Source of the DNA: an uncultured delta proteobacterium
Lineage (GTDB): Bacteria > Myxococcota > Myxococcia > Myxococcales > Myxococcaceae
NCBI GenBank assembly: GCA_963796055.1
Contig: CAWCKH010000005.1
Location: forward strand, 128,001 to 192,000
Direction of reading: 5' to 3'
DNA length: 64,000 bases
The translations under genes and the position numbers were made by a program. How positions within the stretch are numbered: position 1 is the stretch's first letter; each line of letters begins with the position of its first letter. The notes under the pieces were generated by a model, which saw nothing but the letters and a program-made list of their open reading frames with translations, was not told the DNA's origin and ran no database searches. Below, piece after piece: positions 1-64,000 of this stretch.

Positions 1-1
1 C

Positions 2-124
2 CTGAGCCAGCTCCTCACCCTGTACACCACCCCCGTCATCTACCTGTTCATGGACCGGTTCTCGCGCCACCGTCGGCGGCTGCCGGACGGCTCGCCCGCC
101 CCGGCGCTTGTCCCCGCCAGCTGA
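2..124 (+). CDS. C-terminus of an RND efflux permease (MdtB/MdtC-like), partial
   Basis: Frame 2 reads LSQLLTLYTTPVIYLFMDRF...PAS*, typical of the last TM helix of MdtB/C. Confidence 0.8.
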   Translation: MSQLLTLYTTPVIYLFMDRFSRHRRRLPDGSPAPALVPAS

Positions 125-178
125 CCAATCCGGAAGAGGGGCTTGCGGTGGGCAGCGGTCCGGTTAAGGACGCTGGTC

Positions 179-1858
179 ATGGCCGAGACGCCCCTTCCAG
201 TGGAGCGGCGGGAACAGATGTTTCCCGTCCTGACCCCGCCGCAGCTGCAGCGCATCGCGCACTACGGCACCCGCCGAGCGGTGAAGGACGGGGAAGTCCT
301 CTTTCGCCAGGGCGACGAGGGCGTGCACTTCTACGTCCTCCTGAGCGGGGAGCTGGACATCGTCCGTCCCGACGGCGAGGGCGAGAGCCTCATCGTCCGG
401 CACCAGCCCGGGAACTTCACCGGGGAGACCGCCATGCTCTCCGGTCGCCGGGCGCTGGCCACCGGCCGGTTCAGGGGCAACGGGGAGGTGGTGGACATCC
501 CTCCCTCGGCACTGCGGAACCTGGTGGTGACCGACGCCGAGCTCAGTGAGCTCCTGATGCGGGCGTTCATTCTCCGCCGTGTGAGCCTCATCTCCAACAG
601 TCTCGGCGACGCCGTGGTCCTGGGCTCGCGGCATTGCGCCCGCACGCTCGGGCTCCGGGAGTTCCTCACCCGCAACGGCCATCCGTTCACCTACCTCGAC
701 GTCGAGCAGGACGAGGGCGCGCGGGCCCTGGTCGAACGTTTCCACATCAGCCCGCAGGACATCCCGGTGCTCATCTGCCGCGGCACGAAGGTCCTCCGGG
801 CGCCCAGCAACGCCGAGGTCGCCGAGTGCCTGGGCTTCAACGCGGGCATCACGACCGATGCGGTGCGCGACGTGGTGGTGGTGGGCGCCGGACCGGCGGG
901 GCTCTCGGCCGCGGTGTACGCCGCCAGCGAGGGGCTGGACGTGCTGGTGCTGGAGGCGAATGCGCCCGGCGGGCAGGCCGGATCGAGCTCGAAGATCGAG
1001 AACTACCTCGGCTTCCCCACCGGGATCTCCGGACAGGCCCTGGCCGGCCGCGCGTTCACCCAGGCCCAGAAGTTCGGAGCCAGCGTGGCCATCGCTCGCA
1101 ACGTCGCCCGGCTGGACTGCAGCGTTCGTCCCTACGCGGTCGAGCTGGACAATGGGGAGCGGATCCGTGCCCGCGCGGTCGTGATCGCGAGTGGAGCGCG
1201 CTACCGGAGGCTCGCGGTGGAGAACCTCGCCCAGTTCGAGAACGCCGGCGTGTACTACGGAGCGACCTTCGTCGAGGCCAAGCTGTGCGAGGGCGAGGAG
1301 GTGGTGGTCATCGGCGGGGGGAACTCTGCTGGGCAGGCCGCGGTCTACCTCTCCGGCATCGCGCGGCACGTGCACATGCTGGTGCGCTCGGGCGGTCTGG
1401 CGGACACCATGTCCCGTTACCTCATCCGGCGCATCGAGGACACCCCGACCATCACCCTGCGGACCCGGACGCAGATCACCGGGCTGACGGGGACCGGCGC
1501 GCTGGAGGCGCTGCGCTGGACGAACAGCGCCAGCGGGGAGAGCGAGGACCGTCCGATCCGCCACATCTTCTGCATGATGGGCGCGGATCCCTGCACCAGC
1601 TGGCTCCAGGGGTGCGTGGCGCTGGACGACAAGGGGTTCGTGAAGACCGGACAGGACCTGCTGCCCGAGGACCTCCAGAGCACCGGCTGGCAGCTCACCC
1701 GCCACCCGCTGCTCCTGGAGACCTCCCGGCCTGGCATCTTCGCCGTGGGGGACGTCCGGGCGGGCAACGTGAAGCGGGTGGCCTCGGCGGTGGGCGAGGG
1801 CAGCATCTCCATCCAGCTGGTGCACCGGGTCCTCGCGGGTCTGAGCGCCGCAGGCTGA
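179..1858 (+). CDS. Cyclic-nucleotide-binding domain / thioredoxin reductase-like FAD oxidoreductase
   Basis: cNMP domain (LFRQGD...GE..LSG), GAGPAG FAD motif, IENYLGFP, GGGNSA NADPH motif, GIFAVGDVR. Confidence 0.9.
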   Translation: MAETPLPVERREQMFPVLTPPQLQRIAHYGTRRAVKDGEVLFRQGDEGVHFYVLLSGELDIVRPDGEGESLIVRHQPGNFTGETAMLSGRRALATGRFRGNGEVVDIPPSALRNLVVTDAELSELLMRAFILRRVSLISNSLGDAVVLGSRHCARTLGLREFLTRNGHPFTYLDVEQDEGARALVERFHISPQDIPVLICRGTKVLRAPSNAEVAECLGFNAGITTDAVRDVVVVGAGPAGLSAAVYAASEGLDVLVLEANAPGGQAGSSSKIENYLGFPTGISGQALAGRAFTQAQKFGASVAIARNVARLDCSVRPYAVELDNGERIRARAVVIASGARYRRLAVENLAQFENAGVYYGATFVEAKLCEGEEVVVIGGGNSAGQAAVYLSGIARHVHMLVRSGGLADTMSRYLIRRIEDTPTITLRTRTQITGLTGTGALEALRWTNSASGESEDRPIRHIFCMMGADPCTSWLQGCVALDDKGFVKTGQDLLPEDLQSTGWQLTRHPLLLETSRPGIFAVGDVRAGNVKRVASAVGEGSISIQLVHRVLAGLSAAG

Positions 1859-1899
1859 GACCTGGTCCAGCCCTCCGCCCGGGGTAGTCTCGTCGTCCC

Positions 1900-2697
1900 G
1901 TGACCTGCGCCCGCGGACTCCGCTCTCTCCTCCTCGTCACCGCGCTCCTCGCCACGACCCGCGCCGCGGCCCAGGACGCGTTCGAGATCCAGGTCTACGA
2001 CGCTGTCACCGCCGGTCCGCTCGAGCCGGGCCTCGAGGTCCACCTCAACCACTTCTTCGAGGGGACGACCGAGCCCAGCCCCGCGGGCGAGGTGCCGACC
2101 GAGCACCTGACGCACGTCACCTTCGAGCCGCACCTGGGGCTCACCCGGTGGTGGGAGCTCGGGCTCTACATCCAGACCGTGCTCCGACCCGATGGAAGCT
2201 GGGACTCGGGAGGGATGAAGCTCCGCACCAAGTTCCGCTGGCCCGAGCCGGTGGGCGCGTTCCGCTTCGCCCTCAACTTCGAGCTGTCCCGCACCTCCAA
2301 GCTCTACGAGGCCGACGGCTGGGGTTCCGAGGTCAGGCCGATCGTCGATGCGCGGTGGGGCCGCTGGTACCTGGCCATCAATCCCATCGTGAGCCTCCCG
2401 CTCGCCGGCGAGGACGCCTGGAAGCCGGACTTCGAGCCCGCGACCAAGGTGAGCTTCGACGTGGGTAGCAGCTGGGCGGTGGGGCTCGAGACCTACTCGG
2501 CCTTCGGTCAGTTCGGGAACTTCCTGCCCTGGGACCAGCAGACGCACCGGGTGTTCGCCGTGGTCGACGCAACGTGGAGCTGGTTCGCGCTCAACTTCGG
2601 CGTGGGGTACGGGACCGGACCCGAGAAGTGGATCGTCAAGGCGATCCTCACCTTCGCTCCTCCCGAGGAGTCCCCGGAGCTCCCCTCTCCACGCTGA
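1900..2697 (+). CDS. Exported protein, probable outer-membrane beta-barrel
   Basis: Signal peptide (AAA-Q); aromatic-rich alternating beta-strand pattern. Confidence 0.6.
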   Translation: MTCARGLRSLLLVTALLATTRAAAQDAFEIQVYDAVTAGPLEPGLEVHLNHFFEGTTEPSPAGEVPTEHLTHVTFEPHLGLTRWWELGLYIQTVLRPDGSWDSGGMKLRTKFRWPEPVGAFRFALNFELSRTSKLYEADGWGSEVRPIVDARWGRWYLAINPIVSLPLAGEDAWKPDFEPATKVSFDVGSSWAVGLETYSAFGQFGNFLPWDQQTHRVFAVVDATWSWFALNFGVGYGTGPEKWIVKAILTFAPPEESPELPSPR

Positions 2698-2706
2698 GCA
2701 CGCTGC

Positions 2707-3498
2707 TCAGTGCATGTGCCAGCCGTGGCTGGCGACCATCAGCTGCCCGGTGAGGGCGGCACTGGGGAAGGCGGCCAGGTCGATGGCCAGCTGCGCGATG
2801 TCCTCCAGGGTGGTGAACTCGCCGTCCACCGTGCTCCCGAGCATCACCTTCTTCACCACCTCTTCCTCGCTGATGCCCAGGGTCTTCGCCTGCTCGGGGA
2901 TCTGCTTCTCCACCAGCGGGGTACGGACGAAGCCAGGGCAGATGACGTTGGTGCGGACCCCGATCGTCGCCCCCTCCTTCGCCGCGGCGCGGGCCAGGCC
3001 GAGCAGCCCGTGCTTGGCCGCGACGTAGGCGGCCTTGAGCGCCGAGGCCTCCACGCTGTGCACGCTGCCCATGTACAGGAGGAGCCCGCCCTTCCCCGCG
3101 GACTGCCAGTGGCGCATCGCCGCTCGCGTCAACAGGAAGCCACCGTCGAGGTGGATGGCGAGGACCCGGCGCCAGTCGGCGAGCTGGAACTCGGTGATGG
3201 GCGCGATGTGCTGCACCCCGGCGTTGCTCACCGCCACGTCCAGCCGGCCGAGCACGCGGACCGTCTCCGCCACGCCCTTCTCCACCTGCTCCTCGGAGGT
3301 GACGTCCATGGGGAGCGCCAGGGCACGCCCGCCCCGCTCCTCGACGGCCCTGGCCACGGCCCGGGCGCCGTCCAGGTTCACGTCGGCGATCGCCACCGCG
3401 GCTCCCTCCCGGGCGAAGCCCTCGGCCATCGCCCGGCCCAGACCTCCGCCTCCGCCCGTCACCAGAATCGCCCGCCCTGGAAGTCGCATCGTGCACAC
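2707..3498 (-). CDS. bdhA: 3-hydroxybutyrate dehydrogenase (SDR)
   Basis: TGGGGGLG, NAGVQH, GSVHS, K-AAYVAAKHG, CPGFVRTPLVEKQI. Confidence 0.85.
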   Translation of the reverse strand: MCTMRLPGRAILVTGGGGGLGRAMAEGFAREGAAVAIADVNLDGARAVARAVEERGGRALALPMDVTSEEQVEKGVAETVRVLGRLDVAVSNAGVQHIAPITEFQLADWRRVLAIHLDGGFLLTRAAMRHWQSAGKGGLLLYMGSVHSVEASALKAAYVAAKHGLLGLARAAAKEGATIGVRTNVICPGFVRTPLVEKQIPEQAKTLGISEEEVVKKVMLGSTVDGEFTTLEDIAQLAIDLAAFPSAALTGQLMVASHGWHMH

Positions 3499-3667
3499 TC
3501 CTGTCTGCCGAAGGGTCCGCCCGCGGCCGGCCCGGGAGTCTGCCCCAGCGGGACGCCACCGGCCACGCTGGCGGAGCCCATCCCCCCACCGGCTGCACCA
3601 GGGCTCCCGGCCGGCCCGGCTCCTGCGCTAAGGAGGAGGGCCTTTCTGGCAGGGAGGCCTGGTTCCG

Positions 3668-4176
3668 ATGAAGCGCGCCGTGCTCGCCGTCACGATGGTC
3701 CTCGCCGCCGCGGCGGGGGCACAGGAGCCGCCCAAGCCCCCCTCGGCCTGTGGCCCCTGGTGACCTACTCCAGCGGGGTCAACCTGTACCTGAACGGCGA
3801 CGAGCTGGAGGTCGTCCACGTCACCCGGGCCGGAAACTACCCCTTCATCGACCTGGACGCCGGCGGCTCGATCGACGGAGTCGTCGCCGCGGCCGACCAG
3901 GTGCTGGCGATGATCGACGACCGGACCAAGCTCATCCCCGGCCACGGGGCGCTCGCGACCAAGGCCGATCTCCGGACCTACCGCGAGATGGTGGGCGGCA
4001 TCCGTGACCGGGTGAGGACGCTCATCGCCCAGGGCAAGACGCTGGAGCAGATCCTCGCCGCCAAGCCGAGCGCGCAGTGGGACGCGACCTGGGGCAAGGG
4101 CTTCATCGGCCCCGACCTGTTCGTGAGCACCGTCCACCGGAGCCTCACCGAGTCGAAGCCCACGGGGCCGAAGTGA
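3668..4176 (+). pseudogene. Degraded exported MBL-fold metallo-hydrolase (cyclase-like)
   Basis: RBS plus ATG 3668 gives signal peptide MKRAVLAVTMVLAAAAGAQ, then a stop. Another frame carries the C-terminal MBL segment (YPFIDLDAGGSIDG, KLIPGHG). HxHxDH and HT-GD motifs are absent. Confidence 0.7.
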
Positions 4177-4550
4177 CCGAGTCCTCGCCGCCGGAGCGGT
4201 CTCCGGGGGCGAAGCGCCCGGTGTCCATCTTCCTCACCGTGGCCTGCGCCTTCGCCGGACTGGCGGATCTGCAGGCGTTCGCCTTCGCCTTCTCGCGCGA
4301 GAACCGGCAGCGGTTCGCCGCCACGCCCTGGGTCCTCCCGGTGGGTGCCGCGGTGGCTCTCTTCCAGATCGCCTGCCTGGTGCTCCTCTGGCGCGGGCGG
4401 AGAACGGGCCTGTTCGGCTTCGTGGCCCTGGCGCTGGTCCAGGCCCTCGCGCTCGCCCCGGTGGTGGGAGCCTGGGCGCTCTGCTCCCTCGTGCCGGCGA
4501 TGCTGGTGGGGGCGGCGGGGGCGTGGAACTGGGAGCGCCTCCGCTCGTGA
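4173..4550 (+). CDS. Hypothetical membrane protein
   Basis: GTG overlapping upstream stop; about 4 hydrophobic segments. Confidence 0.6.
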   Translation: MTESSPPERSPGAKRPVSIFLTVACAFAGLADLQAFAFAFSRENRQRFAATPWVLPVGAAVALFQIACLVLLWRGRRTGLFGFVALALVQALALAPVVGAWALCSLVPAMLVGAAGAWNWERLRS

Positions 4551-4555
4551 CCGCG

Positions 4556-4927
4556 TCAGGCTCCGCCTGGCTCGACCACCACCGCGCTGCCGTAGCAGAG
4601 CACCTCGGTCACCCCCGCCGAGATCTCGGTGGCGTCGTATCGCGCGCCGATCACCGCATTGGCGCCGATCTGCCGCGCGTGCAGCGCCATCAGCTCGAAG
4701 GCCTCGCGGCGCGCCTGCTCGCACATCTCGGTCCACAGGGTGATGTTGCCCCCGAACAGGGTCTGCAACCCGGCGACGAAGGTGCCGACGATGTTGCGCG
4801 AGCGGACCACGATGCCCCGCACCACCCCCAGGTTCCGGACCACCCGGTGACCCGGCAGCTCGAAGGTGGTGGTCACCCGATCGAGCGGAAGCGTGGAGAG
4901 GGTGGTCAGCGGCGCACGGCTGCTCAT
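4556..4927 (-). CDS. YbjQ/UPF0145 family protein
   Basis: [14 protein letters not shown]...[15 protein letters not shown]...EVLCYGSAV. Confidence 0.9.
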
Positions 4928-5096
4928 GGTCGGCCTCCGGACGGCGGGGCGGGTCGAAGGTTGCCGGGACGGAAGAGTCTCCCTAGCCTTTTCCGGCCAG
5001 GCGCGCACTCGCCTACTTCGGCCCGGGAAAGGTCAAGGTGGTCGGCAAGCCGGAGCTGGACGCTACTTCTCGCCGCCGACCGGCTCGAGGTACGCC

Positions 5097-5618
5097 TCAC
5101 CCGGACGAAGCGCTGGCTCGCCTTCGGCGCGGGAGCCCCCGCGCTCTGGGCGACTCTGCGCGCGATCGAGAAACGCTGAGCGGCTCCGGCTGGGAGACCA
5201 CCTGGCGCAGCAGTCTGGCCAGGGCCCGCCGCTCGGTGGGGCGGAGCACCGCGAGCACCGGGGCGGTGGCCTGGTCCACCAGCGGCCGCAGTTGACGGAA
5301 CCAGCGCAGACCCGCCGAGGTCAGCTCCACCCGCCGCCGCCGCCGATCGGAGGGATCGGTGCCACGGGTGGTGAGACCCTTCCGCTCCAGCTCGTCCAGC
5401 TGGCGCGAGACGCCGGCCGGATGCTGCGCCGAAGCGTCGGCGAGCTCGCGCTGAGTGACCGGACCCAGCTCCGCCAGCCGATTCACCAGGCTCCAGGCCA
5501 CCACCGACTCGCCACGCGCCGCCAGCGCCCGGGCCGCGGCGATCCACAGCCGGCGCCGGGTCTGCCCCACCAGCCGGACCAGCTCCGCCGTCGCACGGTC
5601 TGCCTCTGGCGTCTTCAC
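5097..5618 (-). CDS. MarR family transcriptional regulator
   Basis: wHTH with TQRELA...VSRQLDELERKG...DPSDRRRRRVELT. Confidence 0.85.
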   Translation of the reverse strand: MKTPEADRATAELVRLVGQTRRRLWIAAARALAARGESVVAWSLVNRLAELGPVTQRELADASAQHPAGVSRQLDELERKGLTTRGTDPSDRRRRRVELTSAGLRWFRQLRPLVDQATAPVLAVLRPTERRALARLLRQVVSQPEPLSVSRSRAESPRARGLPRRRRASASSG

Positions 5619-5782
5619 GCTTCTTCACGCTCGTAGCGTTCTCTCCCGGGCGCTGTCCAGCTTCGGGAAGAGTCCCCGCTCCTTTTCCGCCGGCGGCGCC
5701 CCAGTTCGGGCGGCGAAGGGCCGGGCCCCGCGCTATACGGCTGCGCCGTTCACCCCCCAGGGCACCTCAGGAGTCGGAACAG

Positions 5783-7216
5783 GTGAGTGCTACTCGAAAA
5801 CCACGTCGCGTCCGCCGCACCGCGCCGGTGCTCTCGCTGGTACCGGTGCTCGTCCTCGCTGCATCCGCCACGGCCCAGGAACGCTCCGCGACCCCGCTGC
5901 TCAGCTTGGATGCGGGGTTCACCCAGGCGACGGCCTCCTCGCCCGACACCGTCCGTGCAGTGACCCGGAAGATCAGCCTCCGGGACGCGGTGGGGCAGGC
6001 CATCCAGCGGAATCCCAGCGCGCTCGTCGCCGCGGCGGACATCCGCCGGGTCGGAGGCCTGATGGAAGAGGTCCGCGCGGCCTCGCTGCCGACGCTCTCG
6101 GTGAACGCGACGTACACCCGGCTCAACAAGGATCGCACCTTCGCCGCCAGCGGCTCCGACGGGGGGACGGAGAACGTGGTCGTGGCGAGCAAGGACTCGA
6201 TCAACATCACCGGCTCGCTCGCGATCCCGCTCATCGCGCCGCAGGCGTGGGCCAACTGGTCGCGGGCCGCCGATCAGCTGGAGACCTCGAAGTTCTCGGA
6301 GCGCGACGTGCAGCGAACGGTGGGCATCACCACCGCCCGGGCCTACCTCACCGTGTTCGCCCAGAAGCGGCAGGTGGAGGTCAACCGGCAGGCGCGGGAC
6401 AACTCGCTGGCCCACATGCAGTACGCGGACGCCCGGCTCCGCGGCGGAATCGGTAACCGGGTGGACTGGGCGCGCGCCGGTCAGGACCTGGAGCAGAACG
6501 AGGCGCTCCTCCAGAGCAGCTACGCCAACCTGTACCGGAGCCAGGAGGCGCTGGGCATCCTCCTGGGCGAGGACGAGCCGGTCGACGTCGAGGACATCCC
6601 GGCGATCCCGCAGATGCCCACCTTCGAGCAGGCGATCGAGGAGTCGCAGGGGCGCGCGGACATTCTGCTCTTCCGGCAGGAGGAGAAGGCTGCGGACCGC
6701 TCGCTCAACCTGAGCTGGACGGAGTACCTCCCCAACATCACCGTCGTCGGCCAGCCCTTCTACCAGGAGCCCTCGTCGCTCACGACGCCCAAGACCGGGT
6801 GGCAGATCCAGGCCCTCCTCACCTGGTACCTGTACGACGGCGGGGCTCGCTACGGCCGCACCCACCAGCGGGAGGCGGTCCTCGAGCAGGCCCGCATCCA
6901 GCTCGACGCGACGCTCCGGCAGGCGAACTCCGACGTGCGCGCAGCCATCGACAACGTGGAGCGCACCACGGCTGCGGTCGAGCGGCAGCGCAACTCGGCG
7001 ACGCTGGCGGACGACGCGATGCGCCTGGCCGACATCGCCTACCGCGCCGGGGCGAGCACCAACCTCGAGCTCATCGACGCGCAGCGCCGCGCCCGGGACG
7101 CCGAGACGCTGGCCAACATCGCCGAGGACAACCAGCGCCAGGCGTACATCGACCTGCTGGCGGCCTCCGGTCGCTTCCCTGCCGAGCTGGCGCAGCAGCC
7201 CCCGGCCCCGCGCTGA
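5783..7216 (+). CDS. TolC family outer membrane efflux protein
   Basis: Signal peptide, SLRDAVGQAIQRNP, YRAGASTNLELIDAQ. Confidence 0.9.
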   Translation: MSATRKPRRVRRTAPVLSLVPVLVLAASATAQERSATPLLSLDAGFTQATASSPDTVRAVTRKISLRDAVGQAIQRNPSALVAAADIRRVGGLMEEVRAASLPTLSVNATYTRLNKDRTFAASGSDGGTENVVVASKDSINITGSLAIPLIAPQAWANWSRAADQLETSKFSERDVQRTVGITTARAYLTVFAQKRQVEVNRQARDNSLAHMQYADARLRGGIGNRVDWARAGQDLEQNEALLQSSYANLYRSQEALGILLGEDEPVDVEDIPAIPQMPTFEQAIEESQGRADILLFRQEEKAADRSLNLSWTEYLPNITVVGQPFYQEPSSLTTPKTGWQIQALLTWYLYDGGARYGRTHQREAVLEQARIQLDATLRQANSDVRAAIDNVERTTAAVERQRNSATLADDAMRLADIAYRAGASTNLELIDAQRRARDAETLANIAEDNQRQAYIDLLAASGRFPAELAQQPPAPR

Positions 7217-7264
7217 CCCCGAGGATGCTGTAAGAACTTCTCACGTGGCTGGAAACAGCTGGCC

Positions 7265-8251
7265 GTGACACACTGGAAGGACATGCTGCTTCGGTACACA
7301 TCTGACCGGCGGACGCTGGCCTGGGCTCTTGCTATGCCGGTCGTCGCCCTCCTCCCCTACGTCCGACCGGAGCTGGCCACCTGGTTGTGGCCCCTCAGCT
7401 GTTACCTCGCCCTCTCCGCCGGGGTGATCGCGCACAACCACAACCACACGCCCACGTTCCGCGGCCGCAAGCTGAACGCCATCTTCGGGAACTGGCTGAG
7501 CATCTTCTACGGCTACCCGACCTACGCCTGGGTCCCCACGCACAACCTCAACCACCACAAGTTCGTGAACAAGGCCGGGGATGCGACCATCACCTGGCGC
7601 TTCAGCAACAAGCACAACGCGCTGGTGGCCGGAACCTACTTCTTCGTTTCCAGCTATTACCAGGCGGAGCCGATCAAGGACTACATCCGGAAGGCGAAGG
7701 AGAAGAATCCCCAGCTCTACCGGACGATCATCGGGCAGTACGTCTTCTTCGTCGGGACGCACCTGGCGCTGCTCGCGCTGGCGATCGCCCTCCACGGCTG
7801 GAGGACCGGCCTCCGCTTGTGGGGTCTGATGTTCCTCGTCCCGGCGCTGTTCGCGCTGTGGACCATCATGTTCTTCAACTACATCCAGCACGTGCATACC
7901 GATCCGTGGAGCGAGCACAATCACTCCCGGAGCTGGATATCTCCGGTCCTGAACTTCCTGCTCTTCAACAACGGGTACCACTCGGCGCACCACGAGCTGG
8001 CCGGGGCGCACTGGAGCACCTTGTCCGAGCTGCACCGGAAGCTGGCGCCGGACATCGATCCGCGCCTGAACGAGAAGAGCTTCTGGTGGTTCTGCCTCCG
8101 GAACTACCTCCTCGCACCATTCTTCCCCTCGCTGGGGACGCGCCAGATCGGCCGCGCTCCCTTCGACGATCCCGCGCTCGCGGTGCCCTCCGCCCCGGTC
8201 ACGGCGGAGGTGGACGCGTTCGAGTCCGGGGTGAACGCCGCCCGCGCCTGA
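7265..8251 (+). CDS. Fatty acid desaturase family protein
   Basis: His boxes HNHNH, HNLNHH, QHVH, YHSAHH; TM segments. Confidence 0.9.
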   Translation: MTHWKDMLLRYTSDRRTLAWALAMPVVALLPYVRPELATWLWPLSCYLALSAGVIAHNHNHTPTFRGRKLNAIFGNWLSIFYGYPTYAWVPTHNLNHHKFVNKAGDATITWRFSNKHNALVAGTYFFVSSYYQAEPIKDYIRKAKEKNPQLYRTIIGQYVFFVGTHLALLALAIALHGWRTGLRLWGLMFLVPALFALWTIMFFNYIQHVHTDPWSEHNHSRSWISPVLNFLLFNNGYHSAHHELAGAHWSTLSELHRKLAPDIDPRLNEKSFWWFCLRNYLLAPFFPSLGTRQIGRAPFDDPALAVPSAPVTAEVDAFESGVNAARA

Positions 8252-8981
8252 GCCACACCAGCCGGAGCAGCCTCGCCCACTCCCTGCCCTCGCGCTCGGC
8301 GAGCGCATCGACCGTCTCGAGCAGCCGCTGCACCCCGGCGGGCCCGAGCGCCGGCCCGCCGTAAGAGAGCGAGCGCACCACGCGGCGAAGCGCCTCCGGC
8401 CCGAGCGGGACGCGCTGCTGCCAGACTTCTTCCCCGGGACGCCCCGGACCGGCGGCCAGCACCAGGAACTGCCGGGTCCGCGCCGCCGTCGGAAGGGTCC
8501 GGGCCTTCGGGTTGGCGGCGTGCAGCAACGCCCGCAACCCGCGCATGAACGGGGTGTCGAGCGGCTCGGGAGCGAGCACCGCCGCCACCCCGTCCGGCGC
8601 GAGCAGCCGCCTGGCCTCTGCTCCCGCCGCATCCGGTCGGACCCACTGGACCGCATCGGCGAGGAGCACCAGACCCGCTCCCTGTGGGCCGAGGCCGGTG
8701 GACTCGGCCGGGGCCAGCACCGGCGACACGTCGAGGCCGGTGCAGATCTCGGCGCACACCGCGAGCATGGCCCGCGCAGGCTCGACGGCGAGGACCGGGT
8801 GCCCACGACGGGCGAGCGGCGCGGCGAGGAGCCCCGTGCCCGCGCCGAGGTCCACCACCGGACGGCCGTTCCCGGCGAGCTCCGACAGCCGCGCCACGAG
8901 CGCGTCCGGATACGGAGGCCGGGCTCGGTAGTCCTCGGCGAGGCGCTCGAAGACACGAGGCGCGTCAGACTCCGGGATCAA
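8199..8981 (-). CDS. Class I SAM-dependent methyltransferase
   Basis: YRARPPYP, VVDLGAGTG, AVEP. Confidence 0.85.
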   Translation of the reverse strand: MIPESDAPRVFERLAEDYRARPPYPDALVARLSELAGNGRPVVDLGAGTGLLAAPLARRGHPVLAVEPARAMLAVCAEICTGLDVSPVLAPAESTGLGPQGAGLVLLADAVQWVRPDAAGAEARRLLAPDGVAAVLAPEPLDTPFMRGLRALLHAANPKARTLPTAARTRQFLVLAAGPGRPGEEVWQQRVPLGPEALRRVVRSLSYGGPALGPAGVQRLLETVDALAEREGREWARLLRLVWLRRGRRSPRTRTRPPPP

Positions 8982-9130
8982 CGGCAGCCACCGGGGGACC
9001 GGCGAGCCCAGCTCCTCCCCTGCTCCAAGACCAGGTGCTCCTCTCCGCCAGACGGCCGTCGCCCCGCCTGCTCACCACCGGCACGGCTGTGCTGTGATGA
9101 GTGTTCCCGCATCGGGACGCCGCACGGAGT

Positions 9131-9856
9131 ATGCCTCCATTGAACCTCCTGCTCCTCCAGCCCGACGAGCTCTCCGCCGACGGCACGGCCCGGCTGGGCG
9201 GCGCGCGCCTCCGCCATCTCCGTGAGGTGCTTGGCGTGGCTCCCGGCCGGACCATCCGGGTGGGTATGCTGGGGGGCAGGGTCGGCACCGCGGAGGTGCG
9301 CCTGCTCGAAGAGCACGAGGCCATGCTCGAGGTCACGCTCGAGGCGCCGCCTCCTCCGAGGCCGGGCGTCGATCTGATCCTCGCCGTCCCGAGGCCCAAG
9401 GCCCTTCGCCGCATCCTCGCCGCCGCGGCCTCCCTGGGGGTGGACCGGCTGGTGCTGCTCGCCGCGGCGCGGGTGGAGAAGAGCTACCTGGGCTCGCCCG
9501 TGCTCGCTCCGGAGCGCATCCGCCAGCACCTGCTCGACGGACTCGAGCAGGCGCAGGACACCGTCCTCCCCGAGGTCCTGCTCGAGCCTCGCTTCCGCCC
9601 CTTCGTCGAGGACCGGATGGACGCGCTGCTGGGCCCGGGCGAGCGCTGGCTCCTGCACCCGGGCGACGAGGGGTCCCGGCATCCCTCCGACGAGGGACGG
9701 CTCGCTCTGGCCATCGGCCCCGAGGGCGGCTGGGTGCCGTTCGAGCGCGCCCTGCTCGAGGAGCGCGGGTTCCGCCCACTCGGCTTCGGCCCCCGGACGC
9801 TCCGCACCGAGACCATCGTTCCCTTCGCGCTGGGGTGGGCCACCGGCCGGCGCTGA
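9131..9856 (+). CDS. rsmE: 16S rRNA m3U1498 methyltransferase RsmE
   Basis: HLREVL, AIGPEGGW, GPRTLRTET SPOUT motifs. Confidence 0.9.
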   Translation: MPPLNLLLLQPDELSADGTARLGGARLRHLREVLGVAPGRTIRVGMLGGRVGTAEVRLLEEHEAMLEVTLEAPPPPRPGVDLILAVPRPKALRRILAAAASLGVDRLVLLAAARVEKSYLGSPVLAPERIRQHLLDGLEQAQDTVLPEVLLEPRFRPFVEDRMDALLGPGERWLLHPGDEGSRHPSDEGRLALAIGPEGGWVPFERALLEERGFRPLGFGPRTLRTETIVPFALGWATGRR

Positions 9857-9929
9857 GCAGCGGGCTGGACCTGTACCTCGGCGCGACCGGGCGGTAGTTT
9901 CCCCGGCCTCGAACGGAGGCTCGCTCCTC

Positions 9930-11441
9930 ATGGCCCACCCCCCGACCACCCCCGCAGACGCCGCGCGCACTCGTGCCGCGGAGCCGGTGACCTCCGAGCC
10001 TCCGGCGAAGCCGGCCACCCACGACACCGCGCCTCCACCGGCGCTGCTCGACTTCATGGTGCAGCAGTGGAAGCCGGCCAGCACCCGGATGCCGCCGAAG
10101 CTGCGGAACGCCGCCGCCTTCGCCGCGCGCCGTCGCGCGCTGTCAAAGCTGTTCCCCGGCGAGACCCTGGTCGTCCCCACCGGGCACGAGAAGGTGCGGG
10201 CCAACGACACCTACTACCGCTTCCGCCCCGGCACCGACTTCTACTACCTGACCGGCAACCTCGAGCCGGACTGCGTGCTGATGATGGTCCCCGAGTCGGG
10301 CGGCGGGCACCGGGACGTGCTCTTCGTCGAGCCGAACCCGGGCAAGAGCGACTCGACCTTCTTCACCGACCGCAACAAGGGCGAGCTGTGGGTGGGCCCG
10401 CGGCTCGGCGTGCCGCAGAGTCAGGCCCGCTTCGACGTCCACGAGGCCCGGGCACTGTCCGAGCTCCCCGGGGCGCTGGGCGCGCTGCGCGGGCCGGCCA
10501 CCCGCCCGGTCCGGGCGCTCCGGGGGATGAGCCCCGCGGTGGACGCCACGCTCGAGGAGACAGCCCGCGACAAGGAGCTGGCCACCGCGCTGTCCGAGAT
10601 GCGGCTGCTCAAGGACGCCCAGGAGGTCCGCGAGCTGTCGGCGGCGATCGCCTCGACCAGGCGCGGCTTCGAGGACGTCATCGCCGCGCTGCGGACCGCA
10701 CGGCACGAACGCGAGGTGGAGGGCATCTTCAACCTCCGCGCCCGGGTGGAGGGCAACGACATCGGGTACAACACCATCGCTGCCGCCGGCGAGCACGCCT
10801 GCATCCTCCACTGGGTGAAGAACGGGGGCGCGCTGCGGCCCGGAACGCTGCTGCTGCTCGACGCCGGGGTGGAGGCACACACCCTCTACACCGCGGACAT
10901 CACCCGCACCCTGCCCATCTCCGGCCGCTTCAGCCTCGAGCAGCGGGAGATCTACGAGCTGGTCCACGCAGCGCAGGCCGCGGCCTTCGCCCAGGTGAAG
11001 CCGGGGAAGGACTTCCTCGACCCCAACCGGGCGGCGATGAAGGTGCTCGCCGAGGGACTGGAGCGGCTGGGCATCCTCGACGACGCGGCCGTTGCGCTCG
11101 CCGACCAGAACCAGTTCTACAAGCGCTATTCGCTCCACAACGTGAGCCACATGCTGGGCCTGGACGTGCACGACTGTGCCCAGGCCCGCGCCGAGACCTA
11201 CAAGTTCGGCCAGCTCAAGCCGGGGATGGTGCTCACCGTGGAACCCGGCCTCTACTTCCAGACCGACGACCTCACCGTTCCCGCGCGCTACCGCGGTATC
11301 GGCGTGCGCATCGAGGACGACGTCCTGGTCACCACCCGCGGCATGCGGAACCTCTCCGCCGACTTCCCCAGTGAGGCCTCCGAGGTCGAGGCCTGGATGG
11401 CGAAGGTGTGGAAATCGCAGGGCAAGCGCACCCGCGCTTGA
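9930..11441 (+). CDS. pepP: Xaa-Pro aminopeptidase
   Basis: AMP_N domain; LLDAG, YTADITRT, HMLGLDVHD, TVEPG, RIEDD. Confidence 0.92.
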   Translation: MAHPPTTPADAARTRAAEPVTSEPPAKPATHDTAPPPALLDFMVQQWKPASTRMPPKLRNAAAFAARRRALSKLFPGETLVVPTGHEKVRANDTYYRFRPGTDFYYLTGNLEPDCVLMMVPESGGGHRDVLFVEPNPGKSDSTFFTDRNKGELWVGPRLGVPQSQARFDVHEARALSELPGALGALRGPATRPVRALRGMSPAVDATLEETARDKELATALSEMRLLKDAQEVRELSAAIASTRRGFEDVIAALRTARHEREVEGIFNLRARVEGNDIGYNTIAAAGEHACILHWVKNGGALRPGTLLLLDAGVEAHTLYTADITRTLPISGRFSLEQREIYELVHAAQAAAFAQVKPGKDFLDPNRAAMKVLAEGLERLGILDDAAVALADQNQFYKRYSLHNVSHMLGLDVHDCAQARAETYKFGQLKPGMVLTVEPGLYFQTDDLTVPARYRGIGVRIEDDVLVTTRGMRNLSADFPSEASEVEAWMAKVWKSQGKRTRA

Positions 11442-11467
11442 CACTCGACGCGGACGGTCATTACCGT
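11438..11467 (+). promoter_or_regulatory. Putative sigma70 promoter for the met operon leader
   Basis: TTGACA (11438-11443), 18 bp, TACCGT (11462-11467); GTG of the leader ORF follows 8 nt later. Confidence 0.6.
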
Positions 11468-11475
11468 CCGCCCCC

Positions 11476-11557
11476 GTGAGGAAGTTCGCTCCCCAGATGC
11501 GTCGAATTACCGCGCGGCCCATGCACATGCGTGGCCCGGGCGGGCGTTCCGTCGCCG

Positions 11558-11580
<23 letters not shown>
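11476..11580 (+). CDS. Putative Cys/Met-rich leader (attenuator) peptide, 34 aa
   Basis: MRKFAPQMRRITARPMHMRGPGGRSVAGECCRCC*; four TGT codons just before the stop; directly upstream of metY. Confidence 0.65.
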
Positions 11581-14239
<2,659 letters not shown>

Positions 14240-14243
<4 letters not shown>

Positions 14244-16714
14244 GTCCCTGGCAGGTCTTCAAGTTCGGAGGTTCCTCGCTGGGCGCAGCGGGGCGACTGC
14301 CGGTCGTGCTCCGGCGGGTGGCGGAGGCCGAGCGCCCCCTGGCGCTGGTGGTGAGCGCGCTCGGGGACACCACCGAGTGGCTGCTCGATGCCGCCCGCGC
14401 CGCCGCCTCCGGGGACGAGACCCGGGCGCGCGCCCATCTGGAGCGGGCGCTCACCCTGGCCCGGACCCGTGCCGCGGAGGTGGTCCGGGCCGACGCGCTG
14501 GGCGAGCTGGAGGAGAACTGGGCGCTGATCTTCGAGGACGCGGGCCGGAGCATCTCCGCCCTGGTCGCCGCCCGGACGCTCCTCCCCGGCCCGCTGGACG
14601 AGCTGCTCTCGGCCGGCGAGCGGCTGTCGTCCCCGCTGGTGGCGGCCGCGCTCCGGGCTCGGGAGCTGCCCGGGCTCGCGGTGGACGCGCGGGAGATCTT
14701 CCGGACGGACGACCGGCACGGCGATGCCACGGTGGACCTGGGCGCGAGCCTGCAGCCGGTGCTGGAACGACGGGTGGACTGGGAGCGGCACATCCCGGTG
14801 GTGACCGGCTTCATCGGCCGGGCACCGGATGGCTCCACCACCACCCTGGGCCGGAACGGCTCGGACTACGCCGCCACCACGCTCGCCGCGCTGCTGGGCG
14901 CGACCGAGGTGACCATCTGGACCGACGTGGGGGGGGTGATGACCGCCGACCCGGACCTGGTCGAGGAGGCCTACCCGGTTCCGCGCCTCACCTGGCACGA
15001 GGCGCAGGAGCTGGCCCACTTCGGGCTGCGGATGTTCCACCGGCGCACGGTCCTGCCGCTGGAGCAGACCGGCGGCCGGCTGCGGATCCGCAGCACGGTG
15101 GACGCCGGCGAGGGCACGGTCATCGACGCGCACGGGAATCCCGACCCGCACCGGCCCACCTGCGTCACCAGCCTCGAGAACCTGGCGCTCCTGGCGGTCG
15201 AGTCGCGCCGCCCGGCGCCGGAGACATCGCTCGCGGTGCGGGTGCTCTCGGCGCTGGAGGAGGCGCAGATCCGGGTGTGGATGGTGACCCAGTCGGGCCA
15301 CGGCCAGAGCCTCGCGGCGGTGGTGGACGCCGCGGCGGCAGCGCGGGCGCGCGCGGTGCTCGAGGCGGCGCTGGCGGAGCTGCTCGTCCCGGGCGAGGTG
15401 GAGCTCCCCCCGGCGCTGGGCCCGGTGTCGCTGGTGAGCCTGGTGGCCGAGGCGATGGGCCAGTGGCCAAACGTCGCCGGCCGCTTCTTCGGCGCGCTGG
15501 GAAACGTGGGCATCAACGTCCGCGCCATCGCCCAGGGAGCGAGCTCGCGGAGCATCGGGTGCGTGGTGGACGCCGCCGACACCGCGGAGGCGGTGCGGAC
15601 GGTGCATGCGGCCTTCAACCTCGCCGAGACCGAGGTGAACGTGCTGCTCCTGGGGCGAGGCACGGTGGGGGGAAGGCTGCTCGCCCAGCTCGAGGCCACC
15701 CGGGACGCGCTGCGGACGCGCCAGGGGGTGGATGCGCGTCTCTTCGGCGTGGTGGACCGGCACGGGGCGCACGTGAACCCGCGAGGGCTGTTGCCCTCGG
15801 AGCTCCCGCCCCGCGGCAGCAGCGCGGCCGGGGCGCCGCCGGAGGTGACCGGGCTGCTGGACCGCCTCTCGCGCCTGCCCGTTCCGGTGCTGGTGGACTG
15901 CACTGCCGAGGACGGGATGGAGGCGCTGTACGTCGAGGCGTTCCGGCGCGGCATCCACGTCGTGGCAGCGAACAAGAAGCCCCTGGCGTTGCCGTTCGAG
16001 CGCCGCGCGCAGGTGGCCGAGATGGCGCGCCGGCACTTCCGGGCCTGGCACTACGAGACCACCGTCGGCGCCGGCCTGCCGGTCATCGAGACCCTGAAGA
16101 ATCTGGTGGCCACCGGTGACGTGGTCGAGCGCATCGACGGGAGCCTCTCGGGCACCCTGGGCTTCCTCTGCCAGGAGGTGATGGCCGGAGCGGCGCTCTC
16201 GGTGGCGGTGCGCGCCGCGCGCGACCGCGGGTACACCGAGCCGCACCCCCGCGACGACCTGTCGGGTCTCGACGTGGCCAGAAAGGCGCTGATCCTCGCC
16301 CGTGAGCTGGGGCTGCAGCTGGAGATCGAGGACGTGGCGGTGGAGCCGTTCGTCGACGGCGCGCTCCTGGCCGAGGACGACCCGGAGCGCTTCCTCCAGC
16401 AGCTGGTGCCACACGACGAGGCCTTCGCGGCGAGGGTGGCCCGGTACGTGGCCGCTGGCCGCACGCTCCGCTACCTGGTGCAGATCGTCCCCGGGGCCGA
16501 GGGCCGCAAGGTGCGCGTCGGTCCGGTGGCAGTCGAGGCCGGGCACCCCGCCGTCCCGCTGCGCGGCGCCGAGGCGCTGGTGGCCTTCACCACCGCCCGC
16601 TACCAGGACTACCCGCTCATCGTCCGGGGCGCGGGCGCCGGTGGCGACGTCACCGCCGCCGGCGTGCTCGCCGACGTGCTCCGCCTCACCCAGAACGTCC
16701 GGGGGCGCCGGTGA
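14240..16714 (+). CDS. thrA: Bifunctional aspartate kinase / homoserine dehydrogenase
   Basis: KFGGSS, TTLGRNGSDY, ACT domains, GRGTVGG, ANKK, YETTVGAGLP, GYTEPHPRDDLSG; could equally be named metL given context. Confidence 0.92.
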
Positions 16715-16801
16715 GCCTCCACCCGTGGGGTTTGGCGTGTAGGCGGGGGTGGGTTTCGTGCGCGGCGGCGGTTGTTGGGGGAAACTCCACGGCCGGCGTT
16801 C

Positions 16802-17548
16802 ATGTCCAGCTCCGACGAGCCGACCGCACCCGAGCCTGAAACGCAGCGCCTGGCGCTCCGGCGGCTGTTCGAGGAGCGTCTCTCCCAGTTCCCGGCCGAC
16901 TCGCGGACCCGGCTGGCCGGCCAGCTGGGAGATCCGGAGCTGCAGGCGCTGTGCTTCGACCCGCTTCCCAACGTCGCCCGGGCGCTGGTGGAGAACCCGA
17001 AGTTCGGCCTGGTCCACGCCCGGTTGCTCGCGGCGCACCATCCTCACCCCACGGGTCTGGGGGCGCTGACCAAGAAGGACGCCTTCCTCCGCGACGCCGA
17101 GGTACAGCGGATGTTGCTCCGGAACGTCCAGACCCCGCCGGCGCTGCTGCAGCGCATCTTCCATCAGCGCCGGCTCATGGACCTCTTCCAGCTGAGCGTG
17201 GGCCGGGAGATGCCGGAGAAGAACAAGATCGCCAGCCGGGAGGCGTTCCGGGCCCGCTGGAGCTCGGGAATGGCCGAGGAGAAGGTGGACACGCTCTTTC
17301 GCACCGAGGGGCGGATCCTCGCCCAGCTGGTGGGGCTGGCGATGGACCAGAAGAGCGCGGCCCTCTTCTGTCACCGGACAGTGACCTCGTTGCTGCTGGT
17401 GCAGAACCTGGCGCGCTGGGCGGGCACGCCGCCCTCGGTGCTGGCCCACCTCCTGAAGCAGGCAGTTGTGCGCAACCAGCCCCAGGTGCGGATGCTCATC
17501 TTCAAGCACCCCAACCTGCCGTCCCACGCCCGGGCCGGGAACGACTGA
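16802..17548 (+). CDS. Hypothetical alpha-helical repeat protein
   Basis: Repeated V..AL.ENP / V...LL.N..TP motifs; coding-like codon bias. Confidence 0.65.
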   Translation: MSSSDEPTAPEPETQRLALRRLFEERLSQFPADSRTRLAGQLGDPELQALCFDPLPNVARALVENPKFGLVHARLLAAHHPHPTGLGALTKKDAFLRDAEVQRMLLRNVQTPPALLQRIFHQRRLMDLFQLSVGREMPEKNKIASREAFRARWSSGMAEEKVDTLFRTEGRILAQLVGLAMDQKSAALFCHRTVTSLLLVQNLARWAGTPPSVLAHLLKQAVVRNQPQVRMLIFKHPNLPSHARAGND

Positions 17549-17549
17549 C

Positions 17550-18749
17550 TCAGTTCCGGAGGATGTCGAAGACCCGCTCCGTGGTCTCGGCGTCCGGACG
17601 GATCTCGAAGCGGGTGCGGCCGATCTCCCGTCCGTCCTCGGTTTCGATGGCCACCCGCCAGTCTCCGGGCGACCAGTTCTGCTTGTAGGCATAGCCGCCG
17701 AAGCCCTCCTCGCGCCCCCCGACGATGCGGACCGGGATGGCGTCGCTCTCGGTCCAGGCTCCGCGCTCCCACTTCGCCCAGCGGACCCGCACCTGGTCGC
17801 GGAAGTTGTGCGGGGCGAAGATGCGGGTGAAGACGAACACCCGGTCTCCAGGCCGGGCGAGGAACACCCGCTCGTCCTTGCGGAACAGGTCGGCCCAGCG
17901 GGAGCGGGGAAGCCGGCTCAGGCTGAACTCGGCGCCCTCGCGCTCCACCCGGTGCCAGACCCCCAGCGCACGGACCGAGAGGGGAACGGGCGGCACCAGG
18001 TGCAGCACGAAGAGGACCAGCAGGAGCGCCTGGACGCCGATCGCCGGCCCCACCGCCCTGCGGAACGCGCGCCGGCGGTCCTCGCCCCAGCGGGCCATGA
18101 GCCGGGCGAGCAGGAAGATGGGAAGGATCGACAGCCCCGACGCGGCGAAGAACATCCATCCCCGGAGGTGCCCGAGGAGCACGGGGAGCAGGTAGGCGAG
18201 ATAGCTGGTGAGCGAAAACGAATAGAGGCCGAACAGCACCACCGGCCCCAGGCGGTGGAAGCGGGGATGCTCGTTCACCAGCAGCAGCGCCGAGATGAGC
18301 ACCAGGAACAGCACCGCGGTCACGCCCGAGCCGCTCTTCACGTAGAAGAGGCTGAAGGCGTTGAGCAGCGTGCCGAGCATGAAGTGCACCGCGTGCTCGA
18401 CGTAGCGCCAGGGCCGCCGCAGCCAGCCCGGCGGTTCGCGGTGCAGCAGCTCGAAGCGCAGCATCGCCCCGAGGAGCAGCCCGGTGACCACCAGATAGGC
18501 CGCCTGCTGCACCAGCAGCGGGGTCTCGTCGATGCGGCCCACCATGACCGCGTCGAAGAGGAACCCGCCGGCGAAGAAGACGATGGACTCCTCGCGGGCG
18601 TGCCGTGCGCGGAAGGCGCGGAACCGCTCGCGCAGCCCGCTCGGGGCCGGCTCTGCAGAGACGACCGTCAGCTCAGGAGTAGCGGTCGTCGCGCCAGGGG
18701 TGGGCGGTGTTGCTGTAGCCGCGGGTCTCCCAGAAGCCGGGTCGGTCAT
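17550..18749 (-). CDS. DUF2914 domain membrane protein
   Basis: FFAGGFLFD N-terminal TM region; C-terminal FTRIFAP...GGREEGF...PGDWRVAIETEDGREIGR. Confidence 0.8.
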   Translation of the reverse strand: MTDPASGRPAATATPPTPGATTATPELTVVSAEPAPSGLRERFRAFRARHAREESIVFFAGGFLFDAVMVGRIDETPLLVQQAAYLVVTGLLLGAMLRFELLHREPPGWLRRPWRYVEHAVHFMLGTLLNAFSLFYVKSGSGVTAVLFLVLISALLLVNEHPRFHRLGPVVLFGLYSFSLTSYLAYLLPVLLGHLRGWMFFAASGLSILPIFLLARLMARWGEDRRRAFRRAVGPAIGVQALLLVLFVLHLVPPVPLSVRALGVWHRVEREGAEFSLSRLPRSRWADLFRKDERVFLARPGDRVFVFTRIFAPHNFRDQVRVRWAKWERGAWTESDAIPVRIVGGREEGFGGYAYKQNWSPGDWRVAIETEDGREIGRTRFEIRPDAETTERVFDILRN

Positions 18750-19368
18750 GGGTGAGGAACTCGATGCGCTGGATCCACTTGGAGCCCTTCCAAGCGTACA
18801 GCTGCGGCGTGATCATCCGCACCGGTCCCCCGTGCTCGCGGGGGAGTGGCTTGTCCTCGGCGGTGTGCACCAGGAGCACGTCGTCCTTCAGCGCCTCCTC
18901 CAGCGGGAGGTTGGTGGTGTAGCCGTCGTATCCGTGGATCAGGACGTGGGTTGCGGTGGGGAGCAGGCGGGCGAGCGCGGCGATGGTGGAGAAGGCCACG
19001 CCCTTCCACGCGACATCCAGCTTCGACCAGGTGGTGACGCAGTGGAAGTCGCTCACGTCGGTCACTTGAGGCAAGGCGAGGAAGTCCTGCCAGCGGAGAG
19101 TGAGTGGCTCCTCGACCGCGCCGTCGACCCGGAGGCTCCAGCGCTCGAGTGGGATGTCGGGCTTGGTGCCGAGATCGAGCACCGGCCATCCATCGGTCAC
19201 GTGCTGCCCGATGGGCACCTGGGGCATCCCGTGGCGGTTGGGCGGGCCGTTTCCCAGCGGCTTGCCGTCGGCGGCCCCGGGGGTGGACTGCATCTTCTTC
19301 TGGAACCGGGCGCGGAGCTTCATCCGCGCCTCGACGATGCGCTGCAGCCTATCGTCCTGGTCGCTCAC
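18673..19368 (-). CDS. Sulfite-oxidase-like molybdopterin oxidoreductase (YuiH-like)
   Basis: DFHCVTTWS, YTTNLPL, EHGGPVR, YAWKGSKW, GFWETRGY. Confidence 0.9.
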   Translation of the reverse strand: MSDQDDRLQRIVEARMKLRARFQKKMQSTPGAADGKPLGNGPPNRHGMPQVPIGQHVTDGWPVLDLGTKPDIPLERWSLRVDGAVEEPLTLRWQDFLALPQVTDVSDFHCVTTWSKLDVAWKGVAFSTIAALARLLPTATHVLIHGYDGYTTNLPLEEALKDDVLLVHTAEDKPLPREHGGPVRMITPQLYAWKGSKWIQRIEFLTHDRPGFWETRGYSNTAHPWRDDRYS

Positions 19369-19374
19369 AGCCGG

Positions 19375-19698
19375 TCAGTCGCCGGAGGCCTGGCGGTCGA
19401 TGAGCGCCTTCAGCTCGCCCCGCTCCTCCAGCTCGCGGACGATGTCCGAGCCGCCCACGAACTTCCCGTGGATGAACACCTGGGGAATGGTGGGCCAGCG
19501 GGTGTACTCCTTGATCCCGTCACGCACCTCGGGTTCGGCGAGCACGTCGACGCCGTGTACCGGCCCGTACGCCTGGAGGATCTGCACCGCGGCGGCGCTG
19601 AAGCCGCAGCGCGGGAAGAGCGGGTTGCCCTTCATGTAGATGACGACGGGGTGCGACTGGGTTTCCCGGTCGAACCGCGCCTTGAGATCGGGGGTCAT
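19375..19698 (-). CDS. grxD: Monothiol glutaredoxin (Grx4)
   Basis: MKG.P.FPRCGFS, WPTIPQ, GGSDI. Confidence 0.95.
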   Translation of the reverse strand: MTPDLKARFDRETQSHPVVIYMKGNPLFPRCGFSAAAVQILQAYGPVHGVDVLAEPEVRDGIKEYTRWPTIPQVFIHGKFVGGSDIVRELEERGELKALIDRQASGD

Positions 19699-19967
19699 GG
19701 GCTGGAGGTCCTCGTGGCCCCGAACTTCTTCCACTGCTCGGGGGAGTAGGTCCTTAACGCAAGGGCGTGCAGCTCGCCCGAGTCCAGGAGGTCCTGGAGG
19801 GGGGCATAGACGGCAGCATGCTGGTCCACCATGGACTTGCCCTCGAAGGCGGAGGAGACCACCCGGGCCTCGAAGTGGTCGCCGGTCCCGGTGAGGTCGC
19901 GGATGGTGACCTGGGCATCGGGCAGCGCGGACTTGATGCGCGACTCGAGGAGCGAAGGGTCCAGCAT
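19695..19967 (-). CDS. bolA: BolA/IbaG family protein
   Basis: GDHFEARVVSSAFEGKSMVDQH...LHALAL. Confidence 0.92.
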   Translation of the reverse strand: MLDPSLLESRIKSALPDAQVTIRDLTGTGDHFEARVVSSAFEGKSMVDQHAAVYAPLQDLLDSGELHALALRTYSPEQWKKFGATRTSSP

Positions 19968-20512
19968 CAGTTCATCCCCCCTCCGGACTGGAGCATGGCC
20001 GGGTCCACGCCGAGCGAGCGCAGGGTGTCGTCCCAGAGGGTCTGGGGCGAGCCGCTGAGCACCGCGGCGGGAGCGGCCTCGGTGAACAGCCAGGCGCCGG
20101 CGGCGAGCTCGCGCTCGAGCTGCCCGGGCCCCCAGCCGCTGTAGCCGAGGTAAAAGCGGAGATTGCCCTCGGAGTCGGTGAGAAGGCTCTCCAGCGCGTC
20201 CACCGTCTCGGAGAGGAACAGGCCGTCGGAGAGGGGCTGCTTCTCGTCCACGCCGGTGCGGTCGTGGAGGACGAAGCCCCGCTGGGGTTCCACCGGGCCA
20301 CCGACGAAGATCTTCTGCGCGGCGAGCCGGGGCACCACCGGCAGCGACTGTCCGTCGGCGACCTCGCGCAGGGTGAAGGGGCCCGGACGGTTCAGGACCA
20401 GCCCCCGGGCGCCCTCGGGGCCGTGCTGGAAAACGAAGACCACGGTCCGGTGGAAGTTCGGGTCTCCCAGCTGGGGCATGGCGATGAGGAATCCCGGAGC
20501 GAGCGTCTCCAC
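19967..20512 (-). CDS. yqgE: YqgE/AlgH (UPF0301) family protein
   Basis: LIAMPQLGDPNF, GGPVE, GYSGWGPGQLERE. Confidence 0.92.
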   Translation of the reverse strand: METLAPGFLIAMPQLGDPNFHRTVVFVFQHGPEGARGLVLNRPGPFTLREVADGQSLPVVPRLAAQKIFVGGPVEPQRGFVLHDRTGVDEKQPLSDGLFLSETVDALESLLTDSEGNLRFYLGYSGWGPGQLERELAAGAWLFTEAAPAAVLSGSPQTLWDDTLRSLGVDPAMLQSGGGMN

Positions 20513-20569
20513 GGCGCCGACCTTACCAACTCGGGCACGCCCCTGGCGTGTGGTAGGAGCGCCCTTCAC

Positions 20570-21592
20570 ATGCGTGCGCTGACCATCACCCGCTACGGCC
20601 CCCCGGAGGTCCTCGCCCTCCGGGAAGCGGCGGATCCGGTTCCCGGTCCTGGACAGGCGTGCATCCGCGTTGCCCGCGCGGGGCTGAACTTCGCGGACCT
20701 GAGCGCTCGGGTCGGGCTCTACCCGGACGCGCCGAAGCCACCGATGGTCATGGGTTACGAGGTGAGCGGGACGGTGGCGGCGCTGGGTGAGGGAGTGAGC
20801 GGGCCGGCGGTCGGCACCCGGGTCGTGGCGATGACCCGGTTCGGCGGACAGGCCACCCACGCCCTGGCGGACGCGCCATACGTGGTGCCACTTCCCGAGG
20901 GCATGGACCTCGACCAGGCGGCGGCGCTGCCAGTCAACTGGCTCACCGCGCACCACATGCTGCACCGGGTGGCCAACCTCAGACCCGGGATGACCTTGCT
21001 GGTGCACATGGCCGCCGGCGGGGTGGGTCTCGCCGCGATCGCGCTCGCCCGGATCGTCGGTGGGGTGACCATCTTCGGGAGCGCCTCGGCCTCCAAGCAC
21101 GGAGTGCTCCGCGAGGCGGGGGTGGACCACCCCATCGACTACCGGACGCAGGACGTGGTCGAGGAGGTGAAGCGTCTGACCGGCGGACGCGGGGTGGACG
21201 TCGTCCTCGACGCCCTGGGTGGACCCGAGTGGGCGCGGAACACCTCGGTGCTCGCGCCGGTGGGCCACCTCATCTGCTTCGGCTGGGCGAACGCCGCGCC
21301 GGGCGAGTCCCGGAATCTGCTCAAGGTCGTCGGCGGCCTGGCGACGATGAAGCGCTGGAATGCGCTGGAGCTGATGGGGAAGAACATCAGCGTCTCCGGG
21401 GTGAACGTCGGTCACCTCTGGGGCGAGAGGGCGATGCTGCGGCCCACCCTGGATGCGCTGATGGCGCTGTGGCGGGAGGGGAAGGTCCACTCGCGCATCG
21501 ACCGGGTGTTCCCGCTCGCCGAGGGCGTGGCGGCGCACCGGCGGATGCACGAGCGGAAGAACGTGGGGAAGATCCTCTTCGACTGTGCGTGA
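20570..21592 (+). CDS. MDR family NADPH:quinone oxidoreductase (VAT-1-like)
   Basis: GLNFADL..R.GLYP, GYEVSG, HMAAGGVG, RKNVGKI. Confidence 0.9.
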   Translation: MRALTITRYGPPEVLALREAADPVPGPGQACIRVARAGLNFADLSARVGLYPDAPKPPMVMGYEVSGTVAALGEGVSGPAVGTRVVAMTRFGGQATHALADAPYVVPLPEGMDLDQAAALPVNWLTAHHMLHRVANLRPGMTLLVHMAAGGVGLAAIALARIVGGVTIFGSASASKHGVLREAGVDHPIDYRTQDVVEEVKRLTGGRGVDVVLDALGGPEWARNTSVLAPVGHLICFGWANAAPGESRNLLKVVGGLATMKRWNALELMGKNISVSGVNVGHLWGERAMLRPTLDALMALWREGKVHSRIDRVFPLAEGVAAHRRMHERKNVGKILFDCA

Positions 21593-21604
21593 GCCGGCGG
21601 GGCT

Positions 21605-22060
21605 TCAGTGCCAGGACTGGTGCGGACTCTGGAGCGCCTCGGCGAGGCGCGCCGGCTCGAGCGGCTTGCCGATGAAGAGGTCGGCCCCGATGCCCTTGCA
21701 CCGCCGGGCGGTGGCGGCGGTGGAGAGCGCCGAGATGCCGATCAGCACCGACTCGGGGAATCGCTCGCGCAGCCGGGTGATGAGCTGCACCCCGCTCTCG
21801 CCGGGGAGGAACACGTCCACCACCGCGATGTCGAGGGCGCCCGCCTGCTCGAGCAGGGCCTCGGCTTCCTCGGCGCTGCCCACCGCGACGGTGCGGTAGC
21901 CCCAGAGCGAGATCAGCTCCACCAGCATGGCGCGCTGCGCCGGATCGTCCTCGACCACCAGGACCGAGCGCCGCGTGGGCTCGACCCGACGCCTGGGGCC
22001 GACGCCCTCCTCCGCCGCAGTCTCCCCGGAAGCCACTGGGCCTTCGAGCTCGGGACTCAT
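21605..22060 (-). CDS. Single-domain response regulator
   Basis: VVEDD, DVFLP, SA, KP receiver motifs. Confidence 0.85.
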
Positions 22061-22231
22061 GGGCGTGCCTGGAACTCCCTCCTCCGAGCTGCCGAAGGTA
22101 AGAACCCCACCCTGGCCCGGCGAGAGGCTATGGAGCGGTCCTTCCGCCAGTGAACGCGGAAAGCTTCAGCAGGTCGGCAACCCGGCCGCCCGACCGGGAG
22201 TGCAGTCACCTCGCTCGCTGGCCGACACTTT

Positions 22232-24691
<2,460 letters not shown>

Positions 24692-24966
24692 GTGTCGACG
24701 TGTCAACGGCGCGGGCGCGCGTGCGCACTCGGCCCCGGAAGACGTTCCGGAGGGCGGGCCGTCCTGTGGTGGCTCTGGAGAATACACCCTCGCAGCGCAC
24801 CCCGCTGCTTTCCAAGAGGGCCTACCTGCGAGCGTCCGGGCGAGTGCGTGTCCGTGGGCATTCCACGCCCTGGACCCGGGGGGAGGAGTCCCGGAGACCC
24901 CGTCCAGGCACCAATGTGTGCAATCGTTCAGGGCCGCGCCCGTGAGGCGGTGAAGGAGACACGCCG

Positions 24967-25257
24967 ATGTCGCTTGGAGTCGAGTTCCTGCCGGTCGACG
25001 TGACCCAGCTGGTCGCGGTGGCGCTGGGCTGCATGATCCCGCTCATCTTCGTGCTGGGCATCACCATGCGCTTTGCGGCCAAGCCGCTGGTCGAGGCGCT
25101 GGGGAAGCTGCGGGAGAACGGGGCGCCGGCCCGCGAGCTCGAGGTGCTGAGCCGGCGCGTCCTCGAGCTGGAGCAGGAGGTGCTCCGCCTCCGGGGCGGG
25201 CAGGGCTCGAGCGCTCCGGCCCTGGAGCCCGGCAGCGCGCTGCGTCTCCGGCGGTAG
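24967..25257 (+). CDS. Small membrane protein with coiled coil (paralog 1)
   Basis: [26 protein letters not shown]...RVLELEQEV. Confidence 0.7.
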
Positions 25258-25276
25258 CACGGCAGGGAAGCGGACG

Positions 25277-25540
25277 ATGGAAACGTTGCCGGTCGACCTG
25301 GTGGGCATGGTGGCGGCGATCATGGGGTCGCTGCTGGTGCTGATCCCCGTGCTCGGGCTCGCCATCCGGTTCACGGCCCGGCCGCTGGTGGACGCGCTCG
25401 TCGCCAGCAAGGGGGAGGGCGCGCGTCCGGCGGACCTCGATGCGCTGACGATGCGGATCGACGCCCTGGAGCACGAGGTGAAGGAGCTCGCTGGCCAGTC
25501 GACGCGGGCGCTTCCGCAGCGAGTTCCCCTAAGGACTTGA
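25277..25540 (+). CDS. Small membrane protein with coiled coil (paralog 2)
   Basis: [17 protein letters not shown]...RIDALEHEV. Confidence 0.7.
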
Positions 25541-25604
25541 GGTTCCGCGTCCTCTGACGTGGCGCAGCCGGACCCTGGCGGGGCCACGCACCCGAGCGGA
25601 CGCC

Positions 25605-26051
25605 TCAGGCCTCGAGCAGGAGCCTGAGGACCTCGCCGGCCGGGAGCCCCGAGCGGACAGACGCCGCCGCCAGCCGAACCACCGCGGCGACGAGCTGCTC
25701 GGTGCCGGCGTCTTCGCCTCCGGGGCTCTCCAGCCGGAGGAGCGCTCCGGCGGCCTGCGAGGCAGGTCGGACGAGGTGGGACGGGGCGTTCGTCGCCCGC
25801 CCGATGCGTTCCAGCGCGGACATGGTGCTGCGCGCCTCCGCCGCGCCGGCGATGGCGGGAAGCGCACGGAGCCGCGAGGCTGCCTCGGTGGCGTGGCGTA
25901 CTTCGAGCGCGCGCGCGGCGAGCGAGCGGATGGCCCGGTCGCCGAGAGCGGAGGGGGTGAGCGGCTCTCCGGAGGCGAACGACCGGAGCGACTCCTCCGG
26001 GAGGTACCGCTCGAGCTCGGACAGGAGCCGGGCGCGGAGCCCGACCGCCAC
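25605..26051 (-). CDS. Hypothetical protein
   Basis: ORF starts 2 nt after the clpX stop on the same strand. Confidence 0.55.
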
Positions 26052-26053
26052 GC

Positions 26054-27325
26054 TCAGGCCGATTCCTTCTGCAGCTCGTCCTTCTCGGTGGCGTGCAGGA
26101 TGACCGGCTCGCTCTTCTTGAGGATGACCTCCTCGGAGATCACCACCTCACGGGCGGTCTTCTGGGACGGGATGTCGTACATCACGTCCAGCATCGCGCT
26201 CTCGAGGATGGAGCGCAGCCCGCGCGCTCCGGCCTTGCGGCGGATGGCCTCCGAGGCGATGGCCTTCAGCGCCCCGTCGGTGAACTTCAGCGCCACCCCG
26301 TCGAGGTCGAAGAGCTTGCGATACTGCTTCACCAGCGCGTTCTTCGGCTGGCTGAGGATGCTCATCAGCGAGCCCTCGTCCAGCTCCTCCAGCGCGGTCA
26401 CGATCGGAAGGCGCCCGATGAACTCGGGGATCATCCCGAACTTGAGGAGATCCTCGGGCTCGACGTGCTGGAGGAGCTCGGAGAGATTCCGCTGCTTCTT
26501 CTCCCTGATGTCCGCCCCGAAGCCCAGCGACCGCCCGCCCAGACGGCGCTCGATGATCTGGTCCAGGCCGCCGAAGGCGCCACCGCAGATGAAGAGGATG
26601 TTGGTGGTGTCGACCTGCAGGAACTCCTGCTGGGGGTGCTTGCGTCCGCCCTTGGGGGGGACATTGGCCACCGTGCCCTCGATGATCTTCAAGAGAGCCT
26701 GCTGGACACCCTCGCCCGAGACGTCCCGGGTGATGCTGGGGTTCTCGGACTTGCGGGCGATCTTGTCGATCTCGTCGATGTAGACGATGCCCCGCTGGGC
26801 CCGCTCGATGTCGTGATCGGCGGCCTGCAAGAGATTGACGATGATGTTCTCCACGTCCTCGCCCACGTAGCCGGCCTCGGTGAGGCAGGTGGCGTCGGCG
26901 ATGGTGAACGGGACGTTGAGGATGCGGGCCAGGGTCTGGGCGAGGAGCGTCTTGCCGCTGCCGGTGGGGCCGAGCAGAAGGATGTTGCTCTTCTGTAGCT
27001 CCACGTCGTCCATCGCCACCTTGGACTCGATGCGCTTGTAGTGGTTGTGGACCGCGACCGCGAGGACCTTCTTCGCCCGCTCCTGGCCGATGACGTACTC
27101 GTCGAGGATCGACTTGATCTCGCTCGGTCGGGGGATGCGGAGCTTGGTGTCCTTGGTCTCTTCCCGGTCGATCTCCTCGGCGATGATGTCGTTGCAGAGG
27201 CCGATGCACTCGTCGCAGATGTAGACCGTGGGCCCAGCGATGAGCTTCTTCACCTCCTTCTGGGACTTGCCACAGAAGGAGCAGCACAAGGTCTGGTTGG
27301 ACTTCTCCACGTTCTTCCCTGCCAT
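26054..27325 (-). CDS. clpX: ATP-dependent Clp protease ATPase subunit
   Basis: CSFCGK/CDEC zinc finger, [19 protein letters not shown] loop. Confidence 0.98.
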
Positions 27326-27419
27326 CAAAGCCCTCGACTGCGGAATCTAGTCCTGGTCCTGCGTTCTTAACAGCCTACGACCGCTGGCCGCAGCGCGGCA
27401 CGGACACCGGGGCACACCC

Positions 27420-28040
27420 TCAGCGATCGCGCCGCTCTTCCGCGGGCTTGAGGCTCTTGCGGTTCACGCTGACCACCTCGTCCACGATGCCGTAGGCCCG
27501 GGCCTCGGCGGCCCCCATGAAGTAGTCGCGATCGCTGTCCTTCTCGACCCGCTCCAGCGGCTGGCCGGTGTGCCGGGCGATGATCTCGTTGAGCCGGCCC
27601 TTCATCCTCAAGATTTCCTTGGCCTGGATCTCGATGTCGGTGGCCTGCCCCTGCGCGCCGCCCATCGGCTGGTGGATCATGATCCGGGCGTTGGGCAGGG
27701 CCTGGCGCTTGCCCTTGGCCCCGGCGAGGAGCAGCACCGCGCCCATCGACGCCGCCTGCCCCACGCAGATGGTGGACACCGCCGGACGGACGTACTGCAT
27801 CGTGTCGTAGATGGCCATGCCTGCGGTGACCGAGCCGCCGGGGGAGTTGATGTAGAGGTTGATGTCCTTGTCCGGGTCCTCGGACTCGAGGAACAGCATC
27901 TGGGCGACGATGACGTTGGCCAGCTCGTCGTGGATCTCGGTCCCGAGGAGAATGATCCGGTCTTTCAGCAGGCGGCTGTAGATGTCGTACGAGCGCTCGC
28001 CGCGGTGGGTCTGCTCGATGACGTAGGGGATGAGAGGCAT
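27420..28040 (-). CDS. clpP: Clp protease proteolytic subunit
   Basis: [28 protein letters not shown]. Confidence 0.98.
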
Positions 28041-28049
28041 TCCGAGCTC

Positions 28050-29330
28050 CTACCCTTCATCCTTCGCGGCGGCCTTCAAGAATTCAACCGTCTTTTCCTC
28101 GCGGACCCGCTGCTCGAGGGCCCGGCGCTGCTCGGGCTCCTTGAAGGCCTTGCGCACCTGGTGGAGCGGCGCCCCACTGTCGGTCGCATACTGGGCAATG
28201 CGCGCATCGAGCTCCTCGGAGTTGACGGAGAGTCCCTCCTTCTCCGCCACCGCCGCCAGGATCAATGCTCCACGCACCTCCGCCTCCGCCTTGGGCCGCA
28301 TCTCCTCGCGGAGCGAGGCGAAGTCGAGGTTGAGCCGCGACGGGTCGAGGCCCTGGCGGGCCATCATCCGCAGCGCCCCGTCGAGCATCGCGTCGAGCCC
28401 GCGCTCGATCATCGCCTTGGGCAGGTCGAACGGATTGCGCTCCACGAGCCCCTTGACCAGCTGCTCGCGCTCGTCCTGCGCCGCCCGGTTCCTCGCTGCG
28501 GCCTCCAGGTCGCTGCGCACCTTGGCCTTCAGCTCGCTCAGGGTCTCCCCTCCCCCGACCTCCTTGGCGAAGTCGTCGTCGAGCGCGGGGACGAGCTGCC
28601 GCTTGAGGCCCTTCAGGCTGAAGGTGAAGCGGGCGGTCTTCCCGGCGCGGCCCGGCTCGGGGTCGTCCGCGGCAAAAGCATGGTCCAGGGTGCGGCTCTG
28701 GCCGATGATGGTGCCAGCGAGCTCCGGGACGTTCCCCCGCATCAGGTCGCCCGGGGCGACCTCCACCGTGACCTCCTCGGCCTTGCTCCCGGCGAAGGGC
28801 TGCCCATCGATGGCTCCGGCGTAGTCCACGATGGCGAAGTCACCGCTCTCGGCGACGGTCCGCCCCTCCACCGGCTCGAGCCGCGCCACGCGCTGGCGCA
28901 TGGCCCCGAGCCGCTCGTCCACCTCCGCGTCGGTGACGACCGGCTGGGCGCGCTTGAGCGGCAGCCCGCGGTAGTCCTTCGGCTCCACCTTGGGCCGGAC
29001 CTCGACCCGGGCCTCGAAGGCGAAGGGCGCATCGTGGAGGAGCCGGACCGGGGTCAGCTGCGGCGCGCCGACCGCGTCCACGTGGTGCTCGGAGATGGCG
29101 GACAGGTACGCCCGCTCCACCAGACGGCGGGCCACGTCGTCCTCGACCTCCCCCTTGAACTTCGCCTCCAGGATCCGGCGGGGAATCTTGCCTGGCCGGA
29201 AACCGGGCAGGCGCACCTGGCGTCCCAGCTGGGCATACGCCCGGCCGAGCTCGGCCTGGACCTGCTCGGGGGGAACCTCGATGGAGAGCTTGCGCTCGAC
29301 CGGGGACAGCTCTTCGACCTGGACCTTCAT
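28050..29330 (-). CDS. tig: Trigger factor
   Basis: PGFRPGKIP ribosome-binding motif, FKBP domain, LDDDFAK; upstream of clpP. Confidence 0.95.
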   Translation of the reverse strand: MKVQVEELSPVERKLSIEVPPEQVQAELGRAYAQLGRQVRLPGFRPGKIPRRILEAKFKGEVEDDVARRLVERAYLSAISEHHVDAVGAPQLTPVRLLHDAPFAFEARVEVRPKVEPKDYRGLPLKRAQPVVTDAEVDERLGAMRQRVARLEPVEGRTVAESGDFAIVDYAGAIDGQPFAGSKAEEVTVEVAPGDLMRGNVPELAGTIIGQSRTLDHAFAADDPEPGRAGKTARFTFSLKGLKRQLVPALDDDFAKEVGGGETLSELKAKVRSDLEAAARNRAAQDEREQLVKGLVERNPFDLPKAMIERGLDAMLDGALRMMARQGLDPSRLNLDFASLREEMRPKAEAEVRGALILAAVAEKEGLSVNSEELDARIAQYATDSGAPLHQVRKAFKEPEQRRALEQRVREEKTVEFLKAAAKDEG

Positions 29331-29399
29331 CGGAAGGACAGGGCCTTAAGAGCCCCGGTCCCCCCGTGTCAATGCGACTTCGAGCCGCGCCTGGTGGGC

Positions 29400-29825
29400 C
29401 TAGCTCTCCGAGCCCGACGAGCGCGGGCTGGCCGCCGGAGCGGGTGGGGAGGCTCGCCGGCCGGAGAACCCGGCCGCGAGCGACAGGAGGTCCCCGACCT
29501 CGAACGGCTTCTTCAGCGCCCTGACGACTCCTGGATTGTCGGCGAACCATTCGGGGGCGACTGCCGCGGACATGACCACCACCTCGAAGTCGTCCCGGTC
29601 TTCCCGCTGCCGGAGCGCGCGCAGGAACGCCAGGCCATCCATCACCGGCATCCAGAGGTCGAGCAGAATGAGGGCCGGTCGAGGAAGGTGCTTGAGCGCG
29701 ACCAGCGCCTCCATCCCGTTCCTGGCCACGAGGACGAGGTGCCCCTCGTCGGCCAGGGCCTCTTCGATCGTGTCGCGGACGTTCACGTCGTCTTCGACGA
29801 TCAGGACACTGGCTGCGGCGGGCAC
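29400..29825 (-). CDS. Single-domain response regulator (start uncertain)
   Basis: IVEDD, LLDLWMPVMDG, SA, KPF. Confidence 0.85.
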   Translation of the reverse strand: MPAAASVLIVEDDVNVRDTIEEALADEGHLVLVARNGMEALVALKHLPRPALILLDLWMPVMDGLAFLRALRQREDRDDFEVVVMSAAVAPEWFADNPGVVRALKKPFEVGDLLSLAAGFSGRRASPPAPAASPRSSGSES

Positions 29826-29971
29826 GTCCGCGATGTTGCACCCGGCCCTGAACCGGCACCCGTGCCCGACACCGGGATCGACGTCCAATCGACACTCGGC
29901 AGGGAGAAACCAGAGCAGGTCTGCGAGCGTGTCCTACAAAGGGCTCGCCACGGCGAGACCGGTCTACTGAG

Positions 29972-30053
29972 TGGGCAGACCGAGAGTCGAACTCGGACCC
30001 CTTTCGGGACTGGATCCTAAGTCCAGCGCGTCTACCAGTTTCGCCATCTGCCC
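29972..30053 (-). tRNA. tRNA-Leu(TAG)
   Basis: GGGCAGA/TCTGCCC acceptor stem, anticodon arm CTGGA-CTTAGGA-TCCAG, long variable arm, TTCGA loop; CCA not encoded. Confidence 0.95.
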
Positions 30054-30113
30054 CGGGGGACGACGCACGGCAGCCTGACACGTGCTCGCCGCCCCTGGCC
30101 ACCCCTGCCGGAA

Positions 30114-33110
30114 TCAGCGGGCGGCGGCGGCGCCGAGCTTCTCCTGGACGGCACGCAGCGCGGGCCCCAGCGACGTTCCCGCAGGGCCAGCACCCTGCGC
30201 CGCCCGGCGAGCATCCTCGAGCAGCGCCATCGCCTCGGTCCTCTTGCCCCGGTCGAGGAGACAGGCGGCGTGCGCGAGCTGGACCCGGGCCACCGGTGGG
30301 CTGTCCGGGTCCATCACCCTGCCGAGGAGGGTCACCGCTTCGGCCAGCATCGGCTCGCCCTCGGCAGCCCGACCCGTCTGGCACAGGCTCGCACCCCGGG
30401 CCTCCAGCGCCACCGCGCGTACGCCGGGCAGCTGGACCAGCGCCGGCATCCGGACGATCTCGAGCAGGCGGCCCGACGCGGACAGCGCCTCGTCCCCCTG
30501 CCCACCGGCGAGCGCCAGCCGTGCCCGTCCGGCGTCGGCCAGAACCCGCCGCGTCAGGTCGGCGCGCGTCTCCCATCCGGAGAGGGTGAGCGCCTGGGCC
30601 AGCTCGGTGTGGGCCTCGGCGGTCTCGTTGCGGTCGACCGCGATGAGGCCCTTCACCAGATGCACGTCCCCCTCGGGGGCGAGCGCGGTGCGCGGGCTCT
30701 TCTGGACGACGGACAGGGCCTCGTCGAGCAGGCCACGGGCGGCGGCGTGTTCCCCGAGCGCTGCACGGGCCTCGGCGAGCCACACCGTGGGCACCACGCG
30801 CAGGACGCTCTCCCCTCGCTGCGCCCAGATCGCGCGCGACTCCTCGAGCACCGGGATGGCACGCTCGAATCGACCCAGCCGGAGGTAGGCCAGGCCGAGG
30901 CGCTCCAGCGACTGAGCGTGGGTGTTGCTCCCCCGCCGCACCCGCGCCAGCTCGCTGGCCGAGACCTCCACCAGACCGAGCGCCTCGTCGCGCCGCCCAC
31001 CCCTCTCCAGCACCGTCATCCCGCGCAGGCCCTGGTTCTGCAGCGTGAGGAAGTGCGTCGGCCCGGTGGTCCGGAGGTAGCCGAGGTGGGCCTCGATGTG
31101 GTCCGCCTCGGCCTCGGCGACCTTGCCGTTGCTGTCCCGGATGACTGCGCGGAGCGAGAAGGCGTTGGGCAGCTCGTACCCCACCCGGCTCCGCCGCGTT
31201 GCCACCGCCACCGCCTCGTCGGCGACGGCCTCGGCCCGCGCCGGGACATTGGAGAGCCGGTACACCTGCGCCAGGTGGAACAGCGCCCCCAGCCGCCCGT
31301 CGCTCTCGGGGTAGCGCTCGCGGAACAGCGCCACCGACCGCTCGAGCAGCGCGGCCCCGGAACCCAGGTCCGGCGCGTTCCCCCGCCGGACGAGGTTGCC
31401 GCGGATCTTCAGGGCCTGGGCGAACACTTCCGAGCTCTCGTCACCCAGCGCCGCAAAGACCGGCTTGGCCCGATCGATCCATGTCTTCGCCTCCTCCCAC
31501 CGGCCGGCGAACATCGCCGTGTTCGCCAGCTCGGTCAGGACCATCGCCTGGTCGGCGTTGGGCGAGGGCTCCGCTTTCTCTGCCACCAACAGCGCCTGCT
31601 CGAGGAGGGCGATGCTCCGGTCCGCCATGTCCAGCGAGGAGTAGACGTCGGAGAGGGTGGTCAGCACCGAGACCTTCTCGTGGGGCTGGCCGCCCAGCGC
31701 CGACCCGATGCGGGCCGCGGCCGCGTCCACCGCCTCCTTCACCGTTCGCTCCCACACCGGGCGACTCCCCGGGGCCTGCGAGCCGGCGGCGGAGAGCACC
31801 TCGTTGAGGAAGTCGCGGACCGCCTTCGCGTTGCGGGCCTCGGTCTGGGCCAGCCGCTTCTCGGCCCGGGCCCGCCGCGCCTGAACCACCGCCACGGTGG
31901 TCGATGCCACCAGCGCGCCGGCCACCGCCGCCGAACCCAGGACCATCCACCGGTGCCGGGAGACGAAGCGCCGGACGTGTTGCCAGCGGGAGTCCAGCTG
32001 GGCCTGGAGCGGCTCGAGCTCGATCGAGCGCCGGAGGTCGTCGGCGAAGGCCTCCGCGCTCGGGTACCGCCCCTCGGGCTGCTTGGCCAGGGCGCGGAGG
32101 AGAATGGAGTCCAGATCCCCGGCCAGGCGCCGGCGGAGCTTCGCGGCGGTGGAGCCCCTCGCCAGGGCCGCCGCCTCGCTCACCGCCAGGCTCGGGGAGA
32201 GCGGTTCGGAGGCGAGGATGGCCGCGGCGAGCTCCGGTCCGGAGCTTCCCGGGAGCTGCACCGGACGGCTGCCGGTGAGCAGCTCGAAGAGCACCACCCC
32301 CAGCGAGTAGACATCGCTCGCGGTGGTCAGCGGGGTGCCGAGGATCTGCTCGGGGCTCGCGTAGCCCGGGGTGAGGGCGCGTCCGGTGGCCCGGGTGAGC
32401 GGCGTGTCCAGGGCGGCCCCCTCCGGCTCGAGGAGGGTGGCCACCCCGAAGTCGAGCAACCGCACCTGTCCCTCGTCGGTCACCAGGATGTTGGAGGGCT
32501 TGAGGTCCCGGTGCAGGACCAGATTGGCATGGGCGTACTGGACGGCGTCGAGCACCTGGAGGAACAGCGCGAGGCGGCCCTCGACGTCGAGCTGCCGGCC
32601 GTCGGCGTAGGCGGTGACGTGCAGTCCGTTCACCCGCTCCATCGCCAGGAACGGCTGACCCTGCGCCACCCCGGCGTCGTAGAGCCGGGCGATGTGCGGA
32701 TGCTCCAGCCGGGCGAGGATGTCCCGCTCGCGGGCGAACCGCAGGGCCACCTCGCGGCGACGCGAGTCGAGGAGCGGCAGCTTGAGCGCCACGTCCCGGC
32801 GCAGCGCGCCGTCGTCACGCCGCGCCAGCCACACCTCCCCCATCCCGCCGGTGCCCAGCAGCTCCACCAGGAGGTAGGGACCCACCCGTTCCCCGGGCCG
32901 GTGGCCGAGGACTGCCGCGCCGGGGACGGGCGGGGCGGAGGCCGTGGCCGTCTCCGCCACCCGGGCCTCGATCAGCCGGCGAACGGCGGTCACCAGCGTG
33001 GGCTCTCTCCGGGAGAGCTCGTCCAGCCACGCGGCGCGCGCCACTTGGCTCAGGGCCAGCCCCTCGTCAACCAGCTCCGCGATGCGGCTCCAGTCCTGCG
33101 ACGTGGCCAT
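30114..33110 (-). CDS. Membrane Ser/Thr protein kinase with TPR repeats
   Basis: GTGGMGEV, VALK, HRDLKPSN, DFG, TPGYASPE; TM; TPR-like C-terminus. Confidence 0.92.
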   Translation of the reverse strand: MATSQDWSRIAELVDEGLALSQVARAAWLDELSRREPTLVTAVRRLIEARVAETATASAPPVPGAAVLGHRPGERVGPYLLVELLGTGGMGEVWLARRDDGALRRDVALKLPLLDSRRREVALRFARERDILARLEHPHIARLYDAGVAQGQPFLAMERVNGLHVTAYADGRQLDVEGRLALFLQVLDAVQYAHANLVLHRDLKPSNILVTDEGQVRLLDFGVATLLEPEGAALDTPLTRATGRALTPGYASPEQILGTPLTTASDVYSLGVVLFELLTGSRPVQLPGSSGPELAAAILASEPLSPSLAVSEAAALARGSTAAKLRRRLAGDLDSILLRALAKQPEGRYPSAEAFADDLRRSIELEPLQAQLDSRWQHVRRFVSRHRWMVLGSAAVAGALVASTTVAVVQARRARAEKRLAQTEARNAKAVRDFLNEVLSAAGSQAPGSRPVWERTVKEAVDAAAARIGSALGGQPHEKVSVLTTLSDVYSSLDMADRSIALLEQALLVAEKAEPSPNADQAMVLTELANTAMFAGRWEEAKTWIDRAKPVFAALGDESSEVFAQALKIRGNLVRRGNAPDLGSGAALLERSVALFRERYPESDGRLGALFHLAQVYRLSNVPARAEAVADEAVAVATRRSRVGYELPNAFSLRAVIRDSNGKVAEAEADHIEAHLGYLRTTGPTHFLTLQNQGLRGMTVLERGGRRDEALGLVEVSASELARVRRGSNTHAQSLERLGLAYLRLGRFERAIPVLEESRAIWAQRGESVLRVVPTVWLAEARAALGEHAAARGLLDEALSVVQKSPRTALAPEGDVHLVKGLIAVDRNETAEAHTELAQALTLSGWETRADLTRRVLADAGRARLALAGGQGDEALSASGRLLEIVRMPALVQLPGVRAVALEARGASLCQTGRAAEGEPMLAEAVTLLGRVMDPDSPPVARVQLAHAACLLDRGKRTEAMALLEDARRAAQGAGPAGTSLGPALRAVQEKLGAAAAR

Positions 33111-33159
33111 CCTCATGCCCCGGCAGACACGCCCTGGGCCTCCGGTTGCAGTCTCACAC

Positions 33160-33636
33160 TCATCGGCCGGCCAGTGCCCGGAGCGCCTCCCCGTCGAGGC
33201 GGCAGGTCAACCATTCGCGGACCACCTGGGCCCCCAGGGACTCGTAGAACTCGATGCTGGGACTGTTCCAGTCCAGCACCTGCCAGACGAACCGGCCGCA
33301 GCCGGTGTCGAGCGCGGTCCGGGCGAGGAAGCGCATCATCTCCTTGCCGATGCCGCGGCCGCGGGCCTCGGGCCGCACGAAGAGGTCCTCGAGGTAGAGC
33401 GTGGGCTGCCCGCGCCAGGTCGAGTAGGCGTAGAACCAGAAGGCGAAGCCCACCGGCGTCCCGTCCCACTCGGCGATGGTCGCCTGGAACAGCGGCCGCT
33501 CGCCGAACCCGTCCCGCTCCAGCGACGCCTCGGTGGCGACGACCGCCTCGGGCGCGCGCTCGTAGGTGGCCAGCTCCCGGATGAGCGAGACGATGAGCGG
33601 CACGTCGGCGTGGACGGCGGGGCGGAGGCGGAGCAC
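33160..33636 (-). CDS. GNAT N-acetyltransferase (SSAT-like)
   Basis: IRELATYE, YSTW.G..LYLEDLFV, RGRGIG, VLDWN. Confidence 0.9.
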   Translation of the reverse strand: MLRLRPAVHADVPLIVSLIRELATYERAPEAVVATEASLERDGFGERPLFQATIAEWDGTPVGFAFWFYAYSTWRGQPTLYLEDLFVRPEARGRGIGKEMMRFLARTALDTGCGRFVWQVLDWNSPSIEFYESLGAQVVREWLTCRLDGEALRALAGR

Positions 33637-33724
33637 GGGACCATCATGCCCCGTGCTCCGCCGTCATCGCTGGAACAGTCCGCCCGCCTCCCACGGACCG
33701 TTCCGTGCTGGTCCCGCCCTGCCC

Positions 33725-34102
33725 TCAGGCTCCGCAGCGCGTCACATGCGCCGCGACCGCCAGCCAGCGTCCGGCCCGGCGTGCCCAGACGTCGGTGTAG
33801 CGCCCGTGCCCGGGACGCCCCCCGTCGCGGAAGGTGGTCCGGGCATGGACCAGGGCCACATCGTCGAGCAGCCGGACCAGGATGTCGTGGGCCTCGAGCT
33901 CCGACAGCGACGAGGGGGCCGAAGCCCGGACGAGGAACGCGGCCCGATCGAGCAGCGTCCCGTCCGGGCGCGAGCAGAGGAAGTCCGGCGCCAGGTGCCC
34001 CTCGAACCAGTCCCGGTCCGAGCGCTCGGCCGCCCGGAGGTACTCGGCGTTGAGCCGGAGCAGGACCTCACCGTCCGCGGATGGCGCCGGCGGCACGGTC
34101 AT
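33725..34102 (-). CDS. DUF4440 / NTF2-like protein
   Basis: LAPDFLCSRPDG...GRYTDVWARR..W.AVAAH; coupled to the upstream gene. Confidence 0.8.
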   Translation of the reverse strand: MTVPPAPSADGEVLLRLNAEYLRAAERSDRDWFEGHLAPDFLCSRPDGTLLDRAAFLVRASAPSSLSELEAHDILVRLLDDVALVHARTTFRDGGRPGHGRYTDVWARRAGRWLAVAAHVTRCGA

Positions 34103-35337
34103 TCGTTCTCCCTCTCGTCGTCCCCGTGCATGCCGCGGCCCGACCCACCGGCGGGAATCGCCCGGAACGCCGTCGTCGCCCCGGTGGTGGAGTCGAGGAA
34201 CTGGCCGCCGATGCGTCCGAGATCGTCGATGTCCCCTGCATTGGTGATGGTGCCGGTCATGCCAGTGAGGACGTGCGAGGTGAGGTCGATGACCTGGCCG
34301 CGCTCCCAGAGCACGCCCTGGCAGGCGCTTCCCGCGCAGGAGACGCCGACCACCTGCCGCCAGACGTTGATGCCCAGCGCCTGACCGTTGTCGTGGCCGC
34401 TCAGCAGCGGCAGCGGCTGGATCCCGTCGGACCTGGTCCAGAGGAAGGGCCGGGGCACGAACTGGTCGACGGGGGTCCCGGGCGCGTTGGCGAAGCCCAC
34501 CACGTCTCCCCAGGCGTTGATGGCCATCGGCGTGTTCCACCCCTCCCCGCCGAGGGTCCCGAGGTCGGTGATCGACCCGTCCTCCCACATCACCGCCCTC
34601 CGGGCGCTGACTCCCCCGACCGCGATGCCACAGGCGCCGGAGATTCCGATCGCCTGGCCGCGGTCGTTGATGCCCGTGGCCGCGCTGGTCGAGTCGCCGG
34701 GCAAGGGCGGCAGCTCGTGCATCTCGTCCTTGCCGGGACCCCAGAGGGCCGCGATGAACTGGCGCTTCTGCCGTCCGGTGCAGCTGGGATCGAGCACCTG
34801 GGTCTCCGCCCAACCGACGATCTGACGGAAGTTGTTGGCCGAGGTGGCGAAGCCGTTTCCCCCGCCCCAGGTGGGAAGGGCCCGGATGTTCCCGTGCTCC
34901 CAGACAACGCCCAGGCACGTCTTCCCGGTGCGGGAGGGGAAGAAGAAGCGGCAGCTCCAGGTCTCGCCGAGCGGCTGGTCCTGATTCGTCTCCGCGACCC
35001 CGGCCACCAGGCCAATGACGTTCTTGGAGGGCCAGAGCACCGCGCTGTTCGGCCCGCCGAGCGTCCCGAGGTCGGTCGGGGTGCGCCCGCGCCAGATCGT
35101 CGCGTGAACGGTCGCATTCCCGGCCTGGGCCGAGAGACCGCCGACCCATCCCAGGTCGTTGATGCTGTTCCCCTGGCTGACGGTGCCTCCGAGCGAGGGC
35201 AGCGGGATGACCACGTAGCTCCGCCCCTCGCCTTGCCCCAGCCCGGCCCCGCTCTCCGCGGTGGGCGCCGATTCCTGGCTGCAGGCCAGCGCCCCGAGCA
35301 CCAACGCCGTGCTCAACCATCTCCTCTGCACTCGCAT
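34099..35337 (-). CDS. HAF-repeat extracellular lipoprotein
   Basis: Lipobox-like GALAC; repeated DLGTLGG / A.GIN..GQ.VG units. Confidence 0.8.
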   Translation of the reverse strand: MRVQRRWLSTALVLGALACSQESAPTAESGAGLGQGEGRSYVVIPLPSLGGTVSQGNSINDLGWVGGLSAQAGNATVHATIWRGRTPTDLGTLGGPNSAVLWPSKNVIGLVAGVAETNQDQPLGETWSCRFFFPSRTGKTCLGVVWEHGNIRALPTWGGGNGFATSANNFRQIVGWAETQVLDPSCTGRQKRQFIAALWGPGKDEMHELPPLPGDSTSAATGINDRGQAIGISGACGIAVGGVSARRAVMWEDGSITDLGTLGGEGWNTPMAINAWGDVVGFANAPGTPVDQFVPRPFLWTRSDGIQPLPLLSGHDNGQALGINVWRQVVGVSCAGSACQGVLWERGQVIDLTSHVLTGMTGTITNAGDIDDLGRIGGQFLDSTTGATTAFRAIPAGGSGRGMHGDDERENE

Positions 35338-35490
35338 GCGTCCTCCTCCGGGGCCTTCGCCCCTGGACTTCGTGGAGGCCTGCGAGCGTGGAGCGTCGGG
35401 GGATGGGGCGCTGTCAGCTTCTTGAACGAGGACTGTCACGGAATTCAGGTCGACGGGCGCAGGCAGCCCCGACGTCGTAGGCTTCGGGCC

Positions 35491-36363
35491 ATGACCACGG
35501 TCCGCCTCATTTCCGAGGAGCGGACGACCCCGCGTCGGGTTCGACTCCTCGAGACGCCCATCGCTCTGGTCGAGGATGTCCGCGCCGACGTGGGCGACGG
35601 GTGGGTGGGGGCGGAGGGCTTCTCTTCCGAGTTTCAGCTCGCCCTGCCTTACCAGGGCCTCTTCGTCTGGGAGGTGGGCCGGGACTCGGTGGTGGGCGAT
35701 GCGAACCAGGTGCTGTTCGTCGCCGGAGGCGAGGCGTTCCGGATGCGCAGCCCGCTGCCCGGCGGCTACGGGGAGCTGATCGTCACGCCGGGCGGGCCAC
35801 TCCTCGACGAGATCACGGGGAGCCGCGGCAGCATCGCGCGGGTACATCCCCTCTTCCGGCGCCGGAGCCGGCGAATCGACCCCGGGCTGCAGCTCGCCCG
35901 CGCTCGCTTCCTGGCCCGGGCCCGCGAGGGCGGCGAGACGCTCCAGGCCGACGAGCAGATGGTGTGGCTCCTGCGCATGGCGCTCGCCGACGAGCGCCTG
36001 AGCCGGCCGCCGGCCCGCTGCACCCAGCGGCTGGTCGACCGCGCCAAGACGTACCTCGCGTCCGAACTCGGCCGGTCGATCCAGCTGGCGGAGATCGCCC
36101 GCGCGGTGGGGGCCTCACCCGGCTACCTGACCCAGCTCTTCCGCGCGGTGGAGGGCATCCCGCTCCACGCGTACCTGACGCAGCTCCGCCTGGCGCAGGC
36201 CTTGGTCGAGCTGCCGCACGCCGAGGACCTCACCGAGCTGGCGCTGGAGCTCGGGTTCTCGAGTCACAGCCACTTCTCCGCCCGGTTCCGCCGGGCCTTC
36301 GGGCTCACCCCGTCCGACTTCCGGCGGAGCTGCCGCCTCCGCTCCCCTCCGCTACCGGTCTAG
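35491..36363 (+). CDS. AraC family transcriptional regulator
   Basis: LAEIARAVGASPGYL...ALELGFSSHSHFSARFRRAFGLTPS. Confidence 0.9.
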   Translation: MTTVRLISEERTTPRRVRLLETPIALVEDVRADVGDGWVGAEGFSSEFQLALPYQGLFVWEVGRDSVVGDANQVLFVAGGEAFRMRSPLPGGYGELIVTPGGPLLDEITGSRGSIARVHPLFRRRSRRIDPGLQLARARFLARAREGGETLQADEQMVWLLRMALADERLSRPPARCTQRLVDRAKTYLASELGRSIQLAEIARAVGASPGYLTQLFRAVEGIPLHAYLTQLRLAQALVELPHAEDLTELALELGFSSHSHFSARFRRAFGLTPSDFRRSCRLRSPPLPV

Positions 36364-36391
36364 GTCAGGGTCGCCGCAGTCGAGGTCTGCG

Positions 36392-37162
36392 TCAGGGTGA
36401 AGTCAGGCGGGCTGCAGTCGGCGAGGTCAGGGCGTCCGCGGCGAGCCGGACCCTGAGCGCCTCGATCTCCGCGCGCACCCGCGCCTTGAGCGGCTCCACG
36501 TCGGCCAGCGTCATACCCGCGGTGGAGATGGCCGTGCCCACAGTGACCCGCCCCTCGGCGCGCCCGAAGCGCCAGCTGTGCTTGGGCAGCGCGGTGCGCG
36601 TCCCGGCCACCGCCAGCGGCAGGATGTCCGCCCCCGTCTCGATGGCGAGCCGGAACGCGCCGTCCTTGAAGGGGAGCAGCTGGCCGTCCTTGCTCCGCGT
36701 GCCCTCGGGAAAGAGCATCACCGGCATTCCGAGGGCGAGCCACCGGGCGCACGCGCCCATCGCCTCCCGCGCCGAGTCGCTGTCCCCGCGCTCGACCGGG
36801 ATGTCCCCCGCCATCCACATCATCCAGCCCGCCACCGGGATGCGGAACAGCGAGGCCTTTCCCAGCCACTTCATCTCCCAGGGGAGGAAGGAGACCAGGA
36901 AGGGGTCGGCGTTGGATTCGTGGTTGCTCACCACCACCGTCTTCCCCGGACTCCGCGACGGCGCCGGACCCACCACGCCAAAGCGCCAGAAGGGGTTCAG
37001 CTTCGCCGCCACCACCCCGACCAGCCGGAACGTCCGGCCGGCCACACGCCTCCGCCGGTCGAACGGAAGGCAGAGCACGAAGAGCGCCGTCTGGACGAGG
37101 AACCCCAGCAGGGCCACCCCGGCGATCTCCACCCAGGCCCAGATGGACAGCAGCGCGTTCAT
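36392..37162 (-). CDS. plsC: Lysophospholipid acyltransferase (PlsC family)
   Basis: NHESNAD (HX4D), FPEGTRS, FKDGAF. Confidence 0.9.
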   Translation of the reverse strand: MNALLSIWAWVEIAGVALLGFLVQTALFVLCLPFDRRRRVAGRTFRLVGVVAAKLNPFWRFGVVGPAPSRSPGKTVVVSNHESNADPFLVSFLPWEMKWLGKASLFRIPVAGWMMWMAGDIPVERGDSDSAREAMGACARWLALGMPVMLFPEGTRSKDGQLLPFKDGAFRLAIETGADILPLAVAGTRTALPKHSWRFGRAEGRVTVGTAISTAGMTLADVEPLKARVRAEIEALRVRLAADALTSPTAARLTSP

Positions 37163-37263
37163 GGCTCGCTCGAACGTCCCCATACCGCACTGAGCAGCCA
37201 GATGCGCAGGGCGCGACTTGGGGGGCGGGCCGGCGTACTGTCTCCCCGGCCGAGGACGCTCCC

Positions 37264-37461
37264 ATGGCACCGCCGCCGGACAAGAGCCGCGCCACCGAGC
37301 CCGCGCTGTGGGCGTTCGCCGTGTCGCTGGTGCTGTTGGTGGGCCCGGCGCGGGTGCTCTGGGCCGCCCCGGGGCGCGGCTGGCTCGCCCCGTTCCTGCT
37401 CTGGGGGGTGGTGATCGCCCTCGGGGCCTGGGCCGTCCACCGCCCGAGCGCTCCGCCATGA
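37264..37461 (+). CDS. Small membrane peptide, CbrX-like
   Basis: 65 aa, two hydrophobic stretches, W..PFLLW motif, ATGA overlap with the SLC5 kinase start. Confidence 0.7.
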   Translation: MAPPPDKSRATEPALWAFAVSLVLLVGPARVLWAAPGRGWLAPFLLWGVVIALGAWAVHRPSAPP

Positions 37462-40436
37462 GCCCGTCGATCGGCGTCCTGTTCGGGGTGGCCGTGGCCT
37501 ACCTCGGCCTGCTCTTCGGCGTGGCCTACGCGACGGAGCGCGGGCTGGTGCCGGCGCGGCTGGTCCGGCATCCGCTGACCTACGCGATCTCGCTCGGGGT
37601 GTACGCTACCTCGTGGACGTACTCCGGCAGCGTGGGCTTCGCCCGGAGCCACGGCTACGCCTTCCTCACCATCTACCTCGGGGTGACGCTGGCCTGCCTG
37701 CTGGTTCCGGTGCTCTGGGAGCCGGTCTTGCGCCTGTGCCGCGAGCACCAGCTCACCTCGCTGGCTGACCTCTTCGCCTTCCGCTTCCAGAGTCAGGGCG
37801 CTGGGGTGCTGGTGACGGTGTTCATGCTCGCCGGCAACCTTCCCTACCTGGCGCTGCAGATTCACGCGGTGACCGCGGCGTTCAAGGTGCTCGCCCAGGC
37901 CTCGCCCCCCAGCGGCATCGCGCTGATGTTCTGCGGGCTGGTGACCCTGTTCGCGCTGCTCTTCGGGGCACGGCACGTCACCCCGCGCGAGCGGCACGCC
38001 GGGCTGGGTGTGGCCATCGCCTTCGAGTCGCTGGTGAAGCTGCTGGCGCTGCTCACCGTGGCCCTGGTGGCGGTGACCAGCGTGTTCGGCGGCCTGGGCG
38101 GGCTGTCGCGCTGGCTGGCAGAGCACCCCGACGCGCTCGAGCGGGCCTACGGCCCGGTGCAGAGCGGGCCCTGGGCAACCCTCCTCCTGCTCGCATTCGC
38201 CGCGGCGTTCCTCCTGCCGCGCCAGTTCCACATGGCGTTCACCGAGTCGCTCGACGGGCGGGCGCTCAGGGTGGCGGCCTGGGCCTTCCCGCTCTTCCTG
38301 CTGCTGCTCAATCTCCCGGTCTTGCCGCTGCTCTGGAGCGGGACGGTGCGCTTCCCGGATGGGAACCCGGACAATCACGTGCTCGCGCTCGCCAGGAGCA
38401 GTGGACACCCCCTGGTGGGGGCGCTGGCGTTCGTCGGCGCCATCTCCGCGGCGAGCAGCATGCTCATCGTCGACACGCTGGCCCTGGCGGCGATGTGCCT
38501 CAACCACCTGGTGCTCCCCCGCACCGACCTCGCCCGCTCGGGCGACCTGTACGCGGGGCTGCTCTGGGCACGCCGGGCACTCATCGTCACCGTGCTCGCC
38601 CTCGGCTACGCCTTCAGCCGTCTGCTCGCCACCCGGCAGGGACTGGTGGAGATCGGCCTCATCTCCTTCGTCGCCGTGGTCCAGGTCCTGCCCGGCCTGC
38701 TGGCCCTCCTCTTCTGGCGCGGGGCGACACGCCAGGGATTCCTGGTGGGACTGTCGGCGGGGGTGGGGGTCTGGGCGGTCACGCTCTTCCTGCCCCTGCT
38801 GGCCCACGGGCGGCTCCTCCCGGCGGCGTTCGATCTGGCCTGGGTGTTCGGCATCCGTCCCGGCACCGAGCCGTGGAGCGCGAGCACGTTCTGGTCGCTG
38901 TTCCTCAACACCCTGCTCTTCGGCGGCGTCTCGCTCCTGACCCGCGCCACCGTGCGCGAGGAAGAGGCGGCGGTGGCCTGCACCCGCGGCGCAGCGCCCG
39001 GGCCGTGGATGCTGGAGCCGTCGAGCGCCCAGGAGTTCCAGGCGCGCCTGGCCCCGCTGCTCGGGGAGGACGCCGCCTCGACCGAGCTGACCCAGGCGCT
39101 GGCCGACCTGGACATGGTGCCCGGCGAGCGGCGGCCGGCGCAGCTGGGGAGACTGAGGGACCGCCTGCAGCGCAACCTCTCCGGCCTGATGGGGCCGCTG
39201 GTCGCCCGCTGGGTAGTGGACCGCAGCATCCGCATCAACCACGGCAAGCGGGCCCCGCTGAGCGACCGCATCCGCGCGCTGGAGGAGCAGCTCCGGGCGA
39301 GCCGGGCCCAGCTGCAGGGAGCGCCGGCCGAGCTGGAGGCCTACCGGCGCTACCTCCGGCGCGTGCTGGAGGACCTCCCGCTGGGCGTGTGCGCGCTCGG
39401 ACCCGACCGGGACGTCGTCATCTGGAACCGCGCGCTCGAGCACCTGAGCGGGCTCACCGCCCACGACGCGGTCGGTGCACGGCTCGACGTGCTGCCTGGT
39501 CCGTTGCCCGCCTCGGTCCGCGCCTTCGTCTCCGGCGCGGCGTCGCAGGAGGAGGTGCGGCTGCAGATGAGCGGCGCGAGCGAGCGCGCCTTCTCCCTGT
39601 CTCGAAGTCAGGTGCGCGAGCTGGGGAGCACCACCGGTGAGACCGCCGGGGTGGTGGTGCTGGTGGAGGACCTCACCGAGCGCAAGCTGCTGGCCGCGCA
39701 GGTGGCGCACCAGGACCGGCTGGCCTCGGTGGGTCGGCTCGCGGCCGGCGTGGCGCACGAGATCGGCAACCCGCTCACCGGCATCGCCTGCCTCGCCCAG
39801 AACCTCGTCCGCGAGCTCGGCGAGACCGACCTGCGCGACCGGGTGGGCCTCATCCTCCGCGAGACCCAGCGCATCGACGCCATCGTCCGGGTGCTGCTCG
39901 GCTACAGCCACGCCGGGGCCGCGGACGGGATGCACCAGGCCCCGGTGGATCTCCACCACTGCGTCGCGGAAGCCATCACCCTGGTCCACCTCGCGCGCGA
40001 GGCGAAGGGCGTTCCCTGTGAGAACGAGGTGCCCGCCGGCGTGTACGTCTCGGGGGACCGGCAGCGATTGATCCAGGTGTTCGTCAATCTCGTGTCGAAC
40101 GCGTGCGACGCGAGCCCGTCCGGCACCCCGGTAACGGTCGGTGCGCTCTCGACGACACAGGGCGTCAAGGTCTTCGTTCGCGACCGTGGCACTGGAATGG
40201 ACGAGTCGACCCGCGAACGGATGTTCGAACCTTTTTACACGACGAAGCCGCCGGGGCAGGGTACGGGTCTCGGGCTCCCGCTGGTCGCGGCCATCGTCCG
40301 CGAGCACGGGGGTACGCTCCGGGTGGAGAGCAGACCCGGCGCAGGGACGACGGTCGAGGTGGAGCTGCCGGGGGCGGAGGAGCCGGCGGCTCCGGGGACG
40401 AGGGTGGCCGAGGCCCTCGGGGGAGCACGCGCATGA
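37458..40436 (+). CDS. CbrA-like SLC5/STAC/PAS histidine kinase
   Basis: SLGVYATSWTY, TSLADLFAFRF, IAFESLVKL, LPRQFH; PAS; AAGVAHEIGNP; NtrB-type HATPase (FYTTKPPGQGTGLGL). Confidence 0.88.
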   Translation: MSPSIGVLFGVAVAYLGLLFGVAYATERGLVPARLVRHPLTYAISLGVYATSWTYSGSVGFARSHGYAFLTIYLGVTLACLLVPVLWEPVLRLCREHQLTSLADLFAFRFQSQGAGVLVTVFMLAGNLPYLALQIHAVTAAFKVLAQASPPSGIALMFCGLVTLFALLFGARHVTPRERHAGLGVAIAFESLVKLLALLTVALVAVTSVFGGLGGLSRWLAEHPDALERAYGPVQSGPWATLLLLAFAAAFLLPRQFHMAFTESLDGRALRVAAWAFPLFLLLLNLPVLPLLWSGTVRFPDGNPDNHVLALARSSGHPLVGALAFVGAISAASSMLIVDTLALAAMCLNHLVLPRTDLARSGDLYAGLLWARRALIVTVLALGYAFSRLLATRQGLVEIGLISFVAVVQVLPGLLALLFWRGATRQGFLVGLSAGVGVWAVTLFLPLLAHGRLLPAAFDLAWVFGIRPGTEPWSASTFWSLFLNTLLFGGVSLLTRATVREEEAAVACTRGAAPGPWMLEPSSAQEFQARLAPLLGEDAASTELTQALADLDMVPGERRPAQLGRLRDRLQRNLSGLMGPLVARWVVDRSIRINHGKRAPLSDRIRALEEQLRASRAQLQGAPAELEAYRRYLRRVLEDLPLGVCALGPDRDVVIWNRALEHLSGLTAHDAVGARLDVLPGPLPASVRAFVSGAASQEEVRLQMSGASERAFSLSRSQVRELGSTTGETAGVVVLVEDLTERKLLAAQVAHQDRLASVGRLAAGVAHEIGNPLTGIACLAQNLVRELGETDLRDRVGLILRETQRIDAIVRVLLGYSHAGAADGMHQAPVDLHHCVAEAITLVHLAREAKGVPCENEVPAGVYVSGDRQRLIQVFVNLVSNACDASPSGTPVTVGALSTTQGVKVFVRDRGTGMDESTRERMFEPFYTTKPPGQGTGLGLPLVAAIVREHGGTLRVESRPGAGTTVEVELPGAEEPAAPGTRVAEALGGARA

Positions 40437-41785
40437 GCCGCATCCTGGTGGTCGAGGACGAGGACATCATCCGCTCCGAGCTGGCGCGACTCCTCGCGCG
40501 GACCGGCCACGACGTGGTCGAGGCACGCTCGGTCCCGGAGGCCATGGGCGCGGGGGCCGCCGATGGATTCGACCTGGTCATCGCCGACCTGCGCCTGCCG
40601 GGCGAGCTGGGCACCACGCTCATCGACAGCTGCCGGCCGACGCCGGTGCTGGTGATGACCAGCTACGCCACGGTGCGTGCTGCGGTGGAGGCGATGCAGA
40701 AGGGCGCCGCCGACTTCGTGGCCAAGCCGTTCGACCACGACGAGTTCCTCCTGGTGATGGACCGGGTGCTGCGCCAGTCGCGCCTGCAGCGGCAGAACGC
40801 GGCCCTCAAGCAAGATCTGGAAAGGAACTACGCGGTGCACGGGATGGTGGGCAGCTGCTCGGCGATGCTCGAGGTCTTCGAGCGGGTGCGCAAGGTGGCC
40901 GCCACCGACGCCACGGTGCTCGTGCTCGGCGAGTCGGGCACCGGCAAGGAGCTGGTGGCCCGCGCCGTCCACGACCAGAGCAGCCGCCGCGACGCGCCGA
41001 TCATCGCCGTCAACTGCGCCTCGATCCCCGAGACGCTGATCGAGTCCGAGCTCTTCGGCCACGAGAGGGGCGCCTTCACCGGTGCGCACAAGGCGCATCC
41101 CGGCCTGGTCGAGGCGGCGGACGGCGGCACGCTCTTCCTCGACGAGATCGGCGAGCTGCCCCTGCCCGCCCAGGCCCGGCTGCTCCGGGTGATGCAGGAG
41201 GGCGAGGTCCGCCGGGTGGGCGCCACCGGGAGCCGGCGGGTCAACGTCCGGCTGATGGCCGCCACCCACCGGGACCTCCGGCAGATGTCGTACGACGGCC
41301 AGTTCCGGAACGACCTCTACTTCCGGCTGCGGGTGGTGGAGATCAGCCTCCCGCCGCTGCGGGCGCGCGGCTCGGACGTGCTCGAGCTCGCGGACTTCCT
41401 CCTGGCGAAGCTCTGCCGCCGGCTCAACAAGCCTCCCCTGGAGCTCACCTCGGAGGCGCGGCAGGCGATCTTCGAGCATCCCTGGCCGGGGAACGTGCGC
41501 GAGCTGGAGAACGCCCTCGAGCGCGCGGTCATCCTCTGCGACGGCGGGCAGATCACCCCCGACCTCCTGGCCATCGACGGGCCGCGCCCGGCCTCCGCTC
41601 CCGGAGCCGAGGGGGACGAGGCGAACGGCTCCGGTGCGCTCACCGAGTACTTCCGCCGCTTCGTGCTCGAGCATCAGGGGCACCTCTCCGAGACCGAGAT
41701 CGCCCGCCGGCTGGGCATCAGCCGGAAGGCGCTCTGGGAGAAGCGGGCCCGGCTGGGCATCCCCCGGGGCAAGCTCCCCGCCTGA
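40433..41785 (+). CDS. CbrB-like sigma54-dependent response regulator (NtrC family)
   Basis: Receiver, GESGTGKE, GAFTGA, WPGNVRELEN; C-terminal SETEIARRLGISRKALWE typical of CbrB. Confidence 0.92.
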   Translation: MSRILVVEDEDIIRSELARLLARTGHDVVEARSVPEAMGAGAADGFDLVIADLRLPGELGTTLIDSCRPTPVLVMTSYATVRAAVEAMQKGAADFVAKPFDHDEFLLVMDRVLRQSRLQRQNAALKQDLERNYAVHGMVGSCSAMLEVFERVRKVAATDATVLVLGESGTGKELVARAVHDQSSRRDAPIIAVNCASIPETLIESELFGHERGAFTGAHKAHPGLVEAADGGTLFLDEIGELPLPAQARLLRVMQEGEVRRVGATGSRRVNVRLMAATHRDLRQMSYDGQFRNDLYFRLRVVEISLPPLRARGSDVLELADFLLAKLCRRLNKPPLELTSEARQAIFEHPWPGNVRELENALERAVILCDGGQITPDLLAIDGPRPASAPGAEGDEANGSGALTEYFRRFVLEHQGHLSETEIARRLGISRKALWEKRARLGIPRGKLPA

Positions 41786-41862
41786 CTGAGACCGATCGTT
41801 GATGGGGGGGCCCGCAGGCCAGGGCGACCGGACCCGAGTGAAACCGGGGGCTCCGCGACCCC

Positions 41863-41955
41863 GTTACGTTCGGTAACGCCCTGTTCCGGAACGACACGCG
41901 CGCCCCGGGGGAAGTCCGCAACGGAACGTGAGGCGGCCCCTGGCAGATGGCTTGC
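41863..41955 (+). promoter_or_regulatory. Enhancer plus sigma54 promoter 1 (Acs-like gene)
   Basis: GTTAC-gttcg-GTAAC 41863-41877; TGGCAG-ATGGC-TTGC 41941-41955. Confidence 0.75.
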
Positions 41956-41975
41956 CTGTCGGATTGCTCTTCCCC

Positions 41976-43400
41976 GTGAGCACCCGTCTCGTCGAATACA
42001 GCCTGGAGGAGCGGCTGGAGGCCTGCCGCCGGCTCGCCGCCGAGAGCCTGGACAGCCCGCGGCGCTTCTGGCTCCGCGAGGCCGGACTCCTGGACTGGGT
42101 GCGTTCTCCGGAGGAGGCCTTCGTGGGGGAGATGAAGCACGGGGACGTGAGCTGGTTCTCCGGCGGCCTGCTCAACGCGGCCTGGAATGCGGTGGACCGC
42201 CACGCGGTCGCCTCCCCCGAGCGGACGGCGCTGGTGTGGGCCCGGCCCGAGGGTGACGTGGTGTCCTGGACCTTCCGCGAGCTGCGCCAGGCCTCCTCGC
42301 GGATGGCCCAGGTGCTCCTCTCCCAGGGCGTGCGGTGGGGCGACCGGGTGGTCGGTCACCTGCCCGAGACGCCGACCCTGGCGATGCTCCACCTCGGCTG
42401 CGCCCGCATCGGGGCGGTCCCGGTGGCGGTGCCGGTCCGGTCGGGGGCGGCGCTCGGCCGGGTGCTGCGTGCCACCCGGGGCAGGGTCCTGGTCACGGCC
42501 GACGAGGCGCCCCTGCCCGATGGACGGCTTCCGCTGTGGGAGCGGGTGGAGGACCTCCTCGGCGGCCTGGGGCGGGTGGAATCGGTCCTGGTCGAGCGGC
42601 GCACCGGCACTCCGGTGAGCCTGGTGTACGGGCGGGACCAGGAGCTGGGGACCGCGCTGGCCCGTGCCCGGCCGACCTGCTCGCTTCGCCCCTGCGACGG
42701 CGAGGACCCGCTGCTGCTCGTGCCGGGCCTCGAGGAGGGCCCGCCGGTGGTGCACGGGCTGGCGGGCTTCCTGCTCTGTGCCGCGCTCGGGCTCCGCGAG
42801 GCGGCGGGAGTCGGCCCGGGGGCCCAGGTGCTCTGCACCGAGGGGTTCTCCGGTTCACGCATCGACGTGCTCTGGGGGACGTGGGTGCTCGGCGGCGCCC
42901 TGGTGTTCGACGAGCGGGGAGATGGCGCTCAACGCCCCCGGGCGCTCGGCGTCACCCACCTCTTCGGGCCGCGGGGAGCGCTGGCGGCGGCGGGGCCGGG
43001 CGTGCTCGGGGCCTCGCTGGACGGCTCGGACGCCTCGGTGGCGCCGGTCTGGACGCCCGAGGGCGGGGGGATGCTGGCCGCGCGCTTCGGAGACCTCGGC
43101 GGCACGGCGCTCTTCGGGGTGGACCCCGTCCTGGTGGACACGGTGGGCCGCCGTGCGGGCGGGGCCGGAGCCGAGGGAGAGCTGTGCGTGAAGCGCTCCT
43201 GGCCTGCCCAGCCCCGCAGCCTCGAGCAGGACCACGCCGGGTACGTCGCCCAGCGGCTGGAGCGCTACCCCGGGCTCTACCGGACGTTGGTGCGATGCCG
43301 GCAGCTCCCCGACGGAGCGCTCGCTGCCATCGCGACTCCGCTCGGCGGCATGACCCCCAGCAACGTCTATCCCATCGAAGGCCCCATCGGACGCGCGTGA
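41976..43400 (+). CDS. Acetyl-CoA synthetase-like protein lacking catalytic motifs and C-terminal domain
   Basis: Acs-like WF.GG.LN..NAVDRH, GDRV, CARIGA, VTADE, EDPL, SWP. No YTSGSTG, TETG, TGD or terminal Lys motif. Confidence 0.8.
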   Translation: MSTRLVEYSLEERLEACRRLAAESLDSPRRFWLREAGLLDWVRSPEEAFVGEMKHGDVSWFSGGLLNAAWNAVDRHAVASPERTALVWARPEGDVVSWTFRELRQASSRMAQVLLSQGVRWGDRVVGHLPETPTLAMLHLGCARIGAVPVAVPVRSGAALGRVLRATRGRVLVTADEAPLPDGRLPLWERVEDLLGGLGRVESVLVERRTGTPVSLVYGRDQELGTALARARPTCSLRPCDGEDPLLLVPGLEEGPPVVHGLAGFLLCAALGLREAAGVGPGAQVLCTEGFSGSRIDVLWGTWVLGGALVFDERGDGAQRPRALGVTHLFGPRGALAAAGPGVLGASLDGSDASVAPVWTPEGGGMLAARFGDLGGTALFGVDPVLVDTVGRRAGGAGAEGELCVKRSWPAQPRSLEQDHAGYVAQRLERYPGLYRTLVRCRQLPDGALAAIATPLGGMTPSNVYPIEGPIGRA

Positions 43401-43429
43401 GGCGTGTTTCGCCGGCTCCGGCTTCCGGT

Positions 43430-43537
43430 GTTACCGAGGGCAACAAGGGGCGTTACGTTTTGTAGCAGTGGTGCAGGAGCAACCGCGCTGCGTCACCCAG
43501 AGATTTCAAAGGTGAATCGGACCGGTATGTCTCTTGC
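43430..43537 (+). promoter_or_regulatory. Enhancer plus sigma54 promoter 2 (DUF4212-actP)
   Basis: GTTAC-cgagg-GCAAC 43430-43444; GTTAC-gtttt-GTAGC 43452-43466; CGGTAT-GTCTC-TTGC 43523-43537. Confidence 0.7.
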
Positions 43538-43588
43538 GGTGTGAGTGTGCTCGAGCCGAACCCCCCGCTTGCCCCGGAGAAGGGACCC

Positions 43589-43879
43589 ATGGCCGAGCTC
43601 ACCGAAGCGCAGAGGCACGAGTACTGGAATTACAACATCCGTCTCACCGTCATCCTCCTCATCATCTGGGCCTTCTTCGGGTTCATCCTCGGCGGGGTGC
43701 TCGCCGGCGAGCTGAACAACATCGTCATCGGGGGCTTCCCGCTCGGCTACTACATCGCCGCCCAGGGTTCGCTGGCGGTCTTCGTGATCGAGATCGCCGT
43801 CTACGCCCGGCTGATGAACAAGAAGGACCGCGAGTACGGACTCGAAGACTCCACCACCCCCGGCCCGAGGGTCGCGTGA
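43589..43879 (+). CDS. DUF4212 small subunit of solute:sodium symporter
   Basis: YW..NIRL...LLIIW...GFPLGYYIAAQGS...D.EYG. Confidence 0.9.
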   Translation: MAELTEAQRHEYWNYNIRLTVILLIIWAFFGFILGGVLAGELNNIVIGGFPLGYYIAAQGSLAVFVIEIAVYARLMNKKDREYGLEDSTTPGPRVA

Positions 43880-45807
43880 TGACCACCGCCATCGCCCCCA
43901 CGCGCAAGTGGACGCTGAACAAGATCTTCGGGCTCTACACGGTCGCCTTCCTCGGAATGACGATCCTCATCGGCCTGGCCGAGAAGTTCCTCGGCCTGCC
44001 CAACCGGTGGATCGGCTGGCTCTTCATGGCACTGAGCATGGGGATCTACGTGCTGATCGGGATCCTCACCCGGACCACGGACTCGGACCAGTACTACGTG
44101 GCCGGGCGCGGGGTGCCTGCGATCTACAACGGGATGGCCACCGGGTCGGACTGGATGTCCGCCGCCTCGTTCATCTCCATGGCCGGAGCGCTCTCGGTGC
44201 AGGGCTTCAGCGGGCTCGCCTACGTGATGGGGTGGACCGGGGGGTACGTGCTGCTGGCAGTCTTCCTCGGCCCCTACCTCCGCCAGTTCGGCGCCTACAC
44301 CATTCCCGACTTCCTCGGAGCACGGTACGGCGGAAACACGGCCCGGTTGGTGGGCGTGCTCGCCGCGATTCTCTGCTCCTTCACCTACCTCATCGCCCAG
44401 GTCACCGGGGTCGGCCTGATCGTCAGCCGCTTCCTGGGGCTGCCGTTCAACGTCGGGGTCTTCGCGGGTCTCATCGGAGTGCTCTTCTGCTCGGTGCTGG
44501 GGGGGATGCGTTCGATCACCTGGACCCAGGTGGCTCAGTACATCATCCTCATCATCAGCTACCTGGTTCCGGTGGTGGTGCTGAGCTGGCAGCTCTTCAG
44601 CTTCCCGCTCCCCCAGTTCACCTACGGGCAGCTGCTGCAGCGAAACAGCGCGTCGGCGATCAAGGTGACCAACGACCCGGCCGAAGCGGCCACCCGCGCG
44701 GCCTGGAAGAAGGAAGCCGACGAGGCCGCCGCCAAGCTCAAGCAGCCGGCTCTCTCCGAGGCCGAGAGGGACAAGCTGACCGCCACGCAGAAGACGGGGG
44801 CGGCGCAGGCCAAGCCGCCCGCCGCGCCGGGGGCGACCATCGCCAACTACCTCACCGTGCCCAAGGGCGTGGGGATGTGGAACTTCCTGGCCCTCACCTT
44901 CTGCCTGATGGTGGGCACCGCAGGGCTGCCGCACATCTTGACCCGGTACTACACCACGCCCTCGGTGAGGGAAGCGCGAACCTCGGTGGGCTGGGGCCTG
45001 TTCTTCATCTTCCTCCTCTACTTTACCGCCCCGGCCTACGCCGCATTCGCCCGGTTCGTGGTCTACAGCCGGCTGGTCGGCACGCAGATCTCCGACCTCC
45101 CGCGCTGGGTGGCCTTGTGGAAACCCGCCGGCCTCTTCGACGTGGTGGACAAGATCGGCGACGGGGTGGTGCAGCTGGCGGACTTCGTCATCAAGAGCTC
45201 CGACTTCGTGGTGCTGGCGATGCCGGAGATGGCCGGGCTGCCGTTCGTGATCACCGGCCTGGTGATGGCCGGGGGCCTGGCCGCCGCGCTCTCCACCGCG
45301 GACGGCCTCCTGCTGACCATCGCCAACGCGATCTCCCATGACATGTACTACAAGGTGATCAATCCCAAGGCCCCGCTGATCGTCCGGCTCACGGTGACCA
45401 AGATTCTCCTGGTCGCGACCGCACTCATCGCCGCGGGCGTGGCCACCTTCCGTCTGGCAATCATCGTCGAGCTGGTGGCCTGGGCCTTCAGCCTCGCGGC
45501 GTCGTCCTTCTTCCCGGCACTGGTCATGGGCATCTGGTGGAAGCGGGCGAATCGACCGGGAGCGGTGGCCGGGATGCTGGTCGGCCTCGGCCTCACCCTC
45601 ATCTACATGACCGGCTCGCGCTTCTTCGGAATGTCCTGGTTCGGGACCGCCACCGTGGCCTCGGGGGTGTTCGGGATCCCCCTCGGCTTCCTCACCATCT
45701 ACGTGGTCTCGCTCCTCACAGCCGCGCCGCCCCAGCGGGTCCAGGAACTGGTGGCCGACGTGCGCTATCCCAAGGCCACCATCTCCTCGACGGAGTACGC
45801 CCACTAG
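43879..45807 (+). CDS. actP: Sodium:solute symporter, ActP-like cation/acetate permease
   Basis: YYVAGRGVP, NGMATGSDWMSAASFISMAG, GTAGLPHIL.RYYT, AAALSTADGLLL. Confidence 0.88.
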   Translation: MTTAIAPTRKWTLNKIFGLYTVAFLGMTILIGLAEKFLGLPNRWIGWLFMALSMGIYVLIGILTRTTDSDQYYVAGRGVPAIYNGMATGSDWMSAASFISMAGALSVQGFSGLAYVMGWTGGYVLLAVFLGPYLRQFGAYTIPDFLGARYGGNTARLVGVLAAILCSFTYLIAQVTGVGLIVSRFLGLPFNVGVFAGLIGVLFCSVLGGMRSITWTQVAQYIILIISYLVPVVVLSWQLFSFPLPQFTYGQLLQRNSASAIKVTNDPAEAATRAAWKKEADEAAAKLKQPALSEAERDKLTATQKTGAAQAKPPAAPGATIANYLTVPKGVGMWNFLALTFCLMVGTAGLPHILTRYYTTPSVREARTSVGWGLFFIFLLYFTAPAYAAFARFVVYSRLVGTQISDLPRWVALWKPAGLFDVVDKIGDGVVQLADFVIKSSDFVVLAMPEMAGLPFVITGLVMAGGLAAALSTADGLLLTIANAISHDMYYKVINPKAPLIVRLTVTKILLVATALIAAGVATFRLAIIVELVAWAFSLAASSFFPALVMGIWWKRANRPGAVAGMLVGLGLTLIYMTGSRFFGMSWFGTATVASGVFGIPLGFLTIYVVSLLTAAPPQRVQELVADVRYPKATISSTEYAH

Positions 45808-45907
45808 AGGAGAACCCCGCTGACCTCCCAGGGGCCCGGGGGTCCTCGCCCGACGGCAACGGGCGCGGTCCTCCCCGGGCCTCGCCCGCTGTTGGAGGCG
45901 TTCGCCG

Positions 45908-46195
45908 ATGGCATTGCTCCCCGGCGTGCTGCTCATTCTCCGCACGGTGAGCTTCATCGCCGTCTGCTACGTGGGCCTGTACATCGCCGCGACGGGGTTG
46001 GTCCGGAATCCTCAGAGCAAGGTGCTGGCGTTCTTCGCCCTGGTTGCCGCGCCCATTCTCCGTCCCGCCCGGGCGCTGGCCGGAACTGGGGCGTCCGAGC
46101 GGCGGGTGCGGTGGGTGGCCTTCGCCCTGGTGGTCGGGGTGTGGGCGGTGGCGGTTGCGCTCGACCTCAACTTCGGAGCACGACCCCCCCGCTGA
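45908..46195 (+). CDS. Small membrane protein (YggT-like)
   Basis: TM segments; FF.LV..PILRP.R pattern. Confidence 0.55.
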   Translation: MALLPGVLLILRTVSFIAVCYVGLYIAATGLVRNPQSKVLAFFALVAAPILRPARALAGTGASERRVRWVAFALVVGVWAVAVALDLNFGARPPR

Positions 46196-46229
46196 CCCGC
46201 GGGAGGTCAGGGCTGCGCGCGGCGGAGCC

Positions 46230-46560
46230 CGTCCTGCGCCAGGAGCAGGTGCTCCAAGGCGTCCATCCCCGAGCGCCGTATCGCCAGTGGACGTTGTCGC
46301 TGCCGATGCCAGTGCGCTTCTGTCTGGCCTCTTCGTCCAGGCGCTCTTCGGCTTCCAGCGCCGTACGGCCCGGGCGGCTGGGGTTGCCCGGCCGCTCAGC
46401 GGCGCCGTCGCCTTCGTCCAGCGCTTGGGCTCGGCGCTCCAGCTGACGCCCACTTCCACGTCCCCGTCCCAGAGGCCGTCTTCGAGGGGGTGCACTCCGA
46501 GGAGATGCGCCTGCACCCGCCGCGTCGGGCCATGGAACCCTCCGCTCCCTCGTCTCTCAG
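46230..46560 (+). mobile_element. IS91/ISCR-family transposase remnant (frameshifted)
   Basis: PYRQWTLSLP..VRF, then GAVAFVQRLGSALQLTP, then after a 1-nt shift HFHVPVPEAVF (HUH motif, 46451-46459). Confidence 0.75.
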
Positions 46561-46623
46561 GCGGGTGGACGCGAGGATGCGGGAGGGGACTACGATGCGC
46601 CTCGCGATGGAGGGAGCGGCCAC

Positions 46624-46881
46624 TTGAAGCGGACCAACGTCAGGAACGAACGCCTGGTCGCCCTGGCCTTGTTCGGTCTGCTCCTCTTCAACTACCCACT
46701 CCTCCAGATGTTCAACGCGCCCACGCTGGTCCTGGGGTTCCCGAAGCTCTATCTGTACCTCTTCGTCGCCTGGGCGGTGCTGATCTCGGGAGCCGCCCTG
46801 ATCCTCCGGGTGAGCGAATCCGACGGGGGAGACCTCCCCGGCGGGCGGGGACGGGCGCGACGGCCGCCGTCGCTACGCTGA
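46624..46881 (+). CDS. Small membrane protein preceding the SLC5 sensor kinase
   Basis: LLFNYPLL..F...LGFPKLYLYLFVAWAVLI; RBS GGAG; 9 nt upstream of the kinase. Confidence 0.8.
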   Translation: MKRTNVRNERLVALALFGLLLFNYPLLQMFNAPTLVLGFPKLYLYLFVAWAVLISGAALILRVSESDGGDLPGGRGRARRPPSLR

Positions 46882-46890
46882 GGCGCACAC

Positions 46891-49713
46891 GTGCTCCGGG
46901 ACTGGGTCGTCATCTCCGTCGCCTGCGCCTACCTGGGGCTCCTCTTCGCGATCGCCTACTACGGTGACCGGCGCGCCGACCGCGGGCGGAGCCTCATCGC
47001 GAACCCGTACATCTACTCGCTGTCGCTCGCGGTCTACGCGACCGCGTGGACTTTCTACGGCTCGGTCGGGCGCGCCGTCTCCACCGGCATCGGGTTCCTG
47101 CCCATCTACATCGGCCCGACGCTCATGTGCCTTCTGTGGTGGATCCTGCTGCGGAAGATCATCCTCATCAGCAAGGTCCACCGGATCACGTCGCTGGCGG
47201 ACTTCATCGCTTCCCGGTACGGCAAGAGCGCCCTCGTCGCGGGGCTCGTCACCGTCATCGCGGTGATCGGGATTCTCCCCTACATCTCGCTCCAGCTGAA
47301 GGCGATCTCCACCGCTTTCACGATCGTCCACTCGCACGACGTGGCGGTCGTCGGCGCGGGCCACGGCGGGCCGTTCCTCGGCGACACCGCGCTGTACGCG
47401 GCGCTCATCCTCGCCGCCTTCACCATCATTTTCGGGACCCGCCACCTCGACGCCTCGGAGCGACACGAGGGGATGGTCGCGGCGATCGCCTTCGAGTCGC
47501 TGGTGAAGCTCGTCGCCTTCCTGGCGGTGGGCGCGTTCGTGACCTGGGGCATGTTCGACGGGTTCCGGGACGTCTTCACGCGCTCCCGCGAGCTACCCGG
47601 GGTCGAGGCGCTCTTCGTCATCGGGGGAACGGGCGACGGGCACACGGGCATCCTGGCCTCCCTCTACTCCGCGACCTTCTTCGCCATGCTCGCGATCCTG
47701 TTCCTGCCCCGGCAGTTCCAGGTCGCGGTGGTCGAGAACGTCGACGTCGACCACGTGAAGACCGCGATCTGGCTGTTCCCGCTCTACTTGCTGGTCATCA
47801 ACTTCTTCGTGCCGGCGATCGCCTTCGGGGGGATGCTCCACTTCGCCGGCACTCCGGTCGATCCGGACACGTACGTGCTCACCCTGCCGCTCTCCAGGGG
47901 CCAGAACGGGCTCGGGCTGCTCGTCTTCATCGGAGGGCTCTCCGCGGCGACCGGAATGGTGATCGTCGAGACGATCGCGCTCTCCACCATGGTCTGCAAC
48001 GACCTCGCCATGCCGCTGCTGCTGCGCTGGCGCGCGCTGCGGCTGAACCAGCGGCCGGATCTCACCGGACTCCTGCTGGGCATCCGGCGCGGGGCGATCC
48101 TGGTGATGCTGCTCCTCGGCTACCTCTACTTCCGGATAGCGGGGGAGGCCTACGCGCTGGTGTCGATCGGCCTCATCTCCTTCGCCGCGGTGGCGCAGTT
48201 CGCACCCGCCTGCCTGGGCGGGCTCTTCTGGAAGGGCGGTACGCGCGCCGGCGCCCTCGCCGGCCTCTCCGCCGGATTCCTGGTCTGGCTCTACACCCTC
48301 CTCGTCCCGGCGTTCGCGAAGTCGGGCTGGGTGCCCATGTCCATCGTCGAGGCGGGGCCGTTCGGGGTGGAGGCCCTGAGGCCCCTGCAGCTCTTCGGGC
48401 TCACCGGCCTCGACCAGATCACCCACGGGATGATCTGGTCCATGCTGGCCAACGTGGGGGCCTACATCGGGTTCTCGCTGTCGACCACCCAGAGCGCGGT
48501 CGAGCACAGCCAGGCGACGCTGTTCGTGGACGTGTTCAAGCACTCCGCCGCCGGCACCGGGTCGCTCTTCTGGCGGGGCGGCGTGTCGGTCCAGGAGCTG
48601 CGCGCGCTCCTCTCGCGCTTCCTCGGGGCGGACAAGGCCGACGAGGTGCTGGAGGGCTACGCGCGCGATCGTCGCCTGCTGTCGGCGTGGGAGGTCGACG
48701 CCGACGCGAACCTCATCCAGTTCGCCGAGACGAAGCTGGCCGGCGCCATCGGCGGAGCGTCGGCCCACGCGATGGTGGCGTCGGTCGTGAAGGAGGCCCC
48801 GCTCACCATGGACGAGGTGATGTCCATCCTCGACGAGGCCTCGCAGATCATGAAGTACAGCCGGGAGCTGGAGAAGACGTCGCGGGAGCTCACCAGCGCG
48901 TACGCGGAGCTCAGGAGCGCAAACGAGCAGCTGAAGGAGCTGGACAGGATGAAGGACGACTTCGTCTCCCACGTCTCGCACGAGCTCCGCACCCCTCTCA
49001 CCTCCATCCGCTCGGCCTCCGAGATTCTCCACGACCATCCCGAGCTCGATGCCGCCACCCGCACCAAGTACCTGTCGGTCGTCATCCAGGAGGCGGAGCG
49101 GCTCACCCGCCTGATCAACCAGGTCCTCGACCTCTCGAAGATCGAGGCCGGCCGGGTCGAGTGGCGGATCGGGGAGGTGAGCCCGCGCGAGGTGGTCGAG
49201 CACGCCGTGGCGGCGACGAGCCAGCTCTTCGCCCAGAAGGCGGCGACGCTGGAGGTCGACGTGCCGGTGGAGGCCCCGCGGATCCTCGCCGATCGGGACC
49301 GCCTCGTGCAGGTGGTGATCAACCTCCTCTCGAACGCGGCCAAGTTCTGCGCCGACCCGGGCGGCCGGGTCTCCATCTCGCTGCGCGCGGAGCCGGGGGC
49401 GGTCCGCGTCGACGTGCGTGACAACGGGATGGGGATCGCGGCGAAGGACCAGGAGCTCATCTTCGAGAAGTTCCGCCAGGGGGGCGACACCCTCACCACC
49501 AAGCCGAGGGGAACCGGCCTGGGGCTCCCGATCAGCCGCGAGATCATCCACCACTTCGGGGGGCGCCTCTGGGTGGAGAGCGAGCCCGGGAGAGGAGCCA
49601 CCTTCTCGTTCGTCATCCCGCTCCGCCGTCAGCCGGAGGTGGGCGGTGGCGACGTGCGGGACGCTCGCGCCGCTGCGCTCGGCGCGTCCGGGACGGAGGC
49701 CGGTGCCAGCTGA
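46891..49713 (+). CDS. CrbS/MxtR-like SLC5-STAC histidine kinase
   Basis: LSLAVYATAWTFYGSVG, TSLADFIASRYGKS, LPRQFQV; STAC (IGGASA); SHELRTPL; GTGLGL. Confidence 0.9.
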   Translation: MLRDWVVISVACAYLGLLFAIAYYGDRRADRGRSLIANPYIYSLSLAVYATAWTFYGSVGRAVSTGIGFLPIYIGPTLMCLLWWILLRKIILISKVHRITSLADFIASRYGKSALVAGLVTVIAVIGILPYISLQLKAISTAFTIVHSHDVAVVGAGHGGPFLGDTALYAALILAAFTIIFGTRHLDASERHEGMVAAIAFESLVKLVAFLAVGAFVTWGMFDGFRDVFTRSRELPGVEALFVIGGTGDGHTGILASLYSATFFAMLAILFLPRQFQVAVVENVDVDHVKTAIWLFPLYLLVINFFVPAIAFGGMLHFAGTPVDPDTYVLTLPLSRGQNGLGLLVFIGGLSAATGMVIVETIALSTMVCNDLAMPLLLRWRALRLNQRPDLTGLLLGIRRGAILVMLLLGYLYFRIAGEAYALVSIGLISFAAVAQFAPACLGGLFWKGGTRAGALAGLSAGFLVWLYTLLVPAFAKSGWVPMSIVEAGPFGVEALRPLQLFGLTGLDQITHGMIWSMLANVGAYIGFSLSTTQSAVEHSQATLFVDVFKHSAAGTGSLFWRGGVSVQELRALLSRFLGADKADEVLEGYARDRRLLSAWEVDADANLIQFAETKLAGAIGGASAHAMVASVVKEAPLTMDEVMSILDEASQIMKYSRELEKTSRELTSAYAELRSANEQLKELDRMKDDFVSHVSHELRTPLTSIRSASEILHDHPELDAATRTKYLSVVIQEAERLTRLINQVLDLSKIEAGRVEWRIGEVSPREVVEHAVAATSQLFAQKAATLEVDVPVEAPRILADRDRLVQVVINLLSNAAKFCADPGGRVSISLRAEPGAVRVDVRDNGMGIAAKDQELIFEKFRQGGDTLTTKPRGTGLGLPISREIIHHFGGRLWVESEPGRGATFSFVIPLRRQPEVGGGDVRDARAAALGASGTEAGAS

Positions 49714-49724
49714 ACGGAGCCAGC

Positions 49725-50096
49725 ATGAAGAAGAGAGTCCTGATCGCCGACGACGAGCCGAACATCGTCATGTCACTCCAGTTCCTCATGGAGTTCGAGG
49801 GGTACGAGGTGCGGACCGCGGCCGACGGGGAGACGGCCCTCCAGATCCTCCGCGACTTCCGTCCCGACCTGGTCCTGCTCGATGTGATGATGCCAAAGCG
49901 AAACGGCTACGAGATCTGCCAGGCCGTGCGCGAGACGCCCGCCCTGGCGGGCATCAAGGTGGTGATGCTGACCGCGAAGGGGCGTGACATCGACGCCGAG
50001 AAGGGCCTCGCCCTCGGCGCCGATTCCTACGTCACGAAGCCGTTCGCCACGAAGGAGCTGGTGGCCACGGTGAAGGCGTTGCTCGGCGACGCGTGA
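49725..50096 (+). CDS. Single-domain response regulator
   Basis: ADDEPNI, LLDVMMP, LTAKG, KPF. Confidence 0.92.
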   Translation: MKKRVLIADDEPNIVMSLQFLMEFEGYEVRTAADGETALQILRDFRPDLVLLDVMMPKRNGYEICQAVRETPALAGIKVVMLTAKGRDIDAEKGLALGADSYVTKPFATKELVATVKALLGDA

Positions 50097-52288
50097 TGGC
50101 GAGGCTCGCCAAGGCCAGGTTCGCGCTCGTCCTCGTGGGCTCCCAGGCCCTGGCGATCGTCGCGGCCGCGCTGGTCTGCGCAGGGGTGTGGGCCGCGCTC
50201 GGGCCCGACGAGCGTTCCGCCCTCGCCGCCGGCGTGGCGGAGCGGGCCCCGCTGCTCGTCGGTCTCGGGATCGGCCTGCTCGCCGGCCACTGGCTCCTGG
50301 TGTGGGTCCTCGTCCAGCAGCACGTGGCCGCCCCCCTCGCGCTCGCGCAGGGGACCCGCCTCGTCACCCACGGGAACGCCTCCCACCGGCTCGAGCCACT
50401 CGGCGGAGCGGAGCTCCGTGAGCTGGCGGACGCGATCAACGCGCTCGCCGGCGAGCGCGAGACGCTCCGCGGCGAGTTCGAGGCGAGGGTGGCGGAGGCG
50501 CAGCAGCGGCTGGGGGAGGAGCGCGATCGGCTCGCCGCGATCGTCGCCGAGTCGTCGCAAGCGGTGCTCGTCTGCAACCTCGAGGGGCGTATCCTCCTCT
50601 ACAACATGAAGGCGCGGGAGCTCCAGGGCAGGGCGACCGACGGGACGTCGCCGGACGGCGGAGCCGGCCTGGTGGGGCTGGCGCGGTCGGTGTTCGTGAT
50701 CCTCGAGCGGGCCCTGGTCGCCCACGCCCTGGAGACGATCCAGGCACGCCTGGAGAAGGGGACACAACATCCCGTGGCGAGCTTCGTCACCGCCGGCGGC
50801 GATCGGCTCCTGCGCGTCCACGTCTCACCCGTCCTGCGCGGCGGGCGCGCGACGCAGGACGCGGACGACCCCGCCCCGCGCGGCGCCGGGACGAGCGCCA
50901 TCACCGGGTTCGTTCTCCGCATCGACGACGTCACCCGGCAGCTCCAGGCGGGGAGCCGCACCGAGGCCGCCCTTCAGGCGCTCACCGACGCGAGCCGGCG
51001 CGCGCTCGCCAACATCCGCGCGGCGGTGGAGACGCTCCTCGCCCACCCGGGCCTGGAGGCCGAGCGGCGGGCCGGGTTCGTCGGGGTCATCCACGACGAG
51101 GCGTCGGCCCTCTCGGCCACCCTCGACCGCGCCGCACCCGAGCTCACCTCGCTACGGGCCGAGTTGCTCCTCGAGAACATGCAGGGAGCCGACCTCCTCT
51201 CGGCGGCGCGCTCGCGCATCGAGGGCATTCTCGGCCTGTCCACGACCCTCGACGAGATCGATCCCGGGCTCTGGCTCAAGGTGGAGAGCTACTCCCTGGT
51301 GCGGGCCGTCACCTCGATCGGGAGCCGGCTCCAGCGCCGGGGCGTCCGGGAGCTGCGGCTGGCGCTCGGGCGGGCCGGCCCGCGGGCGCACCTCGACGTC
51401 ACCTGGTCCGGCGCCGACGTGCCGACCGAGGTCCTCGCTCGCTGGGAGGACGAACCCCCCGACGTCGACGGGGAGCCCATGCCGCCCACGCTCAGAGCGG
51501 TGGTCGAGCGCCACGACGGAGCGGTCTGGTCCCAGGGGGACCGTCCCTCCGCGCCCGGATTCATCCGGCTGGTCCTCCCGGTGGCGGAGGCGGAGCAGGC
51601 GCCGCTCGCCTCCCCCCTCACGCGCGGCCGGCCCGAGTTCTACGATTTCGACCTGTTCCACCAGGCGGGGCAGACCCCGGAGCTGGACGAGCGGAAGCTC
51701 ACGGCGCTCGAGTACACCGCCTTCGACACCGAGACCACCGGGCTCTCCCCCTCCGGCGGCGACGAGATCATCTCCATCGGCGCGGTGCGCATCGTGAACG
51801 GGCGGCTGCTCCACCAGGAGGCCTTCGAGCAGTTCGTGGACCCCGGGAGGCCGGTGTCGCCGGAGACGGTCCGGATCACCGGCATCGATCCTGCGCTCCT
51901 CCGGGGCAAGCCGCCGATTGGGGAGGTCCTCCCCCGGTTCCATCGCTTCTGCGAGGGCACCGTGCTCGTCGCGCACAACGGCGCCTTCGACCTGCGCTTC
52001 CTCCAGCTGAAGGAAGAAGTGGCCGGGGTCCGCTTCACGCACCCGGTGCTCGACACCCTGCTCCTCGCCGAGCTGATCCAGCCGGACCTCCCCCCCACCG
52101 GGCTCGAGGGCATCGCCGAACGGTTCGCCGTTCCCGTGCTCGGGCGGCACACCGCGCTCGGCGATGCGATCATGACCGGCGAGATCTTCCTCAGGATGGT
52201 CCCCCTGCTGAGGGCGCGGGGCATCGAGACGCTCCGCGAGGCCAGGGAGGCGTCGCAGCGGACCTGGGCCGCACGCCTGGAGTACTGA
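50096..52288 (+). CDS. Membrane HAMP-PAS-degenerate kinase fused to a DEDDh (DnaQ-like) 3'-5' exonuclease
   Basis: 2 TM, HAMP (ELRELADAINAL), PAS (AVLVCNLEGRILLYN), His-less HisKA-like helix, FDTETTG / AHNGAFD / HTALGDA. Confidence 0.85.
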   Translation: MARLAKARFALVLVGSQALAIVAAALVCAGVWAALGPDERSALAAGVAERAPLLVGLGIGLLAGHWLLVWVLVQQHVAAPLALAQGTRLVTHGNASHRLEPLGGAELRELADAINALAGERETLRGEFEARVAEAQQRLGEERDRLAAIVAESSQAVLVCNLEGRILLYNMKARELQGRATDGTSPDGGAGLVGLARSVFVILERALVAHALETIQARLEKGTQHPVASFVTAGGDRLLRVHVSPVLRGGRATQDADDPAPRGAGTSAITGFVLRIDDVTRQLQAGSRTEAALQALTDASRRALANIRAAVETLLAHPGLEAERRAGFVGVIHDEASALSATLDRAAPELTSLRAELLLENMQGADLLSAARSRIEGILGLSTTLDEIDPGLWLKVESYSLVRAVTSIGSRLQRRGVRELRLALGRAGPRAHLDVTWSGADVPTEVLARWEDEPPDVDGEPMPPTLRAVVERHDGAVWSQGDRPSAPGFIRLVLPVAEAEQAPLASPLTRGRPEFYDFDLFHQAGQTPELDERKLTALEYTAFDTETTGLSPSGGDEIISIGAVRIVNGRLLHQEAFEQFVDPGRPVSPETVRITGIDPALLRGKPPIGEVLPRFHRFCEGTVLVAHNGAFDLRFLQLKEEVAGVRFTHPVLDTLLLAELIQPDLPPTGLEGIAERFAVPVLGRHTALGDAIMTGEIFLRMVPLLRARGIETLREAREASQRTWAARLEY

Positions 52289-52308
52289 GTCTCTCGAGCG
52301 ACGGCAGC

Positions 52309-53772
52309 TCACCAGGAGAGCTGGGTGCGGAACCGGTCGGCCAGTCCCCGCTGGAACCAGCGAATGGTCCGGAAGGCCTGGCGGAGGGCGGCGCGGTCGA
52401 TGGCGTCGAGGCGGGAAGGGTCGACCTGGGTCGAGGGAGGCCGGACTTCCATGGCCGCGCCCAGCTCGGTATCGAGGCGGGCCCGGAGCAGCGTCTCCAG
52501 GGCGTGAGTCAGGTCGCGGCCCTCCTCCGCGCCCAGGGCCCCGGCGTCCACCGCGCGGGCGACACGGGCGGAGGTGCCGGTGTCCTTCATGCCAAGCTGC
52601 ACCGCGTAGGCCCGCATCCCGTGCACCAGAGGGAAGAGCCCCAGCGCCTTGACGTCGAAGCGCCCCCGATGGGGGCCATGGCGGGCAACCCGGAAACGGC
52701 CGAAGAGCCCCAGAGGCGGATCCCGCCGCAGGGCTTCGCGCGCCAGACGCTGGTGGAAGGGCGCGTACCGGGGAGCCTGCGTGCACGCCCAGGTCCACAC
52801 TTCGCTCGCCACCGCCTCGTCACCGGCGACGAACCGCCAGTCGAAGAACACGCTCGCCTCGACCAGGGCATCGTCCTCCGGACGTTCCATCCACTCGAGA
52901 AATCGCTCCTTCCACCGCCCGACGTCGAGGCGCCACCGGGGGTTGGTCGCCATGAAATTCCCGGGACAGTGGGGAACGCCAAGTGCCGCCAGTCTCTGGG
53001 CGATGCCCTCGGCCAGTCGAGTGAAGTACTCCCTGGCCGGGCCGTCGTCCGCGCCGAGGGCGTACACCAGCCCGTTGTCCTGGTCGGTGACCATGGTCTG
53101 CTCGCGGCGGCCTTCGCTGCCTCCCACCACCAGGGCATACGGCACCGGCGGTCGTCCGTGCCCCTCGGCAGCCAGCGCTTGCTCGGCAAGCTGCGTCACC
53201 CGGCGCAGGGTCCGGCTGTGGACCTCGGCGACGAGCTCGGTCACCTCGATGGCCGGGAGGCCGGCGCGGACCAGGCCCCGAACCAGCGGAGGGAGCCGCG
53301 ACTCGGCGGCGCGAATCCCGTCCAGGGAGGCCGCGGCGTCCACCGCCTGGGTGAGCGAGGCCGGATGCCCCGCTTCGAGCGGAACGAAGTCGTCGGTGAA
53401 GAGCACGCCGATCAGCTGACCGTCCCCGTCAACCACCGCCAGGTGGTGGAGCGCCGTGCGAGTCATCTCCCGGAGCGCGGTGAAGGCCCAGTCCTCGCCG
53501 CGCACCGTTTTCACCGGGGCGGACATGATCCCCGAGACCGGTCCCGAGGGTGGATACCCGCCGGCGACGACCTTGGAGCGAAGGTCCCGGTCGGTGACGA
53601 TCCCGATCGGGGTTCCTTTGTTCGCGACCACCGCCGCGCCGGTGTGTCGCTCGGTCATCGCCCTGGCCACGGCCGCCACGGCCTCGGTCGGGGCTGCGGT
53701 CACCAGCGGGCGACTCAGCAGCTCGCGGGTCCGGAGGCGGTGCAGCCAAGTCTGCAGGCGAGCGTCGGGCAT
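52309..53772 (-). CDS. CBS-domain DUF294 putative nucleotidyltransferase (copy 1)
   Basis: CBS pair (GIVTDRDLR), GSEGRREQT..TDQDNG, CPGNFMA.NP.W, IFFD-like motif. Confidence 0.9.
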   Translation of the reverse strand: MPDARLQTWLHRLRTRELLSRPLVTAAPTEAVAAVARAMTERHTGAAVVANKGTPIGIVTDRDLRSKVVAGGYPPSGPVSGIMSAPVKTVRGEDWAFTALREMTRTALHHLAVVDGDGQLIGVLFTDDFVPLEAGHPASLTQAVDAAASLDGIRAAESRLPPLVRGLVRAGLPAIEVTELVAEVHSRTLRRVTQLAEQALAAEGHGRPPVPYALVVGGSEGRREQTMVTDQDNGLVYALGADDGPAREYFTRLAEGIAQRLAALGVPHCPGNFMATNPRWRLDVGRWKERFLEWMERPEDDALVEASVFFDWRFVAGDEAVASEVWTWACTQAPRYAPFHQRLAREALRRDPPLGLFGRFRVARHGPHRGRFDVKALGLFPLVHGMRAYAVQLGMKDTGTSARVARAVDAGALGAEEGRDLTHALETLLRARLDTELGAAMEVRPPSTQVDPSRLDAIDRAALRQAFRTIRWFQRGLADRFRTQLSW

Positions 53773-53904
53773 CCTCGGGAGCGCGCGGTTGGGCCGAGCA
53801 GGTTTTCAGATTCCTCCCACTCCCGCCATCCGGTGGCAGGGGTTGAACCCATCGGAGGCGCCTCTGGGGTGGCCCCGACCTCGGAATCTCTTGAGGATGG
53901 CATT

Positions 53905-55371
53905 TCAGGAGAGCTGGGTGCGGAACCGGTCGGCCAGTCCCTGCTGGAACAGGCGAATCGTCCGGAATGCCTCGCGGAGGGCGGCCCGATCGATGGCGTC
54001 GAGACGGGAGGGGTCGACCTGGCTCGAGGGAGGATGTCCTTCCATCGTCGCGCCCAGCTCTGCATCGAGGCGCGTGTGGAGCAGCGTTTCCAGAGCGTGA
54101 CTCAGGTTGCGGCCCTCCCCCGAGGGCAGGGCCCCCGCCTCCACCGCGCCGGCGATGCGGGCTGAGGTCCCGGTGTCCTTCAGACCGAGCTGCACCGCGT
54201 AGGTCCTCATCCCGTGCACCAGGGGGAAGAGCCCCAGCGCCTTGACGTCGAAGCACCCCCGATGCGGGCCGCGGTGGGCCACCCGGAAGCGGCCGAAGAG
54301 CCCGAGCGGCGGATCCCGGCGCAAGGCTTCGCGTGCCAGGCCCTGGTGGAAGGGCGCGTACCGGGGAGCCTGCCCGCAGGCCCAGGTCCACACCTCGCTT
54401 GCCACCGCCGCGTCGCCGGCGACGAACCGCCAGTCGAAGAACACGCTCGCCTCGACCAGGGCGTCGCCCTCCGGCCGTTCCATCCACTCCAGAAAGCGCT
54501 CCTTCCAACGCCCGACGTCGAGGCGCCACCGGGGGTTGACCGCCATGAAATTTCCGGGACACGGGGGAACGCCCAGCGCCGCGAGCCTCTGGGCGATGCC
54601 CTCGGCCAGTCGGGTGAAGTACTCGCCGGCCGCGCCTGCGACATCCTCGGCGACGGGGGTGTAGACCAGCCCGTTGTCCTGATCGGTGACCATGGTCTGC
54701 TCCCGCCGACCCTCGCTGCCCCCCACCACCAGGGCATACGGCACCGGTGGTCGTCCGTGCCCCTCGCTGGCCAGGCCCTCCTCGGCAAGCTGAACCACCC
54801 GCCGAAGTGTCCGGTCGTGGACCTCGGCCACCAGCTGCGTCACCTCGATGGCTGGGAGGCCTCCGCGGATGAGCCCCCGCACCATCCCGGGGAGGCGGGC
54901 TGCCGCAACCCGGAGCGCATCCGGCGAGGTCGCGGCGTCCACCTCCTTCACCACCGAGGCCGGATGCCCCCTCTCGAGTGCGAGGAAGTCATTGCTGGAG
55001 ATGACCCCGAGGAGCTCGCCTTCCCCATCGACCACTCCCAGGTGATGGATGGCCGAGCGGGTCATCTCCCGGAGCGCGATGAAGGCCCAGTCCTCGGCGC
55101 GAACGGTCTTCAGCGGCGCGGACATGATTCCCGACACCGGCCCCGAGGGAGGGTAGCCGCCAGCGACAACCTTGGAGCGAAGGTCGCGATCGGTCACGAT
55201 TCCCACCGGCGTCCGGCCGGTGGCGATCACCGCCGAGCCGATGCGGCGCTCGCTCATCGCTCGGGCGACGGCAGCGACGGCTTCGGTCGGCGCGGTGAGG
55301 AACGGGGGCCGGGTCACCAGCTCCCTGGCCCGCAGGCGGTGCAGCCCGGTTTCGAGGCGAGCGTCCGGCAT
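53905..55371 (-). CDS. CBS-domain DUF294 putative nucleotidyltransferase (copy 2)
   Basis: Same motifs; long near-identical stretches shared with copy 1. Confidence 0.9.
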   Translation of the reverse strand: MPDARLETGLHRLRARELVTRPPFLTAPTEAVAAVARAMSERRIGSAVIATGRTPVGIVTDRDLRSKVVAGGYPPSGPVSGIMSAPLKTVRAEDWAFIALREMTRSAIHHLGVVDGEGELLGVISSNDFLALERGHPASVVKEVDAATSPDALRVAAARLPGMVRGLIRGGLPAIEVTQLVAEVHDRTLRRVVQLAEEGLASEGHGRPPVPYALVVGGSEGRREQTMVTDQDNGLVYTPVAEDVAGAAGEYFTRLAEGIAQRLAALGVPPCPGNFMAVNPRWRLDVGRWKERFLEWMERPEGDALVEASVFFDWRFVAGDAAVASEVWTWACGQAPRYAPFHQGLAREALRRDPPLGLFGRFRVAHRGPHRGCFDVKALGLFPLVHGMRTYAVQLGLKDTGTSARIAGAVEAGALPSGEGRNLSHALETLLHTRLDAELGATMEGHPPSSQVDPSRLDAIDRAALREAFRTIRLFQQGLADRFRTQLS

Positions 55372-55467
55372 CGTTGATCGCGGTCTCGGCCGGCCGAGGT
55401 TCCCAGGTTCCACCCCCCCGCGCCATGCCGATGGAGCAGCGGCCACGCCCCGGCTAACCTCCGGCGG

Positions 55468-56796
55468 ATGCACCGTCCGCTCGTCGTGGCGGTCACCTCG
55501 ACCTCAGAGCTCGGCCACCGCTTCCCCGCCTGGAGCGTCATCCCCTTTGCCCTGATGCTCCTTGCCATCGCCGTCCTGCCGCTGGTCGCCGGCCGGTACT
55601 GGGAGAGGAACCGCAACAAGGCCGTCCTCAGCGTGGTGCTCGGGGCACCGGTGGCGATCTGGACCGCGCTGCTCGACAGCGGAGCCTTGCTGCACACGGC
55701 GACCGAGTACCTGGCCTTCATCGTCCTCCTCGGGGCCCTCTTCGTCATCGCTGGGGGGGTGGTGGTCCGCGGTACACTGGCCGGGACGCCCGGTGTCAAT
55801 GCCGTGCTGCTCGGTAGTGGCGCCGTCCTGGCCTCGCTGATCGGAACCACCGGCGCGTCGATGGTTCTCATCCGTCCACTTCTCCGGGCGAACTCCATCC
55901 GGCTGCGAAAGTCGCACGTGGTGGTCTTCTTCATCTTCGTGGTGGCCAACGCCGGTGGGCTCCTCACGCCGCTGGGGGATCCGCCACTGTTCCTCGGCTA
56001 CCTTCGCGGCGTCCCGTTCACCTGGACCCTCGGGCTCTGGAAGGCGTGGCTCGTGGTCAACGGCGCCCTGCTGCTCGTCTTCTACATCGTCGACTCCACG
56101 GTCTTCCGCCGGGAGGATCTGCAGCGCCCGGGGGACCTCGACGAGATCGCCGTGGCCCACCAGATCCCCATCCACATCGCCGGCTGGAGGAGCCTGGGCT
56201 ACCTGGGCGGGCTCCTGGCGGTGCTCGTGGTGTCGGGCACCCTGCGGCTCCCGGTGCTGCTGCAGACCGGAGCGATGCTGATGGTGACCGCCCTCTGCTG
56301 GCTGACCACCCCGCGCACGCTCCGCACCGAGAACGCCTTCAGCTGGCACCCCATCGTGGAGGTGGCGATCCTCTTCGCCGGGATCTTCGCCACGATGATT
56401 CCTCCGCTGGCCATCCTCAATGCGCGCGGGGGAGAGCTCGGGCTGCAGCAACCGTGGCAATACTTCTGGGCCACCGGCGCGCTCTCCTCCTTCCTGGACA
56501 ACGCGCCCACCTATCTGGTGTTCGCCTCTGCGGCCAGTGGCCAGGTGGGCACCGATGCCGCCAACCTGGGTCAGCTCGTGGCGAGCGAGCGCGGCGCGCA
56601 GCTCCTCACCGCCGTGTCCCTGGGCGCGGTCCTGATGGGAGCGAACACCTACATCGGCAACGGGCCCAACTTCATGGTGAAGGCCATCGCCGAGCACGCC
56701 GGCGTCCGGATGCCAGGATTCTTCCGGTACCTCGGCTACAGCGCGGTCACGCTCCTGCCCCTCTTCTACGCAGTGAGCCAAGCCTTCCTGGATTGA
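55468..56796 (+). CDS. Ion-transporter superfamily permease (putative Na+:H+ antiporter / citrate transporter-like)
   Basis: IGTTGASM.LIRP, GGLLTPLGDPPLFLG, SSFLDNAPTY, GANTYIGNGPNFMVK. Confidence 0.85.
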   Translation: MHRPLVVAVTSTSELGHRFPAWSVIPFALMLLAIAVLPLVAGRYWERNRNKAVLSVVLGAPVAIWTALLDSGALLHTATEYLAFIVLLGALFVIAGGVVVRGTLAGTPGVNAVLLGSGAVLASLIGTTGASMVLIRPLLRANSIRLRKSHVVVFFIFVVANAGGLLTPLGDPPLFLGYLRGVPFTWTLGLWKAWLVVNGALLLVFYIVDSTVFRREDLQRPGDLDEIAVAHQIPIHIAGWRSLGYLGGLLAVLVVSGTLRLPVLLQTGAMLMVTALCWLTTPRTLRTENAFSWHPIVEVAILFAGIFATMIPPLAILNARGGELGLQQPWQYFWATGALSSFLDNAPTYLVFASAASGQVGTDAANLGQLVASERGAQLLTAVSLGAVLMGANTYIGNGPNFMVKAIAEHAGVRMPGFFRYLGYSAVTLLPLFYAVSQAFLD

Positions 56797-56871
56797 CGGA
56801 CTCGGCGAGCGGGGGACCCATCCACCGAGAGCGCCTCCTGCAGCCGAGTTGCAGTGAGACTGCGCCTCTGT

Positions 56872-56972
56872 GTTACCGAAGGTAACGGACTGTTACCGAT
56901 CGGGGCAGACCGAGCCACCTGGTGACGCTCTGCCAACGGATTACGAGGCGTGCAACTTGGCTTGAAAGTTGC
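56872..56972 (+). promoter_or_regulatory. Enhancer plus sigma54 promoter 3 (MFS transporter)
   Basis: TGTTAC-cgaag-GTAAC 56871-56886, second TGTTAC 56891-56896; TGGCTT-GAAAG-TTGC 56958-56972. Confidence 0.78.
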
Positions 56973-57016
56973 GGTCTGCGGAAGTTGCCCACCCGTCTTC
57001 TGAAGGAGGCAGACCG

Positions 57017-58651
57017 ATGGCCGTCGCCGCGTCGTCCCTGCCCATGATCGACAAGAGCGAAGAGCGTCGCGTCATCTTCGCGTCGAGCCTGGGTACCGTC
57101 TTCGAGTGGTACGACTTCTACATCTACGCCGTGCTGGCGCCCTTCTTCGCCAGCGTGTTCTTCCCCCCGGGGAACCAGACGACGGCCCTCCTCAATGCTT
57201 TCGTGAACTACGCGGCAGGCTTCCTGGTCCGCCCGTTCGGGGCGCTGTTCTTCGGCCGGATCGGCGACCTGGTCGGCCGCAAGTACACCTTCCTCGTCAC
57301 CATCACGGTCATGGGTCTGTCCACGGCGCTGGTCGGCTTTCTCCCCACCTACTCCTCGGTCGGCATGCTCGCGCCGCTGCTGCTGCTCCTGCTCCGGCTG
57401 GCGCAGGGCCTGGCGCTGGGCGGTGAGTACGGCGGTGCGGCCACCTACGTGGCCGAGCACGCCCCGGAGAACAAGCGTGGCGGCCACACCGCCTGGATCC
57501 AGACCACCGCCACGGTGGGTCTGCTGCTGGCGCTGGTGGTGATCCTGGCGTGCCGCAGCGGGATGACCACCGCGGACTTCGCGAGCTGGGGCTGGCGCAT
57601 TCCGTTCATCCTCTCGATCATCCTCCTGGTCATCTCCATCTACATCCGGCTCAAGCTGAACGAATCGCCGATGTTCCGGCGGATGAAGGAAGAGGGCAAG
57701 GGAAGCAAGGCCCCGCTGTCCGAGAGCTTCGGGCAGTGGAGCAACCTCAAGATCGTGATCCTCGCCCTCCTCGGCGCGACTGCCGGACAGGGCGTGGTCT
57801 GGTACACCGGCCAGTTCTATGCGCTGTTCTTCCTCCAGACGACGCTGAAGGTCCCGTTCGAGACGGTGTACATGCTCATCGCCATCTCGCTGATCATCGG
57901 CACCCCGTTCTTCCTCGTCTTCGGCCGGCTCTCGGACCGGATCGGCCGCAAGTGGATCATGATGGCCGGGTGCCTGCTCGGCGTGCTCACCTACTTCCCG
58001 CTCTTCAAGGGGCTGACCCACTACGCCAACCCGGCGCTGGAGGCGTTCAACGCCAGCAACAAGATCACGCTGACCGCCACCAACTGCCAGACGCACATCT
58101 TCGCCCTGCCCACCACCAAGTACAGCGAGTGTGATCGCGTCCGGAACATCCTCGGCTCGAGGAGCGTGAACTACGACAACATCGAAGGCGCTCCAGGCTC
58201 CATGCCGGTGGTGCGGATCAACGACAAGGAGATCAGCTCTCCGGCCTCGATGGACGCGGCCGGGATCAAGGCCTTCGAAGGGCAGATCACCGGTGCCCTC
58301 ACTGCCTCAGGCTATCCGGCGAAGTTCGACCCGGCGGGCCTGAACTGGCCGATGGTGCTTCTCATCCTGCTGATCATGGTGATCTACGTCACCATGGTGT
58401 ACGGCCCCATCGCCGCGTTCCTGGTGGAGCTGTTCCCCACCCGGATCCGGTACACGTCGATGTCGCTGCCGTACCACATCGGCAACGGATGGTTCGGCGG
58501 CATGCTCCCTCTCACCGCGTCGGCCCTGGTGGCGGCGAACGGGGACATCTACTTCGGCCTCTGGTACCCGATCATCGTCGCGGCGATGACCTTCGTGATC
58601 GGCTCGCTCATGATCAAGGAGACCAAGGACCACAAGATCGGCGTGGTGTAG
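57017..58651 (+). CDS. MFS transporter, metabolite:H+ symporter (MHS) family
   Basis: SSLGTVFEWYDF, GRIGDLVGRK, GGEYGGA, ELFPTRIRY; RBS AAGGAGG. Confidence 0.92.
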   Translation: MAVAASSLPMIDKSEERRVIFASSLGTVFEWYDFYIYAVLAPFFASVFFPPGNQTTALLNAFVNYAAGFLVRPFGALFFGRIGDLVGRKYTFLVTITVMGLSTALVGFLPTYSSVGMLAPLLLLLLRLAQGLALGGEYGGAATYVAEHAPENKRGGHTAWIQTTATVGLLLALVVILACRSGMTTADFASWGWRIPFILSIILLVISIYIRLKLNESPMFRRMKEEGKGSKAPLSESFGQWSNLKIVILALLGATAGQGVVWYTGQFYALFFLQTTLKVPFETVYMLIAISLIIGTPFFLVFGRLSDRIGRKWIMMAGCLLGVLTYFPLFKGLTHYANPALEAFNASNKITLTATNCQTHIFALPTTKYSECDRVRNILGSRSVNYDNIEGAPGSMPVVRINDKEISSPASMDAAGIKAFEGQITGALTASGYPAKFDPAGLNWPMVLLILLIMVIYVTMVYGPIAAFLVELFPTRIRYTSMSLPYHIGNGWFGGMLPLTASALVAANGDIYFGLWYPIIVAAMTFVIGSLMIKETKDHKIGVV

Positions 58652-58690
58652 CGCCCGTTCCCTTCGAGTCCGGGGATCCGTCCCCGACCG

Positions 58691-58744
58691 CCGGCCGGCC
58701 CCGTCCCTCCCCCCCGGGACACGGGTGCCGGCCGGGTTTTTTTT
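58691..58744 (+). terminator. Rho-independent terminator after the MFS gene
   Basis: CCGGCCGGC...GCCGGCCGG stem followed by T8. Confidence 0.75.
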
Positions 58745-60254
58745 AGGGTGCGAACAGGCTGGGGCAATGGCCCGGCTGGGCGGGCGACCCGGAGATGGCC
58801 CCGCCGCGGGGGATGCACTGGCTGGGCGGAAGCGCCTGACCGTGCTCCACCCGGTTCACCAGGAGGTCGAAGGCCCGCTGCGCGTGCGGCTCGATGTACT
58901 CGAGCTGGGGGAAGGTCACCTTGAACGTCTCGATGTGGTTCCCGTTCTGGACCTCGTAGAGGCGGAAGTCCGGGCGGCGGTGGTCGTGCCTTCGCTCGCC
59001 GTGCCCATCGTCGTCACCGTCGTCCCCGTCGGCGAGGGCCGCCTCCACCTTTCGCGCGTAGGCCCGGGCGTGCCGGTCGATGGGCAGCAGGCCGTCCATG
59101 GTGCCGGCGACGGTGATCAGCGGCCGCTGGATCCGTCCGGAAGTGGCGAAGCTCGCGACCTGCGCCCCCACGCCCGACTCCGAGAGACGGGCGTAGTAGT
59201 TGTAGGTGCCGGTGCCCTGGGCGTAGGTGTCGTAGCCGGGGTCGAGCCGCTTCTGCCACTGGCAGTGGGTCACCTCCCAGAACTGGGCCCAGTAGCTGGT
59301 CCAGAGCGAGGCCGTCCCGCTCACGATGTCTGGCGGATACCCGGCGGCGCGGATGTTCTTCGCCGCGGTGCTGTTCGGGTCCAGCCCCGAGGCAACGTAG
59401 TCGGGGTAGTTCAGGATGGCCGGCGGGAGGTCGGTGAGGAGGTTGGGGCCGGCCGGGTCGACCTCCGTCCCCTCCCAGTCCACGCCGCCATCGAAGAGAC
59501 CGGGGAAGAGCTCCACCGCGCGGCGGACCTGGTAGCCGCCGTTGGAGGTACCGACCGCGTAGGTGAAGCGAGGGCCGCGGCCGTAGCGCGCCTCCACGCC
59601 CTGCTGGGCGAGCCGGGCCGCGTCGCCCATGAAGAGCGCCCAGCGGACGAAGGGCTGACCCGGATCGTTGTCGTAGAAGTTCACCCAGAACTGGGAGCCG
59701 GGGCCGGGGTTCAGCCGGCAGGCGAGCTCGTTCGGCGGGGTGGGACTGGAAGGGTTGGTGATGCGGAGGTTCAGCACCCCCTTGTTCTGCGAGGCGTAGG
59801 CGTAGCCCTTCTGGACGACGTAGTCGCTCCAGGCAAAGTCGCCGTTGAACTCGCTCCGGGTGCCGGAGGCCCCGGCGACCACCAGCCGGCCGTTCCAGTC
59901 GTCGGGCAACCGGAGCAGGAAGCGCGCCTGTCCCTGGGGATCGCCGGCGATCCGGCCGTCGATCTGGACGCCCGGCACCGCCTTGAAGATGGGCGTCCGG
60001 TCGGGGGCCGCCGGGGCGATGACGTTGCGGTCGGTGCTGGGGGTGAAGGCGCCCACCGGAAGGCCAGCAAGCGAATTGTCCGGCGGGGTGGTGGCCGGGT
60101 TGGCGGTGGTGAGATCCGGACTCTCGACGCACGTCGCGTCGACCAGCCGATCTCCGAGCCAGTGAAGCGCCTGGTCGCACTTGCTCCCCGCCCCGGCAGC
60201 GAGCGGCGCCAGCAGCGCGATCAGCATCGAGGAACGCAGCGTGCATTCGAGCAT
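58743..60254 (-). CDS. Secreted alpha/beta hydrolase (tannase/feruloyl esterase or 3HB-oligomer hydrolase-like)
   Basis: Signal peptide, LRLPDDWNGRL, GTSNGG nucleophile elbow, GTMDGLLP, GNHIE. Confidence 0.8.
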   Translation of the reverse strand: MLECTLRSSMLIALLAPLAAGAGSKCDQALHWLGDRLVDATCVESPDLTTANPATTPPDNSLAGLPVGAFTPSTDRNVIAPAAPDRTPIFKAVPGVQIDGRIAGDPQGQARFLLRLPDDWNGRLVVAGASGTRSEFNGDFAWSDYVVQKGYAYASQNKGVLNLRITNPSSPTPPNELACRLNPGPGSQFWVNFYDNDPGQPFVRWALFMGDAARLAQQGVEARYGRGPRFTYAVGTSNGGYQVRRAVELFPGLFDGGVDWEGTEVDPAGPNLLTDLPPAILNYPDYVASGLDPNSTAAKNIRAAGYPPDIVSGTASLWTSYWAQFWEVTHCQWQKRLDPGYDTYAQGTGTYNYYARLSESGVGAQVASFATSGRIQRPLITVAGTMDGLLPIDRHARAYARKVEAALADGDDGDDDGHGERRHDHRRPDFRLYEVQNGNHIETFKVTFPQLEYIEPHAQRAFDLLVNRVEHGQALPPSQCIPRGGAISGSPAQPGHCPSLFAP

Positions 60255-60461
60255 CGTGGAGGCCCTCACCCTGGAATTGGAGCGGCGGAGTCTGGGCCGT
60301 CCGGGAGGGTCTCCGGAAGCGACAAGTGGGTCAAAGAAGGGCGGTGAACGGCCGGGCGCGCCCGCGGGCCAGGGGAATTCCCGATGCAAGAACAGGACGG
60401 CGGGCGCCCTCGAACCCGAGGACGCCCGCCGCGCACGGTCCCCAGAGAGTGGAGCCCGGGG

Positions 60462-61649
60462 CTAGAAGCCGACCTGGAACTGCAGGAAGCCCTGCCACTG
60501 CGTGTTGCCGACTTCCCTGTCGGCGTAAATGAACTCGGCCGTGACTTTGTAGGTGTTCTGCAGGACGTACCACGAGAGGCCGCCATGGTAGGCCCGCGTC
60601 CAGCCACCGGCCGCGTTCCCGCTGTAGACGAAGCCGTCCGGAATCGCCCAGTCGAACGCCACGAACGGGCCGATGACCCCGAAGCGCATCGACACCAGCG
60701 CATCGAGCTGCTTCTTGGAGAGGTTGCTGTCGGAGCCTGCCCAGATCCGCCAGGCCGCGATGTCAACGCTGAGCTCGAGGTCGTCGCTGAACGGAATGTC
60801 GGCGAAGACGTCGAAGGCGAAGGTCGTCCAGCTCGTCATGCCGGTCGGTACCGCGGTCCCGCCGGCGGCGCTGGTGTACCCGGTCGTCCGGACTGAGTTG
60901 GTCTGGAAGTCACCCAGCACGCCGATGCTGACGATCGGGGACTTGGCGAAGCAGACCTGGCAGAACGCGTAGCCGTCCTCCTTGCCCGCGATGTTGAAGC
61001 GCAGAGTTCCAGCGAACCGCGGCGCGTCGCCCGGGTTGATTCCCTCCGCGGCGGGGGTGGTCGCGATCGTCTGCTCTCCATTGAAGACGCCGAGGCGGTA
61101 GTAGAGCCGGTCGTCCAGGAGGAGCCCGCGGAGCTCGACGCCCACATCGCGGGTGCCCCGCTGGCTGTTCGGCGCGTAGGCGGTCGGGAAGAGGCTCACG
61201 CTCGCGAACTTCGCACCCGAGGTCAGCGGGTTGTGCAGGTTCGGGAGGAGCATCAGGCCGGCGTCGATGAGCAGCGCCTTGCTGACCTTGTAGGTGGCCA
61301 GCGCATCGAGGAGGTAGAGGTTGTTGTTCCAGGAGACGCCGTCGGCGTTGGCCCCCGTCGGCGGGCCACCCTTCACCACCGCGCCGTAGCTGATGTCGGT
61401 TTCGATGAAGAACCCGATGTTTTCGTTGAACTGGCCACCGAGCAGGATGCGCGCCCGCCGGAGCAGAAAGTCGTTCGACGGGTCGCTCCCCGAGCCGGCC
61501 CCGTCCTGCGTGATGCGGTACTGCGCCTGAATCAGGGCACCGACGTCGACGAAGCCCTTCTCGCTGAACGAGATCTTCGCAGCGTTCGCCGTGCCCGCTG
61601 CCATCAGGCACAGCACTCCGAGACACGACTTCCAGGTTTGTGACCTCAT
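60462..61649 (-). CDS. Outer-membrane porin (OprO/OprP-like)
   Basis: Signal peptide, F.LRRARI, RDVGV..G, GVFNG, C-terminal QFQVGF. Confidence 0.82.
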   Translation of the reverse strand: MRSQTWKSCLGVLCLMAAGTANAAKISFSEKGFVDVGALIQAQYRITQDGAGSGSDPSNDFLLRRARILLGGQFNENIGFFIETDISYGAVVKGGPPTGANADGVSWNNNLYLLDALATYKVSKALLIDAGLMLLPNLHNPLTSGAKFASVSLFPTAYAPNSQRGTRDVGVELRGLLLDDRLYYRLGVFNGEQTIATTPAAEGINPGDAPRFAGTLRFNIAGKEDGYAFCQVCFAKSPIVSIGVLGDFQTNSVRTTGYTSAAGGTAVPTGMTSWTTFAFDVFADIPFSDDLELSVDIAAWRIWAGSDSNLSKKQLDALVSMRFGVIGPFVAFDWAIPDGFVYSGNAAGGWTRAYHGGLSWYVLQNTYKVTAEFIYADREVGNTQWQGFLQFQVGF

Positions 61650-61736
61650 TCGTCCCCTCTCCACGTGAATGCTGCCCCAGGGCACACGATGACCTAGCGC
61701 CAGTCGGCGACCAACTTTTTTTTGGCCCCGCTGTAG

Positions 61737-61840
61737 GCAATCCACGTTCCAGGGGCCTGCCCCTGCGTAGCTCAAGGACTTGCGCGCAGGGGGACCGCTC
61801 CCGGCGTGTGGATGGGTAACGGAGCGTTACCAACGGTAAC
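61737..61840 (-). promoter_or_regulatory. Enhancer plus sigma54 promoter 4 (porin)
   Basis: GTTAC-caacg-GTAAC 61826-61840 plus half-site 61816-61820; minus-strand TGGAAC-GTGGA-TTGC 61751-61737. Confidence 0.72.
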
Positions 61841-61987
61841 GTCCGCGGGCGTTCACTGAGCCTGGAACGTCCGGGAATTCCAAGGGATTTGAAACCCGTT
61901 GGCGACGGCGGCGTCACCAATCCGTCACCCGATCCGGGCGGCCGGAGACGGAGACGGCGGCACGCAGGATCACGTGCCGCCGTCAGT

Positions 61988-62060
61988 TGAGAGCGGAGGG
62001 AATCGAACCCACAACCTATGGATTAAGAGTCCATTGCTCTGCCAATTGAGCTACGCTCCC
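61988..62060 (-). tRNA. tRNA-Lys(CTT)
   Basis: GGGAGCG acceptor, AGCTCAATTGGCAGAGC D arm, ATGGA-CTCTTAA-TCCAT, GGTTCGATTCC. Confidence 0.95.
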
Positions 62061-62222
62061 GCTCGCCTGGCTGCGCGAGGGTCCGCGCGTATAACCGCCC
62101 GTGCTGCCATGAGTCAACGGCTGCGTCCTGGCACCCGACGGCTGCGTGATTGGCCTGTCGCCTCCTCCCGGACCTAGACTCGTCACAGGTTGCGTTCGGA
62201 GGGGAGTGGTCGGAGGAGTCCC

Positions 62223-63401
62223 GTGGTGGCCAAGTCGCTGGCCGTCGCCGTGGTCCTGGTCCTCGCCTTGGGGTGCGCCACCCCTGCCGCCAGCCGGCAT
62301 TCACTCGCCGAGAGCTGGATCGAGGAGGCCCGGGCCACCGACGGCTTGGTGCTCGAATCCCCGCTGACCGTCTCGCCGCAGGTCCGCTCGCTGGTCCGCG
62401 AGAAGGTGGGGTACGCGGGGACCGAGAAGTCCCGTCTCCTCAAGCTGGTGCGCTTCCTGTCCGAGGTGGACGGCCTCGGCTTCCAGTACCAGACCCAGAG
62501 CTCGCTTACCGCCGAGAAGGCCTTCGTCGCCCGCCGCGGCGACTGCATGAGCTACGCCAACCTCTTGGTCGCCCTGGCGCGGACGCTCGACGTGCCGGTG
62601 CGCTTCGTGCGCATCACCCAGCTGCCGGTGACCTGGGAGGCCGGCGGACGGTTCTTCGAGTCGTCGCACATGGCGGTGGCGCTGGGGCGCAATGCCTCGT
62701 GGGACCAGGCGGTGGTGGTCGACTTCGGCAACGTCCACACCTCGCCCTGGCGCTTCGCGCTCTACGACGATGTCTCGGACGACGAGGCCTTCGTCCTCTT
62801 CCAGAACAACGTGGCGGTGCAGCGGATGCTGGCCGGCGACGTGGGCACCGCCGAGCGCATCCTCCGCATCCTGCACCACCATGCGCCGCGCACTCCGGAG
62901 GTCCCCAACAATCTGTCGCTGGTGCTGCTCCAGACCGGGCGGGAGAGGGAGGCGATGGACCTGCTCGAGGTCTCGGTGGAGCAGTTCCCGCGCTTCCGGC
63001 CCCTGTTCGCCAACGCGGTCCACGCGGCGCGCCGGCTGGGAGACGAGGAGCTGGCCAGGACCCTCGAGGTCCGGGGACGGGAGCTGCTGGAGGACGAGCC
63101 GGCCTGGAACTTCAACGAGGGAATGCGCTCGTACCATGCCCGCGCGTACTCCACCGCCGCGCTGCGCTTCGAGAAGGCCCTCTCGGCGGACCCGGACAAC
63201 GTTCGCCTCCTCGCCTGGAGCGCCCGGGCCCACCTCGCCGCGGGCAATCTCCGCCGCGGGCTGGAGCAGGTGGAGCGCATCCGCTCCGGCCCACCCTCGG
63301 AGGCCCGCTCCCAGCTGCTGGAGGACCTGAGGAACGCCTTCCCGCAGCTCGACTCGCCGGCGCCCCTTCCGCCACCGCCCGTCGCCGAACGCAAGCCCTG
63401 A
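62223..63401 (+). CDS. Transglutaminase-like / TPR lipoprotein
   Basis: Lipobox LALGC; GDCMSYA (Cys), SHM (His), VVDF (Asp); TPR C-terminus. Confidence 0.8.
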   Translation: MVAKSLAVAVVLVLALGCATPAASRHSLAESWIEEARATDGLVLESPLTVSPQVRSLVREKVGYAGTEKSRLLKLVRFLSEVDGLGFQYQTQSSLTAEKAFVARRGDCMSYANLLVALARTLDVPVRFVRITQLPVTWEAGGRFFESSHMAVALGRNASWDQAVVVDFGNVHTSPWRFALYDDVSDDEAFVLFQNNVAVQRMLAGDVGTAERILRILHHHAPRTPEVPNNLSLVLLQTGREREAMDLLEVSVEQFPRFRPLFANAVHAARRLGDEELARTLEVRGRELLEDEPAWNFNEGMRSYHARAYSTAALRFEKALSADPDNVRLLAWSARAHLAAGNLRRGLEQVERIRSGPPSEARSQLLEDLRNAFPQLDSPAPLPPPPVAERKP

Positions 63402-63428
63402 GACCCCTCCCCGGGGGAGCCGCCGCCT

Positions 63429-64000
63429 CTACCGCGCCTCCCTCGGAGCGAGGACGCGCTGCACGGCCTCCAGCAGCTCGAGGTGGGTGAACGGCTTCTG
63501 CAGGAAGTTGGTGCCCGGGTCGCGGCGCAGCTCGGGGTCCATCTGGCCCTCGCCGTATCCGCTCACCACCAGGACCCGCGCCGAAGGATGGCGCTGGTGG
63601 ATTGTGCGGTAGGCGGCGATGCCGCTGAGGCCCGGCAGCACCGCGTCGAGGATGACCAGGTCCACCGCCACGCCCGCGAGCAGGGCCAGGGCCGACTCGG
63701 CGTCGTCCGCGGTCAGGGCCCGGAATCCGCTCCGCTCCAGCAGCCGCGCCAGGCCCTGGCGGACGGCGGCATCGTCCTCGACCACCAGCACCGTGCCGCC
63801 GGTGCGAGGGGCGGGAGTGCGGGAGCGCCGCTCGGCCTCGAGCGGGAGCCCCTCGATGGCGGGGAGGAGAATCTCGAAGGTGGATCCCCGGGCCGGCGCG
63901 CTCGACACCTCCACCACGCCCTGGTGCTGGCGGACGATGCCGTGCACCACTGCCAGGCCCAGCCCGGTTCCGCGTCCCGGGGCCTTGGTGGTGAAGAACG
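63429..64000 (-). CDS. Hybrid histidine kinase / receiver, C-terminal part (partial)
   Basis: [16 protein letters not shown]...HQG; receiver VVEDD, DAVLPG, KPF. Confidence 0.9.

Follow-up and report, generated by a model that had tools for sequence, protein, structure and literature searches.

CbrAB, a two-component system of Pseudomonas and Azotobacter, has been called unique to Pseudomonadaceae in a review, and is here found in Myxococcota. According to PMC6296734 and PMC8871633, the subsites of its activator CbrB are TGTTAC/GTAACA, and PMC13022988 places the histidine pocket of the kinase CbrA at Y51, S53, W55, A56, F71, Y75, K196, F248 and F406. SLC5-STAC sensors also occur in CrbS/CrbR (MxtR/ErdR) and in RpuS/R of Sinorhizobium fredii. 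The window, which is the whole 64,000-nucleotide stretch that was analysed, encodes a CbrA-clade kinase and a CbrB-type activator beside four regions combining GTTAC palindromes with predicted sigma54 promoters (Table 1). We consider it likely that this activator directly runs the four promoters for the uptake of short-chain carboxylates.

Table 1. Positions of the predicted genes, palindromic sites and sigma54 promoters in the window.
Feature	Position	Strand	Remarks
cbrX-like ORF	37264..37461	+	65 aa, two-helix; overlaps kinase start
CbrA-clade kinase	37458..40436	+	SLC5-STAC-PAS-HisKA-HATPase, without receiver domain
CbrB-clade sigma54 activator	40433..41785	+	REC-AAA+ (GAFTGA)-HTH; predicted binder of the sites
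Site A	41863..41897	+	Exact palindrome; degenerate copy at +20
Promoter A	41941..41955	+	GG-N8-TTGC from 41942; predicted start ~41967, ~9 nt before GTG
Pseudo-acetyl-CoA synthetase	41976..43400	+	474 aa; lacks P-loop, GRxDD and C-terminal domain
Site B	43430..43466	+	Two one-mismatch palindromes (43430, 43452), 22 bp apart
Promoter B	43523..43537	+	GG-N8-TTGC from 43524; begins CGG, weakest of four
DUF4212 small subunit and VC_2705-family solute symporter	43589..45807	+	TIGR03647, TIGR03648 above cut-off
Accessory second system	46624..52288	+	Small membrane ORF, SLC5 kinase, stand-alone receiver, DEDDh exonuclease-domain protein
Two tandem CBS-DUF294 nucleotidyltransferase genes	52309..55371	-	81% alike
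Site C	56872..56896	+	Exact palindrome; perfect third half-site at +20
Promoter C	56958..56972	+	GG-N8-TTGC from 56959; conserved in genus
MHS-like MFS transporter	57017..58651	+	Best TIGR00883, below its cut-off
Hydrolase, 3HB-oligomer hydrolase/tannase-like	58743..60254	-	Regulon membership uncertain
Porin	60462..61649	-	Weak ExtI/Porin_O_P matches
Promoter D	61737..61751	-	GG-N8-TTGC from 61750
Site D	61806..61840	-	Exact palindrome (61826-61840); perfect third half-site at +20

Palindromes and sigma54 promoters

The first-pass annotation had placed GTTAC-N5-GTAAC or a one-mismatch variant in four intergenic regions, and this held, exact palindromes being found at A, C and D and one-mismatch copies at B, the weakest site. 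A second full or degenerate copy 20–22 bp away had also been claimed for each region, which is correct for B (one mismatch); at the other three the copy, 20 bp on, has three mismatches and is therefore mainly a third half-site. The window contains 5 palindrome matches with at most one mismatch against a mean of 0.06 in shuffled sequences, and none of the 100 shuffles reached 5. All three exact copies of the 5.53 Mb genome lie inside the window; approximately 0.04 are expected genome-wide from the 930 half-sites counted. Copies with at most one mismatch (9 genome-wide, 5 of these in the window) are not enriched relative to other spacers (3–16 for N0–N15). Thus, the signal resides in the exact copies and in the way the sites cluster. 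A PWM scan ranked the 5 window sites at the top of 12 hits, which is partly circular as the PWM was trained partly on them. Genome-wide, no exact half-site pair with N12–14 spacing and no other site with a good promoter was found. No more regulon members were identified; the two intact acs genes and a second MFS gene have no site.

A sigma54 promoter in the correct orientation follows each site and faces the next gene, as had been proposed, and rpoN is present in the genome. The exact sites are each located 79–90 bp upstream of their promoters, and the spacing at A (78–79 bp) is kept across the genus. Among 97 site-to-promoter distances, which come partly from related, non-independent genomes and include a few spurious rows, 87 fall at 68–72, 78–81 or 87–94 bp, approximately one helical turn apart. 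The probability of GG-N8-TTGC occurring by chance on the given strand in the relevant 29-bp range, which was picked post hoc, is 0.0065. Approximately 32 bp upstream of promoter D there is a CAA-N4-TTG element resembling the IHF consensus. Promoter-like sequences on the reverse strand close to sites B and C fall within the pseudo-acs, at its 3′ end, and were regarded as incidental. In RNA reads of a relative (three 2026 runs of one study, mapped to L184), depth was high on both strands with no clustered starts, and sense-type depth increased past the predicted start in two of the three runs.

The regulator pair and its co-occurrence with the sites

The kinase matched the SLC5-STAC structure of P. 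putida CbrA (10ED) with E = 2e-151 over residues 4–592 and was placed outside the CrbS clade in a tree, and the activator clustered with gammaproteobacterial CbrB, apart from the other 29 activators of the genome (SH-aLRT 100, quick tree). These results bear out the description of the pair as CbrAB-like. The H-box of the kinase and the receiver Asp of the activator are both present. The sole PDB match of the small ORF was 10ED chain X, a weak one (E = 0.37); a similar ORF precedes 15 of 18 myxobacterial kinases, and by position and pattern it is a predicted cbrX counterpart. The putative recognition helix of the activator reads GISRKALWEKR, compared with G[IV]SRK[CST]LWERR in the Pseudomonas-type clade, and none of the genome's other 29 activators, when aligned, has the same HTH. 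Binding of the palindromes by the adjacent activator is thus supported at the sequence level. Linker length was considered as a reason why some sites have N5 and others wide spacing, and rejected, since the ranges overlap (48–68 vs 59–89 residues).

In the same genus, the activator is found in 10 of 12 genomes, each with 2–4 exact sites and site A exact in all 10, and there is no exact site in the two genomes that lack it, which are 68% and 75% complete. Among 301 Myxococcota genomes, 67 have the activator, 60 a site with promoter, 57 both (42 of them from two genera) and 231 neither. This count used a pattern loosened to GTYAC, only after the loci of genus g35, where the first palindrome is N4, had been inspected; the relaxed site with promoter occurs in 57 of the 67 genomes with the activator versus 3 of the 234 without. 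The strict pattern was found in 32 of the 301 genomes, of which 26 carry the activator and 6 lack it, and in none of the 29 from g35. Eight of the 10 activator-only genomes have a site with at most one mismatch and one has a two-mismatch site, while in the last the contig ends first; these weaker sites precede acs, actP, porin, DUF4212 or MFS genes. In genomes G147 and G206, activator, kinase, actP and site are all absent together. The palindrome is thus conserved in many myxobacteria, in company with the activator. Matches in G127, G052, G108 and G115 were taken as chance or unrelated, G127 and G108 having been inspected. The predicted targets in other genera are porin-acs-DUF485-actP with intact acs, and elsewhere in the phylum an MFS transporter is also among them. 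The N5 spacing is not a myxobacterial peculiarity: the same design accompanies CbrB in other gammaproteobacteria, with N14/15 sites in the pcnB/CrcZ type; an N5 site with promoter was absent at 12 of 18 non-pcnB gammaproteobacterial loci.

Target genes, input signal and other readings

The predicted targets agree in part with those first named. The Acs-like gene does follow site and promoter A, but its product is not an intact Acs: it lacks the YTSGSTG P-loop, GRxDD and the C-terminal catalytic-Lys domain and falls under all NCBIfam cut-offs. The gene is under purifying selection (dN/dS 0.10–0.16 in 8 same-genus pairs), and the product is, judged by these motifs, a conserved, catalytically dead pseudo-enzyme, which could serve the system as a feedback partner. 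The regulon in this genome includes no active acs. Behind promoter B, DUF4212 is paired with a symporter as claimed, though of the VC_2705 type and not ActP proper. The porin behind promoter D, homologous to the first gene of the porin-acs-actP operons in other genomes, is retained as a target, whereas its joint control with the hydrolase is uncertain, a strong hairpin (z -4.2) being located between them, upstream of the hydrolase.

In the mechanism that we propose, the kinase would phosphorylate the activator, which would bind the alternating half-sites, approximately 10 bp apart, and then oligomerise. A DNA loop, assisted by IHF at some promoters, would bring the bound activator to sigma54 polymerase, switching on the porin, two inner-membrane transporters and the dead Acs-like protein, and hence the uptake of short-chain carboxylates, probably acetate.

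Acetate or a similar acid is the input that we favor, with some reserve, this being the least certain part of the scheme. A weighty, if less probable, alternative keeps the same wiring and has the kinase report general carbon status through an intracellular PAS signal, as has been proposed for Pseudomonas CbrA; it competes with the signal step only, and its weight is not to be added to those of the readings below. Soluble CbrA without SLC5 still signals and deletion of PAS abolishes signalling (PMC7918813; PMC8871633), which weakens any argument from the pocket. In addition, a 3HB-oligomer-hydrolase-like gene and an MHS transporter are among the predicted targets here, but no active acs. Against this, the regulon is narrow and acetate genes are the targets across families. 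The pocket differs as well. The window kinase has YTWTFYKAF where Pseudomonas-type CbrA has YSWAFYKFF, only 6 of 9 residues of the histidine pocket being identical, and the former is also found in the second kinase of the window and in one of three CrbS-type kinases. Position 248 is F in 11 of 11 Pseudomonas-type rows, A/S in 36 of 36 rows outside that clade and A/T in 5 of 5 CrbS-clade rows.

It is unlikely, but deserves weighing, that A, C and D alone are functional and B is a decaying relic, control of the DUF4212-symporter block falling instead to the second SLC5 kinase with its receiver. Both copies at B are mismatched, its promoter begins with CGG, and the DUF4212-symporter genes and the second kinase, which groups with CrbS-type kinases, each occur in 3 of 13 genus genomes. 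However, a site resembling B is retained with the same CGG promoter in genome G007, the receiver has no DNA-binding domain, and in family f14 as well as in gammaproteobacteria such sites, with good promoters, are found ahead of DUF4212-symporter genes.

Recognition of the palindrome by a different protein, either another of the approximately 30 sigma54 activators or a repressor, with the CbrB-type gene a mere neighbor, appears quite improbable. In its favor are genomes G121 and G196 (99–100% complete), which have neither kinase nor activator, carry no acs in the operon and retain porin-DUF485-actP with one exact and one one-mismatch site; yet such a loss, which includes acs, is expected for remnants. 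In genome G025, which lacks this activator, 5 exact copies stand in dense, unrelated arrays, a second activator is located beyond the porin in the genus, and the published CbrB spacing is N12–14 with monomer binding (PMC6296734). On the other hand, half-site and recognition helix both agree with CbrB, and the site follows the activator across families and into gammaproteobacteria, even in G019, where they are unlinked on three contigs. Chance, or functionless local duplication of one promoter, is negligible: one-mismatch N5 copies are genome-wide no commoner than other spacers and GG-N8-TTGC is a common element (22 in the window vs 33 expected), but across genera and two phyla the half-sites and promoter are preserved even as the spacers and flanks change.

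Myxococcus xanthus and comparison with known systems

The preprint bioRxiv 2023.12.11.571100 describes AcoL (MXAN_5856) as a purified acetate-CoA ligase in which residues G367 and W396 were mutated, and reports that acoL limits predation and its loss improves predation. Published work gives MXAN_5855 as a porin and MXAN_5852/5853 as a kinase-Nla1 pair, the kinase having been mutated in four parallel evolved populations. The acs at three porin-acs-DUF485-actP loci carries both G367 and W396, as AcoL does. From gene order and this residue match, the M. xanthus counterpart is most likely MXAN_5852/Nla1 (MXAN_5853), beside AcoL. Loci of this type have intact acs with an N4 and N5 site pair, while this genome has the pseudo-acs and four promoters. 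Nla1 is not in Table 1 of Willett 2013, MXAN_5852/5853 have no entry in PMC8570273, and the literature passages available on Nla1 give no target, site or CbrB link; in the open literature, as distinct from subscription papers, neither a published palindrome nor a link of Nla1 to CbrB or acetate was found.

With slightly less than even confidence, we suggest that ancestral CbrAB controlled the uptake and activation of acetate directly, through sigma54 and tandem N5 palindromes, that a later rewiring in the Pseudomonas-type clade brought in the CrcZ circuit, the wide spacing and the histidine pocket, and that Nla1 activates acoL in M. xanthus. If this is true, the N5 form persists in Myxococcota and many non-pseudomonad gammaproteobacteria. 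On the main reading, one HTH family recognizes the same half-site with two different spacings. For an orphan activator of M. xanthus, in all likelihood Nla1, the analysis supplies a predicted site, promoters and function, and the small regulon with the pocket contrast offers a handle on what CbrA senses. The confinement of CbrAB to Pseudomonadaceae is contradicted.

Compared with CbrX/CbrA/CbrB of Pseudomonas and Azotobacter (10ED; PMC6296734, PMC8871633 and PMC13022988), the window has the same domain architecture and cbrX overlap, its proteins fall in one clade with theirs in both trees, the recognition helix is near-identical, and the GTTAC/GTAAC half-site core and sigma54 dependence are shared. 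In contrast, CbrB half-sites are spaced N12–14/N15–19, whereas those of the window are 5 bp apart in alternating arrays, and the kinase pocket differs by S53T, A56T and F248A. The output also differs, since the activator is predicted to switch on a small set of uptake genes itself and not through CrcZ/Hfq/Crc: the gene after the activator is the pseudo-acs, not crcZ-pcnB, Hfq was not found in the genome (control positive), and CrcZ had no match there, the control search being likewise silent. CrbS/CrbR (PMC5715377, PMC5436829) resembles the window in its sensor and pocket residues, and its targets acs, actP/sssA, DUF485 and CBS-nucleotidyltransferase match the predicted targets and neighbors in the window and its relatives. 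Nevertheless, CrbS, unlike the window kinase, is of the hybrid type and carries a receiver domain, and CrbR is a LuxR-type regulator acting with an ACTU repeat and an RpoD promoter, unlike the sigma54 activator here. The RpuS kinase (PMC9100948) directly controls a monocarboxylate transporter operon, but through a LuxR-type regulator and a direct-repeat site, where the window has a sigma54 activator and a palindrome.

Palindromes and sigma54-type promoters

The first-pass annotation had described four intergenic regions with GTTAC-N5-GTAAC or a one-mismatch variant, and a motif scan of the window recovered all of them (sites A to D in the table), giving five palindromes at one mismatch or fewer against 0.06 in shuffled sequence. 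The exact form has just three copies in the 5.53-Mb genome, all in the window, whereas at the one-mismatch level nine palindromes occur genome-wide, five of them in the window, and this count is not above that for other spacers. A GG-N8-TTGC element oriented to the next gene lies 72-94 bp from the palindrome start in every region, in agreement with the sigma54 promoters proposed earlier, and the probability of such an element in that range by chance is 0.0065 per site. The second copy claimed to lie 20-22 bp away was found with one mismatch at site B, but not at sites A, C and D, where three mismatches were counted 20 bp on.

The predicted transcription start of the acs-like gene (pseudo-acs) lies approximately 9 nt before the GTG codon, leaving no room for a ribosome-binding site, and this distance is kept in the genus. 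The tRNA-Lys gene is approximately 150 bp upstream of site D. The intact rpoN is on contig C4, and a second, partial rpoN-like match below the cut-off is at G000:C5:237691-238704 of this genome, on the contig of the window.

Features of the window, with positions in nucleotides
Feature	Position	Strand	Content
tRNA-Leu	29971-30053	-	
Acyltransferase	36392-37159	-	PF01553; divergent from cbrX-cbrA-cbrB
Kinase	37458-40436	+	PAS, HisKA, HATPase
Activator	40433-41785	+	REC-AAA+-HTH, GAFTGA
HTH region compared	41640-41760	+	first HTH helix
Site A	41863		exact
Predicted start to GTG	41955-41976		
Pseudo-acs	41976-43400		
Site B	43430 and 43452		one mismatch each
Second SLC5 kinase system	46624-52288		small membrane ORF of its own, stand-alone receiver, DEDDh exonuclease-domain protein; no output domain for DNA binding seen
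Site C	56872		exact
Site D	61826	-	exact
tRNA-Lys(CTT)	61988-62060	-	

The kinase-activator pair and its relatives

The N-terminal half of the kinase matches the SLC5-STAC structure of P. putida CbrA (10ED, E = 2e-151). A 65-aa ORF overlaps the kinase start, like cbrX, and its sole PDB match, a weak one, is CbrX; 15 of 18 myxobacterial kinases have a comparable ORF in front of them. A quick tree built from 64 activators places the window protein in one clade (SH-aLRT 100) with its orthologues from myxobacteria and with proteins of gammaproteobacteria, some of the latter encoded in cbrA-cbrB-pcnB-folK synteny, and the other 29 activators of the genome fall apart from it. The putative recognition helix is near-identical to that of the Pseudomonas-type CbrB clade, differing at two positions; the earlier assignment as CbrB-like is upheld. 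Passages of PMC6296734 and PMC8871633 describe CbrB as binding TGTTAC-N12-14-GTAACA-N15-19-GTAACA as a monomer, and the review among these papers regards CbrAB as unique to Pseudomonadaceae; the window sites share the GTTAC/GTAAC core but have N5 spacing. The first HTH helix reads YFR or YFK in myxobacterial and acetate-linked proteins (window versus L255, L256 and L015) and YFQ in 9/9 of the Pseudomonas-type clade, and is a candidate determinant of site spacing. Hfq was not found in this genome, and a search of it for CrcZ gave no match, the control of that search being equally silent.

Of 400 genomes from the class to which the Oceanospirillum genome belongs, 41 encode a CbrB-type HTH. Among the 30 loci listed, the next gene was acs in nine, a symporter module in two, CBS-DUF294 in four, pcnB in four and none of the queried families in 11. 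Twenty loci, chosen toward informative ones, were taken with wider flanks; two are pcnB-linked with N14/N15 sites, and 16 of the other 18 have acetate-type neighbours. The N5 spacing is not confined to myxobacteria: six of these 18 loci have an N5 site with a sigma54-like promoter (not seen in the other 12). In the cbrB-pcnB interval of L223, L218, L220, L026 and L027, including that of Oceanospirillum, sigma54 promoters are followed by A-rich, CrcZ-like stretches.

In quick trees, the Pseudomonas-type (100) and myxobacterial (99) activators are each monophyletic, and both are nested among acetate-linked gammaproteobacterial activators, a placement with only moderate support (84-90) in trees whose outgroup branches are long; the branching order is not fixed by the kinase tree. 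At histidine-pocket positions of CbrA taken from part of PMC13022988, position 248 is F in 11/11 Pseudomonas-type rows versus A/S in 36/36 other CbrA-clade and A/T in 5/5 CrbS-clade rows, and position 53 is S in 11/11 versus T in 32/36 and 5/5, the CrbS-type label of three reference hybrid kinases being given by length and a C-terminal receiver-like end judged by eye, and that of one by adjacent LuxR and acs genes as well. This pattern, a single clade-level contrast, is consistent with an ancestral carboxylate role. According to passages of PMC7918813 and PMC9100948, the SLC5 domain is dispensable for CbrA signalling.

Co-occurrence of site and activator

Ten of 12 genomes of the same genus have the activator, each with 2-4 exact sites, and site-to-promoter spacing is constant gene by gene; the two without it, both incomplete, have zero exact sites. 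The activator C-terminus is present in 67 of 301 Myxococcota genomes, and the strict site-promoter pattern matched 32, 26 of them with the activator. The strict pattern is absent from all 29 genomes of genus g35, whose loci have an N4 palindrome followed by GTCAC-N5-GTAAC. The pattern was loosened to fit these loci after their inspection, and then matched 60 of 301 genomes (57 with the activator, three without; 231 have neither). The loosened pattern is found in 57 of 67 activator genomes versus 3 of 234 others, although this comparison overstates independence because two genera supply 42 of the 57. Site-to-promoter distances are near 70, 79 or 90 bp in 87 of 97 cases.

In nine of the 10 genomes that have the activator but no hit to this pattern, a near-match lies in front of acs, actP, porin, DUF4212 or MFS genes, and in the tenth the contig ends too early. 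Among the three site-only genomes, G182 contains the kinase together with the first part of the activator, the site of G127 looks coincidental, and G121 is a genuine exception. G196 also has no regulator and keeps a one-mismatch site, and acs is missing from the operon in both G121 and G196. These two genomes of genus g13 (L176, L205) have lost kinase, activator and mid-operon acs and retain porin-DUF485-actP with the site. Regulator, actP and site are all missing together in G147 and G206. G025, a genome without this activator, has dense arrays of GTTAC-N5-GTAAC-like words, spaced by approximately 14-21 bp, in six or more intergenic regions (G025:C11:76000-148000; L099-L102), which probably belong to another regulator.

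Predicted target genes and comparison with known systems

The proposed Acs-like target no longer has a P-loop, a GRxDD motif or a C-terminal domain. Its dN/dS is 0.10-0.16 versus 0.07-0.12 for the activator in eight same-genus pairs; the conserved pseudo-enzyme evolves under purifying selection and occurs both in this genus and in genus g32 (approximately 51% identity), and its Atlas cluster has 100 members. For the DUF4212-actP target, the DUF4212 symporter module stands but not actP, the symporter being of the VC_2705 type; VC2705 is sssA of V. cholerae. The porin lies downstream of its promoter as claimed; a strong hairpin lies between it and the hydrolase, which is an uncertain member of the regulon.

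The DUF4212-to-CBS gene block, which includes the second SLC5 kinase, is accessory (3/13 genus genomes). Three architectures occur in the genus (window 43430-56872; L001, L006, L108-L109): pseudo-acs followed by MFS, CitMHS between them, or the whole 13-kb block. Copies of the site bound this block, and in G007 its end carries a pair of sites separated by 214 bp, an arrangement that suggests recombination between enhancers.

In other genera the promoter precedes porin-acs-DUF485-actP, or acs, MFS and DUF4212-symporter genes. Gene order and shared residues suggest that these loci are orthologous to M. xanthus MXAN_5852-5856. G367 and W396, mutated in AcoL (MXAN_5856), are present in acs of three g35 loci; AcoL has been purified and is an acetate-CoA ligase, and predation improves when it is deleted (both in part of bioRxiv 2023.12.11.571100). 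MXAN_5855 is entered as porin in a table of PMC6627406, MXAN_5852/5853 are a paired kinase and Nla1 in a passage of PMC4603909, and mutations in MXAN_5852 arose in four evolved populations (passage of bioRxiv 2021.06.17.448787).

Sites, gene families and site-activator co-occurrence are direct observations; activator binding, start sites and signal are inferred. In the most likely mechanism the kinase would phosphorylate the activator, which would bind alternating half-sites on one helix face, oligomerise, and open the sigma54 promoters of porin and transporters scavenging short-chain carboxylates. No published account of this site, or of CbrB being linked to acetate in myxobacteria, turned up in the literature searched. 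The putative acetate permease sssA is under CrbS/R control in V. cholerae (passage of PMC5436829). The CrbS/R regulon targets, as given in part of PMC5715377, resemble the regulon here, which would instead be run by CbrAB-type proteins; the system is CbrAB-clade by descent and CrbS/R-like in output.

Follow-up and report, generated by a model that had tools for sequence, protein, structure and literature searches.

Among the closest described systems to the locus analysed here are bacterial two-component systems. In Pseudomonas, the kinase CbrA and the sigma54 activator CbrB govern a global regulon, and CrcZ is an RNA that titrates Hfq/Crc. The cbrXA arrangement of P. putida includes a small ORF that overlaps the start of cbrA (PMC13022988, excerpt), and the subsites recognised by CbrB lie 20-25 bp apart, centre to centre (PMC6296734, excerpt). 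The CrbS/CrbR system (MxtR/ErdR) has an SLC5-STAC kinase that controls acs, the gene for acetyl-CoA synthetase (Acs), together with an acetate transporter; its regulator acts at RpoD promoters and on an active acs (PMC5715377, excerpt). In M. xanthus, MXAN_5856 (AcoL) is an active acetate-CoA ligase whose loss improves predation (bioRxiv 10.1101/2023.12.11.571100, excerpt), and MXAN_5852/5853 are named as two-component genes (PMC4603909, excerpt).

Pseudoenzymes, in which the fold is retained without catalysis, are a known kind of protein, and the protein described here, pseudo-Acs, is by its sequence one of them. The new element is that it derives from Acs and is attached to a two-component system; a literature search that covered few subscription papers found no bacterial Acs pseudoenzyme tied to such a system. 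The gene lies in the window, by which we mean the whole stretch of 64,000 nucleotides that was analysed, among the following features (+ and - denote the strand).

37264..37461, +: cbrX-like 65-aa hydrophobic ORF, overlapping the cbrA start
37458..40436, +: CbrA orthologue, SLC5-STAC-PAS-HisKA-HATPase by Pfam (E 7e-152 to P. putida CbrA, PDB 10ed)
40433..41785, +: CbrB-like sigma54 activator, REC-AAA+-HTH, directly upstream of pseudo-acs in 17/17 loci
41863..41877, no strand: upstream activating palindrome GTTAC-N5-GTAAC, putatively CbrB-type, in 17/17 related loci
41882..41897, +: second conserved element beside the palindrome, near-invariant by inspection in the 17 related loci
41941..41955, +: predicted sigma54 -24/-12 promoter of pseudo-acs, kept in 17/17 related loci
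41976..43400, +: pseudo-acs, N-terminal domain of an AcoL-type acetyl-CoA synthetase with catalytic and ligand motifs lost
43430..45807, +: DUF4212 gene and VC_2705-family sodium/solute symporter, likely second CbrB target (predicted)
46891-49713: CrbS-like kinase gene
56872..58651, +: MFS transporter with perfect palindrome and sigma54 site, likely third CbrB target (predicted)
58743..61840, -: porin-like and 3-hydroxybutyrate-oligomer-hydrolase-like (3HBOH-like) genes, likely fourth CbrB target (predicted)

By gene order and domain content, the module upstream of pseudo-acs is a real cbrXAB. It shares with Pseudomonas the cbrX-like ORF, CbrA, the sigma54 activator, the GTTAC/GTAAC half-sites and a putatively CbrB-type promoter directly after cbrB. 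Nine residues of P. putida CbrA are named for the pocket and the Na2 site (PMC13022988, excerpt), and by our reading of the alignment the window's CbrA is identical at 6 of them. The two systems also differ. The half-sites in the window are separated by 5 nt, the predicted regulon consists of four carboxylate-uptake promoters whereas that of Pseudomonas CbrB is global, and the counterpart of the CrcZ RNA is a protein gene. An earlier note on this DNA, made from the sequence alone, had placed pseudo-acs in the crcZ position; of that claim only the location fits. CrcZ gave no Rfam match, none of the window's seven AANAANAA sites falls in pseudo-acs or its promoter (41800-43450), and Hfq was not found in the 98.5% complete genome by a search whose control was positive in 5/14 genomes. 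Since, in addition, the usual occupant of this position is an intact acs (see below), we regard it as an acs slot and not a crcZ slot.

The earlier note described pseudo-acs as an open frame with altered adenylation motifs and a missing C-terminal domain, and this description is borne out. The frame runs without a stop through 474 aa from a GTG start codon at 41976 to 43400 (+). Pfam matches ACAS_N (E 2e-10) and, of the 384 positions in AMP-binding, just the first 100; AMP-binding_C is not matched. The altered motifs (VPGLEEGPP for the P-loop, WTPEGGG and TLV) are present and align with the Acs motifs that they were said to replace. The protein scores 165 bits against TIGR02188, below the curated cut-off of 725, and its closest PDB sequences are acetyl-CoA synthetases (E 3e-41). 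It also matches the trypanosomal mitoribosomal protein mL69 (E 2e-6), presumably a non-catalytic acyl-CoA-synthetase-like protein. In the ESM Atlas, pseudo-Acs matches a cluster made up of its own family (100 members, Myxococcota), and the other clusters matched are generic AMP-binding ones that carry no functional name; a plasmid search returned one partial match, to an ordinary acs, and a weak search for longer, fused relatives returned none at E < 1e-40.

How far has the enzyme been taken apart? An alignment of 40 family members (the window's protein and 39 of 57 close matches, with fragments, near-duplicates and two frameshifted entries omitted) was scored for motifs A3-A10, whose roles are given in PMC11255334 (excerpt). 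The Ser/Gly-rich phosphate loop A3, the Thr-Glu of A5, the RxD of A8, and the GHSY and VFxGF patterns occur in 0/40 members, and the C-terminal domain with the A10 lysine is missing in 40/40, the lengths being 469-513 aa. TGD and GEP patterns are matched in 2 and 6 members, respectively, and those inspected sit at non-homologous positions. The positions of VFxGF, the R191-equivalent, GHSY, GEP, A3, A5, A7 and A8 have all been replaced; the CoA and acetate positions are mapped as R191 and T311 (Salmonella numbering). Up to the hinge, 118 of the 214 columns that are invariant in 18 intact Acs proteins are lost, mainly near the old active site: retention is lowest within Acs residues 351-450 (1/21 and 5/32), as against 9/11 in residues 51-100. 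The hinge, which had also been reported lost, is indeed absent from the window's pseudo-Acs, but a W-x-G-[RK] relic survives in 21/40 family members. By its motif content, then, pseudo-Acs is catalytically stripped, an enzyme fold with the catalytic residues missing and under purifying selection.

The fold itself is predicted to be intact over the N-terminal domain, as comparison with Acs indicates. A model built from an alignment of 94 sequences reaches pLDDT 93, with residues 5-452 folded and the tail disordered, and superposes on Salmonella Acs 1pg3 with Z 44.8 and rmsd 2.4 A over 466 residues; most top rows of the structural comparison have Z 44-48 and rmsd 2.1-2.6 A. A previous model from the 40 family sequences had pLDDT 75 and low-confidence segments, which were resolved with 94 sequences; the larger alignment contained full-length Acs-family proteins, on which the model partly leans. 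The old active-site region contains conserved charged residues specific to the family (R295, D297, D312, E313 and H328). The tail (43358-43400), although predicted to be disordered, is conserved: it is of a GPIGRA type, exact in 23/40 members and with a terminal Ala in 39/40. A similar stretch, GPIARPD, belongs to the C-terminal domain that was lost, and the tail could serve as a degron or a binding peptide.

Lysine makes up 0.4% of the pseudo-Acs family compared with 3.6% of intact AcoL, and this near-absence could reflect GC drift or escape from acetylation. Arginine is enriched while the net charge is not raised (median -3, comparable to intact Acs), a combination that fits GC drift. Given that charge, a basic RNA-binding surface, considered on account of the conserved arginines, was dropped. 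A split Acs was likewise rejected: all 9 AMP-binding_C matches in the genome lie in frames of at least 540 aa, and none stands alone. Elsewhere in the genome, an intact housekeeping acs with all motifs present is found on contig C4 (995 bits), and a second Acs-like gene on contig C3 scores slightly below the TIGR02188 cut-off (712 bits). The earlier observation that no intact acs lies in the window is therefore true of the window and not of the genome.

From a scan of GTDB genomes that gave 317 loci, 80 were kept; 17 of these belong to the pseudo-Acs family, with identities of 82-91% in clade A and 50-53% in clade B; those with taxonomic names are Myxococcaceae, Myxococcota or delta-proteobacterial MAGs. 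In all of these relatives, down to 50% identity, the gene follows cbrB, and cbrA is visible in 16 of the 17 loci. The pseudo-acs frame is unbroken in 15/17; the other two are frameshifted by single-base indels, and neighbouring genes are broken in both of those assemblies as well. With the two frameshifted loci and L043 (no neighbours) excluded, the median dN/dS of pseudo-acs is 0.124 (28 pairs) and 0.170 (21 pairs) in the two clades, while the same comparison gives 0.122 and 0.087 for cbrA and 0.097 and 0.047 for cbrB. Values of 0.10-0.28 are found across all five regions of the gene; the former active-site subdomain has 0.10 in clade A and 0.24 in clade B, where it is the most relaxed folded part. 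Third codon positions vary at 371 sites, second positions at 71. These data support the view that pseudo-acs is maintained by purifying selection and is not decaying, as the earlier note had proposed. That note had named an intact acs in relatives, together with a dN/dS near 1, as the mark of a pseudogene; the slot in relatives does usually hold an intact acs, but dN/dS is 0.12-0.17. The family is narrowly distributed: its profile matched 15 of 401 genomes of the phylum at E < 1e-230, in two genera (9/9 and 6/7), with the next match at 1e-102. Sixteen further regions carry a full-length Acs in 15 cases and none in one, the congener G286, in which the order is cbrA-cbrB-MFS and pseudo-acs and its promoter are cleanly gone. 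The sister genera G186 and G277 are likewise without pseudo-acs and its promoter.

The claim that pseudo-acs has its own sigma54 promoter and enhancer is likewise supported, given the conservation of the palindrome and the -24/-12 site in all 17 related loci. The perfect palindrome has three copies in the 5.53-Mb genome, where 0.04 are expected; all three are in the window, where they precede pseudo-acs, the MFS transporter gene and the porin-like/3HBOH-like pair, and the half-sites match the CbrB subsites TGTTAC/GTAACA (PMC6296734, excerpt). As the genome has 1134 sites that fit the sigma54 pattern, the weight of this one comes from its conservation. In 15/17 loci a further enhancer with its own sigma54 site lies 3' of pseudo-acs, in 14 of these before an MFS gene, and the upstream promoter therefore serves pseudo-acs itself. 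A scan of 41600-43700 for sigma70 promoters and terminators found nothing. The genome contains rpoN, and two genes with a sigma54 core-binding domain were seen (G000:C4:924454-925038 and C5:237847-238350). With the transcription start placed by sigma54 geometry, the start codon lies 18-20 nt past the -12 element, giving a predicted leader of 7-9 nt (about 9 nt in the window), and no Shine-Dalgarno sequence was found before the GTG. Where an intact acs has a promoter to itself (L036, L122 and L135), the leader is longer by inspection, L125 being ambiguous, and a Shine-Dalgarno sequence is evident in L036 and L122. In clade B (L047-L053), the GTG overlaps an out-of-frame ATG-TGA start-stop element that might tune translation.

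The remaining promoters of the predicted regulon belong to uptake genes. The DUF4212-symporter unit is preceded by imperfect palindromes and a sigma54 site at 43523-43537, and is found in 1/17 related loci besides the window. The MFS gene lies directly 3' of pseudo-acs in 14/17 related loci; in the window it is displaced by 13.6 kb, and pseudo-acs is still with cbrB. The porin-like promoter has a perfect palindrome at 61826-61840 and a sigma54 site at 61751-61737, the porin match being below the Pfam cut-off and the 3HBOH match partial; the placing of these two genes under a CbrB-type promoter suggests that the module responds to PHB breakdown products besides acetate. No CbrB-type site was found at the intact housekeeping acs. 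The block at 43430-55473, between pseudo-acs and CitMHS/MFS, contains DUF4212, the SSS symporter, the CrbS-like kinase, a receiver, an exonuclease-domain protein and two CBS-DUF294 genes. It occurs at the equivalent place in the window and L039 only, and is therefore likely to be a second acetate module that was inserted recently. Two tRNA genes are present, at 29972-30053 and 61988-62060 (-), the second bordering the porin promoter.

Where did pseudo-acs come from? The cbrA orthologue is widespread in the bacterial family, and among 20 cbrA-anchored regions the slot holds an intact acs in 9, often between a porin and a transporter; the remainder have a dead full-length acs (1), no acs (5), an acs across cbrA (1) or are uninformative (4). 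In two further regions, the acs behind cbrAB has intact motifs as far as the contig extends. The intact slot genes of L121, L126, L124 and L028 encode proteins of 654 aa that have both G367 and W396, which are named for MXAN_5856 (bioRxiv 10.1101/2023.12.11.571100, excerpt), and we infer that the intact slot acs is orthologous to M. xanthus AcoL. A 40-row tree puts the pseudo-Acs family inside the AcoL clade (100/100, 21 rows), far from housekeeping Acs, and a grouping with the latter is rejected (p 6e-6). The stem branch of the family is long, at 1.25-1.88 changes per site. No second match of AcoL strength was seen in the 11 genus-g1 genomes that carry the pseudo-Acs family, which fits replacement in place. 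On tree and synteny, then, pseudo-acs descends from the AcoL clade, the acetate-CoA ligase normally behind cbrXAB in myxobacteria. Pseudo-Acs and AcoL share the slot behind cbrAB as well as the clade; AcoL, however, is a proven active enzyme with all motifs, whereas pseudo-Acs lacks A3, A5, A7, A8, A10 and the C-terminal domain, and has internal deletions and a minimal predicted leader.

Catalytic residues have been lost at the cbrB-linked slot in two further lineages besides the pseudo-Acs family. At L054 (9944-11827), a full-length Acs directly after cbrA-cbrB has A3, A5, A7, A8 and A10 all altered, with a matching promoter type and a 7-nt leader. We note that it sits between cbrB and a DUF4212-SSS unit, with an intact PrpE-like ligase next. 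In the 40-row tree, L054 groups with the pseudo-Acs family and three other dead proteins (100/99), and excluding L054 and those three rows from the clade of the family plus intact proteins is rejected (p 0.007); long-branch attraction can also yield the grouping. The CbrA tree (19/29 rows) has intact-acs lineages separating L054 from the pseudo-Acs family. Perhaps there was one old origin with differential loss, or there may have been two independent origins. No second full-length dead copy appeared among the 15 loci checked (20 genomes of the class of G104). In the other lineage, the cbrB-linked AcoL copies of G323 (L258:5878-7809) and G355 (L259:5352-7283) have the A10 Lys changed to Thr, with the A8 His and one pocket Trp also changed; dN/dS is 0.23, in a comparison of two close genomes (dS 0.05), each copy being accompanied by two intact Acs elsewhere. 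These copies are possibly incipient pseudoenzymes, or may be in early decay. Every genome with a dead copy that was searched has an intact Acs (the window's own, G106, G230, G323, G355 and G104).

Motif-altered Acs proteins are also found away from cbrB. Clustering at 50% gave 148 new representatives. Many of these have altered motifs and several end at the hinge; the majority are singletons with no genomic context, and sequence errors or gene decay may account for some of them. One large family emerged in 64 of 80 metagenome loci kept (L172-L234 and L245; query P0166), which one source name places in Actinomycetota. Its phosphate loop is an Arg-rich motif and the A10 Lys is absent wherever the C-terminus is present; A5, A7 and part of A8 are retained, and the family appears unrelated to pseudo-Acs. 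An IclR gene lies directly upstream in 52/53 loci with enough flank, as against 0/15 intact controls. The IclR-linked gene is often divergent from an operon of ABC-transporter and acyl-CoA-ligase genes, and L173 has a tandem pair. Fusions were seen as well: P0072 (1273 aa, from another lineage than the pseudo-Acs family) joins a motif-altered Acs to an intact synthetase, P0089 to a glycine-cleavage-H-like domain (Pfam), and P0081 to an apparent biotin-carrier domain (by eye).

What, then, might a stripped but maintained Acs do behind cbrB? The reading we prefer, although we give it not quite an even chance, is that pseudo-Acs is a non-catalytic accessory of CbrA/CbrB, which feeds back on the pair and thereby tunes a small regulon for carboxylate uptake. 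The ancestral active Acs would already have had a second, signalling job, and with housekeeping Acs covering the chemistry, catalysis could therefore be dropped. Phosphorylated CbrB would induce pseudo-acs along with the transporter genes, the 7-9 nt leader without a Shine-Dalgarno sequence would keep the protein scarce, and pseudo-Acs, by binding either the kinase CbrA or the activator CbrB, would feed back on the pair and tune the predicted carboxylate-uptake genes. Action through the protein surface is suggested because conservation is found mainly at positions away from the old pockets. CbrA/CbrB is the most economical partner, since pseudo-acs remains beside cbrB even where the transporter has moved away, and the IclR-linked family likewise adjoins a regulator; the location directly after cbrB in 17/17 loci, with a conserved promoter of its own, and the recurrence of catalytic loss at this slot are in favour. 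In the excerpt of PMC5715377, the role of STAC is given as unknown, protein interactions are speculated upon, and kinase activation is independent of transport. Against this role, the link consists of synteny and co-regulation, both common to transporters, and the gene is dispensable, having been lost in G286, with no acs in 5/20 cbrA-anchored slots. The IclR-linked family retains AMP-binding motifs and may work differently. Moreover, losing the activity of AcoL can be favoured in its own right (Jain et al., bioRxiv 10.1101/2023.12.11.571100, excerpt), which would explain inactivation without a signalling role, though not long retention.

Co-regulation could also point to the transporters, and pseudo-Acs could be an accessory subunit of a co-induced carboxylate transporter, the relic of an Acs-transporter complex that gates or stabilises the MFS or SSS permease. 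The MFS gene that usually follows, with its own matching promoter, and the ancestral operon, in which an intact acs precedes an SSS or MFS gene, fit this idea; that the transporter family behind acs varies, that MFS is kept without pseudo-acs in G286, G186 and G277, and that in the window pseudo-acs has remained beside cbrB with the MFS 13.6 kb off make it unlikely. Alternatively, the partner could be an acyl-CoA synthetase that is itself active, either housekeeping Acs or the paralogue on C3, on which pseudo-Acs would act in a regulatory or dominant-negative way, lowering acetyl-CoA formation when CbrB is on. The P0072 fusion, the intact Acs in each dead-copy genome searched and the benefit of reduced AcoL activity to M. 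xanthus predation (Jain et al., excerpt) can be read in this way, but housekeeping Acs is of a distant clade and lacks a CbrB-type site, most bacterial Acs proteins are monomeric or dimeric (PMC11255334, excerpt), P0072 is from another lineage, and the weak search for longer fused relatives was negative; we think this less likely still.

The earlier note favoured a ligand sensor, a scaffold or a regulatory decoy. Of these, a scaffold, or more broadly a regulatory partner, agrees with the reading preferred above. Sensing of CoA or acetate through the old pockets is unlikely, and that suggestion is weakened, in that the CoA- and acetate-site motifs have gone along with the catalytic ones. A sensor or sink for a small molecule (carboxylate, CoA or nucleotide) in a remodelled pocket could make use of the predicted intact fold and of the five conserved charged residues; this too we consider improbable, when every mapped motif position has been replaced, retention is lowest in residues 351-450, and the arginine gain with lysine loss leaves the net charge unraised, as expected of GC drift. 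A decoy for an acetyltransferase is also unlikely: AcuA engages the C-terminal lysine (PMC11255334, excerpt), and the domain that carries this lysine is the one deleted here. A new, non-adenylating enzymatic activity would accord with the strong purifying selection on the former active-site subdomain in clade A (0.10), but in clade B no other folded part is as relaxed as that subdomain, the C-terminal domain is missing with none stand-alone in the genome, and no new catalytic motif is recognisable, all of which makes such an activity very unlikely. Least probable of all is that pseudo-acs is a decaying pseudogene or that its functional product is a CrcZ-like RNA: the long stem branch, the frameshifts in 2/17 loci and the lack of a Shine-Dalgarno sequence are outweighed by the dN/dS values and codon-position pattern, by the broken neighbours in both frameshifted assemblies, and by the absence of an Rfam match, Hfq and a AANAANAA site.

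How would a CbrA/CbrB partnership relate to the stripped Acs proteins found elsewhere? A wider and more speculative proposal, which we hold to be possible but on balance improbable, is that Acs is a moonlighting co-sensor whose N-terminal domain binds to SLC5-STAC kinases or to the activators paired with them, and in another phylum to IclR regulators, and that catalysis is repeatedly shed to leave a dedicated signalling subunit. What CbrA and CrbS sense, and what binds STAC, is an open question in the excerpts of PMC5715377 and PMC13022988; a dead Acs that is retained beside cbrAB and nowhere else amounts to a natural separation-of-function mutant for contact between Acs and the kinase or activator. 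In M. xanthus, the active AcoL occupies the orthologous slot, and the improvement of predation on its loss is unexplained. The motifs are dead in many proteins that carry the annotation acetyl-CoA synthetase, among them the large IclR-coupled family, and this matters for the metabolic annotation of soil genomes. If pseudo-Acs does tune CbrA/CbrB, an everyday enzyme gains an unrecognised signalling job; if the co-sensor proposal is also true, it would supply the missing STAC/PAS partner and define a widespread class of Acs-derived pseudoenzyme regulators.
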